DNA of 64,000 nucleotides from a virus: positions 1-64,000 of the IMG/VR virus record IMGVR_UViG_3300025423_000009; one strand, given 5' to 3'. The notes beneath the pieces were generated by a model, which saw nothing but the letters and a program-made list of their open reading frames with translations, was not told the origin of the DNA and ran no database searches. Every line of letters starts with the position of its first letter. Within the stretch, counting starts at the first letter, position 1. The position numbers and the translations under genes are program-made. Shown in pieces: positions 1-64,000 of this stretch.

Positions 1-1161
1 ATTGAAGTCTCCGGCCACCATCAGATCATGAACGATTGTGTCCATTGTTTCGATGCGTGAGTTGATCTTTCCGGCACGATTCGTGAGGAGAGTGTGATAA
101 TTGAATACGGATCCGTCAGTCGAATAGGCCAATGAGTTCGTCGGCACATACTCCGTGAATGCATCGTAAGTCTCGGATATCTTGACCTGCTGATCGGGCA
201 ACTCATATGGAATCGTGAACTTATCTGAAAGAACCGAGTTCTTATTCATGGTCTGCGATCCATCGAAGGCCTTCTGATAATTGAACTGCTGGCGCTGAAT
301 GGTCTTGGTGGACACGTCCAGATACATGTTGTTCGATGCAAAGGCTCCTCCGGAAAGATTCGGAAGCACCTTGGAAAGCTTGAAGTCCGACGAGACGTCG
401 AGAATGCGAGTCAGACGCTGCTGATAATCTTCCGGAGTATTTGGATCGCTGGAGTATAGGCGTTCATCGTTGTATGTGCGATAGATCGGATTGACTTTGT
501 CCGAGATCAAATTCGTCAATGATCGAAGATTGATGCCATCGATCAGAGTTTCATATAGAAAGAATGGAGAGAACTGCTCGTCATATGCGCGGCGAAGCAT
601 CCAGTAGGCGGAATCCAGAGGATGCATCAGAGGTAATGCACTCGAGAACCTCGAGATCGTCTTGTCGAAGGTACCGATACGTTCGGCCATGCAGTCCTTC
701 TGAACCATCTTAAGGATCTCATCGGACACCAATCCCGAGACGGCTCGCGAGACTCGCTTGAATTGTGAGACGTAAGCCTGCTGCGTGACGGCTACGATCG
801 AGTAGACCTGAGTATTCTGCTGAGTGGATCTTCCAAACTCTGGATACTCGGTCACCCAGAACTTGACCTTGATATCCGTCCAATCCGGAGATTCGTGCTC
901 ATGACGTCCCAGGCGTACCTCGATGGTTTCCTGACCAATCAGCTGAAACTCTTCGATAAAGTTGGCCACATCCTTGACACTTAGGCGTAATGTAAGCGCG
1001 GCCGTGTAGATGCTTTCCGTGATCGAGAAGTCAATGACGATGTTCTGTATGTCGGCCTGATCTCCTTTATGATTCGTCAGAATGATGCCACGAAGCGAAT
1101 ATCCGAATGGCGTCAGCGCCTTCTCGGTATTCGCCTTGATGTTTGCAATGATGTTAGGCAT
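1..1161 (-). CDS. Baseplate hub / tail protein (gp27-like), truncated at left window edge
   Basis: Manually read ORF starting ATG at 1161 (MPNIIANIKANTEKALTPFGYSLRGIILTNHKG...DFSITESIY...), overlapping the gp53 stop and apparently open to the window edge; position after gp53 fits a hub gene. Confidence 0.6.
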   Translation of the reverse strand, partial: MPNIIANIKANTEKALTPFGYSLRGIILTNHKGDQADIQNIVIDFSITESIYTAALTLRLSVKDVANFIEEFQLIGQETIEVRLGRHEHESPDWTDIKVKFWVTEYPEFGRSTQQNTQVYSIVAVTQQAYVSQFKRVSRAVSGLVSDEILKMVQKDCMAERIGTFDKTISRFSSALPLMHPLDSAYWMLRRAYDEQFSPFFLYETLIDGINLRSLTNLISDKVNPIYRTYNDERLYSSDPNTPEDYQQRLTRILDVSSDFKLSKVLPNLSGGAFASNNMYLDVSTKTIQRQQFNYQKAFDGSQTMNKNSVLSDKFTIPYELPDQQVKISETYDAFTEYVPTNSLAYSTDGSVFNYHTLLTNRAGKINSRIETMDTIVHDLMVAGDFN

Positions 1162-2164
1162 TCAACACCTCGCGGTATTGCTGAACAAAGGCTCGTATGT
1201 ATGATGGATTGACGACTTGAATTCGAGAACGAATGTCATTCAGATCATTCTCCCAGTCCGCATAGGTGACCGCGACGACTTGATTGGAGGGATAGATTCC
1301 TCGAGAAACGTCCTGTGCCGCAACATTTACGCCATGCCGATCCGTGAAGTAGATCGCGATCTGATTGCCATAAGAATCCGTCACCGCGACACCATTTCGA
1401 GAGTTCGGAAAGGTGGAGTTCGGTAATACGTCGGTCACCTGGCCTGTGATGCCATTGAAGTTTATGACCGTACTTCCCGGCTGAACATAGAACGCGAAGT
1501 GATGAACCGCATTGCGTCCGGACGAGATCAAGGATGGCGTGACGGACGCGATCATTCCGCCACTTCCAGGAAATGATGTTGCGGAAATAAAAGGTCCGGC
1601 ATTTAACTTTGTATTTGCCGGGCATGTAAGATTGAACGTCGAGTAGTTCGACACCAAGGTCGATGAAGAAGCCGAGTTGTATATCCAAAGCTGTTGCATC
1701 GATGGATCATACTTCATCACTCGAGCGGAATTTGATCCATAAGAATCCGTCACGTAATACTGATTGTTCAGAAAGTCGATTCCATTGACATTTGTCAGAT
1801 AGGTTCCACTCGAATCATAGCCAGATGATGTATCGGACATCTGAATGACCGAGTATTGATCATACTCACGTGTCAGATAGTCTTCCATCTCCTTCTGGCT
1901 CTTGGGCCACTCATTGAGTCCTCGCTTCAGAAAGTCATTGATAATGAAGAACGTCCAGTAGTAGTCCGAGTCACCATACAGCTTCTGCGAGACGACGTCC
2001 GGACGATCTCCGTTCTGCACGTCGTAGTACGTGTAAGCCAGATTTGGATCAAGCTTGATCTTCGACTTAGCCGTGACATTGCGAAAGAGATCGACGATCG
2101 TGGTTAGCGATCCATCACGCAATATGTCATACTGAGTCGTTGGAAATTGTCGAAAGAATGACAT
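1154..2164 (-). CDS. 53: Baseplate wedge subunit gp53 with a Ser/Thr/Gly-rich internal insertion
   Basis: N-term MSFFRQFP..Y, LysM-like YDVQNGDRPDVVSQKLYGDSDYYWTFFIIND..EWP, C-term YADWENDLNDIRSRIQVVNP. Confidence 0.85.
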   Translation of the reverse strand: MSFFRQFPTTQYDILRDGSLTTIVDLFRNVTAKSKIKLDPNLAYTYYDVQNGDRPDVVSQKLYGDSDYYWTFFIINDFLKRGLNEWPKSQKEMEDYLTREYDQYSVIQMSDTSSGYDSSGTYLTNVNGIDFLNNQYYVTDSYGSNSARVMKYDPSMQQLWIYNSASSSTLVSNYSTFNLTCPANTKLNAGPFISATSFPGSGGMIASVTPSLISSGRNAVHHFAFYVQPGSTVINFNGITGQVTDVLPNSTFPNSRNGVAVTDSYGNQIAIYFTDRHGVNVAAQDVSRGIYPSNQVVAVTYADWENDLNDIRSRIQVVNPSYIRAFVQQYREVLNA

Positions 2165-2167
2165 GGC

Positions 2168-3079
2168 TTAGTAGTATGTTGATCCCTTAATTTGCTGAGG
2201 AACGGAAGACGTGGCCAGACCGTTTGATCCGATGCCGCGATAGATGTCGGAATTAGGATCATTGCTCGAGACGTACTCGAGATTGTCGATGTCACGCCGC
2301 GTCAGCGTGCGAGTTTCTTGGAAGGTGATGGACACATCAACTTCGTATGGAGATCCATCTTCGTATCGAAAAGTGTTGTTCGAGGCATTGAACGTCGTCT
2401 GCAGAGTCGTCAGATAACAGGCAAAGATCTTGGGCATGTACTGATTCTCATTGCCGTCGATCATGAAACGAATGCGCCAGATCGGAGGATAATCGAGGAC
2501 CAGATTCGGTGACGTTGAGTCGGAGCCTGCGTAGATGTATCGTCTCAGAATTCGATGAATGCGACGAATCTGATCCGTGTCGCTCGAGTTCCGCGCAATC
2601 ATCTTGAGAGAGAACGTAAATGAGCGCAGATTATTACCCGTGAAAGTGGTGTTTGTATTTGGAGCATTGATCTTCTTCATACCAAACATGGCCAGATTAC
2701 CACCTCGCTCGGATCCCATCATGCCTCCAACCTTCTGAGCCGCATATGCCTTGACCTTCGTGAAGATCGACGAGGCCAACCCGCTTTGTCCGAGTGAACC
2801 CATGGCCGCACCGTAAGCACCGGAGACGTCACCTCTCATCAGATTCGACATTGTGTCCATGCCCAGACCTCCGATGGCACCCAGTTCAATCTTCGAATAG
2901 TCACCGCCATCAGCAAAGGTGATGCCCATCGGCATTGGCAGATAGATCGACTTGTACATGCGACCGTCGGCGGCGGATCCCTGAACCGTGAATTCGATCT
3001 GAGGAAAAGCTTTTCCGTCGGCCGTCACGGATCGAAGGTCCGAAGGAAAATAAGCGATATTTGATGTGTCCTCGGCCAT
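2168..3079 (-). CDS. 48: Baseplate tail-tube cap gp48-like
   Basis: Likely start MAEDTS at 3079, downstream of a late promoter; motifs SIYLPMP, NPN..FTGNNLRSFTFSLKM, YPPIWRIRF, V.ITFQETRTLTR. Confidence 0.8.
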   Translation of the reverse strand: MAEDTSNIAYFPSDLRSVTADGKAFPQIEFTVQGSAADGRMYKSIYLPMPMGITFADGGDYSKIELGAIGGLGMDTMSNLMRGDVSGAYGAAMGSLGQSGLASSIFTKVKAYAAQKVGGMMGSERGGNLAMFGMKKINAPNTNTTFTGNNLRSFTFSLKMIARNSSDTDQIRRIHRILRRYIYAGSDSTSPNLVLDYPPIWRIRFMIDGNENQYMPKIFACYLTTLQTTFNASNNTFRYEDGSPYEVDVSITFQETRTLTRRDIDNLEYVSSNDPNSDIYRGIGSNGLATSSVPQQIKGSTYY

Positions 3080-3096
3080 AGATAGTTGTTGAAAAC

Positions 3097-3104
3097 TATT
3101 TATA
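3097..3104 (-). promoter_or_regulatory. T4-type late promoter TATAAATA (gp48)
   Basis: Exact TATAAATA on the minus strand 18 nt upstream of the gp48 ATG. Confidence 0.75.
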
Positions 3105-3108
3105 CGCC

Positions 3109-3561
3109 GTGCCTGACTATTACAAAGGACGATATTCGATTCGGAACACATCCAAATACCAGGGTGATCCGACTCGAGTCTTCTTTCGCTCTCTTTGGGA
3201 GAGGCAAGTTTTTCGTTGGTGTGATGAGAATCCGGACGTGAAATCATGGGTATCCGAGGAGATCGTGATACCCTACGTCTGCAAGACTGATGGAAGAGTC
3301 CATCGCTACTTCGTGGATTTGAAGGTAACGATGGCCGACGGAAAGACTTACCTGGTTGAGATCAAGCCCAAGAGTCAGACTCAGCCTCCGATTCAGCCAA
3401 AGCATAAGACTCGAAGGTACGTGATCGAGGTCATGAACTACGTGAAGAATACGTCTAAGTGGGAAGCCGCGGACAAATACGCGGTCCAGATGGGATGGAC
3501 ATTTTCCGTCTGGACCGAAGAGACTCTGAAGGGATTCGGAATTCGACTGCTAACGGCCTGA
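3109..3561 (+). CDS. 4: Head completion protein gp4 (TnsA-like endonuclease fold)
   Basis: YKGRY..N.SKY.GDPT.V.FRSLWE...WCD.NP.V..W.SEE..IPY...DGRVHRYFVD...LVEIKP; GTG start. Confidence 0.9.
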   Translation: MPDYYKGRYSIRNTSKYQGDPTRVFFRSLWERQVFRWCDENPDVKSWVSEEIVIPYVCKTDGRVHRYFVDLKVTMADGKTYLVEIKPKSQTQPPIQPKHKTRRYVIEVMNYVKNTSKWEAADKYAVQMGWTFSVWTEETLKGFGIRLLTA

Positions 3562-3573
3562 TAAATAAGAGAT

Positions 3574-4113
3574 ATGCCAGAACAAGGCTCAATCGATCTA
3601 CTTAAGGCGGCTATCTCCGGTCGAAACGGCATCGTACGCCCCTCGAGGTTTTCCGTCATGATCACACCACCGAGCAACGTTAGTGTGAGCCGAGATCTAA
3701 ATCTGCTCTGCGAAACGGCTCCAATACCATCCCGTAAGATCTCCACGTCCGACTATACATCATATAGAAATCCATTCAAGGTCCCTACCGGATTCACTTA
3801 CGACGACGTGACACTGACTTTCCTGTTGACCGGAGACTACTATGCCAAATCGCTCTTCGATCGATGGTCCGCGTCAATCGTCGACGTGCCCTCGTACCGT
3901 GTGAAGTATACAGACTCGTTCTCCGGACGAGTTCAGATCACTCAGCTCGATGATGCTCTGGAACCGATATATCGAATCACTTTCAATGACGCCTTTCCAA
4001 ACACGGTCGGTGAACTTGCTCTGAACTCCGGCAGTCTGAATGAAACCATGAAGTTGTCCGTGACGTTTTCGTACTATGACTACACGATCGAAGATTACTC
4101 GGCTCTGAACTAA
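3574..4113 (+). CDS. 54: Tail tube initiator gp54 / gp19-like tail-tube-fold protein
   Basis: RPSRFSVMI, LCETAPIPSR, Y..VTLTF, DAFP.TVGEL.L, L.VTFSY; preceded by GATAAATA late-promoter variant. Confidence 0.7.
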   Translation: MPEQGSIDLLKAAISGRNGIVRPSRFSVMITPPSNVSVSRDLNLLCETAPIPSRKISTSDYTSYRNPFKVPTGFTYDDVTLTFLLTGDYYAKSLFDRWSASIVDVPSYRVKYTDSFSGRVQITQLDDALEPIYRITFNDAFPNTVGELALNSGSLNETMKLSVTFSYYDYTIEDYSALN

Positions 4114-4163
4114 CTATCAGTGATCGATTTGCTGATACATAGTATCAGAACCAAAGCTTTACT

Positions 4164-4877
4164 ATGCCACTACCCATCGTTGAAACACCCAAGTACACGG
4201 TAACCATTCCGTCAACCAAGAAGACCATCGAGATTCGTCCGTACCTGGTCAAGGAAGAGAAGGTCCTCATGATCGCTCTGGAATCGAGTGATTCTAAGTC
4301 TATCCTTCAGGCCGTCAAGGACGTCGTTCGCGCATGTACCTTCGAGAAGATCAATCCAAATGATCTGTCGATCGTCGACCTCGAATACATCTTTCTCAAG
4401 CTTCGCGCGGTCTCGGTCGGTGAGACGGCCAATGTTCAACTGAAGTGTCAAAATGAATCATGTGGTCAGATGGTGGAAACGGCCATCGATCTTAACTCCA
4501 TCGAAACCACTCGCGGTGCCGATGTTTCCAATAAGATTCAGTTGACCGACAAAGTCGGAGTGATCATGCAACCGATCACGGTGAAAGCGCTCAATCGCCT
4601 GGACGCGGAAGGCAAGCCGAAGAGTGAAGCCGTCATGCAGATGATCGCCGCATCGATCGAGGCCATCTACGACGAGAATGCCGTTCATCGTTCGGAAGAT
4701 CAGACTCCGGAAGATCTGACCAAATTCATCGACTCTCTGTCCTCCTCACATCTGAACAAGATCCGTCAGTGGATCGAAGCTCAACCCAAGCTTTCCAAGG
4801 ACGTCGAGTATACCTGCAAGAAGTGCGGTAAGCCATCGAAGTTGACTCTTAATGGACTACAGGCTTTTTTCGCCTGA
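4164..4877 (+). CDS. 26: Baseplate hub subunit/assembly protein gp26
   Basis: MPLP..ETPKY.V.IPST...IRPYLVKEEKVLMIALES, DLEYIFLKLRAVSVGE, CxxC motifs, ends GLQAFFA. Confidence 0.9.
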   Translation: MPLPIVETPKYTVTIPSTKKTIEIRPYLVKEEKVLMIALESSDSKSILQAVKDVVRACTFEKINPNDLSIVDLEYIFLKLRAVSVGETANVQLKCQNESCGQMVETAIDLNSIETTRGADVSNKIQLTDKVGVIMQPITVKALNRLDAEGKPKSEAVMQMIAASIEAIYDENAVHRSEDQTPEDLTKFIDSLSSSHLNKIRQWIEAQPKLSKDVEYTCKKCGKPSKLTLNGLQAFFA

Positions 4878-5086
4878 GCCTCTCCCACGACTCTCTCGAG
4901 AATCACTATACCGTGAACTTCGAGATGATGCAGAGGCACAAGTACAGTCTATCGGAACTCAATGAGATGCTACCGTGGGAGCGAGAGATCTATGTTTCCT
5001 TACTGATCGAGCACGTCAAGGAAGAGAATAAACGTCAGAAGGAAGAGGTTTCCGCTATAAATAGCAAGTACAAGACACCACACTAA
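4871..5086 (+). CDS. 51: gp51 baseplate hub assembly protein (-1 frame relative to gp26, no start codon before its conserved N-terminus)
   Basis: Reads RLSLSHDSLENHYTVNFEMMQRHKYSLSELNEMLPWEREIYVSLLIEHVKEENKRQ...*; in-frame TAA at 4850-4852; first ATG (4925) lies inside the conserved region. Confidence 0.8.
   Translation, partial: RLSLSHDSLENHYTVNFEMMQRHKYSLSELNEMLPWEREIYVSLLIEHVKEENKRQKEEVSAINSKYKTPH
5056..5063 (+). promoter_or_regulatory. T4-type late promoter TATAAATA (tape measure gene)
   Basis: Exact consensus 24 nt upstream of ATG 5088. Confidence 0.75.
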
Positions 5087-5087
5087 A

Positions 5088-7163
5088 ATGGCAATCTCAT
5101 CCTCAGATGTCAAAAATATAGTCGCTGGCCTAAAGGCTTCATCCAAGGGCATTAAGCCTGACGAGCTTAAGTCATTATCGACTTTGGCGGATTCCATCAT
5201 CGGCCTTGCAAGCTTGGACTTGAAGAAGGCTACTAAGAGCTTCTCGAGTCTGGCAGGATTGAAGGATGTGATCTCCGGATCGAGTGGCGCATTGACTGAG
5301 ATCTCTGCCATTCTAAAAGAAAGTGGACTAGGAACGATCGGACGTAAGCCGATTGAGGCGCTAAAGAACCTTTCCGATGCGCTGAATGCCTTCTCAAGCA
5401 TTGACTGGAAAAACACGCTGAGGGGCTTCTCCTACATGGCCGAGATCGAGAAGATCGCTCCTCAAATCGAAAATGGATTGATCTCAATTGGAGTGGCGGT
5501 CCTCAACATCGCGGATCGTAAACTCATTCAGGCTTTCGAAAATCTCAGTTCGCTCTCAATTGGCCTAAATGCCTTCTCTCAGATCAAGTGGACGAATCTT
5601 ATCGCCGGCTTCACGATCATGGGTCAAATCTCTCGTCTGGCCGAAAGTGCAAAGATCGGATTTAAGGCCGTAGCCATGGCTCTATCAGATCTGGCCAAGA
5701 AGGGTGCACAGAAAGCTTTCGCAGGACTAGAAAGTCTGGCCACAGGATTCAAGACATTTTCAGAGATCGCTTGGGCCAAAGTCGTGTATGGCTTTACGAT
5801 GATGGGTGAAATCTCTCGTCTGGCCGAAAGTGCAAAGATCGGATTTAAGGCCGTATCCGAGGCACTGAGACCTCTGGCCAATAATGAAGGCATTCAGGCT
5901 TTCAAAGATCTGGCTGAAGGATTCAAGACATTTTCAGAGATCGCTTGGGCCAAAGTCGTGTATGGCTTCACGATCATGGGTCGAATCTCTCGTCTGGCCG
6001 AAAGTGCAAAGATCGGATTCGAGGCCGTATCCGAGGCACTGAGACCTCTGGCCAATAACGAAGGCATTCAGGCTTTCAAAGATCTGGCTGAAGGATTCAA
6101 GACATTTTCAGAGATCGCTTGGGCCAAAGTCGTGTATGGCTTTACGATGATGGGTACGATCGTTCGATTGGTGGCTTCTGGAAAGGGATTCGAGGCCGTA
6201 TCCGAGGCACTGAGACCTCTAGCCAATAACGAAGGCATTAAGGCTTTCACAGGTCTGGCCACAGGATTCAAGACGTTCTCGGAGATCAAGTGGCTAAAGA
6301 TCATCATTGGACTCACGGCCGTCAACATGTTCTCCAAAGCGTTTGGCGGATTCGCTAAGGCCGTCGATGCGATGAGCACGCTCTCAAATCCTGAAAGTAA
6401 GGAGACCGTTAAGACTTTCAGTGAGCTCGCAAGCTCTCTTGAGGCATTCGCCAAGGTGTCATGGGTATCTGTTCTCGTTGGACTCAAGATCCTTCAGTAC
6501 ACGGTCAAGCCAGCTTTCGAAGCTCTGGCCTCGGCCGGTGCCATTCTCATGGCTAACATAGAGCTCATCGGACCGGCCATTCTTGCTCTTGGAGCGATCG
6601 GCCTCGCGCTCGTGCCCTTCGGTGTAGCTGCCATGATGGCCGGAGCCGGAGTGCTCATGTTGGGCACAGGAATGCTTCTGATGGCCGTAGCCGTGAAGAA
6701 GGCCGTCGATCCACTGACGCAGTTGGCCAAGTTAGATCTCTTTGGCGCGGCGGCTGGCATCATGGCCGTCTCGGCGGCTCTGGCCGCCTTCGCTTTGGGT
6801 CAAACAGGCATGGCCATCACCGGATTCTTTGGTAAGCTTCTGGGTGGTGGAAAGAGCCCGATCGATCAGCTTAAGGAAATCGCGGATCTGGGCCCGAACC
6901 TCGAGAAGACGGCGGACGCTCTGGAACGAATCAAGGAAGCTCTGGCTGGTATGCCATCGAAGTCCGGTATGGAACTCGGCCGTCTGAACGAAGAAGGCAA
7001 AGAGATCTCCGTGGCTCGCGCTGGTGCTGAAAGCAATGCCGGTGGCGCGGTCGACATGAGTTCAACACGTCGAGCCGTGACAAACAATCTTTCATCGATG
7101 GTCGTCAATAACGGATGGATGCCCGATCGCTCGACGGCATTGGTTCTCGCTCCTGCCATCTGA
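5088..7163 (+). CDS. Tape-measure-like protein (gp29 position) with internal 58-aa repeats
   Basis: 691 aa, Ala/Leu/Ile-rich helical composition, periodic Trp (FS.I.W), hydrophobic stretch; follows gp26/gp51. Confidence 0.7.
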   Translation: MAISSSDVKNIVAGLKASSKGIKPDELKSLSTLADSIIGLASLDLKKATKSFSSLAGLKDVISGSSGALTEISAILKESGLGTIGRKPIEALKNLSDALNAFSSIDWKNTLRGFSYMAEIEKIAPQIENGLISIGVAVLNIADRKLIQAFENLSSLSIGLNAFSQIKWTNLIAGFTIMGQISRLAESAKIGFKAVAMALSDLAKKGAQKAFAGLESLATGFKTFSEIAWAKVVYGFTMMGEISRLAESAKIGFKAVSEALRPLANNEGIQAFKDLAEGFKTFSEIAWAKVVYGFTIMGRISRLAESAKIGFEAVSEALRPLANNEGIQAFKDLAEGFKTFSEIAWAKVVYGFTMMGTIVRLVASGKGFEAVSEALRPLANNEGIKAFTGLATGFKTFSEIKWLKIIIGLTAVNMFSKAFGGFAKAVDAMSTLSNPESKETVKTFSELASSLEAFAKVSWVSVLVGLKILQYTVKPAFEALASAGAILMANIELIGPAILALGAIGLALVPFGVAAMMAGAGVLMLGTGMLLMAVAVKKAVDPLTQLAKLDLFGAAAGIMAVSAALAAFALGQTGMAITGFFGKLLGGGKSPIDQLKEIADLGPNLEKTADALERIKEALAGMPSKSGMELGRLNEEGKEISVARAGAESNAGGAVDMSSTRRAVTNNLSSMVVNNGWMPDRSTALVLAPAI
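5745..6300 (+). repeat. Near-identical 174-nt tandem repeats inside the tape measure gene
   Basis: GGATTCAAGAC recurs at 5745, 5919, 6093 (period 174) and 6264 (period 171). Confidence 0.9.
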
Positions 7164-7168
7164 GCAAG

Positions 7169-7196
7169 AAAAAAGCCTCGGACTTAAGTCCGAGGC
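7169..7196 (-). terminator. Rho-independent terminator for minus-strand (gp32) transcription
   Basis: GCCTCGGAC-TTAA-GTCCGAGGC 9-bp stem followed by T6 on the minus strand. Confidence 0.8.
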
Positions 7197-7219
7197 TTGA
7201 TTCCCAAGGCTGTAATTTG

Positions 7220-7263
7220 TATAAATAGAGATGTTGGCCACGGTATTACTAGTACCTGCCAAC
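7220..7263 (+). promoter_or_regulatory. Late promoter TATAAATA plus conserved hairpin (HEG leader, copy 1)
   Basis: TATAAATA 7220-7227; GTTGGC-CAC-GGTA-TTACTAG-TACC-T-GCCAAC 7233-7263. Confidence 0.8.
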
Positions 7264-7290
7264 TCTACACAAACCCAATTAAAGGCAACT

Positions 7291-7944
7291 ATGCAGCAGA
7301 ATTATATTTATCGCAATCCTACTAGAGAAGTACTCATCAATCTTCCCAAACTTCCATTCTTCTATATCATTGAAGAGTGTGATAGTAAAAGATATTATGC
7401 TGGAATAAAACATTTTAATCCAGATCCTGGCAAATTTATGACTAAAGGTGGATATAGAACATCGTGCAATGAAATTAAAAATAAAGATGTTGCTAATTAT
7501 ATCATTAGAAGAATTGTTTTTATTGAAGATAGAAAGACTCTATATTTGCACGAATTTCGTTTTCTAAAATACGTTGATGCTTTCAACAATTCTAAAATAA
7601 TCAATGGTAATTATGGACCTCTCAATCCAAATACTACTGGATGTTCATTAAAGACACGCGAAAAAATAAGATTGGCTAAGCTTGGAAAACCACAATCGGA
7701 ATCACACAGAAAAAACAATAGTCTTTGTCGTATTGGAATCAAACGAAAACCGCACACTAAAGAGACTATAGAAAAAATGAGATTGGCTAAGCTAGGTAAA
7801 TCTCATTCTTCAGAAACTAAGCAAAAGGTGAGATTGAGTAAGCAAGGCCAATTGTGGTGGAATAATGGATCTAGATCTTGTATGGCTAGGGAATGCCCAG
7901 GGATTGAATGGATTAAAGGTAGAAAAAGAATAGCCTGGACATAA
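7291..7944 (+). mobile_element. Free-standing GIY-YIG-like homing endonuclease with NUMOD3 repeats (HEG1)
   Basis: FYIIEE..KRYYAG..GYRTS; NUMOD3-like KPHTKETIEKMRLAKLGKSHSSETKQKV; AT-rich; antisense to gp32; likely start 7291 (in-frame ATG also at 7231). Confidence 0.8.
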
Positions 7945-7960
7945 AAATCCAGGCTATTCT
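7921..7960 (-). terminator. 13-bp hairpin overlapping the HEG1 stop; terminator for gp32
   Basis: AGAATAGCCTGGA-CATAAAAA-TCCAGGCTATTCT (7927-7960) followed by a T-run on the minus strand. Confidence 0.7.
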
Positions 7961-7976
7961 ATATTCTTGGCCGATA

Positions 7977-8912
7977 TTAGGAATTTGCGAGACGGGCGAA
8001 GTACGACATACCCTTGCCGCCGTCTTCATCTTCAGTCGTTCCAGACAAGCCGTCAACGACCTCTTCTTCCGTAGCCGCCACCGGACCAGCTTCAGGTTCT
8101 GGAGACGTGTGACGAGGAGTCGGAAGCTCATCGACTTCTTCGGCCGTAGCCGGACCGTCCAGAGCCGTTTCACCGACAACTTCGATCAGCTTCTTCTTCA
8201 GCTCCGCGTAGCTCTTGTAGTTCTTCGGATCGAGGAAGTCCTTGAGCGGATATTCCTGCTTGTAGATCGCTTCCAGAGCCTTGTCGTCACCCTTGAAGAG
8301 TTCTGACGAAGCTTCGAACTCGGACTTATCGTAGTTGCGATAACCTTCGACCTGACGAATCTTCAGCTTGAAGTTGGCGCCAGACCAGAAGTCGAACGGA
8401 TTGATCGGCTGCTCGCCGGGGAACTGCGGATGCATCAGATCGTCGATCTTATCCCAGATCTTCTTACCGAACTTGAATAGGAATACCTTGCCCTCGTTGG
8501 CCGGATTGCCGGGATCCGAGATCACCAGAACGTTGGCGACGTAATGAAGGCGGCGTTTCTGAGCTCGAGCTTGCTTACGCTCCGAAGAGTTGTCGTCGGA
8601 CGAAGCATTCCAGAGTTTCGAGTTTAGTTCGGACACCGGATCATTCTGACCGATCGAGGTTAGAGAGTTCTCGATGTACCAGCGACCCGTGGAGCCCTTG
8701 AAGCCATGATCCCAGTAGCGAACCCAGGCGACGTCTTCTCCCTCGGGAGCCGGAAGGAATCGAAGGACCGCGTATCCGTTTCCGGCCTTATCGACGGTCG
8801 GCGACCAGAAACGATCATCGGTCTCATACTTGTTGGCGTTGAGTTTCTCAGCCGCGGCCAGGAGCTTGCTCATGGAGGCTGAACGGTTTTGCTTTAATGC
8901 ACTGAATGACAT
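7977..8912 (-). CDS. 32: Single-stranded DNA-binding protein gp32
   Basis: DDRFWSPTVDKAGNGYAVLRFLPAP, HGFKG..GRWYIENSLTSIG..DPVSE, FKFGKKI.DKI, NPFDFW.GANFKLK, YRNYDKSEF, acidic tail. Confidence 0.97.
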   Translation of the reverse strand: MSFSALKQNRSASMSKLLAAAEKLNANKYETDDRFWSPTVDKAGNGYAVLRFLPAPEGEDVAWVRYWDHGFKGSTGRWYIENSLTSIGQNDPVSELNSKLWNASSDDNSSERKQARAQKRRLHYVANVLVISDPGNPANEGKVFLFKFGKKIWDKIDDLMHPQFPGEQPINPFDFWSGANFKLKIRQVEGYRNYDKSEFEASSELFKGDDKALEAIYKQEYPLKDFLDPKNYKSYAELKKKLIEVVGETALDGPATAEEVDELPTPRHTSPEPEAGPVAATEEEVVDGLSGTTEDEDGGKGMSYFARLANS

Positions 8913-8989
8913 ATATGTTGTTGTATGTTTGGTTGTGTGTTTGTATTTGCCGAGCTACTCACTCGACAGCAAGAGATATGTATACTACC

Positions 8990-9622
8990 TCAAGAATCTT
9001 TTGATGTAAAGGCATCAATTGCGATCTGACGATAGGTCGGTATATGAAGCTCTCGAGCTAGAAGCTGTGCATACTTGCGAGCCTTCAGCGAATGCTCGGT
9101 CCAGAGACCAAGTGGATCATTCACCTTGGGCATCTCGCGATCGAGGAATCCGGTCAGTGTCTGCAGAATCGCTAGGCCATGAATCGATACTTTATCTTGC
9201 GAATAGGCCGCCAGAATCGGAGGAGGTCGAACACCATCGAGCCTATGATTGGCTTCGAGCATGTCGTCGAAGTCCGAGAACCTCTCGACTACGGACTTGA
9301 TTTCCTGAGAGAATCGATACTGCATTGATTCATGATAGGCACGAAGCTCGATGTATGGTTCCTCATTCATGGAACCGATCCACTTCTTTCCGGCCATCAC
9401 GTTCGCGGACACGTACCACAGGCACTCGTTGAATTCCGAATGCCTGCGAGCCAGCTTCTCGAAGAAGTATCGATCCTTGCGAGCCTCAAAGGCTTGAGCC
9501 GAGAGAGACTTCATCGAGAATCGATACTTCACGGCATCGAGCTTTCCCTCGAAATGAAGCTTGATCGAGGTGACCAAGTTCCATGCCTGAAGCGGAGTAA
9601 CCTTGTTCGAGGTCGATTCCAT
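8990..9622 (-). CDS. 59: Helicase loader gp59
   Basis: SIKLHFEG..DAVKY.F...F..RKDRYFFEKLARR; adjacent to gp32. Confidence 0.85.
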   Translation of the reverse strand: MESTSNKVTPLQAWNLVTSIKLHFEGKLDAVKYRFSMKSLSAQAFEARKDRYFFEKLARRHSEFNECLWYVSANVMAGKKWIGSMNEEPYIELRAYHESMQYRFSQEIKSVVERFSDFDDMLEANHRLDGVRPPPILAAYSQDKVSIHGLAILQTLTGFLDREMPKVNDPLGLWTEHSLKARKYAQLLARELHIPTYRQIAIDAFTSKDS

Positions 9623-9969
9623 CAGTGCTTGGCACGATTCTCGACCTTGCGTTCCCTGGCTTCAAGCTTACGCTTGGCACTCTTGGACGGCTCTCGACGA
9701 GGAGCCAGATGCGGAATCACCTTGCCATTCTCGTCAACCTGATTCTGACGAACCTTGATGAAGCGCGAGATCATCGGTCGAGGATTGTTGTTGATCTTGA
9801 TGTTGTACTTCTTCACGAGTTCGAGCATCGTGGCTTTATCCTTGTCGGAAGGCTTGACTCCAGTGTTGACGTACTTCTCGACATATGACTGAATCAGAGC
9901 GCGATCGCCTGGATCCATCTCGAGTGTAGATGAGTTAAGTTTGGTATCGATCATGGTGGTATGTGGCAT
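9622..9969 (-). CDS. Hypothetical protein
   Basis: 115-aa ORF coupled between gp33 and gp59. Confidence 0.6.
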   Translation of the reverse strand: MPHTTMIDTKLNSSTLEMDPGDRALIQSYVEKYVNTGVKPSDKDKATMLELVKKYNIKINNNPRPMISRFIKVRQNQVDENGKVIPHLAPRREPSKSAKRKLEARERKVENRAKH

Positions 9970-9971
9970 AA

Positions 9972-10217
9972 TTAAAGTAACATGGTTGAGGTTCTCTTTC
10001 GCCCCTTCACGGTGTTAAGTTGAATCGATTCCTTCTCGATCTTGCTTTTCAGCGGAGAGGTCAGAATCATCTTTGCGACGTCGATCGGATCGATGCCATG
10101 TTCATCACAAACATGAACGACCGCTTCCGAGTAACGCATGTGTTCTTTCTGGACCAGCAATTCGACTCGCTCGGCCAGAGTTTGCTTGTTGAGGACTGGC
10201 AATGAAGCTATAGTCAT
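9972..10217 (-). CDS. 33: Late transcription co-activator gp33
   Basis: VE.LV...MRYSEAVVHVCDEHGIDP.DVAK.I...LKSKIEKE...LN; synteny with 59 and 32. Confidence 0.9.
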   Translation of the reverse strand: MTIASLPVLNKQTLAERVELLVQKEHMRYSEAVVHVCDEHGIDPIDVAKMILTSPLKSKIEKESIQLNTVKGRKRTSTMLL

Positions 10218-10270
10218 GATGTGTGTTTAGTGGAGTGGCAAAGTTGAATCAGATTCATGTTAGTATCCTA

Positions 10271-10492
10271 TCACGGTTTCTTCTTTTGTACAGCTAATTG
10301 TTTCCCGAGGGAAGCTTTACAGGACTTGAATACCTTCTTCAGAAGATCCATGTCAATCGTTCGATTCGAGTAGGAGTCACGGCGACACATTTGAGTGTCA
10401 AAGCGACGGCGATAATCTTCTAACTGCTCGCGGTAGGAGTCACGTTCGCATATAGCATCAGTAAGCTTGAGTTGGGTGTCGGTGTATTTCAT
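10271..10492 (-). CDS. Hypothetical protein
   Basis: MKYTDTQLKL...; start overlaps upstream stop. Confidence 0.5.
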   Translation of the reverse strand: MKYTDTQLKLTDAICERDSYREQLEDYRRRFDTQMCRRDSYSNRTIDMDLLKKVFKSCKASLGKQLAVQKKKP

Positions 10493-10740
10493 AATTGTTT
10501 CTTCCAAGCGATGATGCCCCAGACATTCAGAGGAGCGAACATGAGCTGACAGAGCATCAATGCGGTCTGATTCGTGTTCCAAGCATAGGCGAACCAGATC
10601 GCACACGATAGCAGTCCAACGTACCACGTTAGTCGCATCTTCAAGATCGTGAGAATCATGCAGATCACGGTCAACATGAATGCGATCCATGAAAGAGTTT
10701 GATTGATCTCAGGTATATTCATGCCAGAATGACTATTCAA
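10489..10740 (-). CDS. Small 3-TM membrane protein, PnuC/SemiSWEET-like
   Basis: Three hydrophobic helices; W.VGLLS..IW, Q..F..LNVWG..W pattern. Confidence 0.5.
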   Translation of the reverse strand: MNSHSGMNIPEINQTLSWIAFMLTVICMILTILKMRLTWYVGLLSCAIWFAYAWNTNQTALMLCQLMFAPLNVWGIIAWKKQL

Positions 10741-11086
10741 AGGTCGTCTCCTTGTAGATGACTATGACTGATCCATCCTCATGATTGATCGTTCCATAGA
10801 GTTGATATGTGCGAGTCTCGATGGTCGAGGCGGAAATTGGAATAGCTCGTCCATTGACGATCCAGTCGACACGCTTCTGAATCGGCCGTCGCATGAATTT
10901 AGGATAGTTGCCATCATGACACGTGTAAAGCTTCGAATCATCGAGCTCCATTCCATCAGCCGTGTGAATGCGGATGCGATACTTTCCCTCATTAGGCTCA
11001 AACTTTAAGACTTCTTTTTTGCCATAGTTTAGTAATGCAGCCTCTATGGCACGATGTTCATATTCATTGATCTCTGTCTCATTCAT
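10733..11086 (-). CDS. Hypothetical protein
   Basis: ORF with ATGA coupling to the upstream gene. Confidence 0.55.
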   Translation of the reverse strand: MNETEINEYEHRAIEAALLNYGKKEVLKFEPNEGKYRIRIHTADGMELDDSKLYTCHDGNYPKFMRRPIQKRVDWIVNGRAIPISASTIETRTYQLYGTINHEDGSVIVIYKETTFE

Positions 11087-11361
11087 ACTGAAATCTCCTT
11101 GACGGAATCCAGACGGAACGAACGCCATGCCTGCTTGTCGAGATCATACACGCAGATCACGTTCGAATTACGAGGCTGAACCTGCTCCATCAGATCCTTC
11201 TGTTTGAGAGCCGGATAGCTTCCATCCTTCAGTGTGCAGTTCATCGTACGAAGAGTGCCATCGGCCTTTCGAAAGACAACGGTCGTCGAATGACGACCAC
11301 GTAAAGACTCGATCAGAGCCGCTCGTTCCAAATCCGTATTGTTGAATGCTGTAATGTTCAT
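11083..11361 (-). CDS. SH3-fold WYL_2/DUF2693-like protein
   Basis: V.FRKADGTLRTMNCTL ... VYDLDKQAWRSFR.DSV. Confidence 0.75.
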   Translation of the reverse strand: MNITAFNNTDLERAALIESLRGRHSTTVVFRKADGTLRTMNCTLKDGSYPALKQKDLMEQVQPRNSNVICVYDLDKQAWRSFRLDSVKEISV

Positions 11362-11603
11362 TTTTGAAAGTTAGTAACACGAACCAGATCGATGTAGTCA
11401 CCAAAGCGAGCATCGAAAGTTTTGATCAGATGTTCATAGTCCGAGGAAATCATTTCCTCATGTACTTGATTGAGTTGAACTGGAGTGAAGCCAAGCTGCT
11501 TACCTAACCTTTGAGCATATCCAAGTAGAACAAAGGCATTCCCTTCTGGTCCATTCAAATTGATCTCAGGCTTACCGCGATGAATTGGAGCTCTAATTGC
11601 CAT
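11358..11603 (-). CDS. Conserved phage hypothetical protein
   Basis: EINLNGPEGNAFVLLG.A..L.KQLG...M.S.DYEHL...FD..FG. Confidence 0.65.
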   Translation of the reverse strand: MAIRAPIHRGKPEINLNGPEGNAFVLLGYAQRLGKQLGFTPVQLNQVHEEMISSDYEHLIKTFDARFGDYIDLVRVTNFQK

Positions 11604-11757
11604 AGTCTTCTAGATCATGATGTTTGCCGTATTTGGGGCGCCGACGATAATCCTTGACCGTCTCGTGTGCATGGCCAGGAGGAGGTACAGGTTTTCGTAG
11701 TGCATCCATAGCCTGAGCCGCGATGCTTTTCTTCTTTCTTTTAAGTTTCATATAAAT

Positions 11758-12909
11758 TTAACGATCACCCTTCAGGCAATTGTTGGGATCAATGCGAGCA
11801 TAGTTTGGAACACCCAGACCAGTCAGTCCCATGAAAAGGAATGTCACTTTACGACCGATCATCTTTTGTTGTTGTGCCAGAACGCGCGCGCGATCTTCAT
11901 GAGAACCCATAAACACGGCCTCGAATTCCTTACCTTTCCATCGAACCACCGCATTCTGAGCCGTACCATGCCGCTCTCCCTTGCCCTCGACGATAGCCTG
12001 AATGACACACTCATCATCGTCCTCGGGCTTTACCTTCAGAAGACTGTTCGAGCGCTTATGTTCGTAAGCCGAATTCATGTCTCGAAGAATGACACCCTCC
12101 TGATTATCATTCAGAGCCTCTTCATAGATCGCAAGCATCTTTTTTTCGGAATCAACGAGCATGGTATGAACTTTCTCACAAAAATCAAATTTGGCAATGA
12201 TGTTTTTGTCAATCCAAGCCTTGCGAGTCGCATAAGGAGTGTCTTCCGTCATTCCGGCAAAGCCATATCCATCATAGATGTAGAATCGAACCAGACTCTT
12301 GGACTCATTTAGATCCGAGGTCGATGGCTTGGATTTACGAATGATCGAGGTTAAGTCATTCAGGCGCTGGCGTAGCTCGTAATTGAAAAGCTCTCCATCC
12401 AGAACCGCATCGGGCCACGCTTCAAAGAATCCTTCTAGTGCCTGAACAATATGAGGAATCGACGCATAGAGCTTACCTCCACGTGTCAAGAATCCACGAT
12501 TTGTGGCCGCACAGCGATTACCATTGAATTTGATCTGAACTCCCCATGAACCTTGAGTGAAGTCAATAGACTTTTTACGATCACGATATTTTTTGGCAAG
12601 CATGACTTCGATATGACGCAAGGACTTATCAATGTCCTTTACATTTTGCCAATATCCAATCTCTTGATTCTTCTTCCATTGTGCCTCGGCTTCAAAGAGA
12701 GCCTGATCTTCCGCGGAACGCTCATTGGCACGGCCAACATTAGTGGCCAGTGAAGGATACCATTCGGTCGTGGTTGTTTTACCGCCTTCCTGACCGTAGA
12801 TCGTGCGATACTTGGCTCCATCGACTTCGATGGTCCAGTGACGAATCATGCCGGTCGAGGCTCGAGAATATAGAATTGGAAAAATCTTTTTCACTTTGCA
12901 ATTAGACAA
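11758..12909 (-). CDS. 30: ATP-dependent DNA ligase (gp30-like)
   Basis: Motif I QIKFNGNR, LDGELF, FYIYDGY, EGVILRD, RS.SLLKVKP, OB-fold C-terminus. Confidence 0.9.
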   Translation of the reverse strand: MSNCKVKKIFPILYSRASTGMIRHWTIEVDGAKYRTIYGQEGGKTTTTEWYPSLATNVGRANERSAEDQALFEAEAQWKKNQEIGYWQNVKDIDKSLRHIEVMLAKKYRDRKKSIDFTQGSWGVQIKFNGNRCAATNRGFLTRGGKLYASIPHIVQALEGFFEAWPDAVLDGELFNYELRQRLNDLTSIIRKSKPSTSDLNESKSLVRFYIYDGYGFAGMTEDTPYATRKAWIDKNIIAKFDFCEKVHTMLVDSEKKMLAIYEEALNDNQEGVILRDMNSAYEHKRSNSLLKVKPEDDDECVIQAIVEGKGERHGTAQNAVVRWKGKEFEAVFMGSHEDRARVLAQQQKMIGRKVTFLFMGLTGLGVPNYARIDPNNCLKGDR

Positions 12910-12953
12910 GAGTCAATTTGTATTTTTTGCCATCAATCTCAACGATACGGCCC

Positions 12954-13703
12954 TCACAGGTGGAAGATTGCTCGAACAATCTTCCACGTGGAAGATTGCT
13001 CGGGATTCTTTTTGATGATGTTCACCTTTCCATGAGCCATCGTGCCTGTCACAATTTCCTTACACGTGATGACATCATGTGCATTTTTCATGTAGGGAGA
13101 AGTTCCAGCAAAGATCTTGTAGTCACGACCAGCCTTGATGCCCTCACCAGCATTGATGCCACAGCCAGCATTGATGCCACAGCCAGCCTTGATGCCCGTG
13201 CCAGCCATGATGTCCGAGCCAGCCTCGATGCTCCAGCGAGCGTTGATGCCCTCGCCAGCCATGATGTCCGTGCCAGCCTTGATGCCACAGCCAGCCTTGA
13301 TGCCCGCGCCAGCCTTGATGGCATAGCCAGCCTTGATGCCCGTGCCAGCCTTGATGCCCGTGCCAGCCTTGATGTCCGCGCCAGCCTCGATGCCCTCACC
13401 AGCCTCGATGCCCTCACCAGCCTCGATGTCCCAGCCAGCCTTGATGCCCTTGTCAGCCTCGATGCCCTTGTCAGCATTGATGTACCAGCCAGCATTGATG
13501 CCCTCGCCAGCCGTGATGCCCGAGCCACTTTTAGCTTGAATGTATCCAGTGACGATGAGCGATCCAGAAAAATACACCATTCCTAAGTCTTTTTCGATGA
13601 TGAGATGCCCGTCGAAGTGCCCGTCGAAGTTACTTGAATCGGTGTAATGATTCCGCGAATCCAGATCTTTTTTAGTGATAGTGTAGATAGTGTATGTCTT
13701 CAT
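12954..13703 (-). CDS. Hexapeptide-repeat (GxxIxA) beta-solenoid protein
   Basis: 22 consecutive 6-aa units such as GEGIEA and GTGIKA; early promoter upstream. Confidence 0.75.
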   Translation of the reverse strand: MKTYTIYTITKKDLDSRNHYTDSSNFDGHFDGHLIIEKDLGMVYFSGSLIVTGYIQAKSGSGITAGEGINAGWYINADKGIEADKGIKAGWDIEAGEGIEAGEGIEAGADIKAGTGIKAGTGIKAGYAIKAGAGIKAGCGIKAGTDIMAGEGINARWSIEAGSDIMAGTGIKAGCGINAGCGINAGEGIKAGRDYKIFAGTSPYMKNAHDVITCKEIVTGTMAHGKVNIIKKNPEQSSTWKIVRAIFHL

Positions 13704-13750
13704 TCTGATACCATTCTACCATGAAGCCTTGACTTGTACATAGGAAAGTG
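13704..13750 (-). promoter_or_regulatory. Early promoter (TGTACA ... TTCATGGTAGAAT)
   Basis: Matches the promoter family repeated across the window. Confidence 0.65.
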
Positions 13751-13754
13751 AAAG

Positions 13755-13784
13755 AATATCTCGTTGCAAATCAGCTACTTGCAC
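13755..13784. repeat. 30-bp element copy 1 containing an IHF-like site
   Basis: AATATCTCGTTGCAAATCAGCTACTTGCAC, identical to 17286-17315; contains AATCAG-CTAC-TTG (WATCARNNNNTTR). Confidence 0.8.
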
Positions 13785-14109
13785 CGGATGGCCGGATGTG
13801 AGCAGATCTCTCTTTAGTCAAGGTAATGTGTAATCCTTCAATTTGACCTTGATTTCGATCCGCATTGAATCGATTTGAATTCCGAATGAACAGTGGACGG
13901 CTGAGAAGAAGACAGATTTATGTATACGGCCAGACAGCGGATTATCGTAAAAAAGTGAAAGAAAGAAACCCAGAGGCTTTGAAAAAGAAAGAAGCCTTCA
14001 TGCTCTGAGAAAAATGAAGGCTTGTCTTGAAAGTATGAACGATCGAATTGCTCGGCCGATCAGGGCCTACTCTGGAGTCTTAAGGCTCGTTGCGTCGATC
14101 GCTCTGAAA

Positions 14110-14274
14110 TTATTTATTCGAGGAAGGATTTTGAGAGTCCTTGACAGAGGAAGATTTCGATTTTTTGTCTTTCTTCTTCTCGAAGATTTTATTCCAATTG
14201 TCGGCAAACTCGTCGAGCTTGACGGAGAATGGACGAGGCTTGGATCCCTTACCGTGTTGTGGTTGAGTACTCAT
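14110..14274 (-). CDS. Small conserved phage protein (GKGSKPRP motif)
   Basis: MSTQPQHGKGSKPRPFSVKLDEFADNWNKIF. Confidence 0.6.
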   Translation of the reverse strand: MSTQPQHGKGSKPRPFSVKLDEFADNWNKIFEKKKDKKSKSSSVKDSQNPSSNK

Positions 14275-14413
14275 GATTGAAATTTTTCCATGCGTTCGGC
14301 AAGGATGCTCGAATAGAGGCTCATCACCCACGCTTGCTTCTGCAGGCGAATCCACTCGGCGTCGTCACACTTGGAGCTCCATTGCTCGTTCTCCTTGAGG
14401 AATGACTGAAGCT

Positions 14414-14860
14414 TCACGATCTTGGCATCCAAGTCTTGCTTCTCCTTGACGACTCTCTTCTGTTAAGCGGCTCCAGAGAGACGCAGTGTGGGCAGTCGTC
14501 CCACCCTTGGTTTGATTGGTCGTTTCGTATCATTCCAGTCCCCTTGCAGGCTTGGCATTTTGTGGCTCGTTCGATTGCGTCAAGCGCGTCGTGCGCTATA
14601 CACTTCACGTCTTCGCTGCCGTAGTTGCCTTCTTGGATTTTAGCCAGTGCGTTGATTGCGATTTGCGCCCTGTCCATTTGCAGCCGCCATGCCTTGTGAT
14701 AGATTTCAGATGACGATTTTTCGCCGCTTAACAAGTCCTTGGAGGCAAAGACGCCAGCGTCTTGCGCTCCATCATTGGTTGAAATTTGAGTGTTCATTTT
14801 ACGTTCGAGCCGACGCTTCCGCCGTCTTGCCTCAAGTCTGCGATATGATTTCATACTCAT
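14414..14860 (-). CDS. Hypothetical protein with DnaJ-type Zn motif
   Basis: KCQACKGTG...DCPHC; ATGA coupling at 14857-14860. Confidence 0.5.
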   Translation of the reverse strand: MSMKSYRRLEARRRKRRLERKMNTQISTNDGAQDAGVFASKDLLSGEKSSSEIYHKAWRLQMDRAQIAINALAKIQEGNYGSEDVKCIAHDALDAIERATKCQACKGTGMIRNDQSNQGWDDCPHCVSLEPLNRRESSRRSKTWMPRS

Positions 14861-15111
14861 ATATTGAAAGTGATGGTCGTGACGCGATCTCCACACTGAT
14901 CACAAGCTTCATCGTCGGATTCCATGGTATCGCATTCGAAGAGATTGATCAGATTCAGGACATTGATCGCTCCTCTTCCATACGATTCACGGAGCTTCTC
15001 GAAAAGCTCGTCTGCGAGCATGTCTAGTTCATGGGTCGTGAAGTCCTTGGAGTTTTTGCCGTCGATGATGACGGCATCTGCCGTGCATCCGGTGCGTACG
15101 ATGATGTTCAT
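14857..15111 (-). CDS. Hypothetical protein
   Basis: 84-aa ORF with CDQC motif. Confidence 0.55.
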   Translation of the reverse strand: MNIIVRTGCTADAVIIDGKNSKDFTTHELDMLADELFEKLRESYGRGAINVLNLINLFECDTMESDDEACDQCGDRVTTITFNI

Positions 15112-15139
15112 GATAAATAATGACCCTTCTTAAAACATT

Positions 15140-15349
15140 TCAGTTAGGCGACTTGCGGCTTTGGCGGGACGCATCAAGCCACTTATCAAACCATTCTTTA
15201 TGTTGTTTGGCTTCTTCGTGGGATTGGTTCACCCACCATGTTCTGTCATTTTTATAGAGCTTGGTGAGTGCGCGCTCGATGATTGCCCACCGGAACAAGA
15301 AGGCATTTAGAGCCAGTGAGCAGATTAGGATTATTAGCATTGTGTTCAT
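15140..15349 (-). CDS. Small membrane-anchored hypothetical protein
   Basis: N-terminal hydrophobic helix. Confidence 0.45.
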   Translation of the reverse strand: MNTMLIILICSLALNAFLFRWAIIERALTKLYKNDRTWWVNQSHEEAKQHKEWFDKWLDASRQSRKSPN

Positions 15350-15514
15350 AGTCGTCGCCTAACAAATGCGTCGAGCCAATCCCGGTTGGCCACTGCACTT
15401 TATTCGTTCAGGTTTTTGGTTGTTGTGTGTCGTGAGTCCAGGATGGCTCACGCACGGCGATAATGATCGAATGTCGTCAAGGAATAGATTGTAATGCGTA
15501 AAAACAAAATGGAA

Positions 15515-15590
15515 TGGAGCCTGAAGTTGGAATTAAACCAACGACCTGCTGTTTACGAAACAGCCGCTCTATCAACTGAGCTATTCAGGC
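15515..15590 (-). tRNA. tRNA-Thr(CGT)
   Basis: GCCTGAATAGCTCAGTTGATAGAGCGGCTGTTTCGTAAACAGCAGGTCGTTGGTTTAATTCCAACTTCAGGCTCCA; cloverleaf with encoded CCA; atypical T-loop TTTAATT. Confidence 0.85.
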
Positions 15591-15639
15591 GGCACCGGCT
15601 ACCCATCACTAGGGTTGAGTCGCGTCGGCCGGACGACGT

Positions 15640-15822
15640 TCAGTCTCGCTCAACTGAATTCGATTGAGGCACGTACTTGAGCCTCGAAGAGTTGAGACGA
15701 AGAGCATAGTTTTTCTCCATGGCCTCGCTCTTCGTCATTCGATGATTACGAGTGAGCATCGCTCCGGTTTCCAGATTCATCAGATCGTACGTGTGCAATG
15801 TCTCATTTTCGAGGTGATGCAT
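15640..15822 (-). CDS. Hypothetical protein
   Basis: 60-aa ORF in operon orientation. Confidence 0.5.
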   Translation of the reverse strand: MHHLENETLHTYDLMNLETGAMLTRNHRMTKSEAMEKNYALRLNSSRLKYVPQSNSVERD

Positions 15823-15830
15823 AAAATCAT

Positions 15831-16034
15831 TTATCCCTTTAGAAACTGACGAACATTTGGTCCCTCATAGCATGAAAGCTGAGTCGGATCTGTGTGTCTG
15901 GCGATTGGAGCTTCGGGTCCTCCCCACCACTTCGTGGCCTCGGCAAGTACACGCTCGGTCAGAGCGTTTGGACAATTTTTGAATTTGGCACATCCTGCAC
16001 CGGTACAAAACGTAGTGTCTTTATAGCACGTCAT
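15831..16034 (-). CDS. Small Cys-rich protein
   Basis: MTCYKDTTFCTGAGCAKFKNCPNAL... Confidence 0.55.
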   Translation of the reverse strand: MTCYKDTTFCTGAGCAKFKNCPNALTERVLAEATKWWGGPEAPIARHTDPTQLSCYEGPNVRQFLKG

Positions 16035-16038
16035 AAAA

Positions 16039-16416
16039 TTATTGAAAAAAAGTCTCGATCGACGAGAATCCCGCACCCTTCACTTCGTGTGAATCATTCG
16101 TCTCAATATCCTCCGTGATATGTGAACGTTCCGATCGTTGAGGTTTCGGCATCTCTATATGGATATTCATTGGAATGTACGGCGCTTTCTTTGATTCATA
16201 CCATGTATTGGTAGAAGGCGAGAAATGCCGAATGAGTGGCTTTCCACAAACACCAACATCGACATAGTCCTTGACGCCTCTCTGAGGACCATCATGCCAT
16301 TTCCAGACTTTCGGATCTGGAAAATTGTCGGCATCCATCGGGATTTCAAATCCAGATCGAATCCACACGATATAGGCTTGCTCCCATTCTAAACTATGTG
16401 CGTTTTTATTGGCCAT
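16039..16416 (-). CDS. Hypothetical protein
   Basis: ORF in operon orientation; start uncertain. Confidence 0.5.
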   Translation of the reverse strand: MANKNAHSLEWEQAYIVWIRSGFEIPMDADNFPDPKVWKWHDGPQRGVKDYVDVGVCGKPLIRHFSPSTNTWYESKKAPYIPMNIHIEMPKPQRSERSHITEDIETNDSHEVKGAGFSSIETFFQ

Positions 16417-16424
16417 GATATAAT

Positions 16425-16682
16425 TTACGATTCGTGCCATTGTGTAGGCGAGAACGGGCACGTTTTGCCCTTATTCGACGATCCACACCAGATGCACTTC
16501 TTGCCATGCCCACGTTCGTGCGTCTGATTCGGCGAGAACTGACAGGAACGACCATAGTTCTTGGATCCACACCAGATGCATGCGTCAGCATCCGCCGAGT
16601 GCCGATGCCGTCGATTGGGCGAGAAGGCACATGAGTAGCCATAGACCGACTGATCGCAGTACATGCATTTGCTGGTTGACAT
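16425..16682 (-). CDS. Triple Cys/His zinc-finger-like repeat protein
   Basis: Three copies of C-x2-C-x8-C-x-FSP-x3-H. Confidence 0.65.
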   Translation of the reverse strand: MSTSKCMYCDQSVYGYSCAFSPNRRHRHSADADACIWCGSKNYGRSCQFSPNQTHERGHGKKCIWCGSSNKGKTCPFSPTQWHES

Positions 16683-16700
16683 GGTATTATTTATTGAAAG

Positions 16701-16814
16701 TGATGAGCGCGACAGGATTTGAACCTGCAATCTTCCTCATTTAAGTGGTGCGTCTGACTATCGGCGCAACCGATAGCAACGATTCTTCATTGAATCGAAT
16801 TCCGCCACACGCTC
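16701..16814 (-). ncRNA. tRNA-like RNA with a two-hairpin insertion in the D-loop
   Basis: Acceptor GAGCGTG/CGCGCTC, T-arm GCAGG-TTCAAAT-CCTGT, Leu-type D-stem GCG/CGC; degenerate anticodon arm; 3' end A-TCA. Confidence 0.6.
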
Positions 16815-16831
16815 GAATTGTATTCGATCGA

Positions 16832-17233
16832 TTAACCGATCAACGCCACGCCGGTATGATCGATCGGTTTGTTGATCGACTGGCAATACTTCTCCCAGGA
16901 CTTCTGTGTCTGAGCTTGCTTGCTCAGAACTTCATATCGAGTGATCAGACCGTCCCAGTAAGCCTGAGTGCATTTGCGCTTGCTCTTCGTTTTATCCCAA
17001 TGATTGCCGATCGTGCGAGCCGTCTTGTTCAGCCAGTGCAGAGTCTTCTCGGCATTCATGCTCGAGATATGATTCTGAATCTTCTCGGTCGGTCGAGAGG
17101 GCGTCTTCTTGACTGGCGCGGTGGCATTGATGACAGGAGCCTTCACGGCCCCAGTTTTGATTGTGTTAGTTTTTTTCATAATGTATGTGTTGTTTGTTGG
17201 TGTGTTTCCATTATTGCTGATGTTGTTCTTCAT
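16832..17233 (-). CDS. Hypothetical early protein
   Basis: Directly follows an early promoter; Asn/Thr/Lys-rich N-terminus. Confidence 0.55.
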   Translation of the reverse strand: MKNNISNNGNTPTNNTYIMKKTNTIKTGAVKAPVINATAPVKKTPSRPTEKIQNHISSMNAEKTLHWLNKTARTIGNHWDKTKSKRKCTQAYWDGLITRYEVLSKQAQTQKSWEKYCQSINKPIDHTGVALIG

Positions 17234-17235
17234 TC

Positions 17236-17285
17236 TGGAATAATAATACTCCAGAAGTCGTAATTTGTAAACAAAAAAGTGCTAA
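17236..17285 (-). promoter_or_regulatory. Early promoter (T-tract, GTTTACA, -10 TATTAT)
   Basis: T4-like early -35 GTTTAC with upstream T-tract. Confidence 0.7.
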
Positions 17286-17315
17286 AATATCTCGTTGCAA
17301 ATCAGCTACTTGCAC
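17286..17315. repeat. 30-bp element copy 2 containing an IHF-like site
   Basis: Identical to 13755-13784; same position relative to an early promoter. Confidence 0.8.
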
Positions 17316-17322
17316 ACGGAGG

Positions 17323-17952
17323 CTAATTTTCAGCTTTCTTGGCCGCTTCCTCCGAGGCTTTTCGGAGCTCCTGCCGCGCATTCAGGCGCTGCACGACATC
17401 ATCGGCCGACAACCATACGTCTTGACCCTTGAGAATCGAGACGATCTCCATAGGATTCAAGAAGTCCTTGTAAACGTCCTTAAACAAATCTCCGGCCCAC
17501 TTGGTCTCAAAAGTCAACTGATCCATCATCTCACCACCTTTTCCGAAGGCCCCTCCGGAGTAGTTGTGAATCATGAAAGACGAATGTGCGGACACCTCAA
17601 AGGTATCACACGCCAGAAAAATCAGCGTGGCCGCGGACATGCAAGCACCCTCGACGGATCCGACGATGATTCCAGATGATTCCTTGATAACTCTCATGAA
17701 CTGAATGGCCGTGAAGAGATCACCTCCCGGAGAGTTGATGAAGATTCGAATGACGTCGTTTGGGCTGGCGTTTCGAATAGTATCGAACCATTCGGCATAC
17801 TCCTCGGCCTCCTCGATCTCTCCGAGAAGGTAGAAGTCGAGGATTCGTCCTTGATTCCGTTCCGTGAACGACGGCTTGTTCGAGGACTTGCTTTCCAGGA
17901 GATCACTCAGATCCAGAGCTTTAGGGCTTACCGTATGTTTCTTCATAGGCAT
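17323..17952 (-). CDS. clpP: ClpP-like serine protease
   Basis: IFINSPGG, CMSAAT (catalytic Ser), FMIH (His), DVWLSA. Confidence 0.85.
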   Translation of the reverse strand: MPMKKHTVSPKALDLSDLLESKSSNKPSFTERNQGRILDFYLLGEIEEAEEYAEWFDTIRNASPNDVIRIFINSPGGDLFTAIQFMRVIKESSGIIVGSVEGACMSAATLIFLACDTFEVSAHSSFMIHNYSGGAFGKGGEMMDQLTFETKWAGDLFKDVYKDFLNPMEIVSILKGQDVWLSADDVVQRLNARQELRKASEEAAKKAEN

Positions 17953-18634
17953 GAATCGCTTTGTGCAGGCTATCTGTCCAGTCGTCTCGCTTCTCCACGA
18001 AGACGAGCGGCTCGCTCTGGCCAGCGACGGCCATGAGCGTCACTAGTCGATCCACGGGAATTCCTGTCCTCTCTTCAAACATGATGGCATAAGCCGATTC
18101 CTGCATGAAGTAATTCTTGATCTGAGAGCGAGTCTTTACTCGTGACGATGACTTGAAGTCAATGACAGCGAGCCGACCATCAAACTCCGCGATCAGGTCC
18201 GTGCGACCAGCGACTCTCAAATGAGTCGAATAGAGCGGCCTCTCTTGGAGGTAGACTCGCCCTACCTTCGTATTTATCCTGGGCACGATTGCACGGAACA
18301 TCGAGATTGCATCTGGCATGTCTGCCGAAGTGATGAATTCTTCATCGTTTCGAATGTACCGCTCGACGATGGAATGCAGGGATTCTCCACGTGAGCAGGC
18401 AACACGAGAGACTCTCTCGGCTTCCGCGGCTCCGACGCGTTTCTTCCAGCTTTCTAGGAACTGACTCTTGCCATGACCAAGGACGGTCGTGATGGAAGGA
18501 TAGGCTTTTCCAGAGGGAATCACGTAGCGACGCTTGCCTTCAATCTCGATGGTCGAAAGGTCGTCGTATCCCAGATCGATCGAAACATGTTCGAAGGTAC
18601 GTGATCGCAGAATGTATGACAGCTTGGAGATCAC
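17921..18634 (-). CDS. PD-(D/E)XK exonuclease (T4-like phage exonuclease, Cas4-related fold)
   Basis: YPSITTVL, RG..LH, AGRTDLI, VIDFKSS, YFMQ..AYA.MFEE.TG. Confidence 0.85.
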   Translation of the reverse strand: MISKLSYILRSRTFEHVSIDLGYDDLSTIEIEGKRRYVIPSGKAYPSITTVLGHGKSQFLESWKKRVGAAEAERVSRVACSRGESLHSIVERYIRNDEEFITSADMPDAISMFRAIVPRINTKVGRVYLQERPLYSTHLRVAGRTDLIAEFDGRLAVIDFKSSSRVKTRSQIKNYFMQESAYAIMFEERTGIPVDRLVTLMAVAGQSEPLVFVEKRDDWTDSLHKAIHAYEETYGKP

Positions 18635-18638
18635 ACGA

Positions 18639-18896
18639 TCAGTAGTGATCTACCTGAGACTTCTTGCCGGCATACTTGGCCGCGCGCTTGAGAACGTCGT
18701 TCCAGCCGGAACCGGCACGTTTGATGTCCGAAACGACACCATCATATGAGAGACGCGGCGCCTCAAAGACACGATCGATGATACCCTTCTTGCCACAGAG
18801 CGGGCATTTTTCCTTGGTAGGTTTCTCTCGATCCGCGATCGGAATATTCTTCTCGAAGTCGTGATCACACGACTTGCAATGATAATTGTATGTCAT
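18639..18896 (-). CDS. FmdB-like zinc-ribbon protein
   Basis: MTYNYHCKSC.H.FE...CPLCG. Confidence 0.8.
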   Translation of the reverse strand: MTYNYHCKSCDHDFEKNIPIADREKPTKEKCPLCGKKGIIDRVFEAPRLSYDGVVSDIKRAGSGWNDVLKRAAKYAGKKSQVDHY

Positions 18897-18904
18897 GATA
18901 AGAT

Positions 18905-19489
18905 TTATGTTCCATGACCAAAGCCGGCACGAATCCACCAGTGTGGAGCACCGCGCTTCTTCCAAGTCATGGAGAATTTGCTGGCCTTGGTGAAATAGAA
19001 CTTACGATACGAACCGATCGGATCATTGTGATCCATGCATTGAGGTTCGGACTTCATGGCCAGTGGAAACTGAGTCAGAGGACCGTCCTGAAGATTCGCT
19101 GGAAATTGACCAAGAACGGAACGAAGCTCCGAGTCGGTCTTGTGAATTTTACCATATCGAAATGTGTACTCATCACAGAGGGCACAGAAGAGCTCGTAAT
19201 GCCATTTATAGTTGGCTCGAGTGGCTCGAGTCCAGATGTTCGACGGATGATTGGCATGAGTGACTTCGTATAGCAGATTATCGAGAGTCAAGTTGATGAG
19301 GCGCCAGCGTTTAACCATCTTCACCTTGCCGGATTCCAGAGTTTTGGGTTCCATGACGAGGGCGCCGTCGAGGATTCGATGAGCCGTCGAAAGCATCTGA
19401 GCGGCCTCGACGATCATCTTCACAACATGTCTGTCGCAATGCGTATGAGCGGCTTCGATCGGATCGTTTGAAAGTACGAATATGTTCAT
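18905..19489 (-). CDS. Pyrimidine-dimer DNA glycosylase / DenV-like family protein
   Basis: MNIF.LS.DP..AA..HCD.HVVKMIVE.AQMLSTAH, H.NHPS..W, AYR.YY-type C-terminus. Confidence 0.7.
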   Translation of the reverse strand: MNIFVLSNDPIEAAHTHCDRHVVKMIVEAAQMLSTAHRILDGALVMEPKTLESGKVKMVKRWRLINLTLDNLLYEVTHANHPSNIWTRATRANYKWHYELFCALCDEYTFRYGKIHKTDSELRSVLGQFPANLQDGPLTQFPLAMKSEPQCMDHNDPIGSYRKFYFTKASKFSMTWKKRGAPHWWIRAGFGHGT

Positions 19490-19491
19490 GG

Positions 19492-19535
19492 TCGTAATAT
19501 TACCATGAAGCAAAGAAAAGTAAACCGCAAAATTT
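19492..19535 (-). promoter_or_regulatory. Early promoter (GTTTACT ... TTCATGGTAATAT)
   Basis: Member of the repeated promoter family. Confidence 0.65.
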
Positions 19536-20062
19536 CACGTCCAGAGTTTCGCGCGATTCTGAATCATCCAGGTCAGATGCTCGGTCTCGATTCGATCGTA
19601 TTCGCTCTCCAGGCGATTCACCTCGCCATACAGCTCCTCGTATGACTTGAAGATGTCATGAGAATTCAATTGCGGATAGGCCTTCGAGATTTGTTCTCGC
19701 ATCTCATGACGAATGTACTTGGCCCAATGATAGATCTCCTTGATCTTGGTCTCGCCACTCTCGCTCCATACGAGGATTTCCAGTGCTTTCTCACCTTCCA
19801 CGAAGTTAATGATGGCCGCGTAGAGGAACTCAGGAATGAGCTCAACCTTATCGGACCATGAACGCGGAATGCACTTCGTGGCCCAGCGATTTTGAGGAAA
19901 GAAAAAGTCACGAGTCCAGTCATAGCTCTCTCGCATCCATCGAGGAAAGATGTACTTCATCTCGAAGTTGTACCAGTACCAGAGACGCCGGCGCCATCCC
20001 TTAGCTGGAGCACGCTCGACGTCGGTGGTATTGATCTGCTTAATGAAGTCGGTGTCGTTCAT
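19535..20062 (-). CDS. Hypothetical protein
   Basis: 175-aa Trp-rich ORF in operon. Confidence 0.6.
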   Translation of the reverse strand: MNDTDFIKQINTTDVERAPAKGWRRRLWYWYNFEMKYIFPRWMRESYDWTRDFFFPQNRWATKCIPRSWSDKVELIPEFLYAAIINFVEGEKALEILVWSESGETKIKEIYHWAKYIRHEMREQISKAYPQLNSHDIFKSYEELYGEVNRLESEYDRIETEHLTWMIQNRAKLWT

Positions 20063-20262
20063 TTGAGTGTAGGCAATGGAGTGAATGATTCCAGAAAGTC
20101 TTCGAGTGGCGAGAACCAGATGTTTGAGTCTGGTTCGGTGGTATTCAGTTTCACGGCCGTACTGGCAACGACACCCTCGTAGTCCGAAGACAAAACCGTG
20201 TAGACTTCGCGCTTTGGCGATTGCTTGTAAGCCCAGCGAGAATTCACCTTCACTTCATTCAT
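20059..20262 (-). CDS. Hypothetical protein
   Basis: 67-aa ORF with ATGA coupling; ends W.SPLEDF.ESF. Confidence 0.55.
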   Translation of the reverse strand: MNEVKVNSRWAYKQSPKREVYTVLSSDYEGVVASTAVKLNTTEPDSNIWFSPLEDFLESFTPLPTLK

Positions 20263-20696
20263 AGGATTCCAGAAAGGGCTTCCTGCACGACCTGTCGAGT
20301 GACGTTAGACCATTTGAGCTGAAGCTTATGATCCTTGGCCAGAATGAGCACTTCGGCCTCGCGCTCATTGATGGATTCCAACATGGCAATCCACTTCTTC
20401 AACTTCATGTAAGGCTTTATGTCGGTTCGACGAACGTCGAGTTCCGCAAATTCTCGAACCACGTTGATCGTACGAGCCATAGACATGCTCGGATCTCCGT
20501 TGTCCCGTTGAAACTTAGGAACACCAGGAGGAAGGTCGAAGCGAATGTCATTTCGATAGTTGATCTGCAGGATCGTGTTCAGCTCGAAGCAACGGTACGA
20601 TGCCAAGAGTTTGACTCGTGAGCGATGATCGGGCTGAGAGTTAACGCGATCGAGCATCTCGAACACCAGCGCCGGTCTTTGTTGAGTTGGATTCAT
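20259..20696 (-). CDS. Conserved T4-like hypothetical protein (DUF6433-like)
   Basis: F.LP.G.P..., KK....MLE.I...EAEVLILAKD.KL. Confidence 0.65.
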   Translation of the reverse strand: MNPTQQRPALVFEMLDRVNSQPDHRSRVKLLASYRCFELNTILQINYRNDIRFDLPPGVPKFQRDNGDPSMSMARTINVVREFAELDVRRTDIKPYMKLKKWIAMLESINEREAEVLILAKDHKLQLKWSNVTRQVVQEALSGIL

Positions 20697-20765
20697 TTGT
20701 ATTACTTATGTATTATTGTTTGAATGGTAAATTACAGGAATATGAGAATGCTAACGGAACTCATA

Positions 20766-21467
20766 TTACACTTTAACGAATCCGTCCTTGACGGCTTGCT
20801 TGGCCTGTGAAAGATTGTAATCGTAGTTGAATATCCCGATGTGAGCAATCTGTCGAGAAAGCTCGTGATCACACCAGACATCATAACCATGTTGCCGTGC
20901 CTTCTGACAGAAGTAGTAGTCCTCACCAACCTCCACTCCATGATCGGCGGAATACTCGAAGATATAGTGTGGTGCCGGAACTTTTTCATACACGGAACGA
21001 TGAACGAGCATCATTCCTTGTGGTAAACAGTCCACTCTCTCGAGCGGCGGAGAGTCGTCGGTCGTGATGAACTCCATGGTCGCTCCAGGCTTACCATTCA
21101 TGGCCGTGAAGTGAGGATTCGGAAAGTAGCGCTTACGATAGTTGGCACCGACGATGGGCACCTGACGATTCAGAAGGCGAATGCCGGCATCCGGAGGAAA
21201 TGACATGTCGGAATCGATCCACCAAGCATAGTCGCAGTTCGATTTCAAAAAGTGACCAATCAGATTTCGACGAGCGATCGTGATGACCGATGAGGTCTCA
21301 AAGGTCGAAGCGACTCCGACTCCATTGGCGACCAGTGTAGCCGAAGCCATGGCCAGAAAGTATGCAAATTGTGAGTAGACCTGATCTCCAGATGGAACCA
21401 AAGTCATGATCGAGATCGGCTTACGAGGCTGCTGAGGAGCAGGATTTCCAGACGTGTGTGTTGGCAT
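20766..21467 (-). CDS. GT-A fold glycosyltransferase (GT2-like)
   Basis: ARRNLI..FL...CDY.WWIDSD (DxD), G..LVHR.V, GEDYYFC. Confidence 0.75.
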   Translation of the reverse strand: MPTHTSGNPAPQQPRKPISIMTLVPSGDQVYSQFAYFLAMASATLVANGVGVASTFETSSVITIARRNLIGHFLKSNCDYAWWIDSDMSFPPDAGIRLLNRQVPIVGANYRKRYFPNPHFTAMNGKPGATMEFITTDDSPPLERVDCLPQGMMLVHRSVYEKVPAPHYIFEYSADHGVEVGEDYYFCQKARQHGYDVWCDHELSRQIAHIGIFNYDYNLSQAKQAVKDGFVKV

Positions 21468-21481
21468 GATATGATTTATGC

Positions 21482-21694
21482 TTAGTTGAAGAAGAACGAG
21501 AAGGAAGTCTTGATGATTGATAGATTGACCTGTTCGAGAATCAGCCATTTGATCCATGCGATCGGCCAAAAGACGAAGTCGACACAGGCCCAGAATCCTG
21601 GAGAGCATGATTCTGCTTGAACATTGATATGATAACCTAGAATAGCCGTGCCTGTTGCGACGATTATGTTTGCGATTTGATTCAATATTTTCAT
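21482..21694 (-). CDS. Small membrane protein
   Basis: Two hydrophobic segments; early promoter upstream (21700-21745). Confidence 0.55.
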   Translation of the reverse strand: MKILNQIANIIVATGTAILGYHINVQAESCSPGFWACVDFVFWPIAWIKWLILEQVNLSIIKTSFSFFFN

Positions 21695-21807
21695 TGCGTG
21701 AATAATCTAATTTAGAATGAAGGAGAAGTAAACACTTATTTTACGATGAGGCCATTCAGATGGGCACGACGAACTCGTCCGGATGATCCGGTGTGAAATT
21801 CATTTTG

Positions 21808-21850
21808 CATAAATAGAAATGCTGGTCGCGATACGTCAATATCCACCAGC
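21808..21850 (+). promoter_or_regulatory. Late promoter CATAAATA plus conserved hairpin (HEG leader, copy 2)
   Basis: GCTGGT-CGC-GATA-CGTCAA-TATC-C-ACCAGC at 21821-21850. Confidence 0.8.
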
Positions 21851-21874
21851 TCTACAATAACCAATTAAGCTATT

Positions 21875-22504
21875 ATGCAGCAGAATCATATTTATTTGGT
21901 CTATAAGACCACGAATAGAATCAATAATCATTTCTACGTAGGTGTTCACAAAAACAAAGGAATAACGTTTGATGGTTATTTGGGGTCTGGTACCGGATTA
22001 AAACGGGCAATCTTAAAATATGGAAAAGATAATTTCTATAGAGAAACTCTTTTTCAATTTGATACTGCAGAAGAAGCTTATAGAAAAGAACGTGAGATAA
22101 TTGGAACATCATATTTAACTGAAGAATGTTATAATATGCATCCCGGTGGACAGGGAATTCGAAATACTCTTATTTATATCCGTAGTCCTGAATGGCGTAA
22201 GGCTGTCTCTAGGGCAGCAAAAAGACAGGTTCATTCCATAAAACGTCGTCGAGAATCCAGTATAAGAATGTCGGGTGAAAAAAATATTGCTTGTAGAACA
22301 GATGTTCGTAAAAAGATTAGTTTGGCTAAAAAAGGAATAAAAAGATGGTATGATCAAAACGGGGCAATATCATTTGCATTTGAATCGCCAGGACCTTTAT
22401 GGAATCCGTGTCAAGGATTAAAATGGTTTCGTACAATTGAAGGAGATACGCGCTTATGTCTTCGTCGTCCTGGCCCTAATTGGCTTTTAGGCAAAGGGTT
22501 TTAA
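21875..22504 (+). mobile_element. Seg-like GIY-YIG homing endonuclease (HEG2)
   Basis: VYKTTN.IN..FYVGVH...DGYLGSG...AI.KYG..NF.RE.L..F.T.EEAY..E; AT-rich; antisense to neighbours. Confidence 0.9.
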
Positions 22505-22913
22505 GGTGCTCGGAACGAATTCTAGAGGACACCCATCGATTATAGTATTGATCCGGATTCAGAAGGCAATGACGAGCGAAGATCTCATAGGTTTCCCAGT
22601 ATGTGCAGTGAGCCTTCATGACACAGACGTGAAGGATCTCGCGTGAGAAGTTCTCGACACCAAGCTTCTCAATGTCGGCCAGAAGGTAGCTCGATGAGCC
22701 GCAGTACTCCTTCCAATCAGACTCAATCTTGAACTTCTTTCTCTTACCCTTGACTTGCTTGGACTTCGAAGACCAGAAAAACTTCTTTCCGATGTAGGAT
22801 TTACCGGTCGGAACGTGGGTAATCTTATACACGAATCCCTGAATATTCTTGGGATCCGCATCGGTGGGGAGTTGAAACGCTTTACCTTGATACATCCATG
22901 GATTGAGTGCCAT
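22476..22913 (-). CDS. Conserved T4-like GIY-YIG protein
   Basis: GFVYKIT...TGKSYIGKKFFW...ESDWKEYCGSS...FSREILH. Confidence 0.8.
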   Translation of the reverse strand: MALNPWMYQGKAFQLPTDADPKNIQGFVYKITHVPTGKSYIGKKFFWSSKSKQVKGKRKKFKIESDWKEYCGSSSYLLADIEKLGVENFSREILHVCVMKAHCTYWETYEIFARHCLLNPDQYYNRWVSSRIRSEHLKTLCLKAN

Positions 22914-22924
22914 GGAATTATGTA

Positions 22925-23086
22925 TCAGTCTTCTTCCGCGAGCTGTCCACAGAATGGGCAATAGTCGGCCGAGAGATCAGCTTCCGGATCAAAGTCCATG
23001 TCGGTGTGATCGTCCGGAGCGTCGAATGGAGTCGCACGAATCGTGTAGACCACTCGACAGGTGTTACAGTACATGTCAGTTTTCAT
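22925..23086 (-). CDS. Small zinc-ribbon protein
   Basis: Manually read MKTDMYCNTC...DYCPFCGQLAEED* (53 aa). Confidence 0.7.
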   Translation of the reverse strand: MKTDMYCNTCRVVYTIRATPFDAPDDHTDMDFDPEADLSADYCPFCGQLAEED

Positions 23087-23396
23087 GTGTATGTGTGATG
23101 CTTGGATTTAGTGTCCGCAGGACTGTCAGCGAGATCATCCCGCTTTCGAGTGCCTTTGCCGTCACATGTGCGGCAACGGGGGTTTTTGATTTTCGGTTGT
23201 CATAAGTTCGGCGTGCCTCACTTCGGCACGTTAAATTGTTTTCTGTTCTATCCGATAGTGTGAAATGCCCTGCGGCGTGGTTTTGGTGACGCGCGTCGGC
23301 ATCGTCCATCACAAGCAGCGCGTCGGGGAATAAATCCTTGTTGAACTTGCCTTCTTTCAGGAACGCCAGCGGATCTTGTGAATGTATGCCATAAAC

Positions 23397-25049
23397 TTAT
23401 GCTTCGCAGCTCGCGCAATGGAGCAGATTGCGGGATAGTTCTTGAGCCGGATTCGTTCCACGTTGATAGTACAACGTCTTCACTCCCTGCTCCCACGCAA
23501 AGATGAGGAGCTGATTAACGTCCTTGACCGGAGTCTTTGGATGAATCATGATATTGATCGACTGAGACTGATCGATGTACTTCTGCCGCGCGGCGGCCTG
23601 AATGACGATCTCCTTCTGAGAGATCTCTCCAAAGGTCTTGAAGACTTCCTTCTCGTGATCCGTCAGAAACTTGAGATGCTGTACGGATCCACCCTTCGTA
23701 AGGATCGACGACCAAGTCTCTCGATCGTTCTTCTTATGACCCTCGAGGACACATGCCAGAAACGGATTCTTGTAGGTGAACTTGCCCTTGGCCAGATCCT
23801 TGACGAAGTAGTTCGAGTTGAGCGGCTCAACGGACGGAGAGACCTGACCGAGAATGAAGGATGACGAGGTGGTCGGAGCGATCGCCATCAGAGTCACGTT
23901 TCGACGTCCGGTTCCTTTCAGCAATGCTGGCTCGCCAAACAAAAGAGCCAAAGTCTTGGTTGCTTCCTCGGCTTTCAACTCAATATTCTTGTGAATGGCC
24001 ACGTTGAGCATCTTGGCTTCCATGCTCTCGAAGGCGATCAGCTTGGATTGCAAGTATGAGTGCCAGCCGAGTACGCCAATGCCGAGCGCGCGCTGATTGA
24101 CGGCAAACTTACGAGGAGCTTCCATGTACGGAATGCCCTCGGTCTTATCGATGAACTCCGTCATGACCGCGTCAAGGAACATCACGAGCGTCTGAACCGC
24201 GTCCGTGTCCTTCCATTCATCGTAATGAAGGAGATTCATCGATGACAGATTACATACGAATGACTCATCTGGAGACGATGAGAGGGCTACCTCGCTGCAG
24301 AGATTGGAAGCATGAATGCGCTTGTTCTTCTCTTTATACACTCTTGGAGCGTTCTTATTTACGGTATCCGAGAAGAACAGGTATGGATAACCTGACTCGA
24401 AGCGCTTCTGAATAACCTTGCCCCATACTTTTCGCTTCTCCTTGTCTCCGTCGATCATCGACTTCATCCACTTGTCCGTGATCGTGACACCCAGAGAGAT
24501 GTGCTGAATCGGATTACCGTCGTCTCGAATCTGAAGGAACTCGAGAACGTCGGGATGATCGATCGGCAAATACGCGGCAAATGATCCACGACGAACGTTG
24601 GACTGAGACACCACGTTCGTGACCGTCTCGAAGAGTTCCATGAAGTGAATCGGACCGTTCGACTTTCCTCCAGACTTGATCGTCGCACCACGTTCACGGA
24701 GCGCGCCAAAATAAGCCGACGTTCCACCACCCATCTTGGTCATCATGCCGACCTCGGCCGTCTTGCCGAGAATGGACTCCATCGTGTCGTCGATATACGA
24801 ACCAAAGCAAGAGATCGGAAGGCCGCGTTCAAGTCCAAAGTTTGCCCAGATGGGAGACGAGAGCGAGTACCAGCCAAGCGACATGTACTTCTCGAAGCGC
24901 TCAGCGAAGCCGACCGACTTCAGAATCTTCTCGGCCGCCGCGGCGATCTCCTTAATTCGAGATTCCGGAGTCTGCCCATTTTCAAGGTATCCACGTTCGA
25001 GAAAGAGACGTGAATCCGAATTTAGCCAATAATAAGGTTTTGCTTCCAT
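23397..25049 (-). CDS. nrdA: Ribonucleotide reductase large subunit (short, no ATP cone; class Id-like)
   Basis: LPISCF, SQ..VRRG, NLCSE, AIAPT.SSS, TLYYQR, C-terminal CASC. Confidence 0.95.
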   Translation of the reverse strand: MEAKPYYWLNSDSRLFLERGYLENGQTPESRIKEIAAAAEKILKSVGFAERFEKYMSLGWYSLSSPIWANFGLERGLPISCFGSYIDDTMESILGKTAEVGMMTKMGGGTSAYFGALRERGATIKSGGKSNGPIHFMELFETVTNVVSQSNVRRGSFAAYLPIDHPDVLEFLQIRDDGNPIQHISLGVTITDKWMKSMIDGDKEKRKVWGKVIQKRFESGYPYLFFSDTVNKNAPRVYKEKNKRIHASNLCSEVALSSSPDESFVCNLSSMNLLHYDEWKDTDAVQTLVMFLDAVMTEFIDKTEGIPYMEAPRKFAVNQRALGIGVLGWHSYLQSKLIAFESMEAKMLNVAIHKNIELKAEEATKTLALLFGEPALLKGTGRRNVTLMAIAPTTSSSFILGQVSPSVEPLNSNYFVKDLAKGKFTYKNPFLACVLEGHKKNDRETWSSILTKGGSVQHLKFLTDHEKEVFKTFGEISQKEIVIQAAARQKYIDQSQSINIMIHPKTPVKDVNQLLIFAWEQGVKTLYYQRGTNPAQELSRNLLHCASCEA

Positions 25050-25052
25050 AGT

Positions 25053-25649
25053 TTATATATGAGTATTCAATTCCGCTTTACGCCTTATCCATGATTCTTT
25101 CATTTTTTTCCGAGTTTCTTCTGAATGAGTTTTGCCACTCATTCCCTTTGTTCTATTTCCCGGTTTTCCTTTTTTTGCGATGGATAGTTTTTCCCGCATT
25201 TCTTTAGATTTTGATTTGCCCTTTTGCCATTTGGACATTCTTTTACGAGTTTCTTCTGAATGAGTTTTGCCTGTAAACCCACCAATTCTACCAACCTGCC
25301 CTTCAGATATTTTAATCCGATGATCTTCAGACAATGATACCCCTTTATGTGATTCGGATATCTTTTTGCAAACTTCTTTAGAATGATTGATAAAAGGAGA
25401 ATGTATACCTCGCATCATTTGATATGCTCGTTTATCACCTGGCATTTTATAAATTCTCCAAAGCAAATAATGTGCAATAATATGTTCTTCGTGTGTTAGA
25501 TATGTAAAATTATATTCCTCATCTGTACCACCGGCATGTCTGGGTTTAATGTGATGCCGATATAAGGTTAATCCAGAATTTGAATTCCAAGATTCTTTAA
25601 GAAGTTTGCGAGACTCAACTAGCTTAGTATAAATAAGATTGCTGAACAT
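25053..25649 (-). mobile_element. Free-standing HNH (Mob-like) homing endonuclease with NUMOD3 repeats (HEG3)
   Basis: HHIKPRHAGG.D...N...LT.EEH.IAH.LL; GKTHSEETRK twice; between nrdB and nrdA like T4 mobE. Confidence 0.9.
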
Positions 25650-25677
25650 AGAGACCTTTCATTCTTACATGTTTAGT

Positions 25678-25723
25678 GCCGATGGGTACATCACTACCGC
25701 GATCGGCTTCAATCGTATTTATA
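25678..25723 (-). promoter_or_regulatory. Late promoter TATAAATA plus conserved hairpin (HEG leader, copy 3)
   Basis: Minus strand TATAAATA (25716-25723) then GCCGAT-CGC-GGTA-GTGATG-TACC-C-ATCGGC (25678-25707). Confidence 0.8.
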
Positions 25724-25734
25724 TAAAGATCTTT

Positions 25735-26712
25735 CTAGAAAAGATCTTCTTCATTGAATGACTTGTCGTTCTTGGAGTACTCTGTCGGGCGTTTGCTAAA
25801 AAAGTCTGTTGCTGTGTTTCCTAAGACATCCTCGGAAAACCATATAGTTTGATCCAATAGCACTTTATCTATGTCTTCAAATACTGGCTTGATGCCGATC
25901 TGAATCAGCGAATCATTTAGACGATTCTTGATGAAGTTTTTGAGAATATCCGCCGTCAGATTCTCGGATTGATAACCGTTTAATGACCAGTCAATAATTT
26001 TGGCCTCGGCCTTATAGGCTTCGATGCATTCCGAACGAATGCGTTCGATCAGCTCGTCATCGAAGAGTTCCGGATGCTCTTCACGAATTGTGTTGACGAG
26101 CTTCATTCCAGCCAACGCGTGAATGAGTTCCTCACGAGATGTGTAGGCAACCTGCTGTGAGGTGTCCTTGAGCATGTTGCGAAAGCGATTAAAGTAGTTG
26201 ATCGTGTAAAACTGAGAGAAGAGGCTCACGTTCTCGACGTACAGTGTGAAGAGAATCAGCGAGTATACATACTGCTTTCGTGAATCCTTGTAATGCTTCT
26301 TGAGGTACTTACGCAGGTATTTGACTCGATTCTGAATCACGTCGAGCTTGAGATTCTCCTCGAAGATGTGCTCCATGTCAAGGACCTTGAGCAGGCGTTC
26401 ATATGCATTGTTATGAATCACCTCGACGTTGGCCATCACGTATCCAAGATCCGTGATCGATGGATGTGGAAGATTCTCACCAACCTTGGCCCAGAACGTC
26501 TTCACGGCCACCTCGATCTGTGCGATCGCCGAAAGCGATCGAGTAATCATGTCCCTCTCGCGATCATTCAGATTGACCTTGAAGTCCTGTATGTCGGATT
26601 GAAAGTTGAATTCTTTATCGGTCCAGAATCCATGATGCATGGAATCTATGAATTCGGAAGTCCATGGATAGTGATCGGGTTTTCTGGAGATTTGTTCATC
26701 GAAGATTGACAT
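25735..26712 (-). CDS. nrdB: Ribonucleotide reductase small subunit, class Id-like
   Basis: AIAQIEVAVK, E.IH..AY, ENVSLFSQF, E.IH, C-terminal DFF.KRP.EY.K..K.....DLF. Confidence 0.95.
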   Translation of the reverse strand: MSIFDEQISRKPDHYPWTSEFIDSMHHGFWTDKEFNFQSDIQDFKVNLNDRERDMITRSLSAIAQIEVAVKTFWAKVGENLPHPSITDLGYVMANVEVIHNNAYERLLKVLDMEHIFEENLKLDVIQNRVKYLRKYLKKHYKDSRKQYVYSLILFTLYVENVSLFSQFYTINYFNRFRNMLKDTSQQVAYTSREELIHALAGMKLVNTIREEHPELFDDELIERIRSECIEAYKAEAKIIDWSLNGYQSENLTADILKNFIKNRLNDSLIQIGIKPVFEDIDKVLLDQTIWFSEDVLGNTATDFFSKRPTEYSKNDKSFNEEDLF

Positions 26713-26725
26713 AGTGCGTGATACA

Positions 26726-26756
26726 ATTTATATCATGTCACGTCTCGAGAGTACAC
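26726..26756 (-). promoter_or_regulatory. 31-bp duplicated promoter, copy upstream of nrdB
   Basis: ATTTATATCATGTCACGTCTCGAGAGTACAC, identical to 27347-27377; -35 TGTACT and TATAAAT. Confidence 0.75.
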
Positions 26757-26782
26757 AAAAAAATTACATGAACGAACTTATG

Positions 26783-27334
26783 TCAATCGATGGTGACGCG
26801 ACCTTGCTTCTCGGGAAGACTATAGAGGAGAGAATTCACACGAAGCGTTCGACCGATCAATGGCCTAAGTCCTTCTATGGCCGCTTCGGCATTGAATGGA
26901 GCACCCTTCTTGACGTAGGCGACCGTCAGGTGAGGATGATAATCATACTTCGAGGCAGTGATCGAGCGCGCGTAGTGCCGAGCGATGTCATGATTGAGAT
27001 CGATTAAGCTTGAAGAATTCACATCGAACTTGATCACGTCGTATTCCGGACATTCAAACTTCGACAGCTTGCCGATCGTGAACTGAATGGGAAGCACTTC
27101 GGAGCAGAGGCGTTTCAGTTTATTCGAGTCGAAGTCCAAATGAAAGCCATAGAGTACCGTGACGTGAGGTTCTTCCTCATATCCGTTCTCGTGTAGGTCT
27201 TTTTCGGAAACGATGTTCCGCGCCACGTTCAGGAAGTCTTGCTTCTGATCGTTTGGCACCATAGCCATCAGGCAACCATATTTGGGTGTCGCTCCCTCGA
27301 GGAGCACATTACGCGAAGATTCGATTAAGTTCAT
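26783..27334 (-). CDS. 2H phosphoesterase (gp57B/Acb1- or 2'-5' RNA ligase-like fold)
   Basis: Two HxT motifs: EPHVTVLYG and YHPHLTVAY. Confidence 0.85.
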   Translation of the reverse strand: MNLIESSRNVLLEGATPKYGCLMAMVPNDQKQDFLNVARNIVSEKDLHENGYEEEPHVTVLYGFHLDFDSNKLKRLCSEVLPIQFTIGKLSKFECPEYDVIKFDVNSSSLIDLNHDIARHYARSITASKYDYHPHLTVAYVKKGAPFNAEAAIEGLRPLIGRTLRVNSLLYSLPEKQGRVTID

Positions 27335-27346
27335 TAAGGTATCATC

Positions 27347-27377
27347 ATTTATATCATGTCACGTCTCGAGAGTACAC
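27347..27377 (-). promoter_or_regulatory. 31-bp duplicated promoter, copy upstream of the 2H gene
   Basis: Identical to 26726-26756. Confidence 0.75.
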
Positions 27378-27409
27378 GAAAAAATTGCACGAAGATTAGT
27401 TCGTGCAAT
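27378..27409 (-). terminator. Rho-independent terminator
   Basis: ATTGCACGAA-GATTAG-TTCGTGCAAT stem followed by a T-run on the minus strand. Confidence 0.7.
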
Positions 27410-27431
27410 CTTACGAAATGATTATTTACGA

Positions 27432-27755
27432 TCAGTCTCCACGATAATTTGAACCTTTACGAGGTCCGGTGGCATGATACATGTAGTTCCCATGCTTCTC
27501 ATCACTCTTTTTCTTATCTTCAATCTCTTGCTTGGTTGCCGATCTCTGAGAAGTGACTTTCCATCCCCAGTAAGGATCCGTAAGTTTTTTGATCAGATCT
27601 TCAACTTTCGAATTCCAAACAATCTCGATGCGTTCATCTCCTTTAGATGGAGCCATTGCAGAACGACCAGTACCGAGTCCAGTAAAGGTGATGACCGTAG
27701 CGCCTTCTTCAGAATTTTCGAGAAGAACCTGCTTGGCGGATTCGTGGAGTTTCAT
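27432..27755 (-). CDS. Putative head-internal protein
   Basis: N-term MKLHESAKQVLLE tag. Confidence 0.6.
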   Translation of the reverse strand: MKLHESAKQVLLENSEEGATVITFTGLGTGRSAMAPSKGDERIEIVWNSKVEDLIKKLTDPYWGWKVTSQRSATKQEIEDKKKSDEKHGNYMYHATGPRKGSNYRGD

Positions 27756-27766
27756 GTGAAAAATAC

Positions 27767-28156
27767 TTAAACCTTGACTTTAACCGTGGGAACCTTGGCT
27801 TCCTTGCCGAGCTCGTACAGCTTGACGATACATTTGGTTCCATTCTCGTGAATGAGCTGCTCGAGCTCATCCTTGGAGAGAAGAACGACGGCTTCCTCGC
27901 CATCCTTGTTGCATTGCGCGGCGTACTTTGGCTTCTCGCCGGACTTCTTGGGAGCCGGAGTTTCAATCTCGGGTTCCTCGGCTTCTGGAGCGACGTCGGT
28001 ATCGGCCGGCTCTTCGGAAGCAGGCGCCTCGGCGGCCGCGTCCTCTTCGTTCACGGCCGGACGAAAGTACGAGTGACTCCGCATTTGTTCGGGAGTCTTG
28101 GCGGCCAGAACGTTGTTCTTCAGGATGCCTTTGATCGATTCATTGAGAGATTTCAT
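27767..28156 (-). CDS. Putative head-internal protein, acidic
   Basis: Late promoter at 28164-28171; MKSLNESIK tag; Ala/Pro/Glu-rich. Confidence 0.65.
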   Translation of the reverse strand: MKSLNESIKGILKNNVLAAKTPEQMRSHSYFRPAVNEEDAAAEAPASEEPADTDVAPEAEEPEIETPAPKKSGEKPKYAAQCNKDGEEAVVLLSKDELEQLIHENGTKCIVKLYELGKEAKVPTVKVKV

Positions 28157-28309
28157 TTGATCTTATTTATACGTTTGAGTTTCTTGCGTCGAAGAGTCTT
28201 GGCGGCCAGAACGTTGTTCTTCAGGATGCCTTTGATCGATTCATTGAGAGATTTCATTTGATCTTATTTATACGTTTGAATTTCTTGCGTCGAAGAGGCT
28301 TGGCGGCCA
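28093..28309. repeat. 101-bp tandem duplication (2 copies plus a partial) carrying a late promoter
   Basis: 28093-28193 repeats at 28194-28294 with a few substitutions; each copy has minus-strand TATAAATA. Confidence 0.9.
28153..28257 (-). CDS. Chimeric 34-aa mini-ORF created by the duplication
   Basis: MKSLNESIKGILKNNVLAAKTLRRKKLKRINKIK*. Confidence 0.4.
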   Translation of the reverse strand: MKSLNESIKGILKNNVLAAKTLRRKKLKRINKIK

Positions 28310-28424
28310 TGACGGGATCGAAGGATTGCACGGCCTGAGTGGTCATCTGACCGCCTCCACCACCACCGATGGCTCCAACTCCCATGTCTTCCGAGATTGG
28401 AAATATGTCTCTGAGATTCTTCAT
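28254..28424 (-). CDS. Small late protein (56 aa)
   Basis: Manually read MKNLRDIFPISEDMGVGAIGGGGGG...PLRRKKFKRINKIK*. Confidence 0.6.
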   Translation of the reverse strand: MKNLRDIFPISEDMGVGAIGGGGGGQMTTQAVQSFDPVMAAKPLRRKKFKRINKIK

Positions 28425-28792
28425 ACTTCTTGCAGTCGTTTGGCCACCATCAGATCGATCGTGACACTGTTCATCATGCCCTCTGGCAGATAGTCAAGGA
28501 ATAACAAAAAGGCTTTCAGTGCCGGCCACAACTCACGTTCTATGCGATAGAACATCATGTGATTGGCCGCCGCGATCGGAAAGACGTTGTACAGAGTGAT
28601 CAGATGATTCAGTACGAGCCTTTCCTTGATCTCTCCGGTCTCGATGTACCGTCTGAGCAATCGCTTCACGTACTTGAATCTGGCCAGATCCTCATGAAAC
28701 TCTTCGATCGAGAGACACTGCGGATTGTTGTAGTGCCTCACGGCGTACGATTCAAAATTCTTCTCGTTCAGTTCATCAAACAGCTTAATCAT
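28421..28792 (-). CDS. Conserved T4-like hypothetical protein
   Basis: F.ELN..NF..YA..HY.NPQC...EF.EDL.RFKYVKRLL.RY...ERL.LNH.I.L.NVF. Confidence 0.75.
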   Translation of the reverse strand: MIKLFDELNEKNFESYAVRHYNNPQCLSIEEFHEDLARFKYVKRLLRRYIETGEIKERLVLNHLITLYNVFPIAAANHMMFYRIERELWPALKAFLLFLDYLPEGMMNSVTIDLMVAKRLQEV

Positions 28793-28821
28793 GACAAAAG
28801 TACTTATACTCGTTGCCGAGA

Positions 28822-29097
28822 TCAGTACATGAATGTGATCGGCGCCGCGTAGACCGTACTGGATCCACTCGACAGAAGCATGTCGCTAGCATCCTTGAAC
28901 AGGTACGTCGCTTCATTAGAATTCACCGTACAGGATCCAATGGTATTGCCCTGACGATCCTGACGAATCACGACGGCCTGAGTGGAAGCGTTGCCAGAAA
29001 GCTGAGAGATCAGACGAACGACGAGAGCGAAGTTCAAGGTTGAACCCGTGGAGGTTGAAAGTGATACTTCGGAGCCAACAAGATTAAGTGCGCGCAT
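28822..29097 (-). CDS. Small beta-rich late/virion protein
   Basis: 91 aa, beta-strand pattern, late-gene context. Confidence 0.55.
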   Translation of the reverse strand: MRALNLVGSEVSLSTSTGSTLNFALVVRLISQLSGNASTQAVVIRQDRQGNTIGSCTVNSNEATYLFKDASDMLLSSGSSTVYAAPITFMY

Positions 29098-29107
29098 ATG
29101 ATTCTAT

Positions 29108-29722
29108 TTATTCTCCGGCCTTGTAGATGTATCGGCCGTGTTGTCCAACATCCAGAAAGATGTCGACATTGTTTTCGATTCCCAGATTCTTCAGATACGA
29201 GAGTTGACGTGAAGTCATTCGAGAATTGGTATCCATGTCGACGAAAGTCTGATTAGGCTGATGAACCAGACGTGCCCATCCACGTTTACCAAGGATCTCG
29301 GCGGCTTCCAAGCCCTGTCCTCGACGCTCTTCCCACTCGTCACCAAGGATCTTCTCGGCTACTGGACCATGATCCATGCGACCGGATACCGGCGTCTCGA
29401 CACCAGAAGGAGAGAGCCAACCGCCATAGCCGCGTCCTTCACACACCAGTGACTCGGAGAGACGTTTGTTCAGCTGATCCTTATGCAACTGATAGAACGT
29501 GACCAGTTCCTTGGAACGAAGCTCCGAGAGCTCCAGATTCATCTCCAGCTTTTCTGGAATCTTGTCAGCGTCGATGCCATCTTCAATCATCTTTCGAATC
29601 TCATGAAGAGCCTCGAAGTTATTGGACATGTAGAACTGATCGAACTCGTCGAAGGCTTCGGAGCCGGCATGGCCACCTTCACTGAGAAGAGCGTTCTTTA
29701 TGGTCTGATGAAAGGAAGACAT
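29108..29722 (-). CDS. Putative head-internal protein
   Basis: N-term ..IKNALLSE; GWLSPSG...DH...RGW motif. Confidence 0.6.
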   Translation of the reverse strand: MSSFHQTIKNALLSEGGHAGSEAFDEFDQFYMSNNFEALHEIRKMIEDGIDADKIPEKLEMNLELSELRSKELVTFYQLHKDQLNKRLSESLVCEGRGYGGWLSPSGVETPVSGRMDHGPVAEKILGDEWEERRGQGLEAAEILGKRGWARLVHQPNQTFVDMDTNSRMTSRQLSYLKNLGIENNVDIFLDVGQHGRYIYKAGE

Positions 29723-29734
29723 CTGCTGAGTGGA

Positions 29735-32026
29735 TTAACCTTCGATGTTCTCGAGCTCCTCACACACGTCGGCCAGAAGCGTGTGAGCCTTCTGAACCTT
29801 CATGAAAAGGTGAGTGTTCTTGAAGTCCGCGTGACGAGGAACCACGCCCTCGCAGCGTTCGATGACTTCCGCGAGGTCCTTCAGAGCGTCAACGAGCGCG
29901 TTCTGTGGAACCGTCGTGTCTCCCTGATCCGTCTCGACTTCCGCAGACTCTTTCACGGCACCGTTGGTATTCTCGGCATGCTTGGCACTCACTTCCGCCG
30001 TGCCGTCCCAGCCCTTGGAGTCTTCTTCGACCTGAATGCCCAGGTACTTCTTGAGGCCGTCGCCGTAAGAGGTAATGAACTTCTGAAGCTCGGGTTGCAG
30101 ACGAGAGTCGATGCCGTCCGTACCTCGACCGGAGAGGATCTGCTTGAGCTCTTTCTCGTGATCATCCGCATACTGCTTATCGAAGTTTGACATGCATTCC
30201 TTGATCAGATCTTCTCCAAGGATCTCAAAGGCTTCATTGAAAGAAACATCTTCGGTCACACCACGCTGTTTCAGAAGAGCCTGAATGCGAGACATAGTGG
30301 CCTGAAGTTGCTTAGTGGATTGCTTGGCGAGCTTGGACTGTGCGGCTTTCTGAGCCAAAGTGGCAGCACCGGTTGCCGCAGATTTAGTCGAGGCTATAGA
30401 ATTTGCACTCTGCAACTGTTGCAATTCTTTCTGAATTGGCTTAAGCTTTTCAGCTGAATCGCCGGCATGCTGACGATTCAATAACTGATATTCCAACTGA
30501 TAGACACGTTTGCGTTTCTCTAAGTCTTTGATATCCTGAGGATTTGCATTATCCTTCTTCATCTTGGCTAATGCCTGATCGGCCGTAGTAATACTGTCAA
30601 CCAACGAAGCAGCTTTTTTCTTAAATTCAGTATCATCATTCCCCTTGGCACCAGTTATCGCAGGTTTAGCAGTAGGAGCAGCACCAACAACGGATTGAAT
30701 GCCGGCTTCGACTTTACCAGCGACCGTATCACCCACTTTTTTCACAACATTCTTACCGAGAGCCTTGACCGTATCGAACAGGCCTTCATCAATCATAACA
30801 TCTTCATCCAGAGTCTCTTCCTTGACGGTCTCGTGATACTTCGAAGTTCCCTTGCTCAAAACCTTCTTGATCTTGTCGGCCACCGGCTTGGTAGCCTTGG
30901 CATGTTTGACATGCTTAGAAGCGTTGACGGCGTCTTCGCCCAGAAGAATTACAATAGCCGATTCCTTCAGGCCAGGACCAGTGAGTCCCTTGGGCATGGA
31001 TTCCGCACCCTTATGAGTGGTTCCGGTGGCCTTGGGAGCCTCCGCATTCAACTTACCAGAGGGAGCCGTGTCTTTGACTTTCTCGGCCGATTCAGTGCCA
31101 GATTGCTTGGAGCCAGTCGCCTTGGGAGCCGCGGCGTTCTGTGTACCGCCTTTGGTCGTATCCTTCAAGGACTCGGCGGATTCGGCGCCGGCTTGCTTGG
31201 TGCTTTTGGCTTCGGGAGCCTTGGCTTGCTTGGAGATTGAACTCTTGATGTCCTTGACATCCTGCTCGACCTGTTCCATCTCGTCGTAATGCTCGGGTTT
31301 GGTCGGACTTGTGCCCATCGGAAGAGCAGGCTTCGACTTAGAATCCATGGATTCCGTACCAGTCTGCTTATCCTGATTCACGTCGTGAACTCTGTTGATC
31401 ACATGAGCGGCTTTGAAGCGCTTCTCGCCTTCCGCACGAGGTTCCTCAACACCTTCCTTCACGGAACGTTGAGCGGCATAGTAGGCACCCAGAGCCATGT
31501 TGATGCGCTCGGCTTTGGTCTTACCCTTGAACTTGGCGTCATTGGAGTTCACAAAGTCATGAATCCATTCGGAGGCGGGCTGAGAGGCCTTCAGAGCTTC
31601 AGTGATCTCCTCTTCGGAAATCTCAATGGACTCTTCAATAGGAACGACACGATTCTTAAACATCGAAAACATTTTGCCGTCATCCTGCTTGATTAGAACT
31701 TCCTTCGACCAATCAATAGGTTTATAGTTACCACTAAGATTCATAGGAACTCCGCGGCCGTCAGTCTTAACGTTTGAGCGATCAACGATCACACCTTCTT
31801 TACCAGAATCAAGGCCAGATCCAGAGACGACCTTGACACGTGAGCCAACCTTAAGCGTAGTGGCCTCATCCGTCATGGTATGAGACTCCGGAGTCTCGAC
31901 ATTGGAGATAGGAGTGGTATCTGCCTTATCGACGTAGATGGATGTCGATGCGGCATCGGGCCAGGTTTCGGAGATGATGCCCATGGCCGCTTCGGCAATG
32001 GCCTGAGTAATTTTGTCTTTGATCAT
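29735..32026 (-). CDS. Large modular putative head-internal protein (KOW-like segment, internal repeats, many LxE sites)
   Basis: Late promoter at 32049-32056; LKVGSRVKVVSG KOW-like; ~30-aa repeats ending PKATG. Confidence 0.7.
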   Translation of the reverse strand: MIKDKITQAIAEAAMGIISETWPDAASTSIYVDKADTTPISNVETPESHTMTDEATTLKVGSRVKVVSGSGLDSGKEGVIVDRSNVKTDGRGVPMNLSGNYKPIDWSKEVLIKQDDGKMFSMFKNRVVPIEESIEISEEEITEALKASQPASEWIHDFVNSNDAKFKGKTKAERINMALGAYYAAQRSVKEGVEEPRAEGEKRFKAAHVINRVHDVNQDKQTGTESMDSKSKPALPMGTSPTKPEHYDEMEQVEQDVKDIKSSISKQAKAPEAKSTKQAGAESAESLKDTTKGGTQNAAAPKATGSKQSGTESAEKVKDTAPSGKLNAEAPKATGTTHKGAESMPKGLTGPGLKESAIVILLGEDAVNASKHVKHAKATKPVADKIKKVLSKGTSKYHETVKEETLDEDVMIDEGLFDTVKALGKNVVKKVGDTVAGKVEAGIQSVVGAAPTAKPAITGAKGNDDTEFKKKAASLVDSITTADQALAKMKKDNANPQDIKDLEKRKRVYQLEYQLLNRQHAGDSAEKLKPIQKELQQLQSANSIASTKSAATGAATLAQKAAQSKLAKQSTKQLQATMSRIQALLKQRGVTEDVSFNEAFEILGEDLIKECMSNFDKQYADDHEKELKQILSGRGTDGIDSRLQPELQKFITSYGDGLKKYLGIQVEEDSKGWDGTAEVSAKHAENTNGAVKESAEVETDQGDTTVPQNALVDALKDLAEVIERCEGVVPRHADFKNTHLFMKVQKAHTLLADVCEELENIEG

Positions 32027-32062
32027 GGAATTGAAAGGTTGTGTTTTCTATTTATAGGTTTT

Positions 32063-32395
32063 TTACTTTGCAATCGGTGCATGTTGCCACACATTTGTGA
32101 ACCAGACCAGAAAGCCAGCGGCTAATATGGAAGATACAAAGATCCAAAAGAACTTACGAAGGCCCTGAAGAGTATTTCCATCTTTGGCCTGATCGATGCG
32201 AATGTCATTGATCGACTTTTCGTTTCGTGTGGTTCGTTCCTCGATCGAGATGAGCTGTTTCATCAGTACACCGTTTGTCTGCTCGAGGTTCGAGATCTTC
32301 TCTTCGACTCGCGCGAGAGCCACGATGGCTTCCGACAACTTATCAATCTTCTCTTCCATGCGCTCTAGGCGCGTGCTTGTTCCTTCTTGAGACAT
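32063..32395 (-). CDS. Coiled-coil protein with C-terminal TM helix (XhlA/holin-like)
   Basis: RLERMEEKIDKLSEAIVALARVEEK; hydrophobic C-terminus. Confidence 0.6.
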   Translation of the reverse strand: MSQEGTSTRLERMEEKIDKLSEAIVALARVEEKISNLEQTNGVLMKQLISIEERTTRNEKSINDIRIDQAKDGNTLQGLRKFFWIFVSSILAAGFLVWFTNVWQHAPIAK

Positions 32396-32396
32396 A

Positions 32397-32723
32397 TCAT
32401 TTTACTATTTTTGAGACTGGCGTACTGGTCCATGTGCGGCAACTCCAGTAGTTCGCTTTCCATTTAGGCCCCGGATCCTCGCAGTGATGACGAGCTCGGT
32501 AGTTACGACGACGTGCCGGATCGTCCCGCTTAATCTCCATGTTCGGATCTCCGAATCCGAGCTTGATGACGTTGCCCTTCTCGTTCTTCACGTACACAGC
32601 GAACTTCTTGGGACCGCCGGGAGTACGAAAAGGCTTATTCAGCTCGACCTTGCGGCCATCATATTCGGCTTCCTGAATGTCCAGGAACTCGCAAAACGTC
32701 GAAACTGGAAGGAAATCGTTCAT
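32397..32723 (-). CDS. Conserved T4-like late protein (DUF6321-like)
   Basis: EAEY.GRKV.LNKP.R...KKF.VYVKN..GNV....FGDPNM.IKRD.P.RR..RARH.C...A.YWSC. Confidence 0.75.
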   Translation of the reverse strand: MNDFLPVSTFCEFLDIQEAEYDGRKVELNKPFRTPGGPKKFAVYVKNEKGNVIKLGFGDPNMEIKRDDPARRRNYRARHHCEDPGPKWKANYWSCRTWTSTPVSKIVK

Positions 32724-32729
32724 GGAAAG

Positions 32730-33407
32730 TTACATCTTGGCCGGAGGAACCGGCAGCTCCGTAGGCACCGGATTGACAGGAGAAGCTACGGCGATACGAA
32801 TCGCATCGGGTTCCGTGCCGGAATCACACGCATAGGCGGCTTCCTGACGTTCCGTGGACTTACGACGATAGTAGTCGTAGATTCCGTGAATCGAGGCGTG
32901 AATGCCGGCGATCTTGTGTTGAATCCAGGCCGGACACTCATCGAAGTTTGGAAGCACATTGAAGAGGTCATCGGCCATGTCGGCGATCTCGTCGAGCTCA
33001 TTACGCGTCATCGAGATCTCCTCGGCTTCGTGTCCACCATCCAGATGACTCTCCTGGACTGGCTTCTTGCCCGTGGCCTTCTGCGCGGCTCCAAAGTCCG
33101 ACAGCGCCATCTTGATTCGAGATGACTTATCCATTCCCTTGAATCGAGGATCCGTCGACTTGGTGTAGTCGGTGATCCATTTTTCAACCGGATCCTTCTC
33201 GGCATTTAAGGATTCTGGAATACGAATCGTTTTAATGGATTTTTCGACTTCATATTCATCCGTGGCCAGATCATGTGCCTGTTCATTGGAACCACGATCG
33301 GCCGAAATAGAAGACTGTGCCTTAGTCGGAGCCACGAAGTGAGCTTCCGTGTCTTCATGTGACGCCGCCTCGACAAGAGCCGTACGAATCTGTTTCAGTG
33401 ATTTCAT
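32730..33407 (-). CDS. Putative head-internal protein
   Basis: MKSLKQIRTALVE tag; shares the WI.D...S.D..FKG..K..RI.MAL domain with the 763-aa protein. Confidence 0.65.
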   Translation of the reverse strand: MKSLKQIRTALVEAASHEDTEAHFVAPTKAQSSISADRGSNEQAHDLATDEYEVEKSIKTIRIPESLNAEKDPVEKWITDYTKSTDPRFKGMDKSSRIKMALSDFGAAQKATGKKPVQESHLDGGHEAEEISMTRNELDEIADMADDLFNVLPNFDECPAWIQHKIAGIHASIHGIYDYYRRKSTERQEAAYACDSGTEPDAIRIAVASPVNPVPTELPVPPAKM

Positions 33408-33413
33408 GTTTTC

Positions 33414-34616
33414 TTATTTATGAGAGTGAAGCTTCTTGAAACGTTTGAAGTCCGCACGAATGGCCGAAAGTTCCGTTTCGCGACCAATGATGGTGTTCTC
33501 GGCCAGAAACTTCTCGATCAGAGTGCGATTCGATTCCTCAGCGATGAGTTGAATCATTCGCACGTGCTTCTCAGAAACCTGTGTGGACTCAGTCTTCATC
33601 AGCTCGTCCGTGTAGTATCCAGTGATCTCCTCGGGTGACCACTCATTGGCCTGAGACTGACGACCCTTGAACCAGGTGATCAGCTTTCCTTCAGGAGTCA
33701 CGGACTTCGGCCAGTCCTGAGACTCATCCGGATCCGTCATCTCGAACGGACGATCATTGACCAAAACGGAACCGTACTTGACCGTAAGCTTATCGGAAGG
33801 CTTCAGCGTGACCATTGTGGCCAGAGTATTGACATCCATGCCTGATTGGCCGATAGCTTCTGGCACACAATTCGGAACCGTCTTGCCATCCTTCTCCTTG
33901 GTGCCGATGGCCTTATAGCCTTTCCAGCAGGCTTTCTCGAGACTCTCTTTCTTGATTAGATCCTTGATCGGAATGAGCTGTTCGTTCGTCTGTCCCGGCG
34001 TGACTTCTTTGTTCTGCTGAGTCAGCGTCTTGGTGCCCCAGTCACGATCATGGGAGAGCTCCTCGTTCTCACCATTTGCATGGCTCTGAGCGATCTGCTT
34101 GGCTTTCGCGATCGCGTTCGAAGATTGAGCATTGACCTTTCCGATCTGCTTAGCGACGCCGCGCTCCTTTCCCTTTGGAGAGAAGTTGACATGCCAGAAC
34201 AATCCATGCTGAAACAGGATGTAGCGGCCTTGATCCGTGCTAGCCTCTTCCTGACCAGGAATAGCATCGACGGGTTTCCATTCTAGAACCGTCTTAGCAC
34301 CCTCTTCGACTTCGCTTTCCGACTCATTGGCCGACGATTGATTCGGATTCTTGCCTTGAGCATCGATGAAGTTCTCGGCGGCCTGCTTGGCCTTCATGAA
34401 AGCCAGAGGCTGACCGGTCGGAGTCTTGAAGATCTGATTGCCCTTGGTGCCACCGGACGGAACAAACGACACGATCAGATTGCCGGCCACGTTCTTCAGT
34501 GTAAACTTAGATCCGTCCTGAAGCTTTGCTTCCTGTGCTCCGGTATCCTCGCTCGAGGTCTCCCACTTGAGAGTACCCTCGATCATTACGTTTTTGATGG
34601 ATTCTGTTAGATTCAT
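33414..34616 (-). CDS. Putative head-internal protein (modular)
   Basis: MNLTESIKNVMIE tag; contains the T4-like mini-module ACWKGYKAIGTKEKDGKTVPNCVPE. Confidence 0.65.
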   Translation of the reverse strand: MNLTESIKNVMIEGTLKWETSSEDTGAQEAKLQDGSKFTLKNVAGNLIVSFVPSGGTKGNQIFKTPTGQPLAFMKAKQAAENFIDAQGKNPNQSSANESESEVEEGAKTVLEWKPVDAIPGQEEASTDQGRYILFQHGLFWHVNFSPKGKERGVAKQIGKVNAQSSNAIAKAKQIAQSHANGENEELSHDRDWGTKTLTQQNKEVTPGQTNEQLIPIKDLIKKESLEKACWKGYKAIGTKEKDGKTVPNCVPEAIGQSGMDVNTLATMVTLKPSDKLTVKYGSVLVNDRPFEMTDPDESQDWPKSVTPEGKLITWFKGRQSQANEWSPEEITGYYTDELMKTESTQVSEKHVRMIQLIAEESNRTLIEKFLAENTIIGRETELSAIRADFKRFKKLHSHK

Positions 34617-34629
34617 TGAAGTAAAATCT

Positions 34630-35451
34630 TTATTTATTCATTGGCTCGACGTCCGAGAGCCAGTGTTTCTTGTTTCCTTCCGTGACCAGAAAGTTAGGAC
34701 CACGCTTGACGATCTGAACGACTTCTCCGCCTTTCAGACGAATCGAGTCGCCAACATTGAAGACCTCGCCACGAACATATGATTCGCGAATCGTGGACAG
34801 CGGACTGAACTGAACGTCTTCGCGAAAAGTGGCAGATTCCTTCAGGCCCATGCGCTTACGAAGAAGATTGAAGAGTCCGATCGCATCCTCGAATCCGTGT
34901 GGCAAACCCTTGGAGAATGAGCGAAGGTCGTTGTCACGAACCGCCTGACGCATCTTGGAGGCCGACATGCCTTCCACTTCATCATCGGAATCCGGATCAC
35001 GATGACCGGCCGAGACCACCTCAATGCCGCCTGGAAAGTCGTAGTATCCATCATTCTTGAGTTTCTGGCCCTCGTACTTCTGCAGAAGCTTCGAGAATTC
35101 CGTGACTCGATCCTGACCAACCACCAAAACAAAGCGAGTGAAGCCATCCTGATAAGCCTTGCAAGCCACATCGAAGAATGTCTTGATAGACTTATCTTCA
35201 ATGATATTTCGAGCATGCTTGGGAAACATCTGCCGCATCACCTTGACCTTCTCGGAGTAGTGAAGAGGATTCTTTGTTGGATCTGTAGATTGAGAAGCGT
35301 AGATCTTATAGGTTCCACCAGCCGCTTCAGAAGCCACCGCGTCAATTAGCTTTTCATGACCTACAGTTGGAGGATTGAAACGTCCAAACGTGACCGTGAT
35401 CTCCTTGACCGTGGCCTCGACAAACTGTCGAAATGATTTTAAGTTTCCCAT
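34630..35451 (-). CDS. Cytidyltransferase-like (NMNAT/HxGH) nucleotidyltransferase
   Basis: TFGRFNPPTVGHEKL, VGQDRV..F, VSAG.RDPD, GMSASKMR; KSFRQFVE tag. Confidence 0.85.
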   Translation of the reverse strand: MGNLKSFRQFVEATVKEITVTFGRFNPPTVGHEKLIDAVASEAAGGTYKIYASQSTDPTKNPLHYSEKVKVMRQMFPKHARNIIEDKSIKTFFDVACKAYQDGFTRFVLVVGQDRVTEFSKLLQKYEGQKLKNDGYYDFPGGIEVVSAGHRDPDSDDEVEGMSASKMRQAVRDNDLRSFSKGLPHGFEDAIGLFNLLRKRMGLKESATFREDVQFSPLSTIRESYVRGEVFNVGDSIRLKGGEVVQIVKRGPNFLVTEGNKKHWLSDVEPMNK

Positions 35452-35464
35452 GATGTAGTAAGAT

Positions 35465-35680
35465 TTACGATAGCTTCAGATAGGGCCGTCGAGCTCGTCT
35501 CTCGGCACGCTCAACGAGGCGTCGCGAGTTGGCCCGTCGATACGGCAGGCCTTGCTCACGAAGTCCACGCCGACGCTTGACGTACTGATAGTTCAAGAGG
35601 CCGTCATCGTTCAGATACTCACCTGTGTAGTCTACCGATGTGAGATCCTTGAAGTTGACTTTGGATGAGTCTTGAGCCAT
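35465..35680 (-). CDS. Small late protein
   Basis: Late promoter at 35692-35699 upstream. Confidence 0.55.
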   Translation of the reverse strand: MAQDSSKVNFKDLTSVDYTGEYLNDDGLLNYQYVKRRRGLREQGLPYRRANSRRLVERAERRARRPYLKLS

Positions 35681-35704
35681 GTCTATTTCGTTATTTATAC
35701 GAAT

Positions 35705-36919
35705 TCAACGTTGCCAGCCTTTAACCACGTCTGGACTGAAGTTAGCTTTGGAGAACTCCAGTCGATCGACCAGCTTGACGGTTCCGGCCTTGGTTCCGAC
35801 CACGTAGCCTTCCTGTCCGGTTCGTTCGTATCCATCCTTGGTCTTCAGAAACGTCGAGATTCCTCCAAGACGATTTAGCTGAGCAATCAATTCCTTCTTG
35901 GCTCCCACCAGTTGAGCCTGAAGCTTGAATGCCTTGACGATGTTTGACAGATTCTCTCTGGAGAAGAAGTCGAACGTGATCTGACGTCGTGCATTGACGG
36001 CCTGCTTACCCTTCTCGGTCTTCTTCGAAGCCACTTCCCGATCGAAGCGAGCGTTCATCCAGGCCACGAGCTCCGTGGCATGCTTCTGTGGATCATCGAT
36101 CTCTCGGCCCGCACGAACCTTCGAATTAGCAAAGGTCTCGATGGTCTGAGCCAGATCAGGATTGGATTGCAAGGCTTTTAGAATCGAGGACGGAATGGAC
36201 TTGAGAGTGGCCTCGGCTTCCTTGAGAGTCGCATCGACTTTACCGAGGTCTGCGGTGGATGATACCTTCTCCGTGCCGATACCCTTGAGATCCGCCGTGC
36301 GCCACCAGATCGAAGGAATTCGCTTAAACGATTTGGTGTCTACTCCCGGAGAAGCATGGAGTGCACTCAGCTTACCGGTATATGACGTATGAAACACCAC
36401 GCCGATCTTGGCGGCCATGATAGCCTTGGCTTCCGATGAATCGAGTGGAACCGCGTAAACGATCGTGTTTGGATGAAAGGTGACGTAGTCTCGACCTTGA
36501 ATCTTCTGACGCTTCAGAGTGTCGGACGTGAAGAGCAAATCTCCTTGAATGATTCCTCGAATGCCAAGCTTGGAGAACTCGATCAGAGCGACCTTCATCT
36601 TGTTATTGAGATCTCCGGCCTCGATGTGATCGTCGATGTCCTGTGGAGTCTTATACACCTCTGGAACTTTATTGAAGATCGACTTCTTGGCCACGAAGAA
36701 CTTACCATCGGCTGGATCGGTACCACAGAAAATTGCCGGCGCGCCATCCCACTTGACCGTGACGGAAGCCGTGGCTCCTTTTCCGGTCAGAGAGTCACGA
36801 ACCGCACGAAGAGCCTGAATGGCCGACTTGGCGCCCTCGATACCACCATAGAGGACCTGATCCTCCACATGAGTTAGATGTCCAGAACCTTCGAGAATGA
36901 ATTGCTTGAAAGTCATCAT
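35705..36919 (-). CDS. DUF6267-like protein with a ligase-type KWDG motif
   Basis: HLTHVED, TVKWDGAPAI, FFVAKKS.FNK, QGDLLFT, PNTIVY, EGYV, KLVDRLEFS; MMTFKQFILE tag. Confidence 0.7.
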   Translation of the reverse strand: MMTFKQFILEGSGHLTHVEDQVLYGGIEGAKSAIQALRAVRDSLTGKGATASVTVKWDGAPAIFCGTDPADGKFFVAKKSIFNKVPEVYKTPQDIDDHIEAGDLNNKMKVALIEFSKLGIRGIIQGDLLFTSDTLKRQKIQGRDYVTFHPNTIVYAVPLDSSEAKAIMAAKIGVVFHTSYTGKLSALHASPGVDTKSFKRIPSIWWRTADLKGIGTEKVSSTADLGKVDATLKEAEATLKSIPSSILKALQSNPDLAQTIETFANSKVRAGREIDDPQKHATELVAWMNARFDREVASKKTEKGKQAVNARRQITFDFFSRENLSNIVKAFKLQAQLVGAKKELIAQLNRLGGISTFLKTKDGYERTGQEGYVVGTKAGTVKLVDRLEFSKANFSPDVVKGWQR

Positions 36920-36923
36920 ATCA

Positions 36924-37826
36924 TCATTCGGCTGAGTCAGAAGCTTCAATCTTTACTAGCGGCTTGATAGTCTTGGAAGTGTATCGCTCGATCGAGACGT
37001 CCGTGGCCTTCACGGATTTAACGGCCACGATCGTTCCCATCTTCGGATAGTTTTCAACGTTGTGAAGGAACACGACCTCGTGATTCTTGAAGTAATGATC
37101 GTAAGCGATCTTTCCAAACTTCTCCTCGATCTTCTGAAACTCTTTGGGAAACTTAGCTTTCAGCTCAGCGATGATTGATCCAGGAATCTCGGAAGTGACT
37201 TCGAATCCACCACGATTGGCCAGATCGATCAATGCGCGCTCGACTTCGATGGTCGAGAAAGTACCTCCGAGCTTAAAGTCATAAGCGTGTCCGGACTTCT
37301 TAACCTTCACGGCCTTGAGTTCATACTCGGCTTCCGGAAGCATGATGTCTTTTCCACCCGAAGATCCGCCACCTAAAGTCGCGTAGTCATACATGAAGTA
37401 GAACAAGACTTCACCGGGACCGATTCCTTTGACTCCATAGTTGTATAGTCTTGCAAATGATTTGCCGCTTTCGAGCTCGGAGTTTTTCAGTTCAGCCAAT
37501 GCGTGATTGAACTCTTCCTTCTTAATCGTCTTGCTCTTTAAAGTCTTAGATATATGGAACTTTGGAAAGTAGTACTTGCAGAAGAGGTATTGAATCTCAC
37601 GCTTGTTCTTCAGAGTCTGAAAGTCCGTGCCGGTTAGATTGAGTTGAGTCACGTGTTCGGCGCGATTGAGGAATTCTTTATCTAGTTTGTCGACGTCAGA
37701 CTTCTCAGAAGTGGCCTCGTTGATGATGACCTCCGCACGATTGATGAATGCTATGTCAAGCCCATACGTTTCAGGATCGATCGATTTGAGGCAATGGCCG
37801 CGAAATTCATTGAGCGTCTTCTTCAT
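36924..37826 (-). CDS. PD-(D/E)XK-fold putative nuclease, late
   Basis: G.GPGE, KDI......YELKA (D..ExK); AATAAATA promoter variant at 37834-37841. Confidence 0.55.
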   Translation of the reverse strand: MKKTLNEFRGHCLKSIDPETYGLDIAFINRAEVIINEATSEKSDVDKLDKEFLNRAEHVTQLNLTGTDFQTLKNKREIQYLFCKYYFPKFHISKTLKSKTIKKEEFNHALAELKNSELESGKSFARLYNYGVKGIGPGEVLFYFMYDYATLGGGSSGGKDIMLPEAEYELKAVKVKKSGHAYDFKLGGTFSTIEVERALIDLANRGGFEVTSEIPGSIIAELKAKFPKEFQKIEEKFGKIAYDHYFKNHEVVFLHNVENYPKMGTIVAVKSVKATDVSIERYTSKTIKPLVKIEASDSAE

Positions 37827-37839
37827 GTCCTTCTATTTA

Positions 37840-38688
37840 TTAGATTCCTTGTTTCTCGATCGAAGCCGGAAGTTCCGTGGCCTTGGAATTCATGGCCGCT
37901 CGAGGCTTCAGAGTCACTCGAACTCCCTTATACTCCTTACCATCCACCTTGAATCGAGCCGAAGGCATCGCTTCCGCCGATAGAACCACACGCCTCTGTT
38001 GATCATTCAGGTACATATTCAGATCTCGATCATTAAGCCTGAATCCCACGGAAGCTCGAAGAGTGTAAGACTCTCCGGTCTTAGACAGTCGAAACACCTT
38101 TCCCTCACTTCGAAACTCAATATTGTCCTTGCTCTTCTTCGTATCCCTCTTGTACAATGGACCAAATACGGCTCGTCCGGCTAGCTTGCGATCCTTTACA
38201 GGTAGAAAGAAGCTCTTCTGACCTTCCGTGATGTCGATTAAACGACTGGCCACTTGGCGCAGAAATGCCGCGACCTCTGAATCCTTGGAGATGTTGCCGA
38301 TCCGTCCTCCATCGGCATGGAATGACAGGCCCGAGTAGAAGTCGATCTGAGAGGGATTTGTCACCCAATCCAGACAGAAGTAGCACGTCTCCTGAAACTT
38401 GCCATTGATCAGAGAAACGAAGGCCAGATCCGCCTTCGATCGAGTCTGGCGATCAAGATCTATGAGAGGATGATTGAAGACTCGATTGACGCCATAGATG
38501 TCCTTGAGCTTAATTGGTGTGTTGGCGATGGTTAGCGTGATCGGCTCACCGATGCGAAAGAGCTCAGAATTAAAGTAAGTCATGAACGCCGTGATGCCGC
38601 GTTCCATGGAAGACGGATCGTTGAGCTTGTATGACTTGTCGAGTGAGGCCTGCTGAAAGAGCAGGCCATGAGTCTTCGCGGATGGCAT
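37840..38688 (-). CDS. Hypothetical late protein, possibly degenerate PD-(D/E)XK fold
   Basis: SKADLAF but no ExK/SxK; YSGLS; RAVFG. Confidence 0.5.
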   Translation of the reverse strand: MPSAKTHGLLFQQASLDKSYKLNDPSSMERGITAFMTYFNSELFRIGEPITLTIANTPIKLKDIYGVNRVFNHPLIDLDRQTRSKADLAFVSLINGKFQETCYFCLDWVTNPSQIDFYSGLSFHADGGRIGNISKDSEVAAFLRQVASRLIDITEGQKSFFLPVKDRKLAGRAVFGPLYKRDTKKSKDNIEFRSEGKVFRLSKTGESYTLRASVGFRLNDRDLNMYLNDQQRRVVLSAEAMPSARFKVDGKEYKGVRVTLKPRAAMNSKATELPASIEKQGI

Positions 38689-38692
38689 GTCC

Positions 38693-39034
38693 TTATTTAC
38701 AAGGGGCAGATGAAGGATGTGACGGTGATTGATAATTCTCGATGCGACGAATCACGTCCTGACGATCGCAGCAGGTGGATATCGAGATCATATTTGGAAT
38801 AGTCTCATGAGCCTCATCGAGCGTATTTTCTGAATCTATACCCTTGAGCTTCTTAATGATTGGAGCCTTACTCTTGGCCAGACACCGTGCTACGGCGCGA
38901 GAAGCAGATACGGATTCAACGACATATTCCCGCTTGGCATAGTTAAACACGTCTCCGATTCGACGGCGAATCTGTCCCGGAGGAATGTCGGTCTGATCGA
39001 GCTCGATGTCATTATATGATATGTTATTTTTCAT
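38693..39034 (-). CDS. Hypothetical protein
   Basis: 113-aa ORF in operon orientation. Confidence 0.5.
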   Translation of the reverse strand: MKNNISYNDIELDQTDIPPGQIRRRIGDVFNYAKREYVVESVSASRAVARCLAKSKAPIIKKLKGIDSENTLDEAHETIPNMISISTCCDRQDVIRRIENYQSPSHPSSAPCK

Positions 39035-39177
39035 AGATTAGTCTGATTGATGATTATCCTGTGGTTCATTTCGAGTCGTATATGTGATGATCTTCCAGGC
39101 CATGAAAGCGAGTGGAAACCAAACGATCGCGATGATCGAAATCATGATACAGGCCAGAATGAATCGTACAAGTGCCT

Positions 39178-39792
39178 TCATGCAATCGGAATCAAGTCTC
39201 GAAGGTATCGATACAGTTCGACGGTCTTACGAATGTCGTACGAGGCATCATGTGCCTGAGAGTCGTCCCATCCAAGTTCCGCGCACTTGCATACCGTATT
39301 CAGCTTAAAATTGGGCAGCGCCCCGCGAATCGACTGAACATACCATGCCGCGGCTTGCATGACACAGAGAGCCGGAACCCAGAACCACGAGCCAAAGAAC
39401 TCGTCGTTGTTCTTGCGAAAGAACTCGCGAACGAAGTCCGCATCGAACTGTGCGTTATATCCGACAAAGTGCATCTTATCGGCCTTGTCGAACTTATCAC
39501 AGTGACGACTCAGGAACTCGACGAATAGGCCATAAGCCTGCGTGGCCGACATCGGCCTGGCCATGAGTTCATCGAGAGTAACCTTGCCGAGCTTCAGGGC
39601 TTCTGGATCGGAGGCTAAGACAATGAACGGACAGAACTTCAGATCGATCTTCTCGAGCTCATTGAGATTCGAGTCCGTGATGATGGCGGACAGTTGATGG
39701 ATGTTGTGTGTCTTTCGATCGATGCCATTGGTCTCGACGTCGATGAAGCAGTATTTGTATTGAGGGCGATCTTTCATTGTAAATTGGAGCAT
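39178..39792 (-). CDS. DEDDh 3'-5' exonuclease (DnaQ-like)
   Basis: FIDVETNG, FVGYNAQFDADF, AHDASYDI. Confidence 0.9.
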   Translation of the reverse strand: MLQFTMKDRPQYKYCFIDVETNGIDRKTHNIHQLSAIITDSNLNELEKIDLKFCPFIVLASDPEALKLGKVTLDELMARPMSATQAYGLFVEFLSRHCDKFDKADKMHFVGYNAQFDADFVREFFRKNNDEFFGSWFWVPALCVMQAAAWYVQSIRGALPNFKLNTVCKCAELGWDDSQAHDASYDIRKTVELYRYLRDLIPIA

Positions 39793-39860
39793 CGGATGGG
39801 ATTCGAACCCACGACCAGCACATTGGAAGTGTGCGACTCTACCAACTGAGTTACCGATGC
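39785..39860 (-). tRNA. tRNA-Gly(TCC)
   Basis: GCATCGG...GCACA-CTTCCAA-TGTGC...GGTTCGAATCC...GATGCTCCA. Confidence 0.93.
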
Positions 39861-39861
39861 G

Positions 39862-40209
39862 TTAGCGGCCAACATTGATTAGTTGAGGATTCTGCAAAAA
39901 GAACGAGCTTTCTGGCGTGACGATGGTGCATGACCTTTGAACCAGAGCATGCATCAGATCTTTGGCCAACTTCTCGGCCTCGCTGTCGATGTCCGCTGAA
40001 GTCTTTGGAAATCGCGGATAGTTGATCAGGCCAATGATGGCTCCGGCTTCTCGACCTCCGGTATAGACGTACTCGGTCGGCGTGACCGTGACACATGCAC
40101 CCTCAGCGCAATGATGCTGACAGAAGTGCTTGATCATAGTGATGTCTCCGGCGATGTAGATCTTAACCTCATAGCTCGCGGCCTCGGACGTAATTGAATT
40201 CGAATTCAT
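39862..40209 (-). CDS. Conserved phage hypothetical protein
   Basis: CVTVTPTEYVYTGG.E.G..IGLINYPRFP. Confidence 0.7.
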   Translation of the reverse strand: MNSNSITSEAASYEVKIYIAGDITMIKHFCQHHCAEGACVTVTPTEYVYTGGREAGAIIGLINYPRFPKTSADIDSEAEKLAKDLMHALVQRSCTIVTPESSFFLQNPQLINVGR

Positions 40210-40415
40210 ACCTTGATTTCCTTTCCATCATGAACGTTCATAAGACACATGCGCTCATCGAGCATCGCGTCGATGCGTTCGGTCCATCGCTTCTTCAGTT
40301 CCGGAGTCTTGGCTTCGTCTCGTCCTTCCTTGAACATCGCGAGTATCTTGTCGACCTGCTCGATCATGTCGAGAATCTGCTTCTTGTCTTCAGGAGTGAG
40401 TTTGTATTTCATCAT
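40206..40415 (-). CDS. Hypothetical protein
   Basis: MMKYKLTPEDKKQ... helical. Confidence 0.55.
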   Translation of the reverse strand: MMKYKLTPEDKKQILDMIEQVDKILAMFKEGRDEAKTPELKKRWTERIDAMLDERMCLMNVHDGKEIKV

Positions 40416-40419
40416 ATAA

Positions 40420-40866
40420 TTAAGAATTGAATAGTCCCTGAGCCCAGGACTTCTTGGTATGTCCATTTGCGGCGGCCCAACGAACAAACAGCCCGAGCTC
40501 TCGTCCATAGGCTTCGATCTCGAGCGGATCGTCCCAGTAGTTTTCCGCAGGATCTTGATTTCGCATGTGTTCTCCAATCACAAACTGCTTGATGTGAACC
40601 GTCTCATGAGCAATTGATAATAGACTCAGCCTTGTATCAACGGATGGATCCACTCGAATCGTATACTCACCATGACCGACCAAATTGTCTGGAGTCACAT
40701 CCGCACATAGGCCTTCGCGCTTCATCAGACCTCGTTCGGCGATCACATTGATGATCGTCCTATGAGTCTGATCGGATGCCAGGTGATTCAGTGTATATTG
40801 AATCAAGGATGCGATCAGTTCAGCTTTCTGCTCTGAGAATGGCTGCTCAAAATATATTCGTGCCAT
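40420..40866 (-). CDS. Zincin-like metallopeptidase (HExxH)
   Basis: SIAHETVHIKQF ... YWDDPLEIEAYG. Confidence 0.75.
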   Translation of the reverse strand: MARIYFEQPFSEQKAELIASLIQYTLNHLASDQTHRTIINVIAERGLMKREGLCADVTPDNLVGHGEYTIRVDPSVDTRLSLLSIAHETVHIKQFVIGEHMRNQDPAENYWDDPLEIEAYGRELGLFVRWAAANGHTKKSWAQGLFNS

Positions 40867-40870
40867 AGTA

Positions 40871-41137
40871 TTACTTATCGCTTGGATATGCGGCAATCAG
40901 CTTGCGAGCCTGAATCAAAACCTGCTCAAGCTCATCGAGGTCAAAGCTCAACTTTCCCTCGGAGTCTTCGAAACACTGAGTCAGAACGATGAACGGTCCG
41001 CCTGCCTCATCCTGAATACGAATCTTTGTCACGGAATGACCAAAGATCGGATTCTCACCGACACGATGTATCGAGACCTCGATCGGAGTGGTGACGAGGT
41101 ATTTCACGGATGGAATGTCTTTATTTTCAGTGCTCAT
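40871..41137 (-). CDS. Hypothetical early protein
   Basis: Follows early promoter at 41169-41220; IQDEAGGPF motif. Confidence 0.6.
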   Translation of the reverse strand: MSTENKDIPSVKYLVTTPIEVSIHRVGENPIFGHSVTKIRIQDEAGGPFIVLTQCFEDSEGKLSFDLDELEQVLIQARKLIAAYPSDK

Positions 41138-41168
41138 TGGTGTGAATTTTGAATTTGTTAAGGTTGTT

Positions 41169-41220
41169 TTTATTCTGAGATAATTCTATCATGAAGACCT
41201 GAATTGTAAACAAAAAAGTG
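41169..41220 (-). promoter_or_regulatory. Early promoter (T-tract GTTTACA ... TTCATGATAGAAT)
   Basis: Family consensus; 27 nt (41169-41195) identical to 56664-56690. Confidence 0.7.
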
Positions 41221-41375
41221 CAGGAGAATCTCTACTTGTATGAGTTTACGATCTAATTGTGTGAAAATAATCATTTTTGCGTTCTAATTGTGTCAAAGAT
41301 GTCTTTTCAAGGGCTTGGAGAGATCTAATTGAATGAAACGGATCGATCCTGCAAATCATTTGAAATTGAGATTTG

Positions 41376-41419
41376 CATAAATAAAAGATGCTGGCCACGG
41401 TATGCAACTACCTGCCAGC
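41376..41419 (+). promoter_or_regulatory. Late promoter CATAAATA plus conserved hairpin (HEG leader, copy 4)
   Basis: GCTGGC-CAC-GGTA-TGCAAC-TACC-T-GCCAGC at 41390-41419. Confidence 0.8.
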
Positions 41420-41453
41420 TCTGCAGTTTAACAATTAACATAGCAACCACAGC

Positions 41454-42116
41454 ATGCATATTTATCGATATCCCTCCCGTGAACTTTTATGTTCACTTCC
41501 CAAACTCCCATTCTTTTATGTCATTCAACATCGCGTATCAGGCAAACTTTATGCCGGTTATAAAGGCAAAAAGCCTGATCTTGGAACGTTTATGACGAAT
41601 GATGGATATATGACCTCATCTGGATCAATCAAATACATTCTTAAAACAGAAGGAATTGACAGTTTTATTATTCGACGAATTCGACTATTTGATACTTATC
41701 AAGATGCATTTAATCATGAAATATCTTTTCTAAGTCGCATTGATGCCATGCATAATCTATCATTCTTTAATAAAACAAATGGCCATCCTGAATATACACA
41801 GACCGGCAGAATCACCTCTCTTCAGGCTCGAAATAAACTTTCAAAGGCCGCTAAAGGCAAAAAACAATCTCCTGAATGGATTGAGAAAAGAACGAAAAAG
41901 ATTCGCGGTATTAAGAGAACGCCTGAGCAAAATGAAAAGAATCGGCAGGCTAAATTGGGAACATTACATTCAGATGAAACCAAGCGTAAGATGTCGGAAT
42001 CACATAGAGGCGTTAAACGAGCTCCCCTCACTGAGGCTCATAGAAAAGCCATCAGTGAAGGGAATCGTAAGCGACAGGCTAATAAAATAAAAACTGCAGG
42101 GCAGCCAAGCCAATAA
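41454..42116 (+). mobile_element. GIY-YIG-like homing endonuclease with NUMOD3 repeats (HEG4, paralog of HEG1)
   Basis: LPKLPFFYVI...KLYAGYK...GYMTSS shared with HEG1; HSDETKRKMSESH; AT-rich; antisense. Confidence 0.8.
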
Positions 42117-43653
42117 AGAATGTCCAAGCGGCGTAAGTCGAAATAAGACGTACTAGTTCATCATCTTTCAGATTAGCACCGCCTGCAGAATACATATTCA
42201 ATCCACGCTGAAGCTTACGAAGGTTGGCCGTCTGCTTAGACTTACCTTCTTTAAGCACCTTGATCACTCTGAGACGTTCTTCATGAGACAATGAAAGACC
42301 GGACTGAAGCGGAATTTTATTACAGATCTGTTCCATGAACTCGAAAACCTCTTCATCACTGGGATTGATATCCACCAAAAAAGCTCTTGTTCTGATTGCT
42401 CCGTCTGGATCGAGCTTGTCCATGTTCAGGTTCGAGATGAAGATGACCTTGCCCGTGAACTCGAAGTATCGAGGAATCTCACCGGCATCCAGAATCTCTT
42501 CGTCCGAACGGTCGTCGTCCGGATCGACAACATTTGATCCGCGTTTATTCCACACCAGCTTACGAATCTTCTTGGTATCAGTCGCCGCCTTCAGAATGTT
42601 ACGCGCTTCCTGATCCTTCAGCGCGTCATCGGAATCATCGAAGAGAATCACGCCATCCTTGTAGCGAAAGAGCAGAGTGTACAGACCGGCAGGAGAAGCC
42701 GTACCCGTGTTCTTGAAATAACCGTCGCCGTCCTTGAGGCCGAGTTCATGCAGCACTTCCTCGACCGTATGAGTCTTACCAACGCCACCGCGACCGGCAA
42801 TGAAGAGAGCATTCGACGAACCTCCGATCGTCATTTTGATCAAATGGCGCAGATCGGAAAGCTGAGTCTTATATGGTAAGCGCTCGATCAGCTTCTCGGT
42901 CTTGGAATCCGTGGAGTATTGCTCATCGGAAGATCCTCGCGATACGGAGGCACCGGTGCATCCGATTCCGGCCAAGACTTTGGACTTGGCAATGATCAAT
43001 TCACGCACGTCTTCGGCCGTTCCTGCCCATGCAAATGACTGCCCCTTCTTGACGATCAGATTGGGAAATTCCTTGATCAAAGCCGCAAAGATAAGCTCAC
43101 CGGTCTTACGATACTGATCGTAGATCGATCCGGGACCATACTTCTTCAAGTTATTGTCCTTGATCATGGCCACGATGCCGTCATAGGCCGTCTCGGGATG
43201 AACGGACTCGAGGATCAGGCCAGAAGCGACTTTCATGTCCAGCGACTCGTTCAGATCCACCTTGGTCGGAGGAGTGAGAAAGTGACCGGACTTGGTGTCA
43301 CCGGTCAGCACGTCGGCGATGATCGGAAGAGTCTGTGCCAAAGAAAGATTCGAGTCGAACTTGATGTGATACGGCGTCTTGGAATCCAACCAGACGTCCG
43401 CGGACTCGACTCCGGTCAGGCCGATCGAGTTGGCCGCCGACCAATTGATGCGGATCGAGCGATTGCCATCCGGAATGAAGAAACGAATGCCATATCCATG
43501 ACCAGCCACTTCGCTCTTAAACTCTTCTGCTTCAGGAAAATGAAAGAGCTCGGCCTCGAGCTTGCGATGCAGGTACGACTTGATCAGCACGGCCGCCTTG
43601 TGTAGGCCAGCCGGTGAGATGCCTTCAGAGAGGTAGTTTTTGAATGATTTCAT
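42079..43653 (-). CDS. AAA+ ATPase with capsid-targeting-like N-terminus
   Basis: Walker A GRGGVGKT, Walker B ILFDDSD, IFISN, RTR; MKSFKNYLSE; late promoter at 43666-43673. Confidence 0.8.
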   Translation of the reverse strand: MKSFKNYLSEGISPAGLHKAAVLIKSYLHRKLEAELFHFPEAEEFKSEVAGHGYGIRFFIPDGNRSIRINWSAANSIGLTGVESADVWLDSKTPYHIKFDSNLSLAQTLPIIADVLTGDTKSGHFLTPPTKVDLNESLDMKVASGLILESVHPETAYDGIVAMIKDNNLKKYGPGSIYDQYRKTGELIFAALIKEFPNLIVKKGQSFAWAGTAEDVRELIIAKSKVLAGIGCTGASVSRGSSDEQYSTDSKTEKLIERLPYKTQLSDLRHLIKMTIGGSSNALFIAGRGGVGKTHTVEEVLHELGLKDGDGYFKNTGTASPAGLYTLLFRYKDGVILFDDSDDALKDQEARNILKAATDTKKIRKLVWNKRGSNVVDPDDDRSDEEILDAGEIPRYFEFTGKVIFISNLNMDKLDPDGAIRTRAFLVDINPSDEEVFEFMEQICNKIPLQSGLSLSHEERLRVIKVLKEGKSKQTANLRKLQRGLNMYSAGGANLKDDELVRLISTYAAWTFFIGLAALQFLFY

Positions 43654-43785
43654 GTGTGCTGGCTGTATTTATACGACGTTCGGATTATATCCAGCGCCTG
43701 GCCTGCTCACGATCTTCTTCCGTAGTTTGCATGGCAATAAACAGATCGTCAAGCGTCATGTCCGTAACAATGATCTCGGTCATGT

Positions 43786-44088
43786 TTAATACGCTACCCA
43801 TATACGAACGAAACGAGGTTCAAAGTGACCAGAATATTGATCGTCTATGACCCATACTTCCTGTCGTTCAGTTGCCCAATATCCAGTGCAGACTGGAGTT
43901 ACAACTATAGGAGCATATTGATAATATGGTCGAGAACAATATGGTCTCGGATAGCAATCGCTATTATAGCCTCCGCCGACATAGACTGGTGCCGGTGATG
44001 CTACGATGCCGATTGAGAAGTTAAAATGACTATGGGCTGAAGCCGATAGAGCCATTAAAAGAGAAGTTAAAATAAAGTACTTTTTCAT
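43786..44088 (-). CDS. Secreted-type small protein (signal peptide, Pro/Tyr-rich)
   Basis: MKKYFILTSLLMALSASA signal; PAPVYV and YPRPY segments. Confidence 0.55.
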   Translation of the reverse strand: MKKYFILTSLLMALSASAHSHFNFSIGIVASPAPVYVGGGYNSDCYPRPYCSRPYYQYAPIVVTPVCTGYWATERQEVWVIDDQYSGHFEPRFVRIWVAY

Positions 44089-44107
44089 ATTCATATTCAT
44101 ATTTATA

Positions 44108-44299
44108 TCAATCCCAAATTTCCACTCTTTCGAGAGCCGCGGCCGGATAGATTTGAACGGATCCATGTTCGGTCGAGGATTCGACGGCATATCCTTCCGG
44201 AGTCAGCGATGTTGAATAGGTTCCGACGACGATGCCTTTCCAGCATGATCCCTTGATTTTACGAACTGAATCGCCGAGTTTGAATTTTGGTTCTTGCAT
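44108..44299 (-). CDS. dfrB: Type II (R67/DfrB-family) dihydrofolate reductase homolog
   Basis: [25 protein letters not shown]....[12 protein letters not shown], matching the R67 SH3 core including VQIY. Confidence 0.85.
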
Positions 44300-44303
44300 A
44301 GTT

Positions 44304-45698
44304 TTATACTTTGATGTTCGAGATTGATATGGCCTTGCGTCCCTTGTCCCAGGGCTTTGTTGTTTGAGATGTTGGACCGTCCGGCGTCGAGGATCCGATG
44401 ATGGTCTGACCCGAGTTGTTGACGTCATACAGTCGCATCTTGGATTTATCTACTCCGACAATGAAGCGCTTATTATTGGCCTTGTTATTGTATCGATTCT
44501 TGAGTTGCTTGATCAAGTATTGACCAAGCTTCTCGAGCTGCTCAGTCTCAGTCAACGAGAGCATGAAGTCCGCCGTGCCGGTCAGAGCGAATGAGTCCGC
44601 GATATCCGTCATCTCGGGATCAGATGAGTTCATGCCCATACGATTGACCTGCGTGGCCGTCCACAGAGGAACATTGAACTCGATGGCCAGACCACGAAGC
44701 TCCTCGGACACGGCCTTCACGAATGAATTTGTGTTCACGGCCGTCGACAGTCCCTTCACACGAGCCGACGAGCAGATGCCGATGTAGTCAACGAATATGA
44801 CTTCTGGAATGAAGTTTCTCTTCAATTTAAGCTCATTGAGGAGAGCTCGAAAGTGACCGGAATGTGCGGCCGCCGTAGGATACTCCTTGATGATCAGCTT
44901 GCCATGAGTCTTGGCCGCGATCTTTTTGACCTTGGACTCGAAGACATCGCGTGGTAACTCTTCTACCTGTTCCAGAGGAACGTCGAAAAGATTGGCATCG
45001 ATGCGTTCGGCGATGCGTTCTTCCGACATCTCGAGCGTGATGTAGAGCACATTCTTGCCCTGTGAGAGATATGATGCGGCCAGATGACAGAGTACCAAAC
45101 TTTTGCCCACATTCACACCAGCCATAACGATGTTCAGCGTCTTCTTGGGAACACCACCACGAGTGATCGCATTCAGCATCTCGATGTCGAATGGCATACG
45201 AGATTCCTTTTTGTGATAGTACTCGTATCGCTGAGGAGCATTCTCGACGTAGTCATGACCGACGTTGGTATCGAACGTGACCGACAATGCCTTCTGCAGA
45301 ATGTTGGGAATCATTCCCGGAGCCGTGTCCTTGCGTTTACCATCGATGATCGCGATCGATTCCATGACGGCCAGAAAGACCGCACGTTCCTGACACCACT
45401 TCTCGGTCTGATGAATCAGCCAATCGTGATCAACCTTCTCAGGTGTAATCAACTCTCGAATGACCTCGGCCGCATGATTTCGAGTCTCCAGCGATCCCTT
45501 GGTCGAAGATTCGAGCTCGATGGTCAATGCCGGAGAAGTCGGAATCTTGTTGTACTTGAGAATGAAGTCGAGGATGAGCTCGTAAGCCACTCGTTCTCCA
45601 CCCTCGAAGTACTCGGGCTTCACGTGAGGCATTGCCTTGCGACAGTATGCCTCATCGTTCACAAACGTCTTAAGAATCAGTCTCTGTAAGTTTTCCAT
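44304..45698 (-). CDS. 41: Replicative DNA helicase gp41
   Basis: [56 protein letters not shown]. Confidence 0.97.
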
Positions 45699-46000
45699 TA
45701 TATTCTTTCTTGCCAATCTTCGATCCGGGACTCAGCAGAATCTCTCTAAGAATGTCGCCGGCATGTTGATGAAACTTCAAATCATTCATGAACTTAGTGT
45801 TATGAAGGATCGTGTAGTTGAACGATAGCTTGGCCACTCCAAGCTCGGGATCTTCAGTGACTCGTACCCAGTCGTAACTGTACACGGTTCCCTTGAAGGG
45901 TCCGGTCAGTAATTCTATCACGGCATTGGTGTCTTGTACAGTCTGAAAGAAACCAATGCGATAGTCGACGTCCTCAATCGGATTCGTCTTCAGCCCCAGA
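45670..46000 (-). CDS. 40: gp40-like protein between uvsX and 41 (start uncertain)
   Basis: IELL.GPFKGTVYSY..V, LSFNY.I, AGDIL.EIL; T4 synteny uvsX-40-41. Confidence 0.55.
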
Positions 46001-47044
46001 GCTCTTGCGAGTAGCAAGCATCTCTTTGTGGCCCATTGCATAACGATTCTTAACATATTCTTTGAAGTCGGTCTTCTCGTAGATGGTGTTCCAAAATGAA
46101 TCATCGAAGGTCTGATCGGCACGAAGCTTCTTGCTCAGGTCCTTCTTGCTCTTTGGATCATGTGCGACATACCATCCAACTTGAGGCTTGAGCACGTATC
46201 CGCCGTCGACGGCAATATCAAGCAAACCGGAATTGCGTTCGATACCGCCTTCCCAAGACACGGAGATCGGAATCTTGGACTTCTCACGGACGAAGCGTGA
46301 CTTCTCGACGTTGATGTTGAAGTGATAGCCCTTCATCTCATCTCCGTCTTTGTCCTGAGAACGCCCGATGATCCATGCCGTATCGGCGGAATATACTATT
46401 CCAGTGCCACCCGATATGACAGGTTTCGAATACATCTCCTGTGTCATGTAGATGTGTGCGATTCCGATAAGAGGAATGTCTTTCAAAGATAGCATCGGAG
46501 TGACCATGCGGAACAAACCCTTGAGCGCCTTGGCTCGAGTCATGTCGGCTACGGACTTCTCATTGATCGCATCCTCGATTTCTTTCTTTGAGGCTAAATT
46601 GCCGATCGAGTCGATCATGATGATGACCTTGTCACCACGATTGATGTTTTGAAGCTGAGATACCAGATCGAACTTAAGCTCTTCGATATTCGTGATGGGA
46701 GTATGAAGAACACGCGAAGTGTCGATACCAAACGAGGTGAAGTAGGCCTGTGGAGATCCGAACTCGGAGTCATAGAACATGCACACGGCATCTGAATGCT
46801 GCTTCAAGTACGAAGCGACCATGAGCAGACCGAAGCTCGTCTTGAAGTGTTTGGATGGACCGGCCAGAACCGTGAGGCCAGAAGTGAGGCCTCCATCGAT
46901 AGAACCCGAAAGGGCCACGTTAATCATGGGCACTTCGGTTCGAGTGAACTCTTTCGTGCCGAATAGTTTCGAGTCGGCCATGACTTCGGCACCGTCGATC
47001 TTGGATGCTTTCTTGAGACGTTCGAGTAATGATGTTGATGACAT
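45974..47044 (-). CDS. uvsX: RecA-like recombinase UvsX
   Basis: LAGPSKHFKT, FYDSEFG, IDSIGNLASKKE, DMTRAK, SGG.G..YSAD, KSRFV.EKSKIP. Confidence 0.97.
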   Translation of the reverse strand: MSSTSLLERLKKASKIDGAEVMADSKLFGTKEFTRTEVPMINVALSGSIDGGLTSGLTVLAGPSKHFKTSFGLLMVASYLKQHSDAVCMFYDSEFGSPQAYFTSFGIDTSRVLHTPITNIEELKFDLVSQLQNINRGDKVIIMIDSIGNLASKKEIEDAINEKSVADMTRAKALKGLFRMVTPMLSLKDIPLIGIAHIYMTQEMYSKPVISGGTGIVYSADTAWIIGRSQDKDGDEMKGYHFNINVEKSRFVREKSKIPISVSWEGGIERNSGLLDIAVDGGYVLKPQVGWYVAHDPKSKKDLSKKLRADQTFDDSFWNTIYEKTDFKEYVKNRYAMGHKEMLATRKSSGAEDESD

Positions 47045-47047
47045 AAA

Positions 47048-47224
47048 TTATTTTTTCTTGGATGATGTGATGATTACTTCATGATTTTCTTCAAGCGTGT
47101 CGGACACTAAATTGATGACCAATTCCGGAGTTACGATAGAACACCAGTCATTCTCTTCATCTTCACAGAAGTCTGAAACTTTCTTCATGTAAAGCTCATA
47201 TAGTTTCTTTCGATCGATCTTCAT
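47048..47224 (-). CDS. Hypothetical protein
   Basis: MKIDRKKLYELY...; promoter TGTACA..TATATT upstream. Confidence 0.5.
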   Translation of the reverse strand: MKIDRKKLYELYMKKVSDFCEDEENDWCSIVTPELVINLVSDTLEENHEVIITSSKKK

Positions 47225-47266
47225 TGTTTGTTTAATATAAACCACTCCAATTTGTTTGTACAGCTA

Positions 47267-48466
47267 TTAAGAAAAGAATGTTTCCAGAGAAGAAGCGTTC
47301 TCGATGCGATCGTGATGATTATCCTGAATCACAAAGTCGGAATTGACGAAGTCAAGTTTACCCTCCAGATACTTTCGAACCATGCGAGCCGGATGACGAG
47401 CCGTAGTAACCGGAACGTTCTGACAGACATGATTAAGATTGCGCAGAGGATTCAGAAGCTGAAAGTCCAGAGGCATCTTCATGATGGAGAGGACTTCGCG
47501 GACATTGAGGAATCGATCCTCGCAATGATGAGTCAGATGCGTGGGCATGTGACCGACAAAGGCACCGATGACTCCACATGGAACCTCGATCTGCTTGCGC
47601 ATGATGTTGCCTCCCATGCCAAGCTTCAGATGCATGGTTTTGCATCTTTCGGCGTGCTTGGAGAAGCCATTACGAGCCATCCATTCGGAGACTTTCATGT
47701 AGTCGTGTCCGGATGATTCGATCGTTCGAAGGACATTGATCGTTCGTGTTAGCGACTCAGTATACTGACGATGTGACATGCCGCCGAGAATTTCCTCGAG
47801 CAGGTAACGGTAATAAGGATCTTGAGAAGGTACTTTTTCATTGGCTAAAATCTGAAACATCGGATCGTTTTTGGCGCAGCGTTTGGCCAGATCAATCGTC
47901 TCCTCGATACGTTCGGATTTAGCATTCTTGTCCGTGTACTCGAGGAGAGGAACACGATCCTTCTCCTTCCAGAAGAAGTAGAACGTGCGTTCGCGAACCT
48001 GAGAGAGTCCATGAAGGCGAGAGGCCGTACGAAAGATGGAGAACGTGTATCCGTTCTTGTGCCCAATCTTGCGAAGGCGATCAACGACCGGCTGACCAAG
48101 CTTGGACGACAATCGCGGCGCATTCTCACCCCACATAACACGAGGACGAACGTTCTCGAGCACGTACTCCGCCGAGCGGTACATCCACTCATTCATCTTG
48201 GAATTTGAAGCCGCGGATTGTGATAGAGAAGAGAGTCCGCTACATGGACAGACCGTGTTGACCACATCAACCGAGTGTGAATGCTTCTGACCCTGATCGA
48301 GTAGAAAGTATGGCACCTCGTTATTGTAGTAGTTGAGTAGATGAGCGTCATTGTCCTTGAATGGAGAGAACGAGAGGATGTAGTCCGGTCGAGTATTGTC
48401 GAACTCGAGTTGCTGAGCGATGGTCTCTCCGCCGATTAGAGGAACTATGGATGCGTGTTTAATCAT
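47267..48466 (-). CDS. C5-cytosine DNA methyltransferase-like protein (atypical motif I)
   Basis: Motif IV CPCSGLS, VI ENAP, VIII QVRER.F, IX LNVRE...M..P, X QNVP; motif I reads IVPLIGG. Confidence 0.75.
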   Translation of the reverse strand: MIKHASIVPLIGGETIAQQLEFDNTRPDYILSFSPFKDNDAHLLNYYNNEVPYFLLDQGQKHSHSVDVVNTVCPCSGLSSLSQSAASNSKMNEWMYRSAEYVLENVRPRVMWGENAPRLSSKLGQPVVDRLRKIGHKNGYTFSIFRTASRLHGLSQVRERTFYFFWKEKDRVPLLEYTDKNAKSERIEETIDLAKRCAKNDPMFQILANEKVPSQDPYYRYLLEEILGGMSHRQYTESLTRTINVLRTIESSGHDYMKVSEWMARNGFSKHAERCKTMHLKLGMGGNIMRKQIEVPCGVIGAFVGHMPTHLTHHCEDRFLNVREVLSIMKMPLDFQLLNPLRNLNHVCQNVPVTTARHPARMVRKYLEGKLDFVNSDFVIQDNHHDRIENASSLETFFS

Positions 48467-49581
48467 GCAAAGAATTCTTCGAGGATAGTCGTGTGATTGT
48501 TCATATCTGATTTATTCATCTTCTTCAGAGACTTTTTCTTGTCCGGCACTGGAAATTCAGACGTACCATTCCAGTGAGGATAGAACTCTCGAGAGAGGTG
48601 AATCGAATGAGGTTTCTCCATGTATTTGAAATCGAGCTCTCCCTTGGAGTTTAGAAGGTAATCGGTCCAACGAATGAAGCGAATCCCTCTACCTTTACAA
48701 AGATTTTCAAGATCTCGATTAAATACTCTGCGAATATCATCTCTTTGTTGCCAAGAACCCCAGAAAGGTTTGCCTTTATAGTAACCAGTCTTAGGAAGCT
48801 TACGTGACTCATTTTCAATTGGAAGGAGTTCATAGACTGATTTGTTTTTAATAGATAATGCATCTACGGCTTGCACATATCTTTTGGCCAATGAAGTAGC
48901 ATTTTCAAAGGCATCACCCTCGATGCGGCACAGATGATGGCGCACGTCGATGTTGCCAAAGTAACACTCTATAGATGATACCCTATCAAGGCTCGTGAAT
49001 TCATCGATGAACGTATTCAGGCCAGTGTTCAGAGCGCCGTTCAGAGTCTTGAACGGCACGGAGTTCACGGTCCATCCCGGTCGATGCATGCAGATGGCAT
49101 GAGAGTCTCCAATGACGATCTTGTCCGTGACGTGTGGAAAGCGAACTCGAGTCGACTCGAGGCGCATGCGCTTGAGATTCGCCAGATCCGTCTCGAGCCA
49201 TTCGGGCTGAATCTCCTTGGAGTTCTTTCGAGCATTCTCGATGCGTTCGGCAATCATCTCATCGATGGCCGGAAAGTCAACGGCCAGAGAGTACACCTTC
49301 CCTCTGAACTTCGAGAAGTTACGAATGTTCCATGCATATGGAAAGGATTGAACTCCGCCAAAGAGGTTCAGTGTACCGGTCCAATCGGAACCCCAATACA
49401 CATACACAACATCATACTCATTATGATCTTCATGGGCATTACCGGCCCAATTGACGTCAACGCGATCATACTTGCCGGTCTGACGAATCTGATCCGCGTA
49501 GATGACGCCTTGTGCGGATCGATGGGATGCCAGACGAGGAACTATCGGAATGAAGGGTGCGGTTACAAGAGCTTTCATCAT
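48463..49581 (-). CDS. Two-domain protein with C-terminal SGNH hydrolase/acyltransferase
   Basis: IVIGDSH (block I), YFGNID (block III), HSIHLS (block V); sigma70-like promoter at 49586-49616. Confidence 0.65.
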   Translation of the reverse strand: MMKALVTAPFIPIVPRLASHRSAQGVIYADQIRQTGKYDRVDVNWAGNAHEDHNEYDVVYVYWGSDWTGTLNLFGGVQSFPYAWNIRNFSKFRGKVYSLAVDFPAIDEMIAERIENARKNSKEIQPEWLETDLANLKRMRLESTRVRFPHVTDKIVIGDSHAICMHRPGWTVNSVPFKTLNGALNTGLNTFIDEFTSLDRVSSIECYFGNIDVRHHLCRIEGDAFENATSLAKRYVQAVDALSIKNKSVYELLPIENESRKLPKTGYYKGKPFWGSWQQRDDIRRVFNRDLENLCKGRGIRFIRWTDYLLNSKGELDFKYMEKPHSIHLSREFYPHWNGTSEFPVPDKKKSLKKMNKSDMNNHTTILEEFFA

Positions 49582-49600
49582 GTAAGTATTATATCGCACT

Positions 49601-50662
49601 TCAGACTTCTGTAAATTCCAAAGTAGCGCGATCGTAATTTTTATCCCAGAGACGACGCGTCGTGTGCCCATTCAGCACGACCTTGCCTTCCGGATGCTTG
49701 GCCAGATCGAAATCCATCGGAAAGATCCAATCATAAGGAATACGCTTCGTTGGATGTTTTACGCCATGATGGATAAAAATAGACTTTGCAAAAAAACATG
49801 ACTTATCCTCTACGTTCAGCATCTTCTGCGAAGTCATAGGATTGTCTGGATGCTCACAGAGGTAACTCATCTGAGAAAGCCACACGTTGGCCTGATGATT
49901 CTTTGGAACGAACTCGCCGTCCGCATCGATCTCATACTTCACCTTGCCGTTGACGTTCTCGAGGAAGATCTGATGCATGCCGTCGAAGTGTCCGGTGCCG
50001 CCGAAAAGGACAGACTCCGGATCGACGAGATGAGGATAGGCCATTGCGACGTATCGAGCCGTGTTCTTACACGGATAGAGCGGAGAACGAAAGTTTTGTT
50101 CCTTCTTGAAGTGAGCCTCGAGGATCTTGGCAAACTGCATCATCGTGTACCTCTTGCCGTTTGTAAGGTGATGATGCAGAGCATTCGCCGCTTTCAGCGG
50201 TCCAGTCAGGAGCCACTCCTTCACGTCCGTACCCTTGGGATAGTAGATCTGAAAGAGGTCCGAACGGGCATGGCGATTATGCTTGAAGTGTTCGCGAGTC
50301 TTATCGATGCCGTGGGTCATCAGATGAGTTAGAGTACCCCAATGCTCATTGGTAAACGAGAAGACGAGGGCGTACCAAAGACGATCACGAGAGTCTTTTA
50401 CTCCTGTCATGAGCTCCACGAAAGGATGTTCATGCCAATGAAGACGATGGGAGAAGATCTGATAGTCTTCTCGAAGGAGACGATCTTCTCGCTTATCAAA
50501 CTCTCGGCAGAATTCAAAGAACTTCTCGAGCCTCTCGTCTTGAGTCCACTCACGCATCCAAGAATCCGTAGGCTTACCGTCTTTCAATAGTACCTGCGTC
50601 GTATTTGGATACTCGATGTTGCGATAGGGAATGGATCCCTCGATGAAAGGCTCGAGACTCAT
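49601..50662 (-). CDS. Helical DNA-hypermodification enzyme (aGPT-Pplase / HMUDK-helical / amino acid:DNA transferase superfamily), paralog A
   Basis: Aligns by eye with paralog B (FGGTG..DG vs YGSNA..C; VEDKSC vs CEDVCC); sits in the modification cluster. Confidence 0.55.
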   Translation of the reverse strand: MSLEPFIEGSIPYRNIEYPNTTQVLLKDGKPTDSWMREWTQDERLEKFFEFCREFDKREDRLLREDYQIFSHRLHWHEHPFVELMTGVKDSRDRLWYALVFSFTNEHWGTLTHLMTHGIDKTREHFKHNRHARSDLFQIYYPKGTDVKEWLLTGPLKAANALHHHLTNGKRYTMMQFAKILEAHFKKEQNFRSPLYPCKNTARYVAMAYPHLVDPESVLFGGTGHFDGMHQIFLENVNGKVKYEIDADGEFVPKNHQANVWLSQMSYLCEHPDNPMTSQKMLNVEDKSCFFAKSIFIHHGVKHPTKRIPYDWIFPMDFDLAKHPEGKVVLNGHTTRRLWDKNYDRATLEFTEV

Positions 50663-50663
50663 G

Positions 50664-50888
50664 TTATTCGCGTTCTTCGACTGAATCGGCGATCTCGAGG
50701 AGCGAATCAGCGATCAGACGAGCCGCGCGAGGCTCGAACGTAAACGTCGTTACGTCTTCCTCGTTCTCGATGTACTTCAGCGTAACAAACCCCGGGGCCT
50801 GTTGATCCTGCTCGACGAGCCAATGATAGTAGCCGTGACAGTCACTGATTTTTACCGTTTTTTCCCGTGTGTATGTTTTGTTGCTCAT
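50664..50888 (-). CDS. Hypothetical protein
   Basis: 74-aa ORF. Confidence 0.5.
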   Translation of the reverse strand: MSNKTYTREKTVKISDCHGYYHWLVEQDQQAPGFVTLKYIENEEDVTTFTFEPRAARLIADSLLEIADSVEERE

Positions 50889-50940
50889 ATTGTTTATTGT
50901 TTTTTTTATCTCGATCCGAATTATTACTTATCTAGATAAA

Positions 50941-51141
50941 TTATAGGGTCTCATTTTTGAACAGAGATTTCAATCTTTTCCAAAACGACTTAAACCAAAA
51001 ATTTCTAATATGGCTACAAACAGGACAATACTCCAATTGATATTCAGCGGTATTAGTCCAGTGAAAGTGACGTTTTGAATGGTCACACGCGATTGATTGG
51101 GCTTCCATTGTTTTGTTAATATTTGTGTCTTTATCGTTCAT
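50941..51141 (-). CDS. Small hypothetical protein (AT-rich insert)
   Basis: CDH...YCPVC. Confidence 0.45.
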   Translation of the reverse strand: MNDKDTNINKTMEAQSIACDHSKRHFHWTNTAEYQLEYCPVCSHIRNFWFKSFWKRLKSLFKNETL

Positions 51142-51554
51142 TTTAGTAAATCCTTATTTTCAAATATGTTGCCAACCACCTCGAAATCGCACAAAACATC
51201 CACCATCGAATACCACCATGTATAATCTGCAGATTTGTATTTTCCAAAAGCAAACGCACAATCTTCAGATGAATACCACACCTCAGCATTTTTTACATTT
51301 TCGGCTTCAGGCCCATGAGTCATTCCATATTCAGTGAAATTTACAATATCACCTTCATATATCTCTTTACCATTTTTATCTTTGAGTCCTGTGTATTGTT
51401 GAATCACATAATCGCCATCATCAATATTGGATATTGTTATTTGATTGCCTGTGTGATGCCATAGTAATTGTCCACCACTACAGGAATAAAATGGAATATC
51501 CGTAAAATGTTTGGTGGTATTGCACCAGACTCTAAACTTAATTTCTCTATTCAT
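51138..51554 (-). CDS. YopX family protein
   Basis: MNREIKFR.W, QYTGLKDKNGKEIYEGDIV, EVVGNIFEN.DLL. Confidence 0.9.
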   Translation of the reverse strand: MNREIKFRVWCNTTKHFTDIPFYSCSGGQLLWHHTGNQITISNIDDGDYVIQQYTGLKDKNGKEIYEGDIVNFTEYGMTHGPEAENVKNAEVWYSSEDCAFAFGKYKSADYTWWYSMVDVLCDFEVVGNIFENKDLLK

Positions 51555-51562
51555 ATTTTATA

Positions 51563-52504
51563 TTATTCATTCCACATGCGACTGCGGTCCAGATCACCGA
51601 AGTCTTTCCACTTGCGCTGAGAGTTGATGCGCTTCACGTCAACCTTCGAGAGGTTGCGATTGATGTGAGCGTCCGAGCCGACATTGATGAATATCGCACC
51701 TGGCTTTCCGTCTTTGACGAATCCCTCCCATGCCTTGGCATCGTATGCGGCCGTGGACGGGAACGGCATAGTCTTGGCACACTTATGAGGAGTCAAAAAT
51801 GGCATCGTGGCCGAAACCACCTTGGCATCGCCGATCTCTCCCTTATGAATGTTTCGAGCCACGGCGACTCCATATGCTTGAGCCGTCGGCCATCCGATCT
51901 GCAATGCACGGACCATCGTGCCAGTAGAAACCGCACACCAGATTTCCGTGGGCTCATCGCCGATGATTTTTGTAATCGTATTGGCCATGTTGGCCAAGCC
52001 AGCCGTGACCATGGGGTTTCCGGTCAGACCAAATGGAAGGTATTGAGCATTGTTGGCCTCGGCCCACTTACGTGCATATGAGTTGAGAACCGGCATCGCG
52101 GCGATCTTGAAGAATCGAAGGTCTACATGTGAATACGCGGCCAGAGATCCTTGATGATTGGAAACTTCCGAGGATGCCGGACAGAAGAAGACGCACTTCT
52201 TACCATACATCTCCGCGAGCATCGCAATAGCATCCGGAGCATGACCCTGGCGAGGGGCGCAGTACACGAGCGTATCCTTATTCGTCTCGGCGATCACTCG
52301 CTCTCCGCCAAAGGCTTTTAGTCCACCTGGTGCCAGATCCGCGCGCAAAATGTACTTATCTCTAAAGCGTTCAACGATCGGCTCGGCGATCTTGGACTTA
52401 AACGTCCCCCAGATCTCCGCATAGTATTGTTTGGCCTCAGATCGAGACATGCCCATCGGAATATCCTTGTTGCTTCCATCCGTAACTATCGTATATGGTT
52501 TCAT
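51563..52504 (-). CDS. PLP-dependent enzyme (fold type II) of the type found in base-hypermodification clusters
   Basis: RADL.PGGLK (Schiff-base Lys), PRQGHA..AIA, WCAVSTG..., YDAKAW, FINVG. Confidence 0.8.
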   Translation of the reverse strand: MKPYTIVTDGSNKDIPMGMSRSEAKQYYAEIWGTFKSKIAEPIVERFRDKYILRADLAPGGLKAFGGERVIAETNKDTLVYCAPRQGHAPDAIAMLAEMYGKKCVFFCPASSEVSNHQGSLAAYSHVDLRFFKIAAMPVLNSYARKWAEANNAQYLPFGLTGNPMVTAGLANMANTITKIIGDEPTEIWCAVSTGTMVRALQIGWPTAQAYGVAVARNIHKGEIGDAKVVSATMPFLTPHKCAKTMPFPSTAAYDAKAWEGFVKDGKPGAIFINVGSDAHINRNLSKVDVKRINSQRKWKDFGDLDRSRMWNE

Positions 52505-52511
52505 GGTAAAA

Positions 52512-53720
52512 TTATTTAGTGGGGAACTTATCAGGCACTCCGATCCAGTCCTTGAAGTCAGAATGGGATTGAACAAGCTTGATGTAGGCCTGTGGAGTCA
52601 GATTGTTCGCCTTCAGCACCTCGTCGTAATAGAAGTTCTGTGTTGAATCGTTGAACGTCTTCACGAGGCCGAGCTTAAGCATAGGAAGCTGACGACCGTA
52701 CGGATGAATGATCTTCGTGGAACTGAATACTCGATCTCGATCGATCGTATTGTAGGCTTCTCCCAGGCGAACATACGATGTCACCCAACGAATGTAGTCA
52801 CAGCAAACATCTTCGCAATCGTAAGGCACACTGCCGGTATCTTTGCATGCCATCTCCATGACCGAGTCTAGAAAGTCTTCGGTCTTCATCTTCTTGAGGG
52901 GACGAGCCAGGTACGAGATACATTCGATCGCATTGGAACCATAGAAGAACATCGAGTCGCGAACGACGTATTGAGGATACCAGTCGGCGATGTCGGCCAC
53001 GATCGCCGCGTACTGAAAGTGATACTGTCTCAGGCCATTTCGCACGTTCCAGTCAAGCATGAAGCTTCCGATCTCTCGAAGAGTCTTCTTCTGACCCTTC
53101 ACGAGCCAATCGGCCAGATCTCGTGCCAGTCGTGGAGCATACTCACAAAGGAAGTAGTCTCCTCCACGTTTGTACTTCGATGAAGGCTTGGGAAACGCCG
53201 GAAACTGATAACCCACGGATGTGTAGAATGAGTTCGACTCATGACGGACCATCTCGCACATATCCTCGATCGTCTTGGCTCGATGAAGCTTGAAGAGGAG
53301 AGTGTTATGGTACCCCGAAGGTTTCTGAGCATAGTTGATGCCAGAACCACACACTCGATGAAGGATGAAGATGTAGAGCCATTCGGCCAGAGAGAAGTCA
53401 TCATGCTTTCCAATCCAGTCATGAGCCACTTGACTCCTCTGCTCGGTGATCATTCCGGCTTGCATCTTCTTCCAGTACGGATGACGATCGGTCCATCCAT
53501 AGAAGACGTCATTGACGATCTGAGAGAATCCGGCATACTTACGCTCGACGACGTCGTACAGTTCGACGTGTTCCATGAGATCATCACCCATCTTCGATTC
53601 TCGATGAGTCATCATTCCATATGGAGGCAGAGAGGAGACATTGCACTTGGTCTGTTGCTCTCGAGCCAGATCGTAATACCGCAGAAAGTCCTGATAGTAT
53701 GGAGTCGCTTCAATTTTCAT
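52512..53720 (-). CDS. Helical DNA-hypermodification enzyme (aGPT-Pplase/HMUDK superfamily), paralog B
   Basis: YDVVERKYAGFS, LHRVCGSG, YAAIVAD, YGSNA, EDVCCDYIRW; resembles the F.NV.R..D / Y....D / GPGA / E...CE..KY pattern. Confidence 0.6.
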   Translation of the reverse strand: MKIEATPYYQDFLRYYDLAREQQTKCNVSSLPPYGMMTHRESKMGDDLMEHVELYDVVERKYAGFSQIVNDVFYGWTDRHPYWKKMQAGMITEQRSQVAHDWIGKHDDFSLAEWLYIFILHRVCGSGINYAQKPSGYHNTLLFKLHRAKTIEDMCEMVRHESNSFYTSVGYQFPAFPKPSSKYKRGGDYFLCEYAPRLARDLADWLVKGQKKTLREIGSFMLDWNVRNGLRQYHFQYAAIVADIADWYPQYVVRDSMFFYGSNAIECISYLARPLKKMKTEDFLDSVMEMACKDTGSVPYDCEDVCCDYIRWVTSYVRLGEAYNTIDRDRVFSSTKIIHPYGRQLPMLKLGLVKTFNDSTQNFYYDEVLKANNLTPQAYIKLVQSHSDFKDWIGVPDKFPTK

Positions 53721-54168
53721 AATATTGAATCCAATCGTATTCAATTCCGGCTTCCGCAAAGAGTTCTTTAGTAAAGTCACATGACTTAATCCATTGCTCG
53801 GCCACGATCTGTCGTGGAACGACCACGCGTTTAATACCAACCTGAATGATTCCCTTGGCACATTCAGAGCAAATTGGTAAGCCAGTGGCATAGAGAGTTG
53901 CTCCTTTCAGAGAAACACCATGTTCGACCGCGTTGTAGATCGCATTCATCTCGCCATGAACAATATACTTGTATTTGACTTCACGAACATTTAGACGATC
54001 TGGATTATCCTCAATTCCACTAGGAAAGCCATTGTAGCCAGTAGACAAAATCTTTCGATCTCGAACAACAACCGCTCCAATACGAGTCGATGGATCTTTG
54101 GACCATGATGCGACTTGTCGAGCCATGTCCAAAAATCTTATGTCCCATTTGTCGACTTCAGTTTGCAT
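53710..54168 (-). CDS. cd: dCMP deaminase
   Basis: SKDPST.IGAV, GYNGFP.G, HGEMNAI, PICSECAK.IIQ.GI. Confidence 0.95.
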   Translation of the reverse strand: MQTEVDKWDIRFLDMARQVASWSKDPSTRIGAVVVRDRKILSTGYNGFPSGIEDNPDRLNVREVKYKYIVHGEMNAIYNAVEHGVSLKGATLYATGLPICSECAKGIIQVGIKRVVVPRQIVAEQWIKSCDFTKELFAEAGIEYDWIQYYEN

Positions 54169-54904
54169 AGGGGCGTACTTTAGGATAGAACTTACGATAT
54201 TCTTCCTTACTTATCGAGTGCTGTCCAGTCAGATCGAAATGATCGATCAGATAGAACTGACTCGAATAGACATGTAAATTTCCAACGTTCCAGACGATGT
54301 GACCCAGATCGACGTTGGATTCCGTCAAACGATTGTAGTCATTCAGAAGCTTCTTCAATACATGAAGCTGCCAGGCGTAGTCGTTACGATATCCAGCCCA
54401 GGCATCGTTGCTTCGCATCGAGACGATGGCATGCATGGAATTCTCACGAATGAAGTACTGAACCGTGTTCGTGCAGATGAAATCCGACATGCCGTCCTTA
54501 CAGAAGTCTTCATGCATGGAAGGACGCGTGTAGATCATGATCGCACGACGTGAATTCTTATTGCAGATGAGTTCTCTCAGGCATCCGTCATATTGACTAC
54601 CATTCTCCTTCGACCAGATGCACCATCCATAGTTCGAGTTGATCAATCCATTGGGCGTCGCGATCTTCTTCCAGATCTCTGGAACCTTGGCGGGAATGTC
54701 ATTCACGTTTAGTGACTTTGACTCATACCATTGAAGCTCACGCTTCACGTAGTCGTCATTCACGGAGCCAAAGATCGTCGGCTCATCGGCCATGAATTGA
54801 ACTCCGATGATCTCGACGGTCAGAGCTCCGGTCTTGTCGATCGTGAAGTTCTCGTTCCTCAAAAGATCCGAGAACTCTTTGCGAATGTCATTGATGTTCC
54901 GCAT
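54158..54904 (-). CDS. 42: dCMP hydroxymethylase (T4 gp42 ortholog)
   Basis: DKTG..T.EIIG, NSNYGW, RR.IMIYTRPSM, DGMSDF.CTNTVQY, MRSND..GYRNDYAWQ with Asp at the dCMP-specificity position. Confidence 0.9.
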   Translation of the reverse strand: MRNINDIRKEFSDLLRNENFTIDKTGALTVEIIGVQFMADEPTIFGSVNDDYVKRELQWYESKSLNVNDIPAKVPEIWKKIATPNGLINSNYGWCIWSKENGSQYDGCLRELICNKNSRRAIMIYTRPSMHEDFCKDGMSDFICTNTVQYFIRENSMHAIVSMRSNDAWAGYRNDYAWQLHVLKKLLNDYNRLTESNVDLGHIVWNVGNLHVYSSQFYLIDHFDLTGQHSISKEEYRKFYPKVRPYAN

Positions 54905-55287
54905 TATCCCTTGACCTCCTTCTTGGGACGATTAAAAATGTCATGATTTGCTTTTTGACCATCCATCTTGCCTCGACAGTATGAGACGATGAACGAGCAA
55001 TAGTTAGCCATGTCCTTGGCCGAGTCCTCGATCGATTCGAAGTTGGGTTGATAGTTTGGATCGTTTAGCATGGCTGAAACCACGGATTCCAAACGAAGCT
55101 TCTTGGCATGGACGATGTCCATCAGAGTCAAGATGCCATTTGGATAGTAATCGGCTTGCTTGATTCGAGACACGGCATTTTGATAGTCCACGCCTTTACG
55201 AGTCTGCAATTCAATGCATTCTTGTAAGACGCGAATCGATTCACGAGATGTTGATAGAATAGGTGACATAAAATGAAGAGACATCAT
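54904..55287 (-). CDS. Nucleotide-modification-associated all-alpha protein (Nmad1/DUF1599-like)
   Basis: ELQ.RKG.DY, K..RL.S, ESIEDS.KD.ANY. Confidence 0.7.
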   Translation of the reverse strand: MMSLHFMSPILSTSRESIRVLQECIELQTRKGVDYQNAVSRIKQADYYPNGILTLMDIVHAKKLRLESVVSAMLNDPNYQPNFESIEDSAKDMANYCSFIVSYCRGKMDGQKANHDIFNRPKKEVKG

Positions 55288-55348
55288 ACGGCATTGAGCC
55301 GCTGAAGTACAGTAAATTGTTTCTCAGAGATAGTCCGGCTTCAGATGT

Positions 55349-55645
55349 TCATTTGTAGTAGTTTGGGTTGGTGCAGCAGCCGCAGCAGCCGTGCGTCGAG
55401 TCTTTTTGGGCGCGTTGGCAGTCGGGGTCGGGGTGGCCGACTCCGCAGCGGCAGATTCGTTCGGTGATGCCTCGGTCGGTGCGGTAGTTCAGCGGCCAGT
55501 AGCGCATCGTGTGGTTGCTCGGGTTGTGGACGGGGCAGTGGTTACCAGCGCAGGCGTCTGGGTCGTGGGTGACGAATGCCGACCAGTATTCCCGTTCGTG
55601 CGGCAATAGTTCGCCTGATCGTCCAAGCTTTTCTTTATTTGTCAT
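55349..55645 (-). CDS. Cys/His-rich metal-binding protein in a GC-rich patch
   Basis: H...C....CP.HNPS.H, ER.C.CGVGHPDPD, HGCCGCC. Confidence 0.65.
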   Translation of the reverse strand: MTNKEKLGRSGELLPHEREYWSAFVTHDPDACAGNHCPVHNPSNHTMRYWPLNYRTDRGITERICRCGVGHPDPDCQRAQKDSTHGCCGCCTNPNYYK

Positions 55646-55755
55646 GGGCGTTTTTGATGGTCGATGAAGTCCTTGATCAGGTATACGATCACGACTAAGT
55701 CGATGATGATTCCATTGATCGTGTAGATGTGTTGCATTGTATGTTGCATTGTAAA

Positions 55756-55830
55756 TGGCGACCCTACCGGGAATCGAACCCGGGCTACCTCCGTGAAAGG
55801 GAGGTGTCCTAACCGCTAGACCATAGGGTC
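55756..55830 (-). tRNA. tRNA-Glu(TTC)
   Basis: GACCCTA...CCTCC-CTTTCAC-GGAGG...GGTTCGATTCC...GGGTCGCCA. Confidence 0.93.
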
Positions 55831-55836
55831 GATGGA

Positions 55837-56484
55837 TTAGTTATAGTTCTGAGTCTCGTCGTCTCGACACTCACGACAACGCAGAGCGATCCAGTGATTG
55901 GACCTCGACTTCACATCATGATTTGATCCACAGGCCTCGCATGTTCGTGCGGACCAGGACTCGGCCATGGAGATCAAGCCATCCACATATTCGTCCGAGA
56001 CATTCTTGTAGATACGCAGAGTTCCGAACTTCTCCTTGACCTGTTCAAAGGTAACTTGAGGATGAACCTTTCGACCAGAGAGCTCTTGGTAAAATATCCA
56101 TCTGGCGTCCCATCTGTCTTGAAAAGCCACCAGTTTCTTCCATTGACCGTCATATCGAGCATATTCAGGAGAACCATCTACCGGAAAGCTTTGTGGAACT
56201 CCGGCCTTCGTGATGAAGTGCCGATAAGCCCAACGTTCGATGAATCGATTGTAGAAGCGATGCCACTCACGAAATACCCAGTAAGTGATCGGACTATACT
56301 TAGGAACATATTCATCACGATCACAGTGATGTTGAATTTGTGCACAGAGTGTGTCGAGGATGTCATACCATCCGTCGTCACATTCGATTCCCCAGCACAT
56401 ACACGTCTCCGTCATTGGCTTCGACGCGGAGGCAAAGATCTTTGGATACTTGTCGTAAAGGGATTTTTGTTTTTTAGGTGTCAT
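55837..56484 (-). CDS. Conserved phage hypothetical protein
   Basis: ECDDGW..I...LC..I, QVKEKFGTLR.Y, S..TCE.CG. Confidence 0.7.
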   Translation of the reverse strand: MTPKKQKSLYDKYPKIFASASKPMTETCMCWGIECDDGWYDILDTLCAQIQHHCDRDEYVPKYSPITYWVFREWHRFYNRFIERWAYRHFITKAGVPQSFPVDGSPEYARYDGQWKKLVAFQDRWDARWIFYQELSGRKVHPQVTFEQVKEKFGTLRIYKNVSDEYVDGLISMAESWSARTCEACGSNHDVKSRSNHWIALRCRECRDDETQNYN

Positions 56485-56498
56485 AATAAAAAAATCGA

Positions 56499-56577
56499 GC
56501 CGAATCGGAGTAAGCCGTTGTCGAGTGACTAGTATCTTACCGGACGGGGCATGGAGCCCCTTGTCCTCCGATTCGGC
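56499..56577 (-). ncRNA. Putative structured RNA downstream of tRNA-Met
   Basis: 12-bp closing stem GCCGAATCGGAG/CTCCGATTCGGC enclosing internal hairpins; followed by a T-run. Confidence 0.45.
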
Positions 56578-56581
56578 AAAT

Positions 56582-56656
56582 TGGGAGCAGGGGACGGAAT
56601 CGAACCGCCGACCTGGTGGTTATGAGCCACCCGATCTACCACTGATCTACCCTGCA
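56582..56656 (-). tRNA. tRNA-Met(CAT), initiator-like
   Basis: GGTGG-CTCATAA-CCACC; 1:72 mismatch and A11-U24 as in fMet tRNAs, but only two of the three anticodon-stem G-C pairs. Confidence 0.85.
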
Positions 56657-56746
56657 GTTAAAATTTATTCTGAGATAATTCTATCATGAAAGGCCGCATC
56701 TCAGTCATTCGGCCACTTACTCACTTCCGCTACCGCTCTAAACATA

Positions 56747-56823
56747 TGGCGCGAGTGACGGGGCTCGAACCCGTAACCTCTGCCGTGACAGGGCAGCGCT
56801 CTAACCAATTGAGCTACACCCGC
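56747..56823 (-). tRNA. tRNA-Asp(GTC)
   Basis: GCGGGTG...CTGCC-CTGTCAC-GGCAG...GGTTCGAGCCC...CTCGCGCCA. Confidence 0.93.
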
Positions 56824-56832
56824 TAAATTAAA

Positions 56833-57030
56833 TATCCCGCTGCAAGTGTCCACCGGAATTTTCAGCAGTATTTGCCCACTTGCACTTCGTTCGAGCTTTC
56901 CTCAGCGTATCGCCTAGTATATTCCCGAATCTCGTCCGGCAAAGGAACGGGATAAATTGGAGCGTCGCGGGCGGTTTCCCTGATCGATCAGAGAGGACGT
57001 CCTGTCCAATCGACTTGACCCGCAACGCAT
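56833..57030 (-). ncRNA. Putative ~200-nt structured RNA upstream of tRNA-Asp
   Basis: No convincing ORF; several complementary pairs including crossing (pseudoknot-type) ones. Confidence 0.4.
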
Positions 57031-57036
57031 TAAGAT

Positions 57037-57207
57037 TTAGGCCGGACGAGGACGATGGCCACAGATGTATGACTGCTCGAGCAAACTCGGACCCGGCTTG
57101 CCATATCGACTTGCCGACGCGGCCACCTTGGGCTTCTTGGACTTTCGCTTGGCACCGATGTCGACTTCGAGGATCGCAGGTTTATTACGTTTGGAGTTGT
57201 TGTTCAT
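57037..57207 (-). CDS. Small basic protein (56 aa)
   Basis: Manually read MNNNSKRNKPAILEVDIGAKRKSKK...; ATGA coupling. Confidence 0.45.
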   Translation of the reverse strand: MNNNSKRNKPAILEVDIGAKRKSKKPKVAASASRYGKPGPSLLEQSYICGHRPRPA

Positions 57208-57359
57208 GTATGTTGTGATTTATCTATGACGATGGATTCAGACATGCATCGATCACAGTAGCAGTTGCCGTACTCATCTACACGCATCTGAAAGACGTCG
57301 TGTAGGTCGTGACAGCACTGGCACTCGATCAGTCCGTATGTCTGATCATCTTCGTCCAT
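57204..57359 (-). CDS. Small zinc-binding protein (51 aa)
   Basis: CQCC...CYCDRC; directly after early promoter at 57365-57405. Confidence 0.55.
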   Translation of the reverse strand: MDEDDQTYGLIECQCCHDLHDVFQMRVDEYGNCYCDRCMSESIVIDKSQHT

Positions 57360-57404
57360 TGCCAGATCATATTACCATGAAAGGTTCAGAAGTACACGGC
57401 GAAA

Positions 57405-58397
57405 TTACGACAGAATTCGATCGACTCGAATCATCACTTGCTTGACGGCCATCCACATGTCGAGGTAAGTATAGGTTGCCAATCGTCCCAGGAAGATTGT
57501 CTTCCTCTCCGCATCAGCCAGCTTCTTGTATTCCATATAGACCTTCAGGCCTTCTCCGAATGGGATTGGATAGAACGGAACGTCTTCATTTCCGCAAGTC
57601 TGAGGATACTCCTCGGTGATGACAGTCAATCCTTCATGATTTGCAGTGAAGTAACCGTGATCGTACTTTCGAGTGTAGTCGTTCGTTCTATTGTTCTCGT
57701 TCTGAATGCAAAACGGCATGCGCTCACTCGTTACTTTATGAACGAATCTGAGAGAACGATAAGGAAGGACACCGAATCGAAAGTTGAAGTACTCGTCGAC
57801 CTTTCCAGTGTAGACGATCAGGTCTGTCGAGTGCTTCTTCCATTCGTCTGAGGCGCATCCGAGCTCTACAGGAATGCCTTCGAGCATGGCTTCGAACATT
57901 TTCGTGTATCCGTTTCGGGGAATGCACTGATACTTCTGGCCTTCGAACCAGGTGGGATCGTCACAATCCTTGGTCTTCGGGATGCGATTCGTGATGCTTG
58001 CTGGGATTTGATCGAACGGAACTCCCCATTGCTTTTCGGAGTACTCGCGAAACATATACTCAATGATCTCTTCCTGAGACAGCTCGCGACCAATCTCGGC
58101 GACGGTCTTTCGAGAATATGGAAGCGATACTAGCCCAAGGCGAGTGTTTCCCTTCGGCTGAAGCTTAAATGGAGTCCACTCTGTGAAACGGGATAGGAAT
58201 TCAAACACTCGCTCATCGTCCGTGTGAAAGACGTGAGGGCCATAGTTGTGAACCGTCACTCCACATACATTGGAATCATAGCAGTTACCGCCGATGTGCT
58301 TGCGCGAGTCGAAAATGCGGCACTCATGTCCAGCATCGGTCAGGAGTCGTGCGGCCGTGATACCAGAGAGGCCGCATCCGACGACGTTAACTTTCAT
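57405..58397 (-). CDS. glf: UDP-galactopyranose mutase
   Basis: VVGCGLSG, HIGGN.YD, H.YGPHVFHT, YSEKQWG, LPYRSL, P.YP, GRLATY.Y.DM. Confidence 0.92.
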   Translation of the reverse strand: MKVNVVGCGLSGITAARLLTDAGHECRIFDSRKHIGGNCYDSNVCGVTVHNYGPHVFHTDDERVFEFLSRFTEWTPFKLQPKGNTRLGLVSLPYSRKTVAEIGRELSQEEIIEYMFREYSEKQWGVPFDQIPASITNRIPKTKDCDDPTWFEGQKYQCIPRNGYTKMFEAMLEGIPVELGCASDEWKKHSTDLIVYTGKVDEYFNFRFGVLPYRSLRFVHKVTSERMPFCIQNENNRTNDYTRKYDHGYFTANHEGLTVITEEYPQTCGNEDVPFYPIPFGEGLKVYMEYKKLADAERKTIFLGRLATYTYLDMWMAVKQVMIRVDRILS

Positions 58398-59047
58398 AGC
58401 TTTTCAAATTCAGGCAGACGTATGGTCTTCGACAGGATGTCGAGGAGATGGTTTCGTTTCTCAAATGTAGCCCGCCAATCTTTGAAGTTCTGCTGAGGAG
58501 AAAATTGCTTTTTCACTTGCACGAACGTCATTCCCCATGATTCCGGATAATGTTTCGACTCGACAAATTCAGTCTTTTGATCCAGACTCGAGATGCCGAA
58601 GAACGCTTTGACCGCTTCTTCTGGCCTTTCCCAGACTATGCCTCCGTACATATCGTGCTTGTCTTTCGGCCATGCGGTGTCATGGAATACGACATAGCCA
58701 CCTTCCCTGATGTGAGGGAACCAGAAGAATAGCTCACAAAGAACCTGCTCTTTGATGTGGCACGTGTCAATGAAGAGCAGGTCGATGGATCCTTTGTTCC
58801 AGTGTTTGCCGATCGTAACTGAGTCTCCGAGTATGAATGCATATCGTTCATGATTCGTCAGATAAGATGGAACCTGAGCAGAGTCAATGTCGACTCCGTG
58901 CACTCTATTATTTCGAGCAGAAGCATCGCGAATCATCATCATCGACGACTCTCCGCTTCTAACGCCTAGATCCACAAACATTCTGTCGGATCCAAGCGAA
59001 TCGACGGTTTGTGCTAGAATCTCTTGATTTGGTCCTAGATCGTTCAT
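58394..59047 (-). CDS. Class I SAM-dependent methyltransferase (Methyltransf_24-like)
   Basis: VDLGVRSG.S, GVDID, DLLFIDT.H, GG.VVFHD. Confidence 0.85.
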   Translation of the reverse strand: MNDLGPNQEILAQTVDSLGSDRMFVDLGVRSGESSMMMIRDASARNNRVHGVDIDSAQVPSYLTNHERYAFILGDSVTIGKHWNKGSIDLLFIDTCHIKEQVLCELFFWFPHIREGGYVVFHDTAWPKDKHDMYGGIVWERPEEAVKAFFGISSLDQKTEFVESKHYPESWGMTFVQVKKQFSPQQNFKDWRATFEKRNHLLDILSKTIRLPEFEKL

Positions 59048-59928
59048 AATAAGTATTCCTTGATTTGCATGTCCAAGTCAGAACATTGATGTTTAAGAAT
59101 GTTTTTACTATTAGCAAATTCGTCTATAATCGTCTCATATGAAGTCAGACATCGTCGAATCACTTCACCTATCATTCGGTGATCGCCGAGTTTATACATG
59201 TCTGGAACCGTTACGTCTTCACTAAAAGCCGCTGAACCTTTACGATTTGTGATAACACAGTTACCGAAAAGCAAAGCTTCACGAGGGATTCGATCCTTTC
59301 CAGGATGATTCCCAAAGTCTATATAAATCTTGCTCTTGCACAGGAGATCGATGACCTGTTCTCGATTCAGTCCTGAGATCGGTCTGAAGTCGATGTTCGG
59401 ATTCTCCGTCATGATCTGCATCGTCACTTCGTACCCCTTGGCCGGATTATAGCATACGAAGTCTTGCTTCTCTGATAGAGGAATGTCTTGAATCGTATTG
59501 GCACCAAAGATGTAATCGTTCAGCATGTGAACATTCTTAGCTCCATTGCGAGTGACGTAGTCGTAAGCGTACCGCGACTGACAGAAGTGAGTAATTGAGG
59601 TGTCGTGAAAGTCCTGAAACTTAGAATGATTGTTGTCAACGCTTAGCCACCAGATAGCCCGTGATATCGATTTGAATGAAGGAAGCATCGCGGTCCACAC
59701 TTCAGGAACGATTAGTAGACTTTCAGCTTCGTCTGGAACAGAGAATCCATACTCTGAAAACTTGTAGTGAGCATAGATGTTTAGGACCGGATTCGAGCAA
59801 TGACGATCAAAGATCGGTATAGCTTTACCTCCAAGTCGATTGATGCCGTCGATCAACTGATACAATGATTCGATCCCTCCGGCCTGATACTGAGCCGGAG
59901 TCATCACATAAATTGCTTTGAATCTCAT
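59044..59928 (-). CDS. Putative glycosyltransferase (GT-B-like)
   Basis: GG.ESLYQL, VPE, WWLSVD, YNP.KG, KIYIDFG.HPGKDR.PREA. Confidence 0.65.
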   Translation of the reverse strand: MRFKAIYVMTPAQYQAGGIESLYQLIDGINRLGGKAIPIFDRHCSNPVLNIYAHYKFSEYGFSVPDEAESLLIVPEVWTAMLPSFKSISRAIWWLSVDNNHSKFQDFHDTSITHFCQSRYAYDYVTRNGAKNVHMLNDYIFGANTIQDIPLSEKQDFVCYNPAKGYEVTMQIMTENPNIDFRPISGLNREQVIDLLCKSKIYIDFGNHPGKDRIPREALLFGNCVITNRKGSAAFSEDVTVPDMYKLGDHRMIGEVIRRCLTSYETIIDEFANSKNILKHQCSDLDMQIKEYLL

Positions 59929-60626
59929 GTGCGCACGTACTTTCTTCTTACATATTCAAGTTCAGATTGCTTCTTCGCATCGCTAACCAAAGACGAGCTT
60001 ATCTGATTCGAATGCTCGCGATTTGCCACCGTGATCTGATTGCAGATCGCTGGAAGCCCATGCTTATCATACAGCTGCTTATAGTAGTCGACATCCATCA
60101 GCCATATCAAATTCTCATCGAATCGCAGGACGTTTTCATTCTTGAACATAATGACACTCGGCGAGCTGATAGTATTTGTGCCATATTGAATCTCATCATG
60201 ATAGAATGGAAAGTTCGGTCGTTCCAGCCTGACACCGTCCGGAGACTGGCATGAAGCCGTTGCCAACCAGTAGTTTTGACTTCCCGCGAAATAGAACATC
60301 ATTGCTTCAAGACTTCGATCGGAAGTTAGGAAGTCATCTTGAAAGAGTGGCTTTATCACCTTTCCACATGCGTGATGAATCGCATTGTTGGTATTGTGAG
60401 AAGAGTTACCTCGATTCATCGCTTTAACATATCGAATGAGTAAACGATCATTCCATCGTTCGCATAGTCGATTGATCCCATCGTCGATGCTCTGATCGGA
60501 CACGATCACTTCGAAAGACTTGAATGTCTGACGAGTTAGTATTGAAAATGAATGTTCAAGGTAAGCGACGCCTTGACCGGCCATTTCATAAGTTGGAATG
60601 CATATCGATACGATCGGATCGTTCAT
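59925..60626 (-). CDS. Glycosyltransferase family 2
   Basis: VSICIPTYE, EVIVSDQS, N.NNAI, LFQDD. Confidence 0.85.
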   Translation of the reverse strand: MNDPIVSICIPTYEMAGQGVAYLEHSFSILTRQTFKSFEVIVSDQSIDDGINRLCERWNDRLLIRYVKAMNRGNSSHNTNNAIHHACGKVIKPLFQDDFLTSDRSLEAMMFYFAGSQNYWLATASCQSPDGVRLERPNFPFYHDEIQYGTNTISSPSVIMFKNENVLRFDENLIWLMDVDYYKQLYDKHGLPAICNQITVANREHSNQISSSLVSDAKKQSELEYVRRKYVRT

Positions 60627-61453
60627 AGCTTGGGTAGATTTAGATTCTCAAGTATTTCACTCAGACGATAGAAATAGTCACCCCAGTAGAGAGCCCTCCG
60701 GCAGTTATCTTCGATTGCCTGACTCCTCTTATGATAGTCTTCTTCCGTTAGACCATTGACGATTTGAATGAGTTCGTTCTCGTCATTGAACGTGATGTAC
60801 CCATCTGGATTGAAGAAGTCTGATAGATTTGGACATCCCCAGTATATGGGAACGGTCTTGGTCAGGAAGCTGTCAATCACTTTCTCCGTAAAGTAGTTCT
60901 TATTCCTCGAGTTTTCGACCGCGATATGGAACATGCTTTTCCAGCATACTACTTTGTCTTGAGGTTCGCATTGAAAGATCCAGCTGTTTGGAGTTGTCAC
61001 TGAAGATCGAGAGTTGAAGATGCTGTGTCTAAGCCGATGACCCTCGATGGCATTCTTGACACCGCAAAGAAATGAAGTTTCAAACTTCTTTTCTTTGATG
61101 CTGATATTCTGATATGTCCGCTTGTTGTCCCAGATGAAAGACGTACCAAAGGGAAACATCATGGAGTTTGGACACTTTGACAGTATTGAATCTCCCCAAG
61201 TCAAAATCAAATTAAAAGCTCGATGATTTGTGATCGCCCAGTCGTGTAGACCAAACAATTGATTCGGTTCCTGTATGACGAGTATGTTACATGCGCTAAG
61301 TTTCAGCTGATCTGTATTCGGAATAAAGTCGGTGAATACGGTAACGTTCCTATCGGAGAAGTCGACTTTTTTGCTCGGAAGAATGAAGTCTTCTCCAGTC
61401 AGAAGAGTCTTCTCATAAAGAGAAGGTGGTATGAAGGTCGAGAAGAATTTCAT
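60623..61453 (-). CDS. GT10 (alpha-1,3/4-fucosyltransferase-like) glycosyltransferase
   Basis: F.IAVENS...NYFTEK..D.F...TVPIYWG. Confidence 0.8.
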   Translation of the reverse strand: MKFFSTFIPPSLYEKTLLTGEDFILPSKKVDFSDRNVTVFTDFIPNTDQLKLSACNILVIQEPNQLFGLHDWAITNHRAFNLILTWGDSILSKCPNSMMFPFGTSFIWDNKRTYQNISIKEKKFETSFLCGVKNAIEGHRLRHSIFNSRSSVTTPNSWIFQCEPQDKVVCWKSMFHIAVENSRNKNYFTEKVIDSFLTKTVPIYWGCPNLSDFFNPDGYITFNDENELIQIVNGLTEEDYHKRSQAIEDNCRRALYWGDYFYRLSEILENLNLPKL

Positions 61454-62265
61454 ATAATGATCCAGTTTTTCTGATACAGGTCGCTGATATTTGCCTCCGC
61501 CAGGTGCTGACGAAACCACACAGACGGAGCTATAACTTTCTTATTTGGATTAGAGTTTAGCCAACTTCCCCACCATGAGAACGTTGAGTTTGCGATGATA
61601 TTGTGCTGGCACAGGGACATCAGGCATAGCTCGACGAACTGATTGTTAGCCGTGCAAAGACGGACCGAATCGCTCGGACGAATCTTTTGCCCCAGGAATG
61701 CCGGATCGTCCGTGATGTAGATGAAGTCATATGGCTTATCCAAAAAGTTCTCTTCAATGGCCCTACGGTAATATGTTTCATCGCATAAGCCATGCCATGT
61801 ATTTTGCACATAGTCACCTCGCCGAACATGAATCGATACCGTCTCATGATCAGGACGAAGATATTTCTTGGCTTCTTCGATGATCTCGGGTTTGAAAGTG
61901 AATTCACGTCGTACCCGATCTTCAATGTGTTCAAAGTATCGATGAGTTTGAAAGTATCCACGTAGACATACATTATCACCTGTATGAAAGAATTTCTCTT
62001 GAAAATGAAATTCATTTGGACTATTCTCAATGGCAAACTTATACTCGCCAGGAACACAATCCTTACACGACAGATTAAATGCCTTATCAACCGTCATGGC
62101 GTGAAAGGTATTATCAATCGGAAATTCTTTCCACGTAAGAGAATTTCCATATCGTCGATCGATTCCCCAATCGAGATTCTGTTTAGTCGCGATGCCCATC
62201 AGAGCCGCATATTGAAACATTTGATTGCCCAACCTCCCATTAGGTCCTATGAGTGCCGTAATCAT
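61450..62265 (-). CDS. GT11 (alpha-1,2-fucosyltransferase-like) glycosyltransferase
   Basis: GRLGNQMFQYA, GYFQ, IHVRRGDY, IIANSTFSWWG. Confidence 0.9.
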   Translation of the reverse strand: MITALIGPNGRLGNQMFQYAALMGIATKQNLDWGIDRRYGNSLTWKEFPIDNTFHAMTVDKAFNLSCKDCVPGEYKFAIENSPNEFHFQEKFFHTGDNVCLRGYFQTHRYFEHIEDRVRREFTFKPEIIEEAKKYLRPDHETVSIHVRRGDYVQNTWHGLCDETYYRRAIEENFLDKPYDFIYITDDPAFLGQKIRPSDSVRLCTANNQFVELCLMSLCQHNIIANSTFSWWGSWLNSNPNKKVIAPSVWFRQHLAEANISDLYQKNWIII

Positions 62266-62269
62266 AATA

Positions 62270-62965
62270 TCATTTATAGTATTTTTCCGCACGAGGTAGT
62301 CCATCTGCTCCATTGACGAAGACGATGGCCTCAGGTGGAGGAACTTTGCCGTGACCGGTATAATGAACGGCAAACTTAGTCGTATAGTTTACCGTAGGCT
62401 TGAAAGATCTCGCCACATGTTGCTTAGGCAAATGATGCCAGAAGATACGATCTCCGATAATACCGAGTTTCTTCTCCTTAAATGTCCAGAATCCGATGAG
62501 ATTGAAAGCCGATCGAGCGATCAGATAGCAATTCGTATCACAAAAGTTAACGCCGTCGGATTCGAGGCACGTGGCAATGACTTCACCTTGCAGATCTCGC
62601 AAAGTCCTTCCAGTCGTAACGATCGGAGTCTGATCCGTAACTTTAGATATAGCCTCGGCTACGTGATCGGATTCATACCAACAGTCCGCATCGAGGAAGC
62701 ACACGGCGTCGAATCCTTGATTACAGGCAATGGCCGCACCAATCGCTCGTGGAGTGTCACCATAGTCTCCGCAGTTTGGAATCGAAAAATGACGATTCTT
62801 GCCGAATTTCACGCTCGGTAAATCATCGATCCAGGCTTGAGGATGACCATCCGCAACAATGAAGTGAGACACATATGGGTGAGTCTGACTCGTCACGGAA
62901 CGCATGCATCTGACCAGAGTATCGGGATCTTCCTTATAGTAGGGAGTAATGACGGCGACATTCAT
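62270..62965 (-). CDS. Glycosyltransferase family 2
   Basis: VITPYY, V.DG, FLDAD (DxD), D.N. Confidence 0.8.
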   Translation of the reverse strand: MNVAVITPYYKEDPDTLVRCMRSVTSQTHPYVSHFIVADGHPQAWIDDLPSVKFGKNRHFSIPNCGDYGDTPRAIGAAIACNQGFDAVCFLDADCWYESDHVAEAISKVTDQTPIVTTGRTLRDLQGEVIATCLESDGVNFCDTNCYLIARSAFNLIGFWTFKEKKLGIIGDRIFWHHLPKQHVARSFKPTVNYTTKFAVHYTGHGKVPPPEAIVFVNGADGLPRAEKYYK

Positions 62966-62969
62966 AAAA

Positions 62970-63920
62970 TTATCTAGACGCTCCACGAAGTGCAAAGGAA
63001 ATGGCTCGCGCGGCCTCGGTCTCCATGCCTCGATTCTTATACCACGATCCGGTATCTCGATCGAGCTCACGACATAGATCGGCGATCTCTCTTGCCGTGA
63101 TTGGATATCCGCGACGAATCGCCGTGGCGGCAATCGAGGACATGACCTGATACATCTTCAAGTACCAGCCGGTCGACGAGATCGATCGATACTGATTGAT
63201 GAGCTCGCGCTTTACGAACGGACAGTTACGGTATGATGTCCACGAATACTTATGACCATTGGTCAATTGACTTCTCTGATGCTTCTCGATGGCCTTCTGC
63301 ACGTGTTCTGGCAGATTGTCGAGGATTCCAGTGGAATGCTTCTCGACATATGGCCATCGGCTCATGAGTTCATATGGATTCAAAGCCGGACCCTTATTCG
63401 AGAAGATGAAGTTGTACGCGTTTGGATACTGAGCCGGAACATAGTACATGCGACTGAGATCCTTGGTCTGCGGATCGGCCAGGGACTTAAACTCCTTGTT
63501 CAGCGCATACCAGAAGTGCCTGATCTTATCGGCCGAAATCGCACAAGTTAACTCGAGGACGACTCGAAACTTCGGATGCTCCTTCTTCGAAGAGGCCGAC
63601 GAGTAGATCACGGAGCGATAGAGCGAAAACGCTTTCACGGCATCGTCATAGCCACCGACTGGATACTCATCGACGTCGATGGCCGCCCATTTGGCCCAGC
63701 AGTCGACGTTGGCGTTAGATCTAGTGGTACCTGGCTTGAAGATCGCCGGAGTGATCAGAGGAGACGCATCCTTGCAGAATCTTTCTTCCTTCTTGGGCTT
63801 GTATCCGGGGACTCTGGACAGCTCATATAAAAGCGACTCAAGCTCGTCAAAGGAATCGAATTCCATTCGACGATGAGTCTTGTTATCGAAGATCGACTTG
63901 AATATAGTCAAAGCTATCAT
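62970..63920 (-). CDS. AEP primase-polymerase-like protein (conserved in T4-like phages)
   Basis: P...PA.F, R.NANV, AIDVD (DxD), PKFRVV, DLSRMYYVP; early promoter at 63930-63975. Confidence 0.7.
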   Translation of the reverse strand: MIALTIFKSIFDNKTHRRMEFDSFDELESLLYELSRVPGYKPKKEERFCKDASPLITPAIFKPGTTRSNANVDCWAKWAAIDVDEYPVGGYDDAVKAFSLYRSVIYSSASSKKEHPKFRVVLELTCAISADKIRHFWYALNKEFKSLADPQTKDLSRMYYVPAQYPNAYNFIFSNKGPALNPYELMSRWPYVEKHSTGILDNLPEHVQKAIEKHQRSQLTNGHKYSWTSYRNCPFVKRELINQYRSISSTGWYLKMYQVMSSIAATAIRRGYPITAREIADLCRELDRDTGSWYKNRGMETEAARAISFALRGASR

Positions 63921-64000
63921 GATGAAGTATGAGCATCATACCATGAAGCTCGGCAAACGTAAACGTTTATTTTTCGTATGCCTTCGAAATGATTCCATGA

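Follow-up and report, generated by a model that had tools for sequence, protein, structure and literature searches.

Why should four free-standing nuclease genes of one phage each begin behind the same small hairpin, and on which strand does that hairpin act? The window analysed here is the first 64,000 nucleotides of the IMG/VR record IMGVR_UViG_3300025423_000009, and all four hairpins (H1) reported in a preliminary description of this DNA were recovered in it, arm for arm. Each lies 5-8 nt after NATAAATA and ahead of a nuclease gene (Table 1). A zero-mismatch search for the architecture (6 bp, C-R-C, 4 bp, a 4-8 nt loop, 4 bp, Y, 6 bp), run on both strands, matched just these four sites, in agreement with the earlier remark that the motif was not seen before any other gene. 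A covariance model built without promoter columns scored six copies at 38-54 bits across the 117,947-bp genome, the next-best match scoring 11 bits; the two copies beyond the window are at genome positions 95076(+) and 97693(-). Copies stand 5, 6 or 8 nt 3′ of (T/C)ATAAATA and 24-35 nt 5′ of the start codon. Scanning IMG/VR gave at least 107 loci, and all IMG/VR-derived counts below rest on the matches listed. H1 is real and widespread. It matches no Rfam family: with Rfam 15, the whole window returned five tRNAs only, and E-value scans of two cassettes gave nothing above 15 bits, the families matched having gathering scores of at least 39 bits. The cassette was absent from the six cultured phages tested.

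The compensatory stem changes described earlier hold in the wider sample, where 7 of the 11 H1 pairs vary on both sides (71 distinct sequences among the listed matches) and slid controls collapse. The strict A:T or G:C rule proposed for the middle pair does not survive, A standing opposite C in the genome copy at 97693 and in 7 of 60 unique listed IMG/VR variants. The ATG noted at the 5′ edge of the stem is not a conserved start; depending on the copy, it reads into an in-frame fusion, an ORF of 13-16 codons or an out-of-frame ORF of 76 codons.

The way H1 varies fits the strand opposite the gene. Among the listed matches, 94.9% of cells are paired on the gene strand, where the non-Watson-Crick cells comprise 40 A.C and no G.U, whereas pairing on the opposite strand is complete, in 671 of 671 cells, 32 of them G.U; the H1 sequences are related, so these cell counts overstate the number of independent events. 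H1 is completely paired only on the opposite strand because every non-Watson-Crick pair on the gene strand is A.C, and these A.C pairs occur in at least 10 separate backgrounds, against none for G.T. The stem, 11 pairs broken by two bulges, has a mean energy of -11.2 kcal/mol antisense and -9.1 kcal/mol sense. What the preliminary description proposed is therefore retained in part: a shared, covarying RNA module, specific to nucleases and travelling with unrelated ones, stands, while the placing of its fold on the nuclease mRNA, as a 5′ element, is not supported by the A.C record. Stabilising hairpins of the ompA type are folds conserved on the mRNA strand at its very 5′ end. Such a hairpin was considered here and rejected: its position, box plus 5 nt, would be suitable, yet the mRNA strand varies only by A.C, and G.U is absent. 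H1 is probably part of a small antisense RNA from a second, inward-facing late promoter.

That description had caught half of the unit; a second hairpin (H2) and a reverse-oriented late-promoter box complete it. H2 lies between H1 and the start codon and folds on the antisense strand only. Among the listed matches it is more stable antisense in 59 of 59 unique leaders (-7.5 versus -2.65 kcal/mol sense; Wilcoxon p 2e-11), and the bias is no effect of composition, because comparison with shuffles gives z -1.95 antisense and +0.2 sense. Applied to the antisense strand, RNAalifold recovers both hairpins. Of the 67 listed sequences, 65 have G.U at one particular H2 pair, and another H2 pair shows six pair types. 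The H2 loop is the complement of the Shine-Dalgarno (SD) sequence in most relatives; an anti-SD loop is inapplicable to five of the genome's six cassettes, because these have no clear SD. Beyond H2, at 5-8 nt, the inner box TATTTAT is found with at most one mismatch in 67 of 68 unique listed cassettes (39 exact). It is reversed and lies within the opening codons of the nuclease gene, where each of the three reading frames is represented (46/16/5); just past it, conservation falls to background. One third of the boxes among the listed matches deviate, including 12 ATAAGTA and 11 GTAAATA, and these may be weak or dead.

In the window the late-promoter word TATAAATA is found 12 times where 0.86 would be expected, and NATAAATA is present in 115 of 116 listed matches, as a late promoter directly ahead of the endonuclease gene. 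The spacing from box to hairpin is equal on both faces of the cassette. Many late genes of this genome have their ATG 4-7 nt past the box, which would let the two transcripts begin with the opening bases of H1 and of H2. On the antisense strand H1 is followed, 1-2 nt past its stem, by a tail averaging 7 U in 12 positions. An intrinsic (Rho-independent) terminator would have a G+C-rich stem with a U-tract immediately behind it; a simple consensus terminator scan gave no call, and in the HNH copy (copy 3) the spacer between H1 and the outer box measures 8 nt. Some host genes begin right behind H1 and the tail.

Table 1. Elements of the four cassettes in the window and the nuclease genes that they precede.
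Feature	Position	Strand	Remarks
Copy 1 outer (sense) late-promoter box TATAAATA	7220..7227	+	5-nt spacer to H1; minus-strand reading gives the U-rich tail after H1
Copy 1 H1	7233..7263	-	48.1 bits; fold selected on minus strand
Copy 1 H2	7265..7296	-	Minus strand only, -11.6 vs -1.6 kcal/mol; includes start-codon complement
Copy 1 inner (antisense) late-promoter box GATAAATA	7305..7312	-	Within nuclease codons 5-8
Copy 1 nuclease gene, 217 aa	7291..7944	+	Paralogue of 41454-42116; weak phrog_314 and NUMOD3 signals
Copy 2 outer late-promoter box CATAAATA	21808..21815	+	
Copy 2 H1	21821..21850	-	53.6 bits
Copy 2 H2	21852..21880	-	Antisense only
Copy 2 inner late-promoter box AATAAATA	21889..21896	-	
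Copy 2 Seg-like GIY-YIG homing endonuclease gene, 209 aa	21875..22504	+	phrog_314, E 5e-36
Copy 3 outer late-promoter box TATAAATA	25716..25723	-	8-nt spacer to H1
Copy 3 H1	25678..25707	+	38.5 bits; fold selected on plus strand, opposite gene
Copy 3 H2	25641..25677	+	Antisense only; begins at first base past 5-nt spacer
Copy 3 inner late-promoter box, exact TATAAATA	25628..25635	+	Inside nuclease's first codons
Copy 3 HNH/NUMOD3 homing endonuclease gene, 198 aa	25053..25649	-	Between nrdB and nrdA
Copy 4 outer late-promoter box CATAAATA	41376..41383	+	6-nt spacer
Copy 4 H1	41390..41419	-	39.8 bits
Copy 4 H2	41421..41452	-	Antisense only
Copy 4 inner late-promoter box GATAAATA	41459..41466	-	
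Copy 4 nuclease gene, 220 aa	41454..42116	+	NUMOD3

The unit keeps to nuclease genes. All matches of the promoter-blind model lie behind a box (6 of 6 in the genome, 12 of 12 in other contigs), 17 of the 18 head an ORF, and those ORFs that were classified are nucleases or nuclease remnants. At least 20 protein clusters are headed by the cassette, including GIY-YIG-like/NUMOD3 proteins, two kinds of HNH and a TnsA-like nuclease. The claim that all nuclease genes carry the motif applies to the free-standing homing endonuclease genes of the window and not to the genome, where a GIY-YIG+NUMOD3 gene at 89533-90225(-) lacks it; a GIY-YIG-only ORF at window positions 22476-22961(-) has no H1 motif either.

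Judged from its sequence, the unit is a portable cassette, about 80-95 bp long, in which two late promoters face each other. Our favoured reading, to which we give slightly less than an even chance, is that it encodes a cis-antisense RNA of 66-83 nt, made up of H2, H1 and a U-rich tail, which covers the nuclease 5′ leader and restrains the nuclease. The sequences establish the anatomy, the strand that carries the conserved fold, the fixed placing of the boxes and the tie to nuclease genes; activity of the two promoters, both ends of each transcript and repression by the RNA we infer. Each nuclease gene begins with a cassette bounded by two T4-type late-promoter boxes facing each other. The outer one would give the nuclease mRNA and the inner one, in the first codons, a short RNA off the opposite strand. 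This RNA would open with H2 and pass through H1, two conserved stable stem-loops, into the U-rich tail, where the outer box is read as its reverse complement. Were it to stop at that tail, its length here would be 76-83 nt, compared with about 66-70 nt in the most frequent relatives. Its complementarity to the nuclease mRNA would be complete over the first 60-80 nt, a stretch that includes the SD region where present and the AUG in copies 1-3, and the RNA is expected to pair with this leader. The facing promoters would also interfere mutually, and the two effects together would hold down the output of a DNA-cutting enzyme late in infection. More tentatively, the cassette may exemplify a small-RNA class, in which a late-promoter, two-hairpin cis-antisense RNA forms part of a plug-in cassette common to at least four nuclease families and serves as an antitoxin-like brake on homing endonucleases, its terminator and outward promoter permitting insertion in either orientation while sparing transcription of the neighbours. 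If this is so, the class is unnamed and widespread among phages.

In IS10, a selfish-element gene has facing promoters at its 5′ end, and RNA-OUT, a stem-loop antisense RNA of about 70 nt, covers the ribosome binding site of its target, RNA-IN. The proposed restraint of the nuclease resembles that of the IS10 transposase by RNA-OUT as an analogy of mechanism only, the target there being a transposase under sigma-70 promoters and here a homing endonuclease with T4-type late ones. A further comparison is with the endonuclease genes of T-even phages and Aeh1 (I-TevI, I-TevII, I-TevIII, segB and mobE of Aeh1), where an mRNA hairpin buries the SD and late transcripts starting inside it bypass the hairpin (PMC2988022). 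In both arrangements a homing endonuclease gene directly follows a TATAAATA late promoter and an RNA hairpin, with the apparent purpose of limiting or timing nuclease production, but here the entire hairpin is downstream of the box, the sense leader lacks structure, and selection for the fold acts on the opposite strand. Sequestration of the SD or AUG was rejected, since H1 ends 24-35 nt before the AUG and the sense leader from H1 to AUG+9 folds no better than shuffles (z +0.2). A promoter inside the hairpin was rejected as well, the box lying 5-8 nt upstream of the whole hairpin in 18 of 18 model-found copies and in 109 of 109 listed pattern matches, in which this spacing is fixed by the search pattern itself. 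In Aeromonas phage 25, a stable hairpin lies just upstream of the ribosome binding site of the Seg-like endonuclease seg43(25), as here, without covering it (PMC2988022); model R1 has no match in the phage 25 genome, even at E<=10.

Hairpins with TATAAATA have also been described 5′ of free-standing GIY-YIG and Vsr-like endonucleases that belong to 'fractured genes' in ocean metagenomes, and were read as sense-strand translational traps for the ribosome binding site (Dassa et al. 2009, PMC2677866). As in our case, that study concerns uncultured T4-like phages, mutually pairing conserved motifs before endonuclease ORFs and a late-promoter word, with the hairpin persisting where the endonuclease is lost; it reports no strand test, second hairpin or inner promoter. 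Compared by description only, the two may be the same or sister cassettes. CfrI of cyanophage S-PM2 (Millard et al. 2010, according to PMC2984593) is likewise a T4-like phage antisense RNA, co-expressed with the homing endonuclease gene that it overlaps, but at about 225 nt it is longer, joins that gene to psbA and is not a portable 5′-end cassette. The PeSLs of T4-like phages, composite terminator/early-promoter motifs, are again small conserved stem-loop-plus-promoter units between unrelated genes that mark recombination joints (PMC4122927, PMC2839356); they have early promoters and no tie to nucleases, whereas the cassette has two late boxes and two hairpins. A sigma-70-type promoter does follow H1 and its tail in some relatives. 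Identity with PeSLs was rejected, because the cassette boxes are late-type and such promoters occur just in that subset; a scan for sigma-70-like sites beside window copies 21821 and 25707 called none.

In the main rival reading, which we regard as rather unlikely, the antisense-strand elements would instead serve the neighbouring phage genes, their pairing with nuclease mRNA being a by-product. The inner box would then be an outward late promoter replacing one displaced by the insertion, and H2 and H1 a protective 5′ leader, or H1 and the U-rich tail an insulator of the next gene from backward transcripts crossing the nuclease. In 45 of 85 listed contexts the antisense direction does lead into an ORF, which begins 2-280 nt past the cassette. 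Some such ORFs follow directly with SD and ATG and no promoter of their own; in many relatives the host gene begins 2-20 nt away, leaving no promoter room, so the predicted RNA must there read through H1. Others stand behind a near-perfect TTGACA-17-TATAAT just after H1 and the tail, so that terminator and promoter are arranged much as in a PeSL. In 39 listed cases the cassette-bearing nuclease is opposed to both of its neighbours and in 19 it runs with them, and exact inner boxes are commoner where the flanking genes run antisense-ward (29 of 43 versus 7 of 19 listed, p 0.03), as would suit a promoter for host genes; T4 endonuclease genes are known to contain promoters for their neighbours (PMC2988022). 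Against this, neither copy 1 nor copy 3 has a gene to serve in that direction, nor do 30 of 85 listed relatives; there the antisense RNA would meet a convergent gene or terminator, and it can therefore be no messenger. A read-through leader and a terminator make opposite demands on H1, and the SD complement in the H2 loop goes unexplained, as does the fact that in the genome and the model-searched contigs the unit was never seen without a nuclease gene or remnant.

It is improbable that H1 is, as first suggested, the 5′-terminal hairpin of the late nuclease mRNA, stabilising it or binding a protein. The near-invariant outer box 5 nt ahead of H1 should indeed start a late mRNA at the stem, about 60% of unique H1 variants are fully Watson-Crick and foldable on either strand, and the flanking C bulges are retained in model-found matches whose outer stems are unlike the search pattern. 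The absence of G.U beside the many A.C cells on the gene strand speaks against this, however, as does the commonest variant, whose A.C beside the internal loop leaves only 4 bp; the remaining sense leader is no more structured than its own shuffles, and H2 and the inner box are left unaccounted for. Least probable, and by our estimate very much so, is an element acting as DNA, whether as single-strand hairpins or as some 90 bp of shared homology, forming a joint at which recombination reassorts promoters and nuclease genes, an idea put forward for PeSLs. G.T is also the best-tolerated mismatch in DNA hairpins, one cassette heads many unrelated protein clusters, and copies 2 and 5 share 86-96% identity within the ~90-nt cassette and about 50% outside it. 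Homology alone, though, requires no compensatory changes, and we know of no homing endonuclease that needs a hairpin in its own gene; the two promoter boxes, at start-site distance from both stems, point to RNA.

Each of the four hairpins (H1) that the preliminary description placed behind late-promoter boxes matches that account exactly, and when both strands of the window were scanned under strict structural rules, these four H1 hairpins were the sole hits. R1, a covariance model of H1 from which the promoter columns were left out, found six copies in the whole genome at 38-54 bits, the next match scoring 11 bits. That the motif precedes all nuclease genes holds for the window's free-standing homing endonuclease genes, but two nuclease-like genes lack it (see table). 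Beyond this genome, at least 107 IMG/VR loci matched an IUPAC pattern in which purine or pyrimidine was fixed at variable stem positions, complementarity was optional, and G.T and A.C were equally allowed. R1 found 12 copies in five large contigs, some with outer stems that the IUPAC pattern does not cover, and each of the 12 lies behind a late-promoter box that R1 does not see. The spacing agrees throughout, and the box reads ATAAATA exactly in 11 copies and GTAAATA in one.

As had been suspected of the motif, neither H1 nor the cassette described below matches Rfam at gathering or E-value thresholds. No relevant match to GenBank phages was obtained by megablast with window positions 5000-12000 or by blastn with two cassettes, and R1 had no match in Aeromonas phage 25, Stenotrophomonas DLP_6, Methylophilales Melnitz-3, Synechococcus S-SKS1 or Rhizobium RHph_TM40. 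A 19-bit R1 match in Sinorhizobium phiN3, within a CDS and without a box, was dismissed as chance.

Coordinates of cassettes, related genes and promoters (window positions unless marked as genome or IMG/VR locus)
Feature	Position	Strand	Remark
Copy 1: H1; nuclease gene	7233; 7291-7944	plus	inner box GATAAATA
Copy 2: H1; nuclease gene	21821; 21875-22504	plus	inner box AATAAATA
Copy 3: H1; HNH gene	25707; 25053-25649	minus	inner box TATAAATA
Copy 4: H1; nuclease gene	41390; 41454-42116	plus	inner box GATAAATA
Copy 5: H1	genome 95076	plus	precedes 42-codon nuclease-gene remnant
Copy 6: H1	genome 97693	minus	precedes paralogue of genes at 7291 and 41454
GIY-YIG+NUMOD3 endonuclease gene without cassette	genome 89533-90225	minus	directly after small late gene, without intergenic leader
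GIY-YIG-only ORF without cassette	22476-22961	minus	
Boxes close to ATG	44107, 37841, 33422, 29112, 28171, 16695	minus	
Box close to ATG	3560	plus	
Further boxes close to ATG, many	genome 70683-116684		
Near-consensus sigma-70 promoters (TTGACA, ~17 nt, TATAAT)	L016, L018, L027, L033, L045, L058, L078, L107 (IMG/VR cassette loci)	antisense side	directly after H1 and U-rich tail, before divergent gene

H1 belongs to a cassette with the order outer box (the late-promoter box facing the nuclease gene), H1, a second hairpin (H2) and a reverse-oriented inner box. The ORFs downstream fall into at least 20 clusters among the matches listed, and their kinds include NUMOD3 proteins, SegE-like GIY-YIG, HNH_3, HNH with NUMOD1 and a TnsA-like nuclease. 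The earlier proposal of a shared module travelling with unrelated nucleases is borne out by these GIY-YIG, HNH and TnsA-like ORFs. Because of this variety of clusters, and because copies 2 and 5 of the source genome are homologous over ~90 nt only, the sequences indicate that the cassette is a portable unit, more than a paralogous UTR. A shared operator for autorepression, as for I-TevI, was ruled out, the element being common to unrelated nuclease families. Copy 5 (genome 95063-95200) is itself a relic, with H1 and H2 intact, an inner box decayed to ATAGATA and a nuclease ORF of 42 codons; its homology to copy 2 stops at the cassette borders.

The covariation claimed for H1 was confirmed, with both-sided changes in 7 of 11 pairs among the matches listed. 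On the gene's strand the non-Watson-Crick cells comprise 40 A.C and no G.U (94.9% paired), whereas the complementary strand has G.U in place of A.C and pairs in all of its 671 cells, both counts being among the matches listed; the A.C cases are spread over at least 10 separate sequence backgrounds. The proposed middle pair is by this test indeed a pair, but one of the opposite strand, with wobble. H2, between H1 and the start codon, forms a helix on the opposite strand only; its feet are the conserved TCTA after H1 and CAGC before the ATG, and its loop is the complement of the Shine-Dalgarno sequence (SD) in most relatives among the matches listed. The antisense strand was more stable in 59 of 59 unique leaders among those listed (-7.5 vs -2.65 kcal/mol). 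Native antisense H2 had a mean z of -1.95, better than its own shuffles, and native sense H2 a z of +0.2, which rules out base composition as the source of the asymmetry. RNAalifold recovered H2 and H1 together, one H2 pair being G.U in 65 of 67 sequences and another occurring as six pair types, among the matches listed. As a point of method, weighing G.U against A.C can reverse the strand to which a "5' UTR hairpin" would at first sight be assigned. An ATG, GTG or TTG at the 5' edge of H1 was also considered as a leaderless upstream ORF and rejected, as the frame shifts with the loop length (6 or 7 nt) and outcomes vary by copy; this codon begins 3-4 nt after the box and is probably upstream of the transcription start site.

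The source record, of which the window is the first 64 kb, comprises 117,947 bp with direct terminal repeats and 48.6% G+C. By its sequence the phage is a distant relative of T4; its gp32 shares ~50% identity with that of Stenotrophomonas phage DLP_6, of cyanophages and of Methylophilales phage Melnitz. T4 late transcription starts ~6 nt after TATAAATA, which occurs 12 times in the window vs 0.86 expected. Most NATAAATA late-promoter boxes lie only 4-7 nt upstream of the ATG of the gene that follows, which leaves no space for an SD, and because of this gap many late mRNAs of the phage may be leaderless.

The inner box, TATTTAT, is the reverse complement of the late-promoter core and was found with at most one mismatch in 67 of 68 unique cassettes (39 exact) among the matches listed, on the gene's strand and 5-8 nt past H2. 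It lies within the nuclease's first codons in all three frames (Ile-Tyr, Tyr-Leu, Ile-Phe-Ile or Thr-Tyr) and is common to GIY-YIG-like, HNH and TnsA-like genes, which rules out mere Ile-Tyr codons of GIY-YIG; conservation is back to background directly after it. The inner face mirrors the outer face, each with box, ~5 nt and the stem's first base. Since many late genes of the source genome have their ATG 4-7 nt after the box, this arrangement suggests transcription starts ~5-7 nt after each box, where H1 begins on the sense strand and H2 on the antisense strand.

We tentatively favour the possibility that a cis-antisense RNA restrains the nuclease, helped by head-on promoter interference. The predicted RNA from the inner box would comprise H2, H1 and a tail, 76-83 nt in the source genome; among the matches listed, the tail averages 7 U in 12. 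It would be complementary to the entire 5' leader of the nuclease mRNA and would cover the AUG in copies 1-3 and the SD where present. In support of this reading, no gene stands to be expressed in the antisense direction at copy 1, copy 3 or 30 of 85 relatives among the matches listed; that direction leads in cassette 1 into a canonical terminator and then a convergent gene, and in cassette 3 antisense into nrdB. The chief alternative, somewhat less likely but compatible with antisense restraint, is that the antisense elements serve the host's neighbouring genes. Among the matches listed, 45 of 85 contexts have an ORF that begins a short way beyond the cassette and runs antisense, cassette-bearing nucleases oppose their neighbours more often (39 vs 19), and exact inner boxes are commoner when they do (p 0.03, kinship ignored). 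Some neighbour ORFs have an SD and ATG 2-20 nt behind the tail, so that read-through of H1 is needed; others have a near-consensus sigma-70 promoter in front, a layout in keeping with H1 acting as a terminator upstream of it, and in eight loci H1, tail and promoter resemble PeSL, a terminator/early-promoter composite. The sense-leader model of the preliminary description, only partly supported overall, is improbable, its 5' element being weakened by the A.C/G.U strand test, and a role as DNA only is more improbable still given the promoter geometry.

To persist in phage genomes, homing endonucleases have to be held at low levels and made at the right time; mRNA hairpins, choice of promoter and autorepression are the controls known so far. 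If antisense restraint is true, antisense RNA joins this list, and the cassette would belong to a known kind of regulation, antisense control of a selfish-element gene. Found with GIY-YIG-like, HNH and TnsA-like nucleases in more than a hundred contigs of uncultured T4-like phages, it would then explain how unrelated nucleases acquired ready-made regulation. In T-even and Aeh1 endonuclease genes, mRNA hairpins bury the ribosome-binding site (RBS), and transcripts from a late promoter lying within the hairpin bypass them (PMC2988022); both features are absent from the present cassette. Dassa et al. 2009 (PMC2677866) described hairpins with TATAAATA ahead of GIY-YIG and Vsr-like endonucleases from metagenomes and took them for RBS traps of this kind; by their description, these may represent the cassette seen here. 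The only antisense RNA known from the literature to overlap an endonuclease gene of a phage is CfrI of S-PM2 (PMC2984593).

The surroundings of the cassettes offer further observations. Just beyond cassette 1, a canonical G+C-rich hairpin is followed by a T6 run (7166-7199, minus strand); this layout suggests that insertion of the nuclease gene separated gp32 (7977-8912) from its terminator and set the nuclease gene facing a convergent tail gene (5088-7163). A palindromic hairpin at 25735-25770, which separates the nrdB stop from cassette 3's outer box, is probably the nrdB terminator, and the HNH gene thus sits between nrdB and nrdA, as does T4 mobE. An exact TATAAATA at 22171-22178 (minus), antisense in the middle of the nuclease gene of cassette 2, may act as a late promoter embedded there to serve minus-strand genes further downstream; its transcripts would cross cassette 2 backwards. 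Finally, two TATAAATA boxes at 28164-28171 and 28265-28272 (minus), ~101 nt apart with identical ~60-nt flanks including the start-codon context, look like a short tandem duplication of promoter and gene start.
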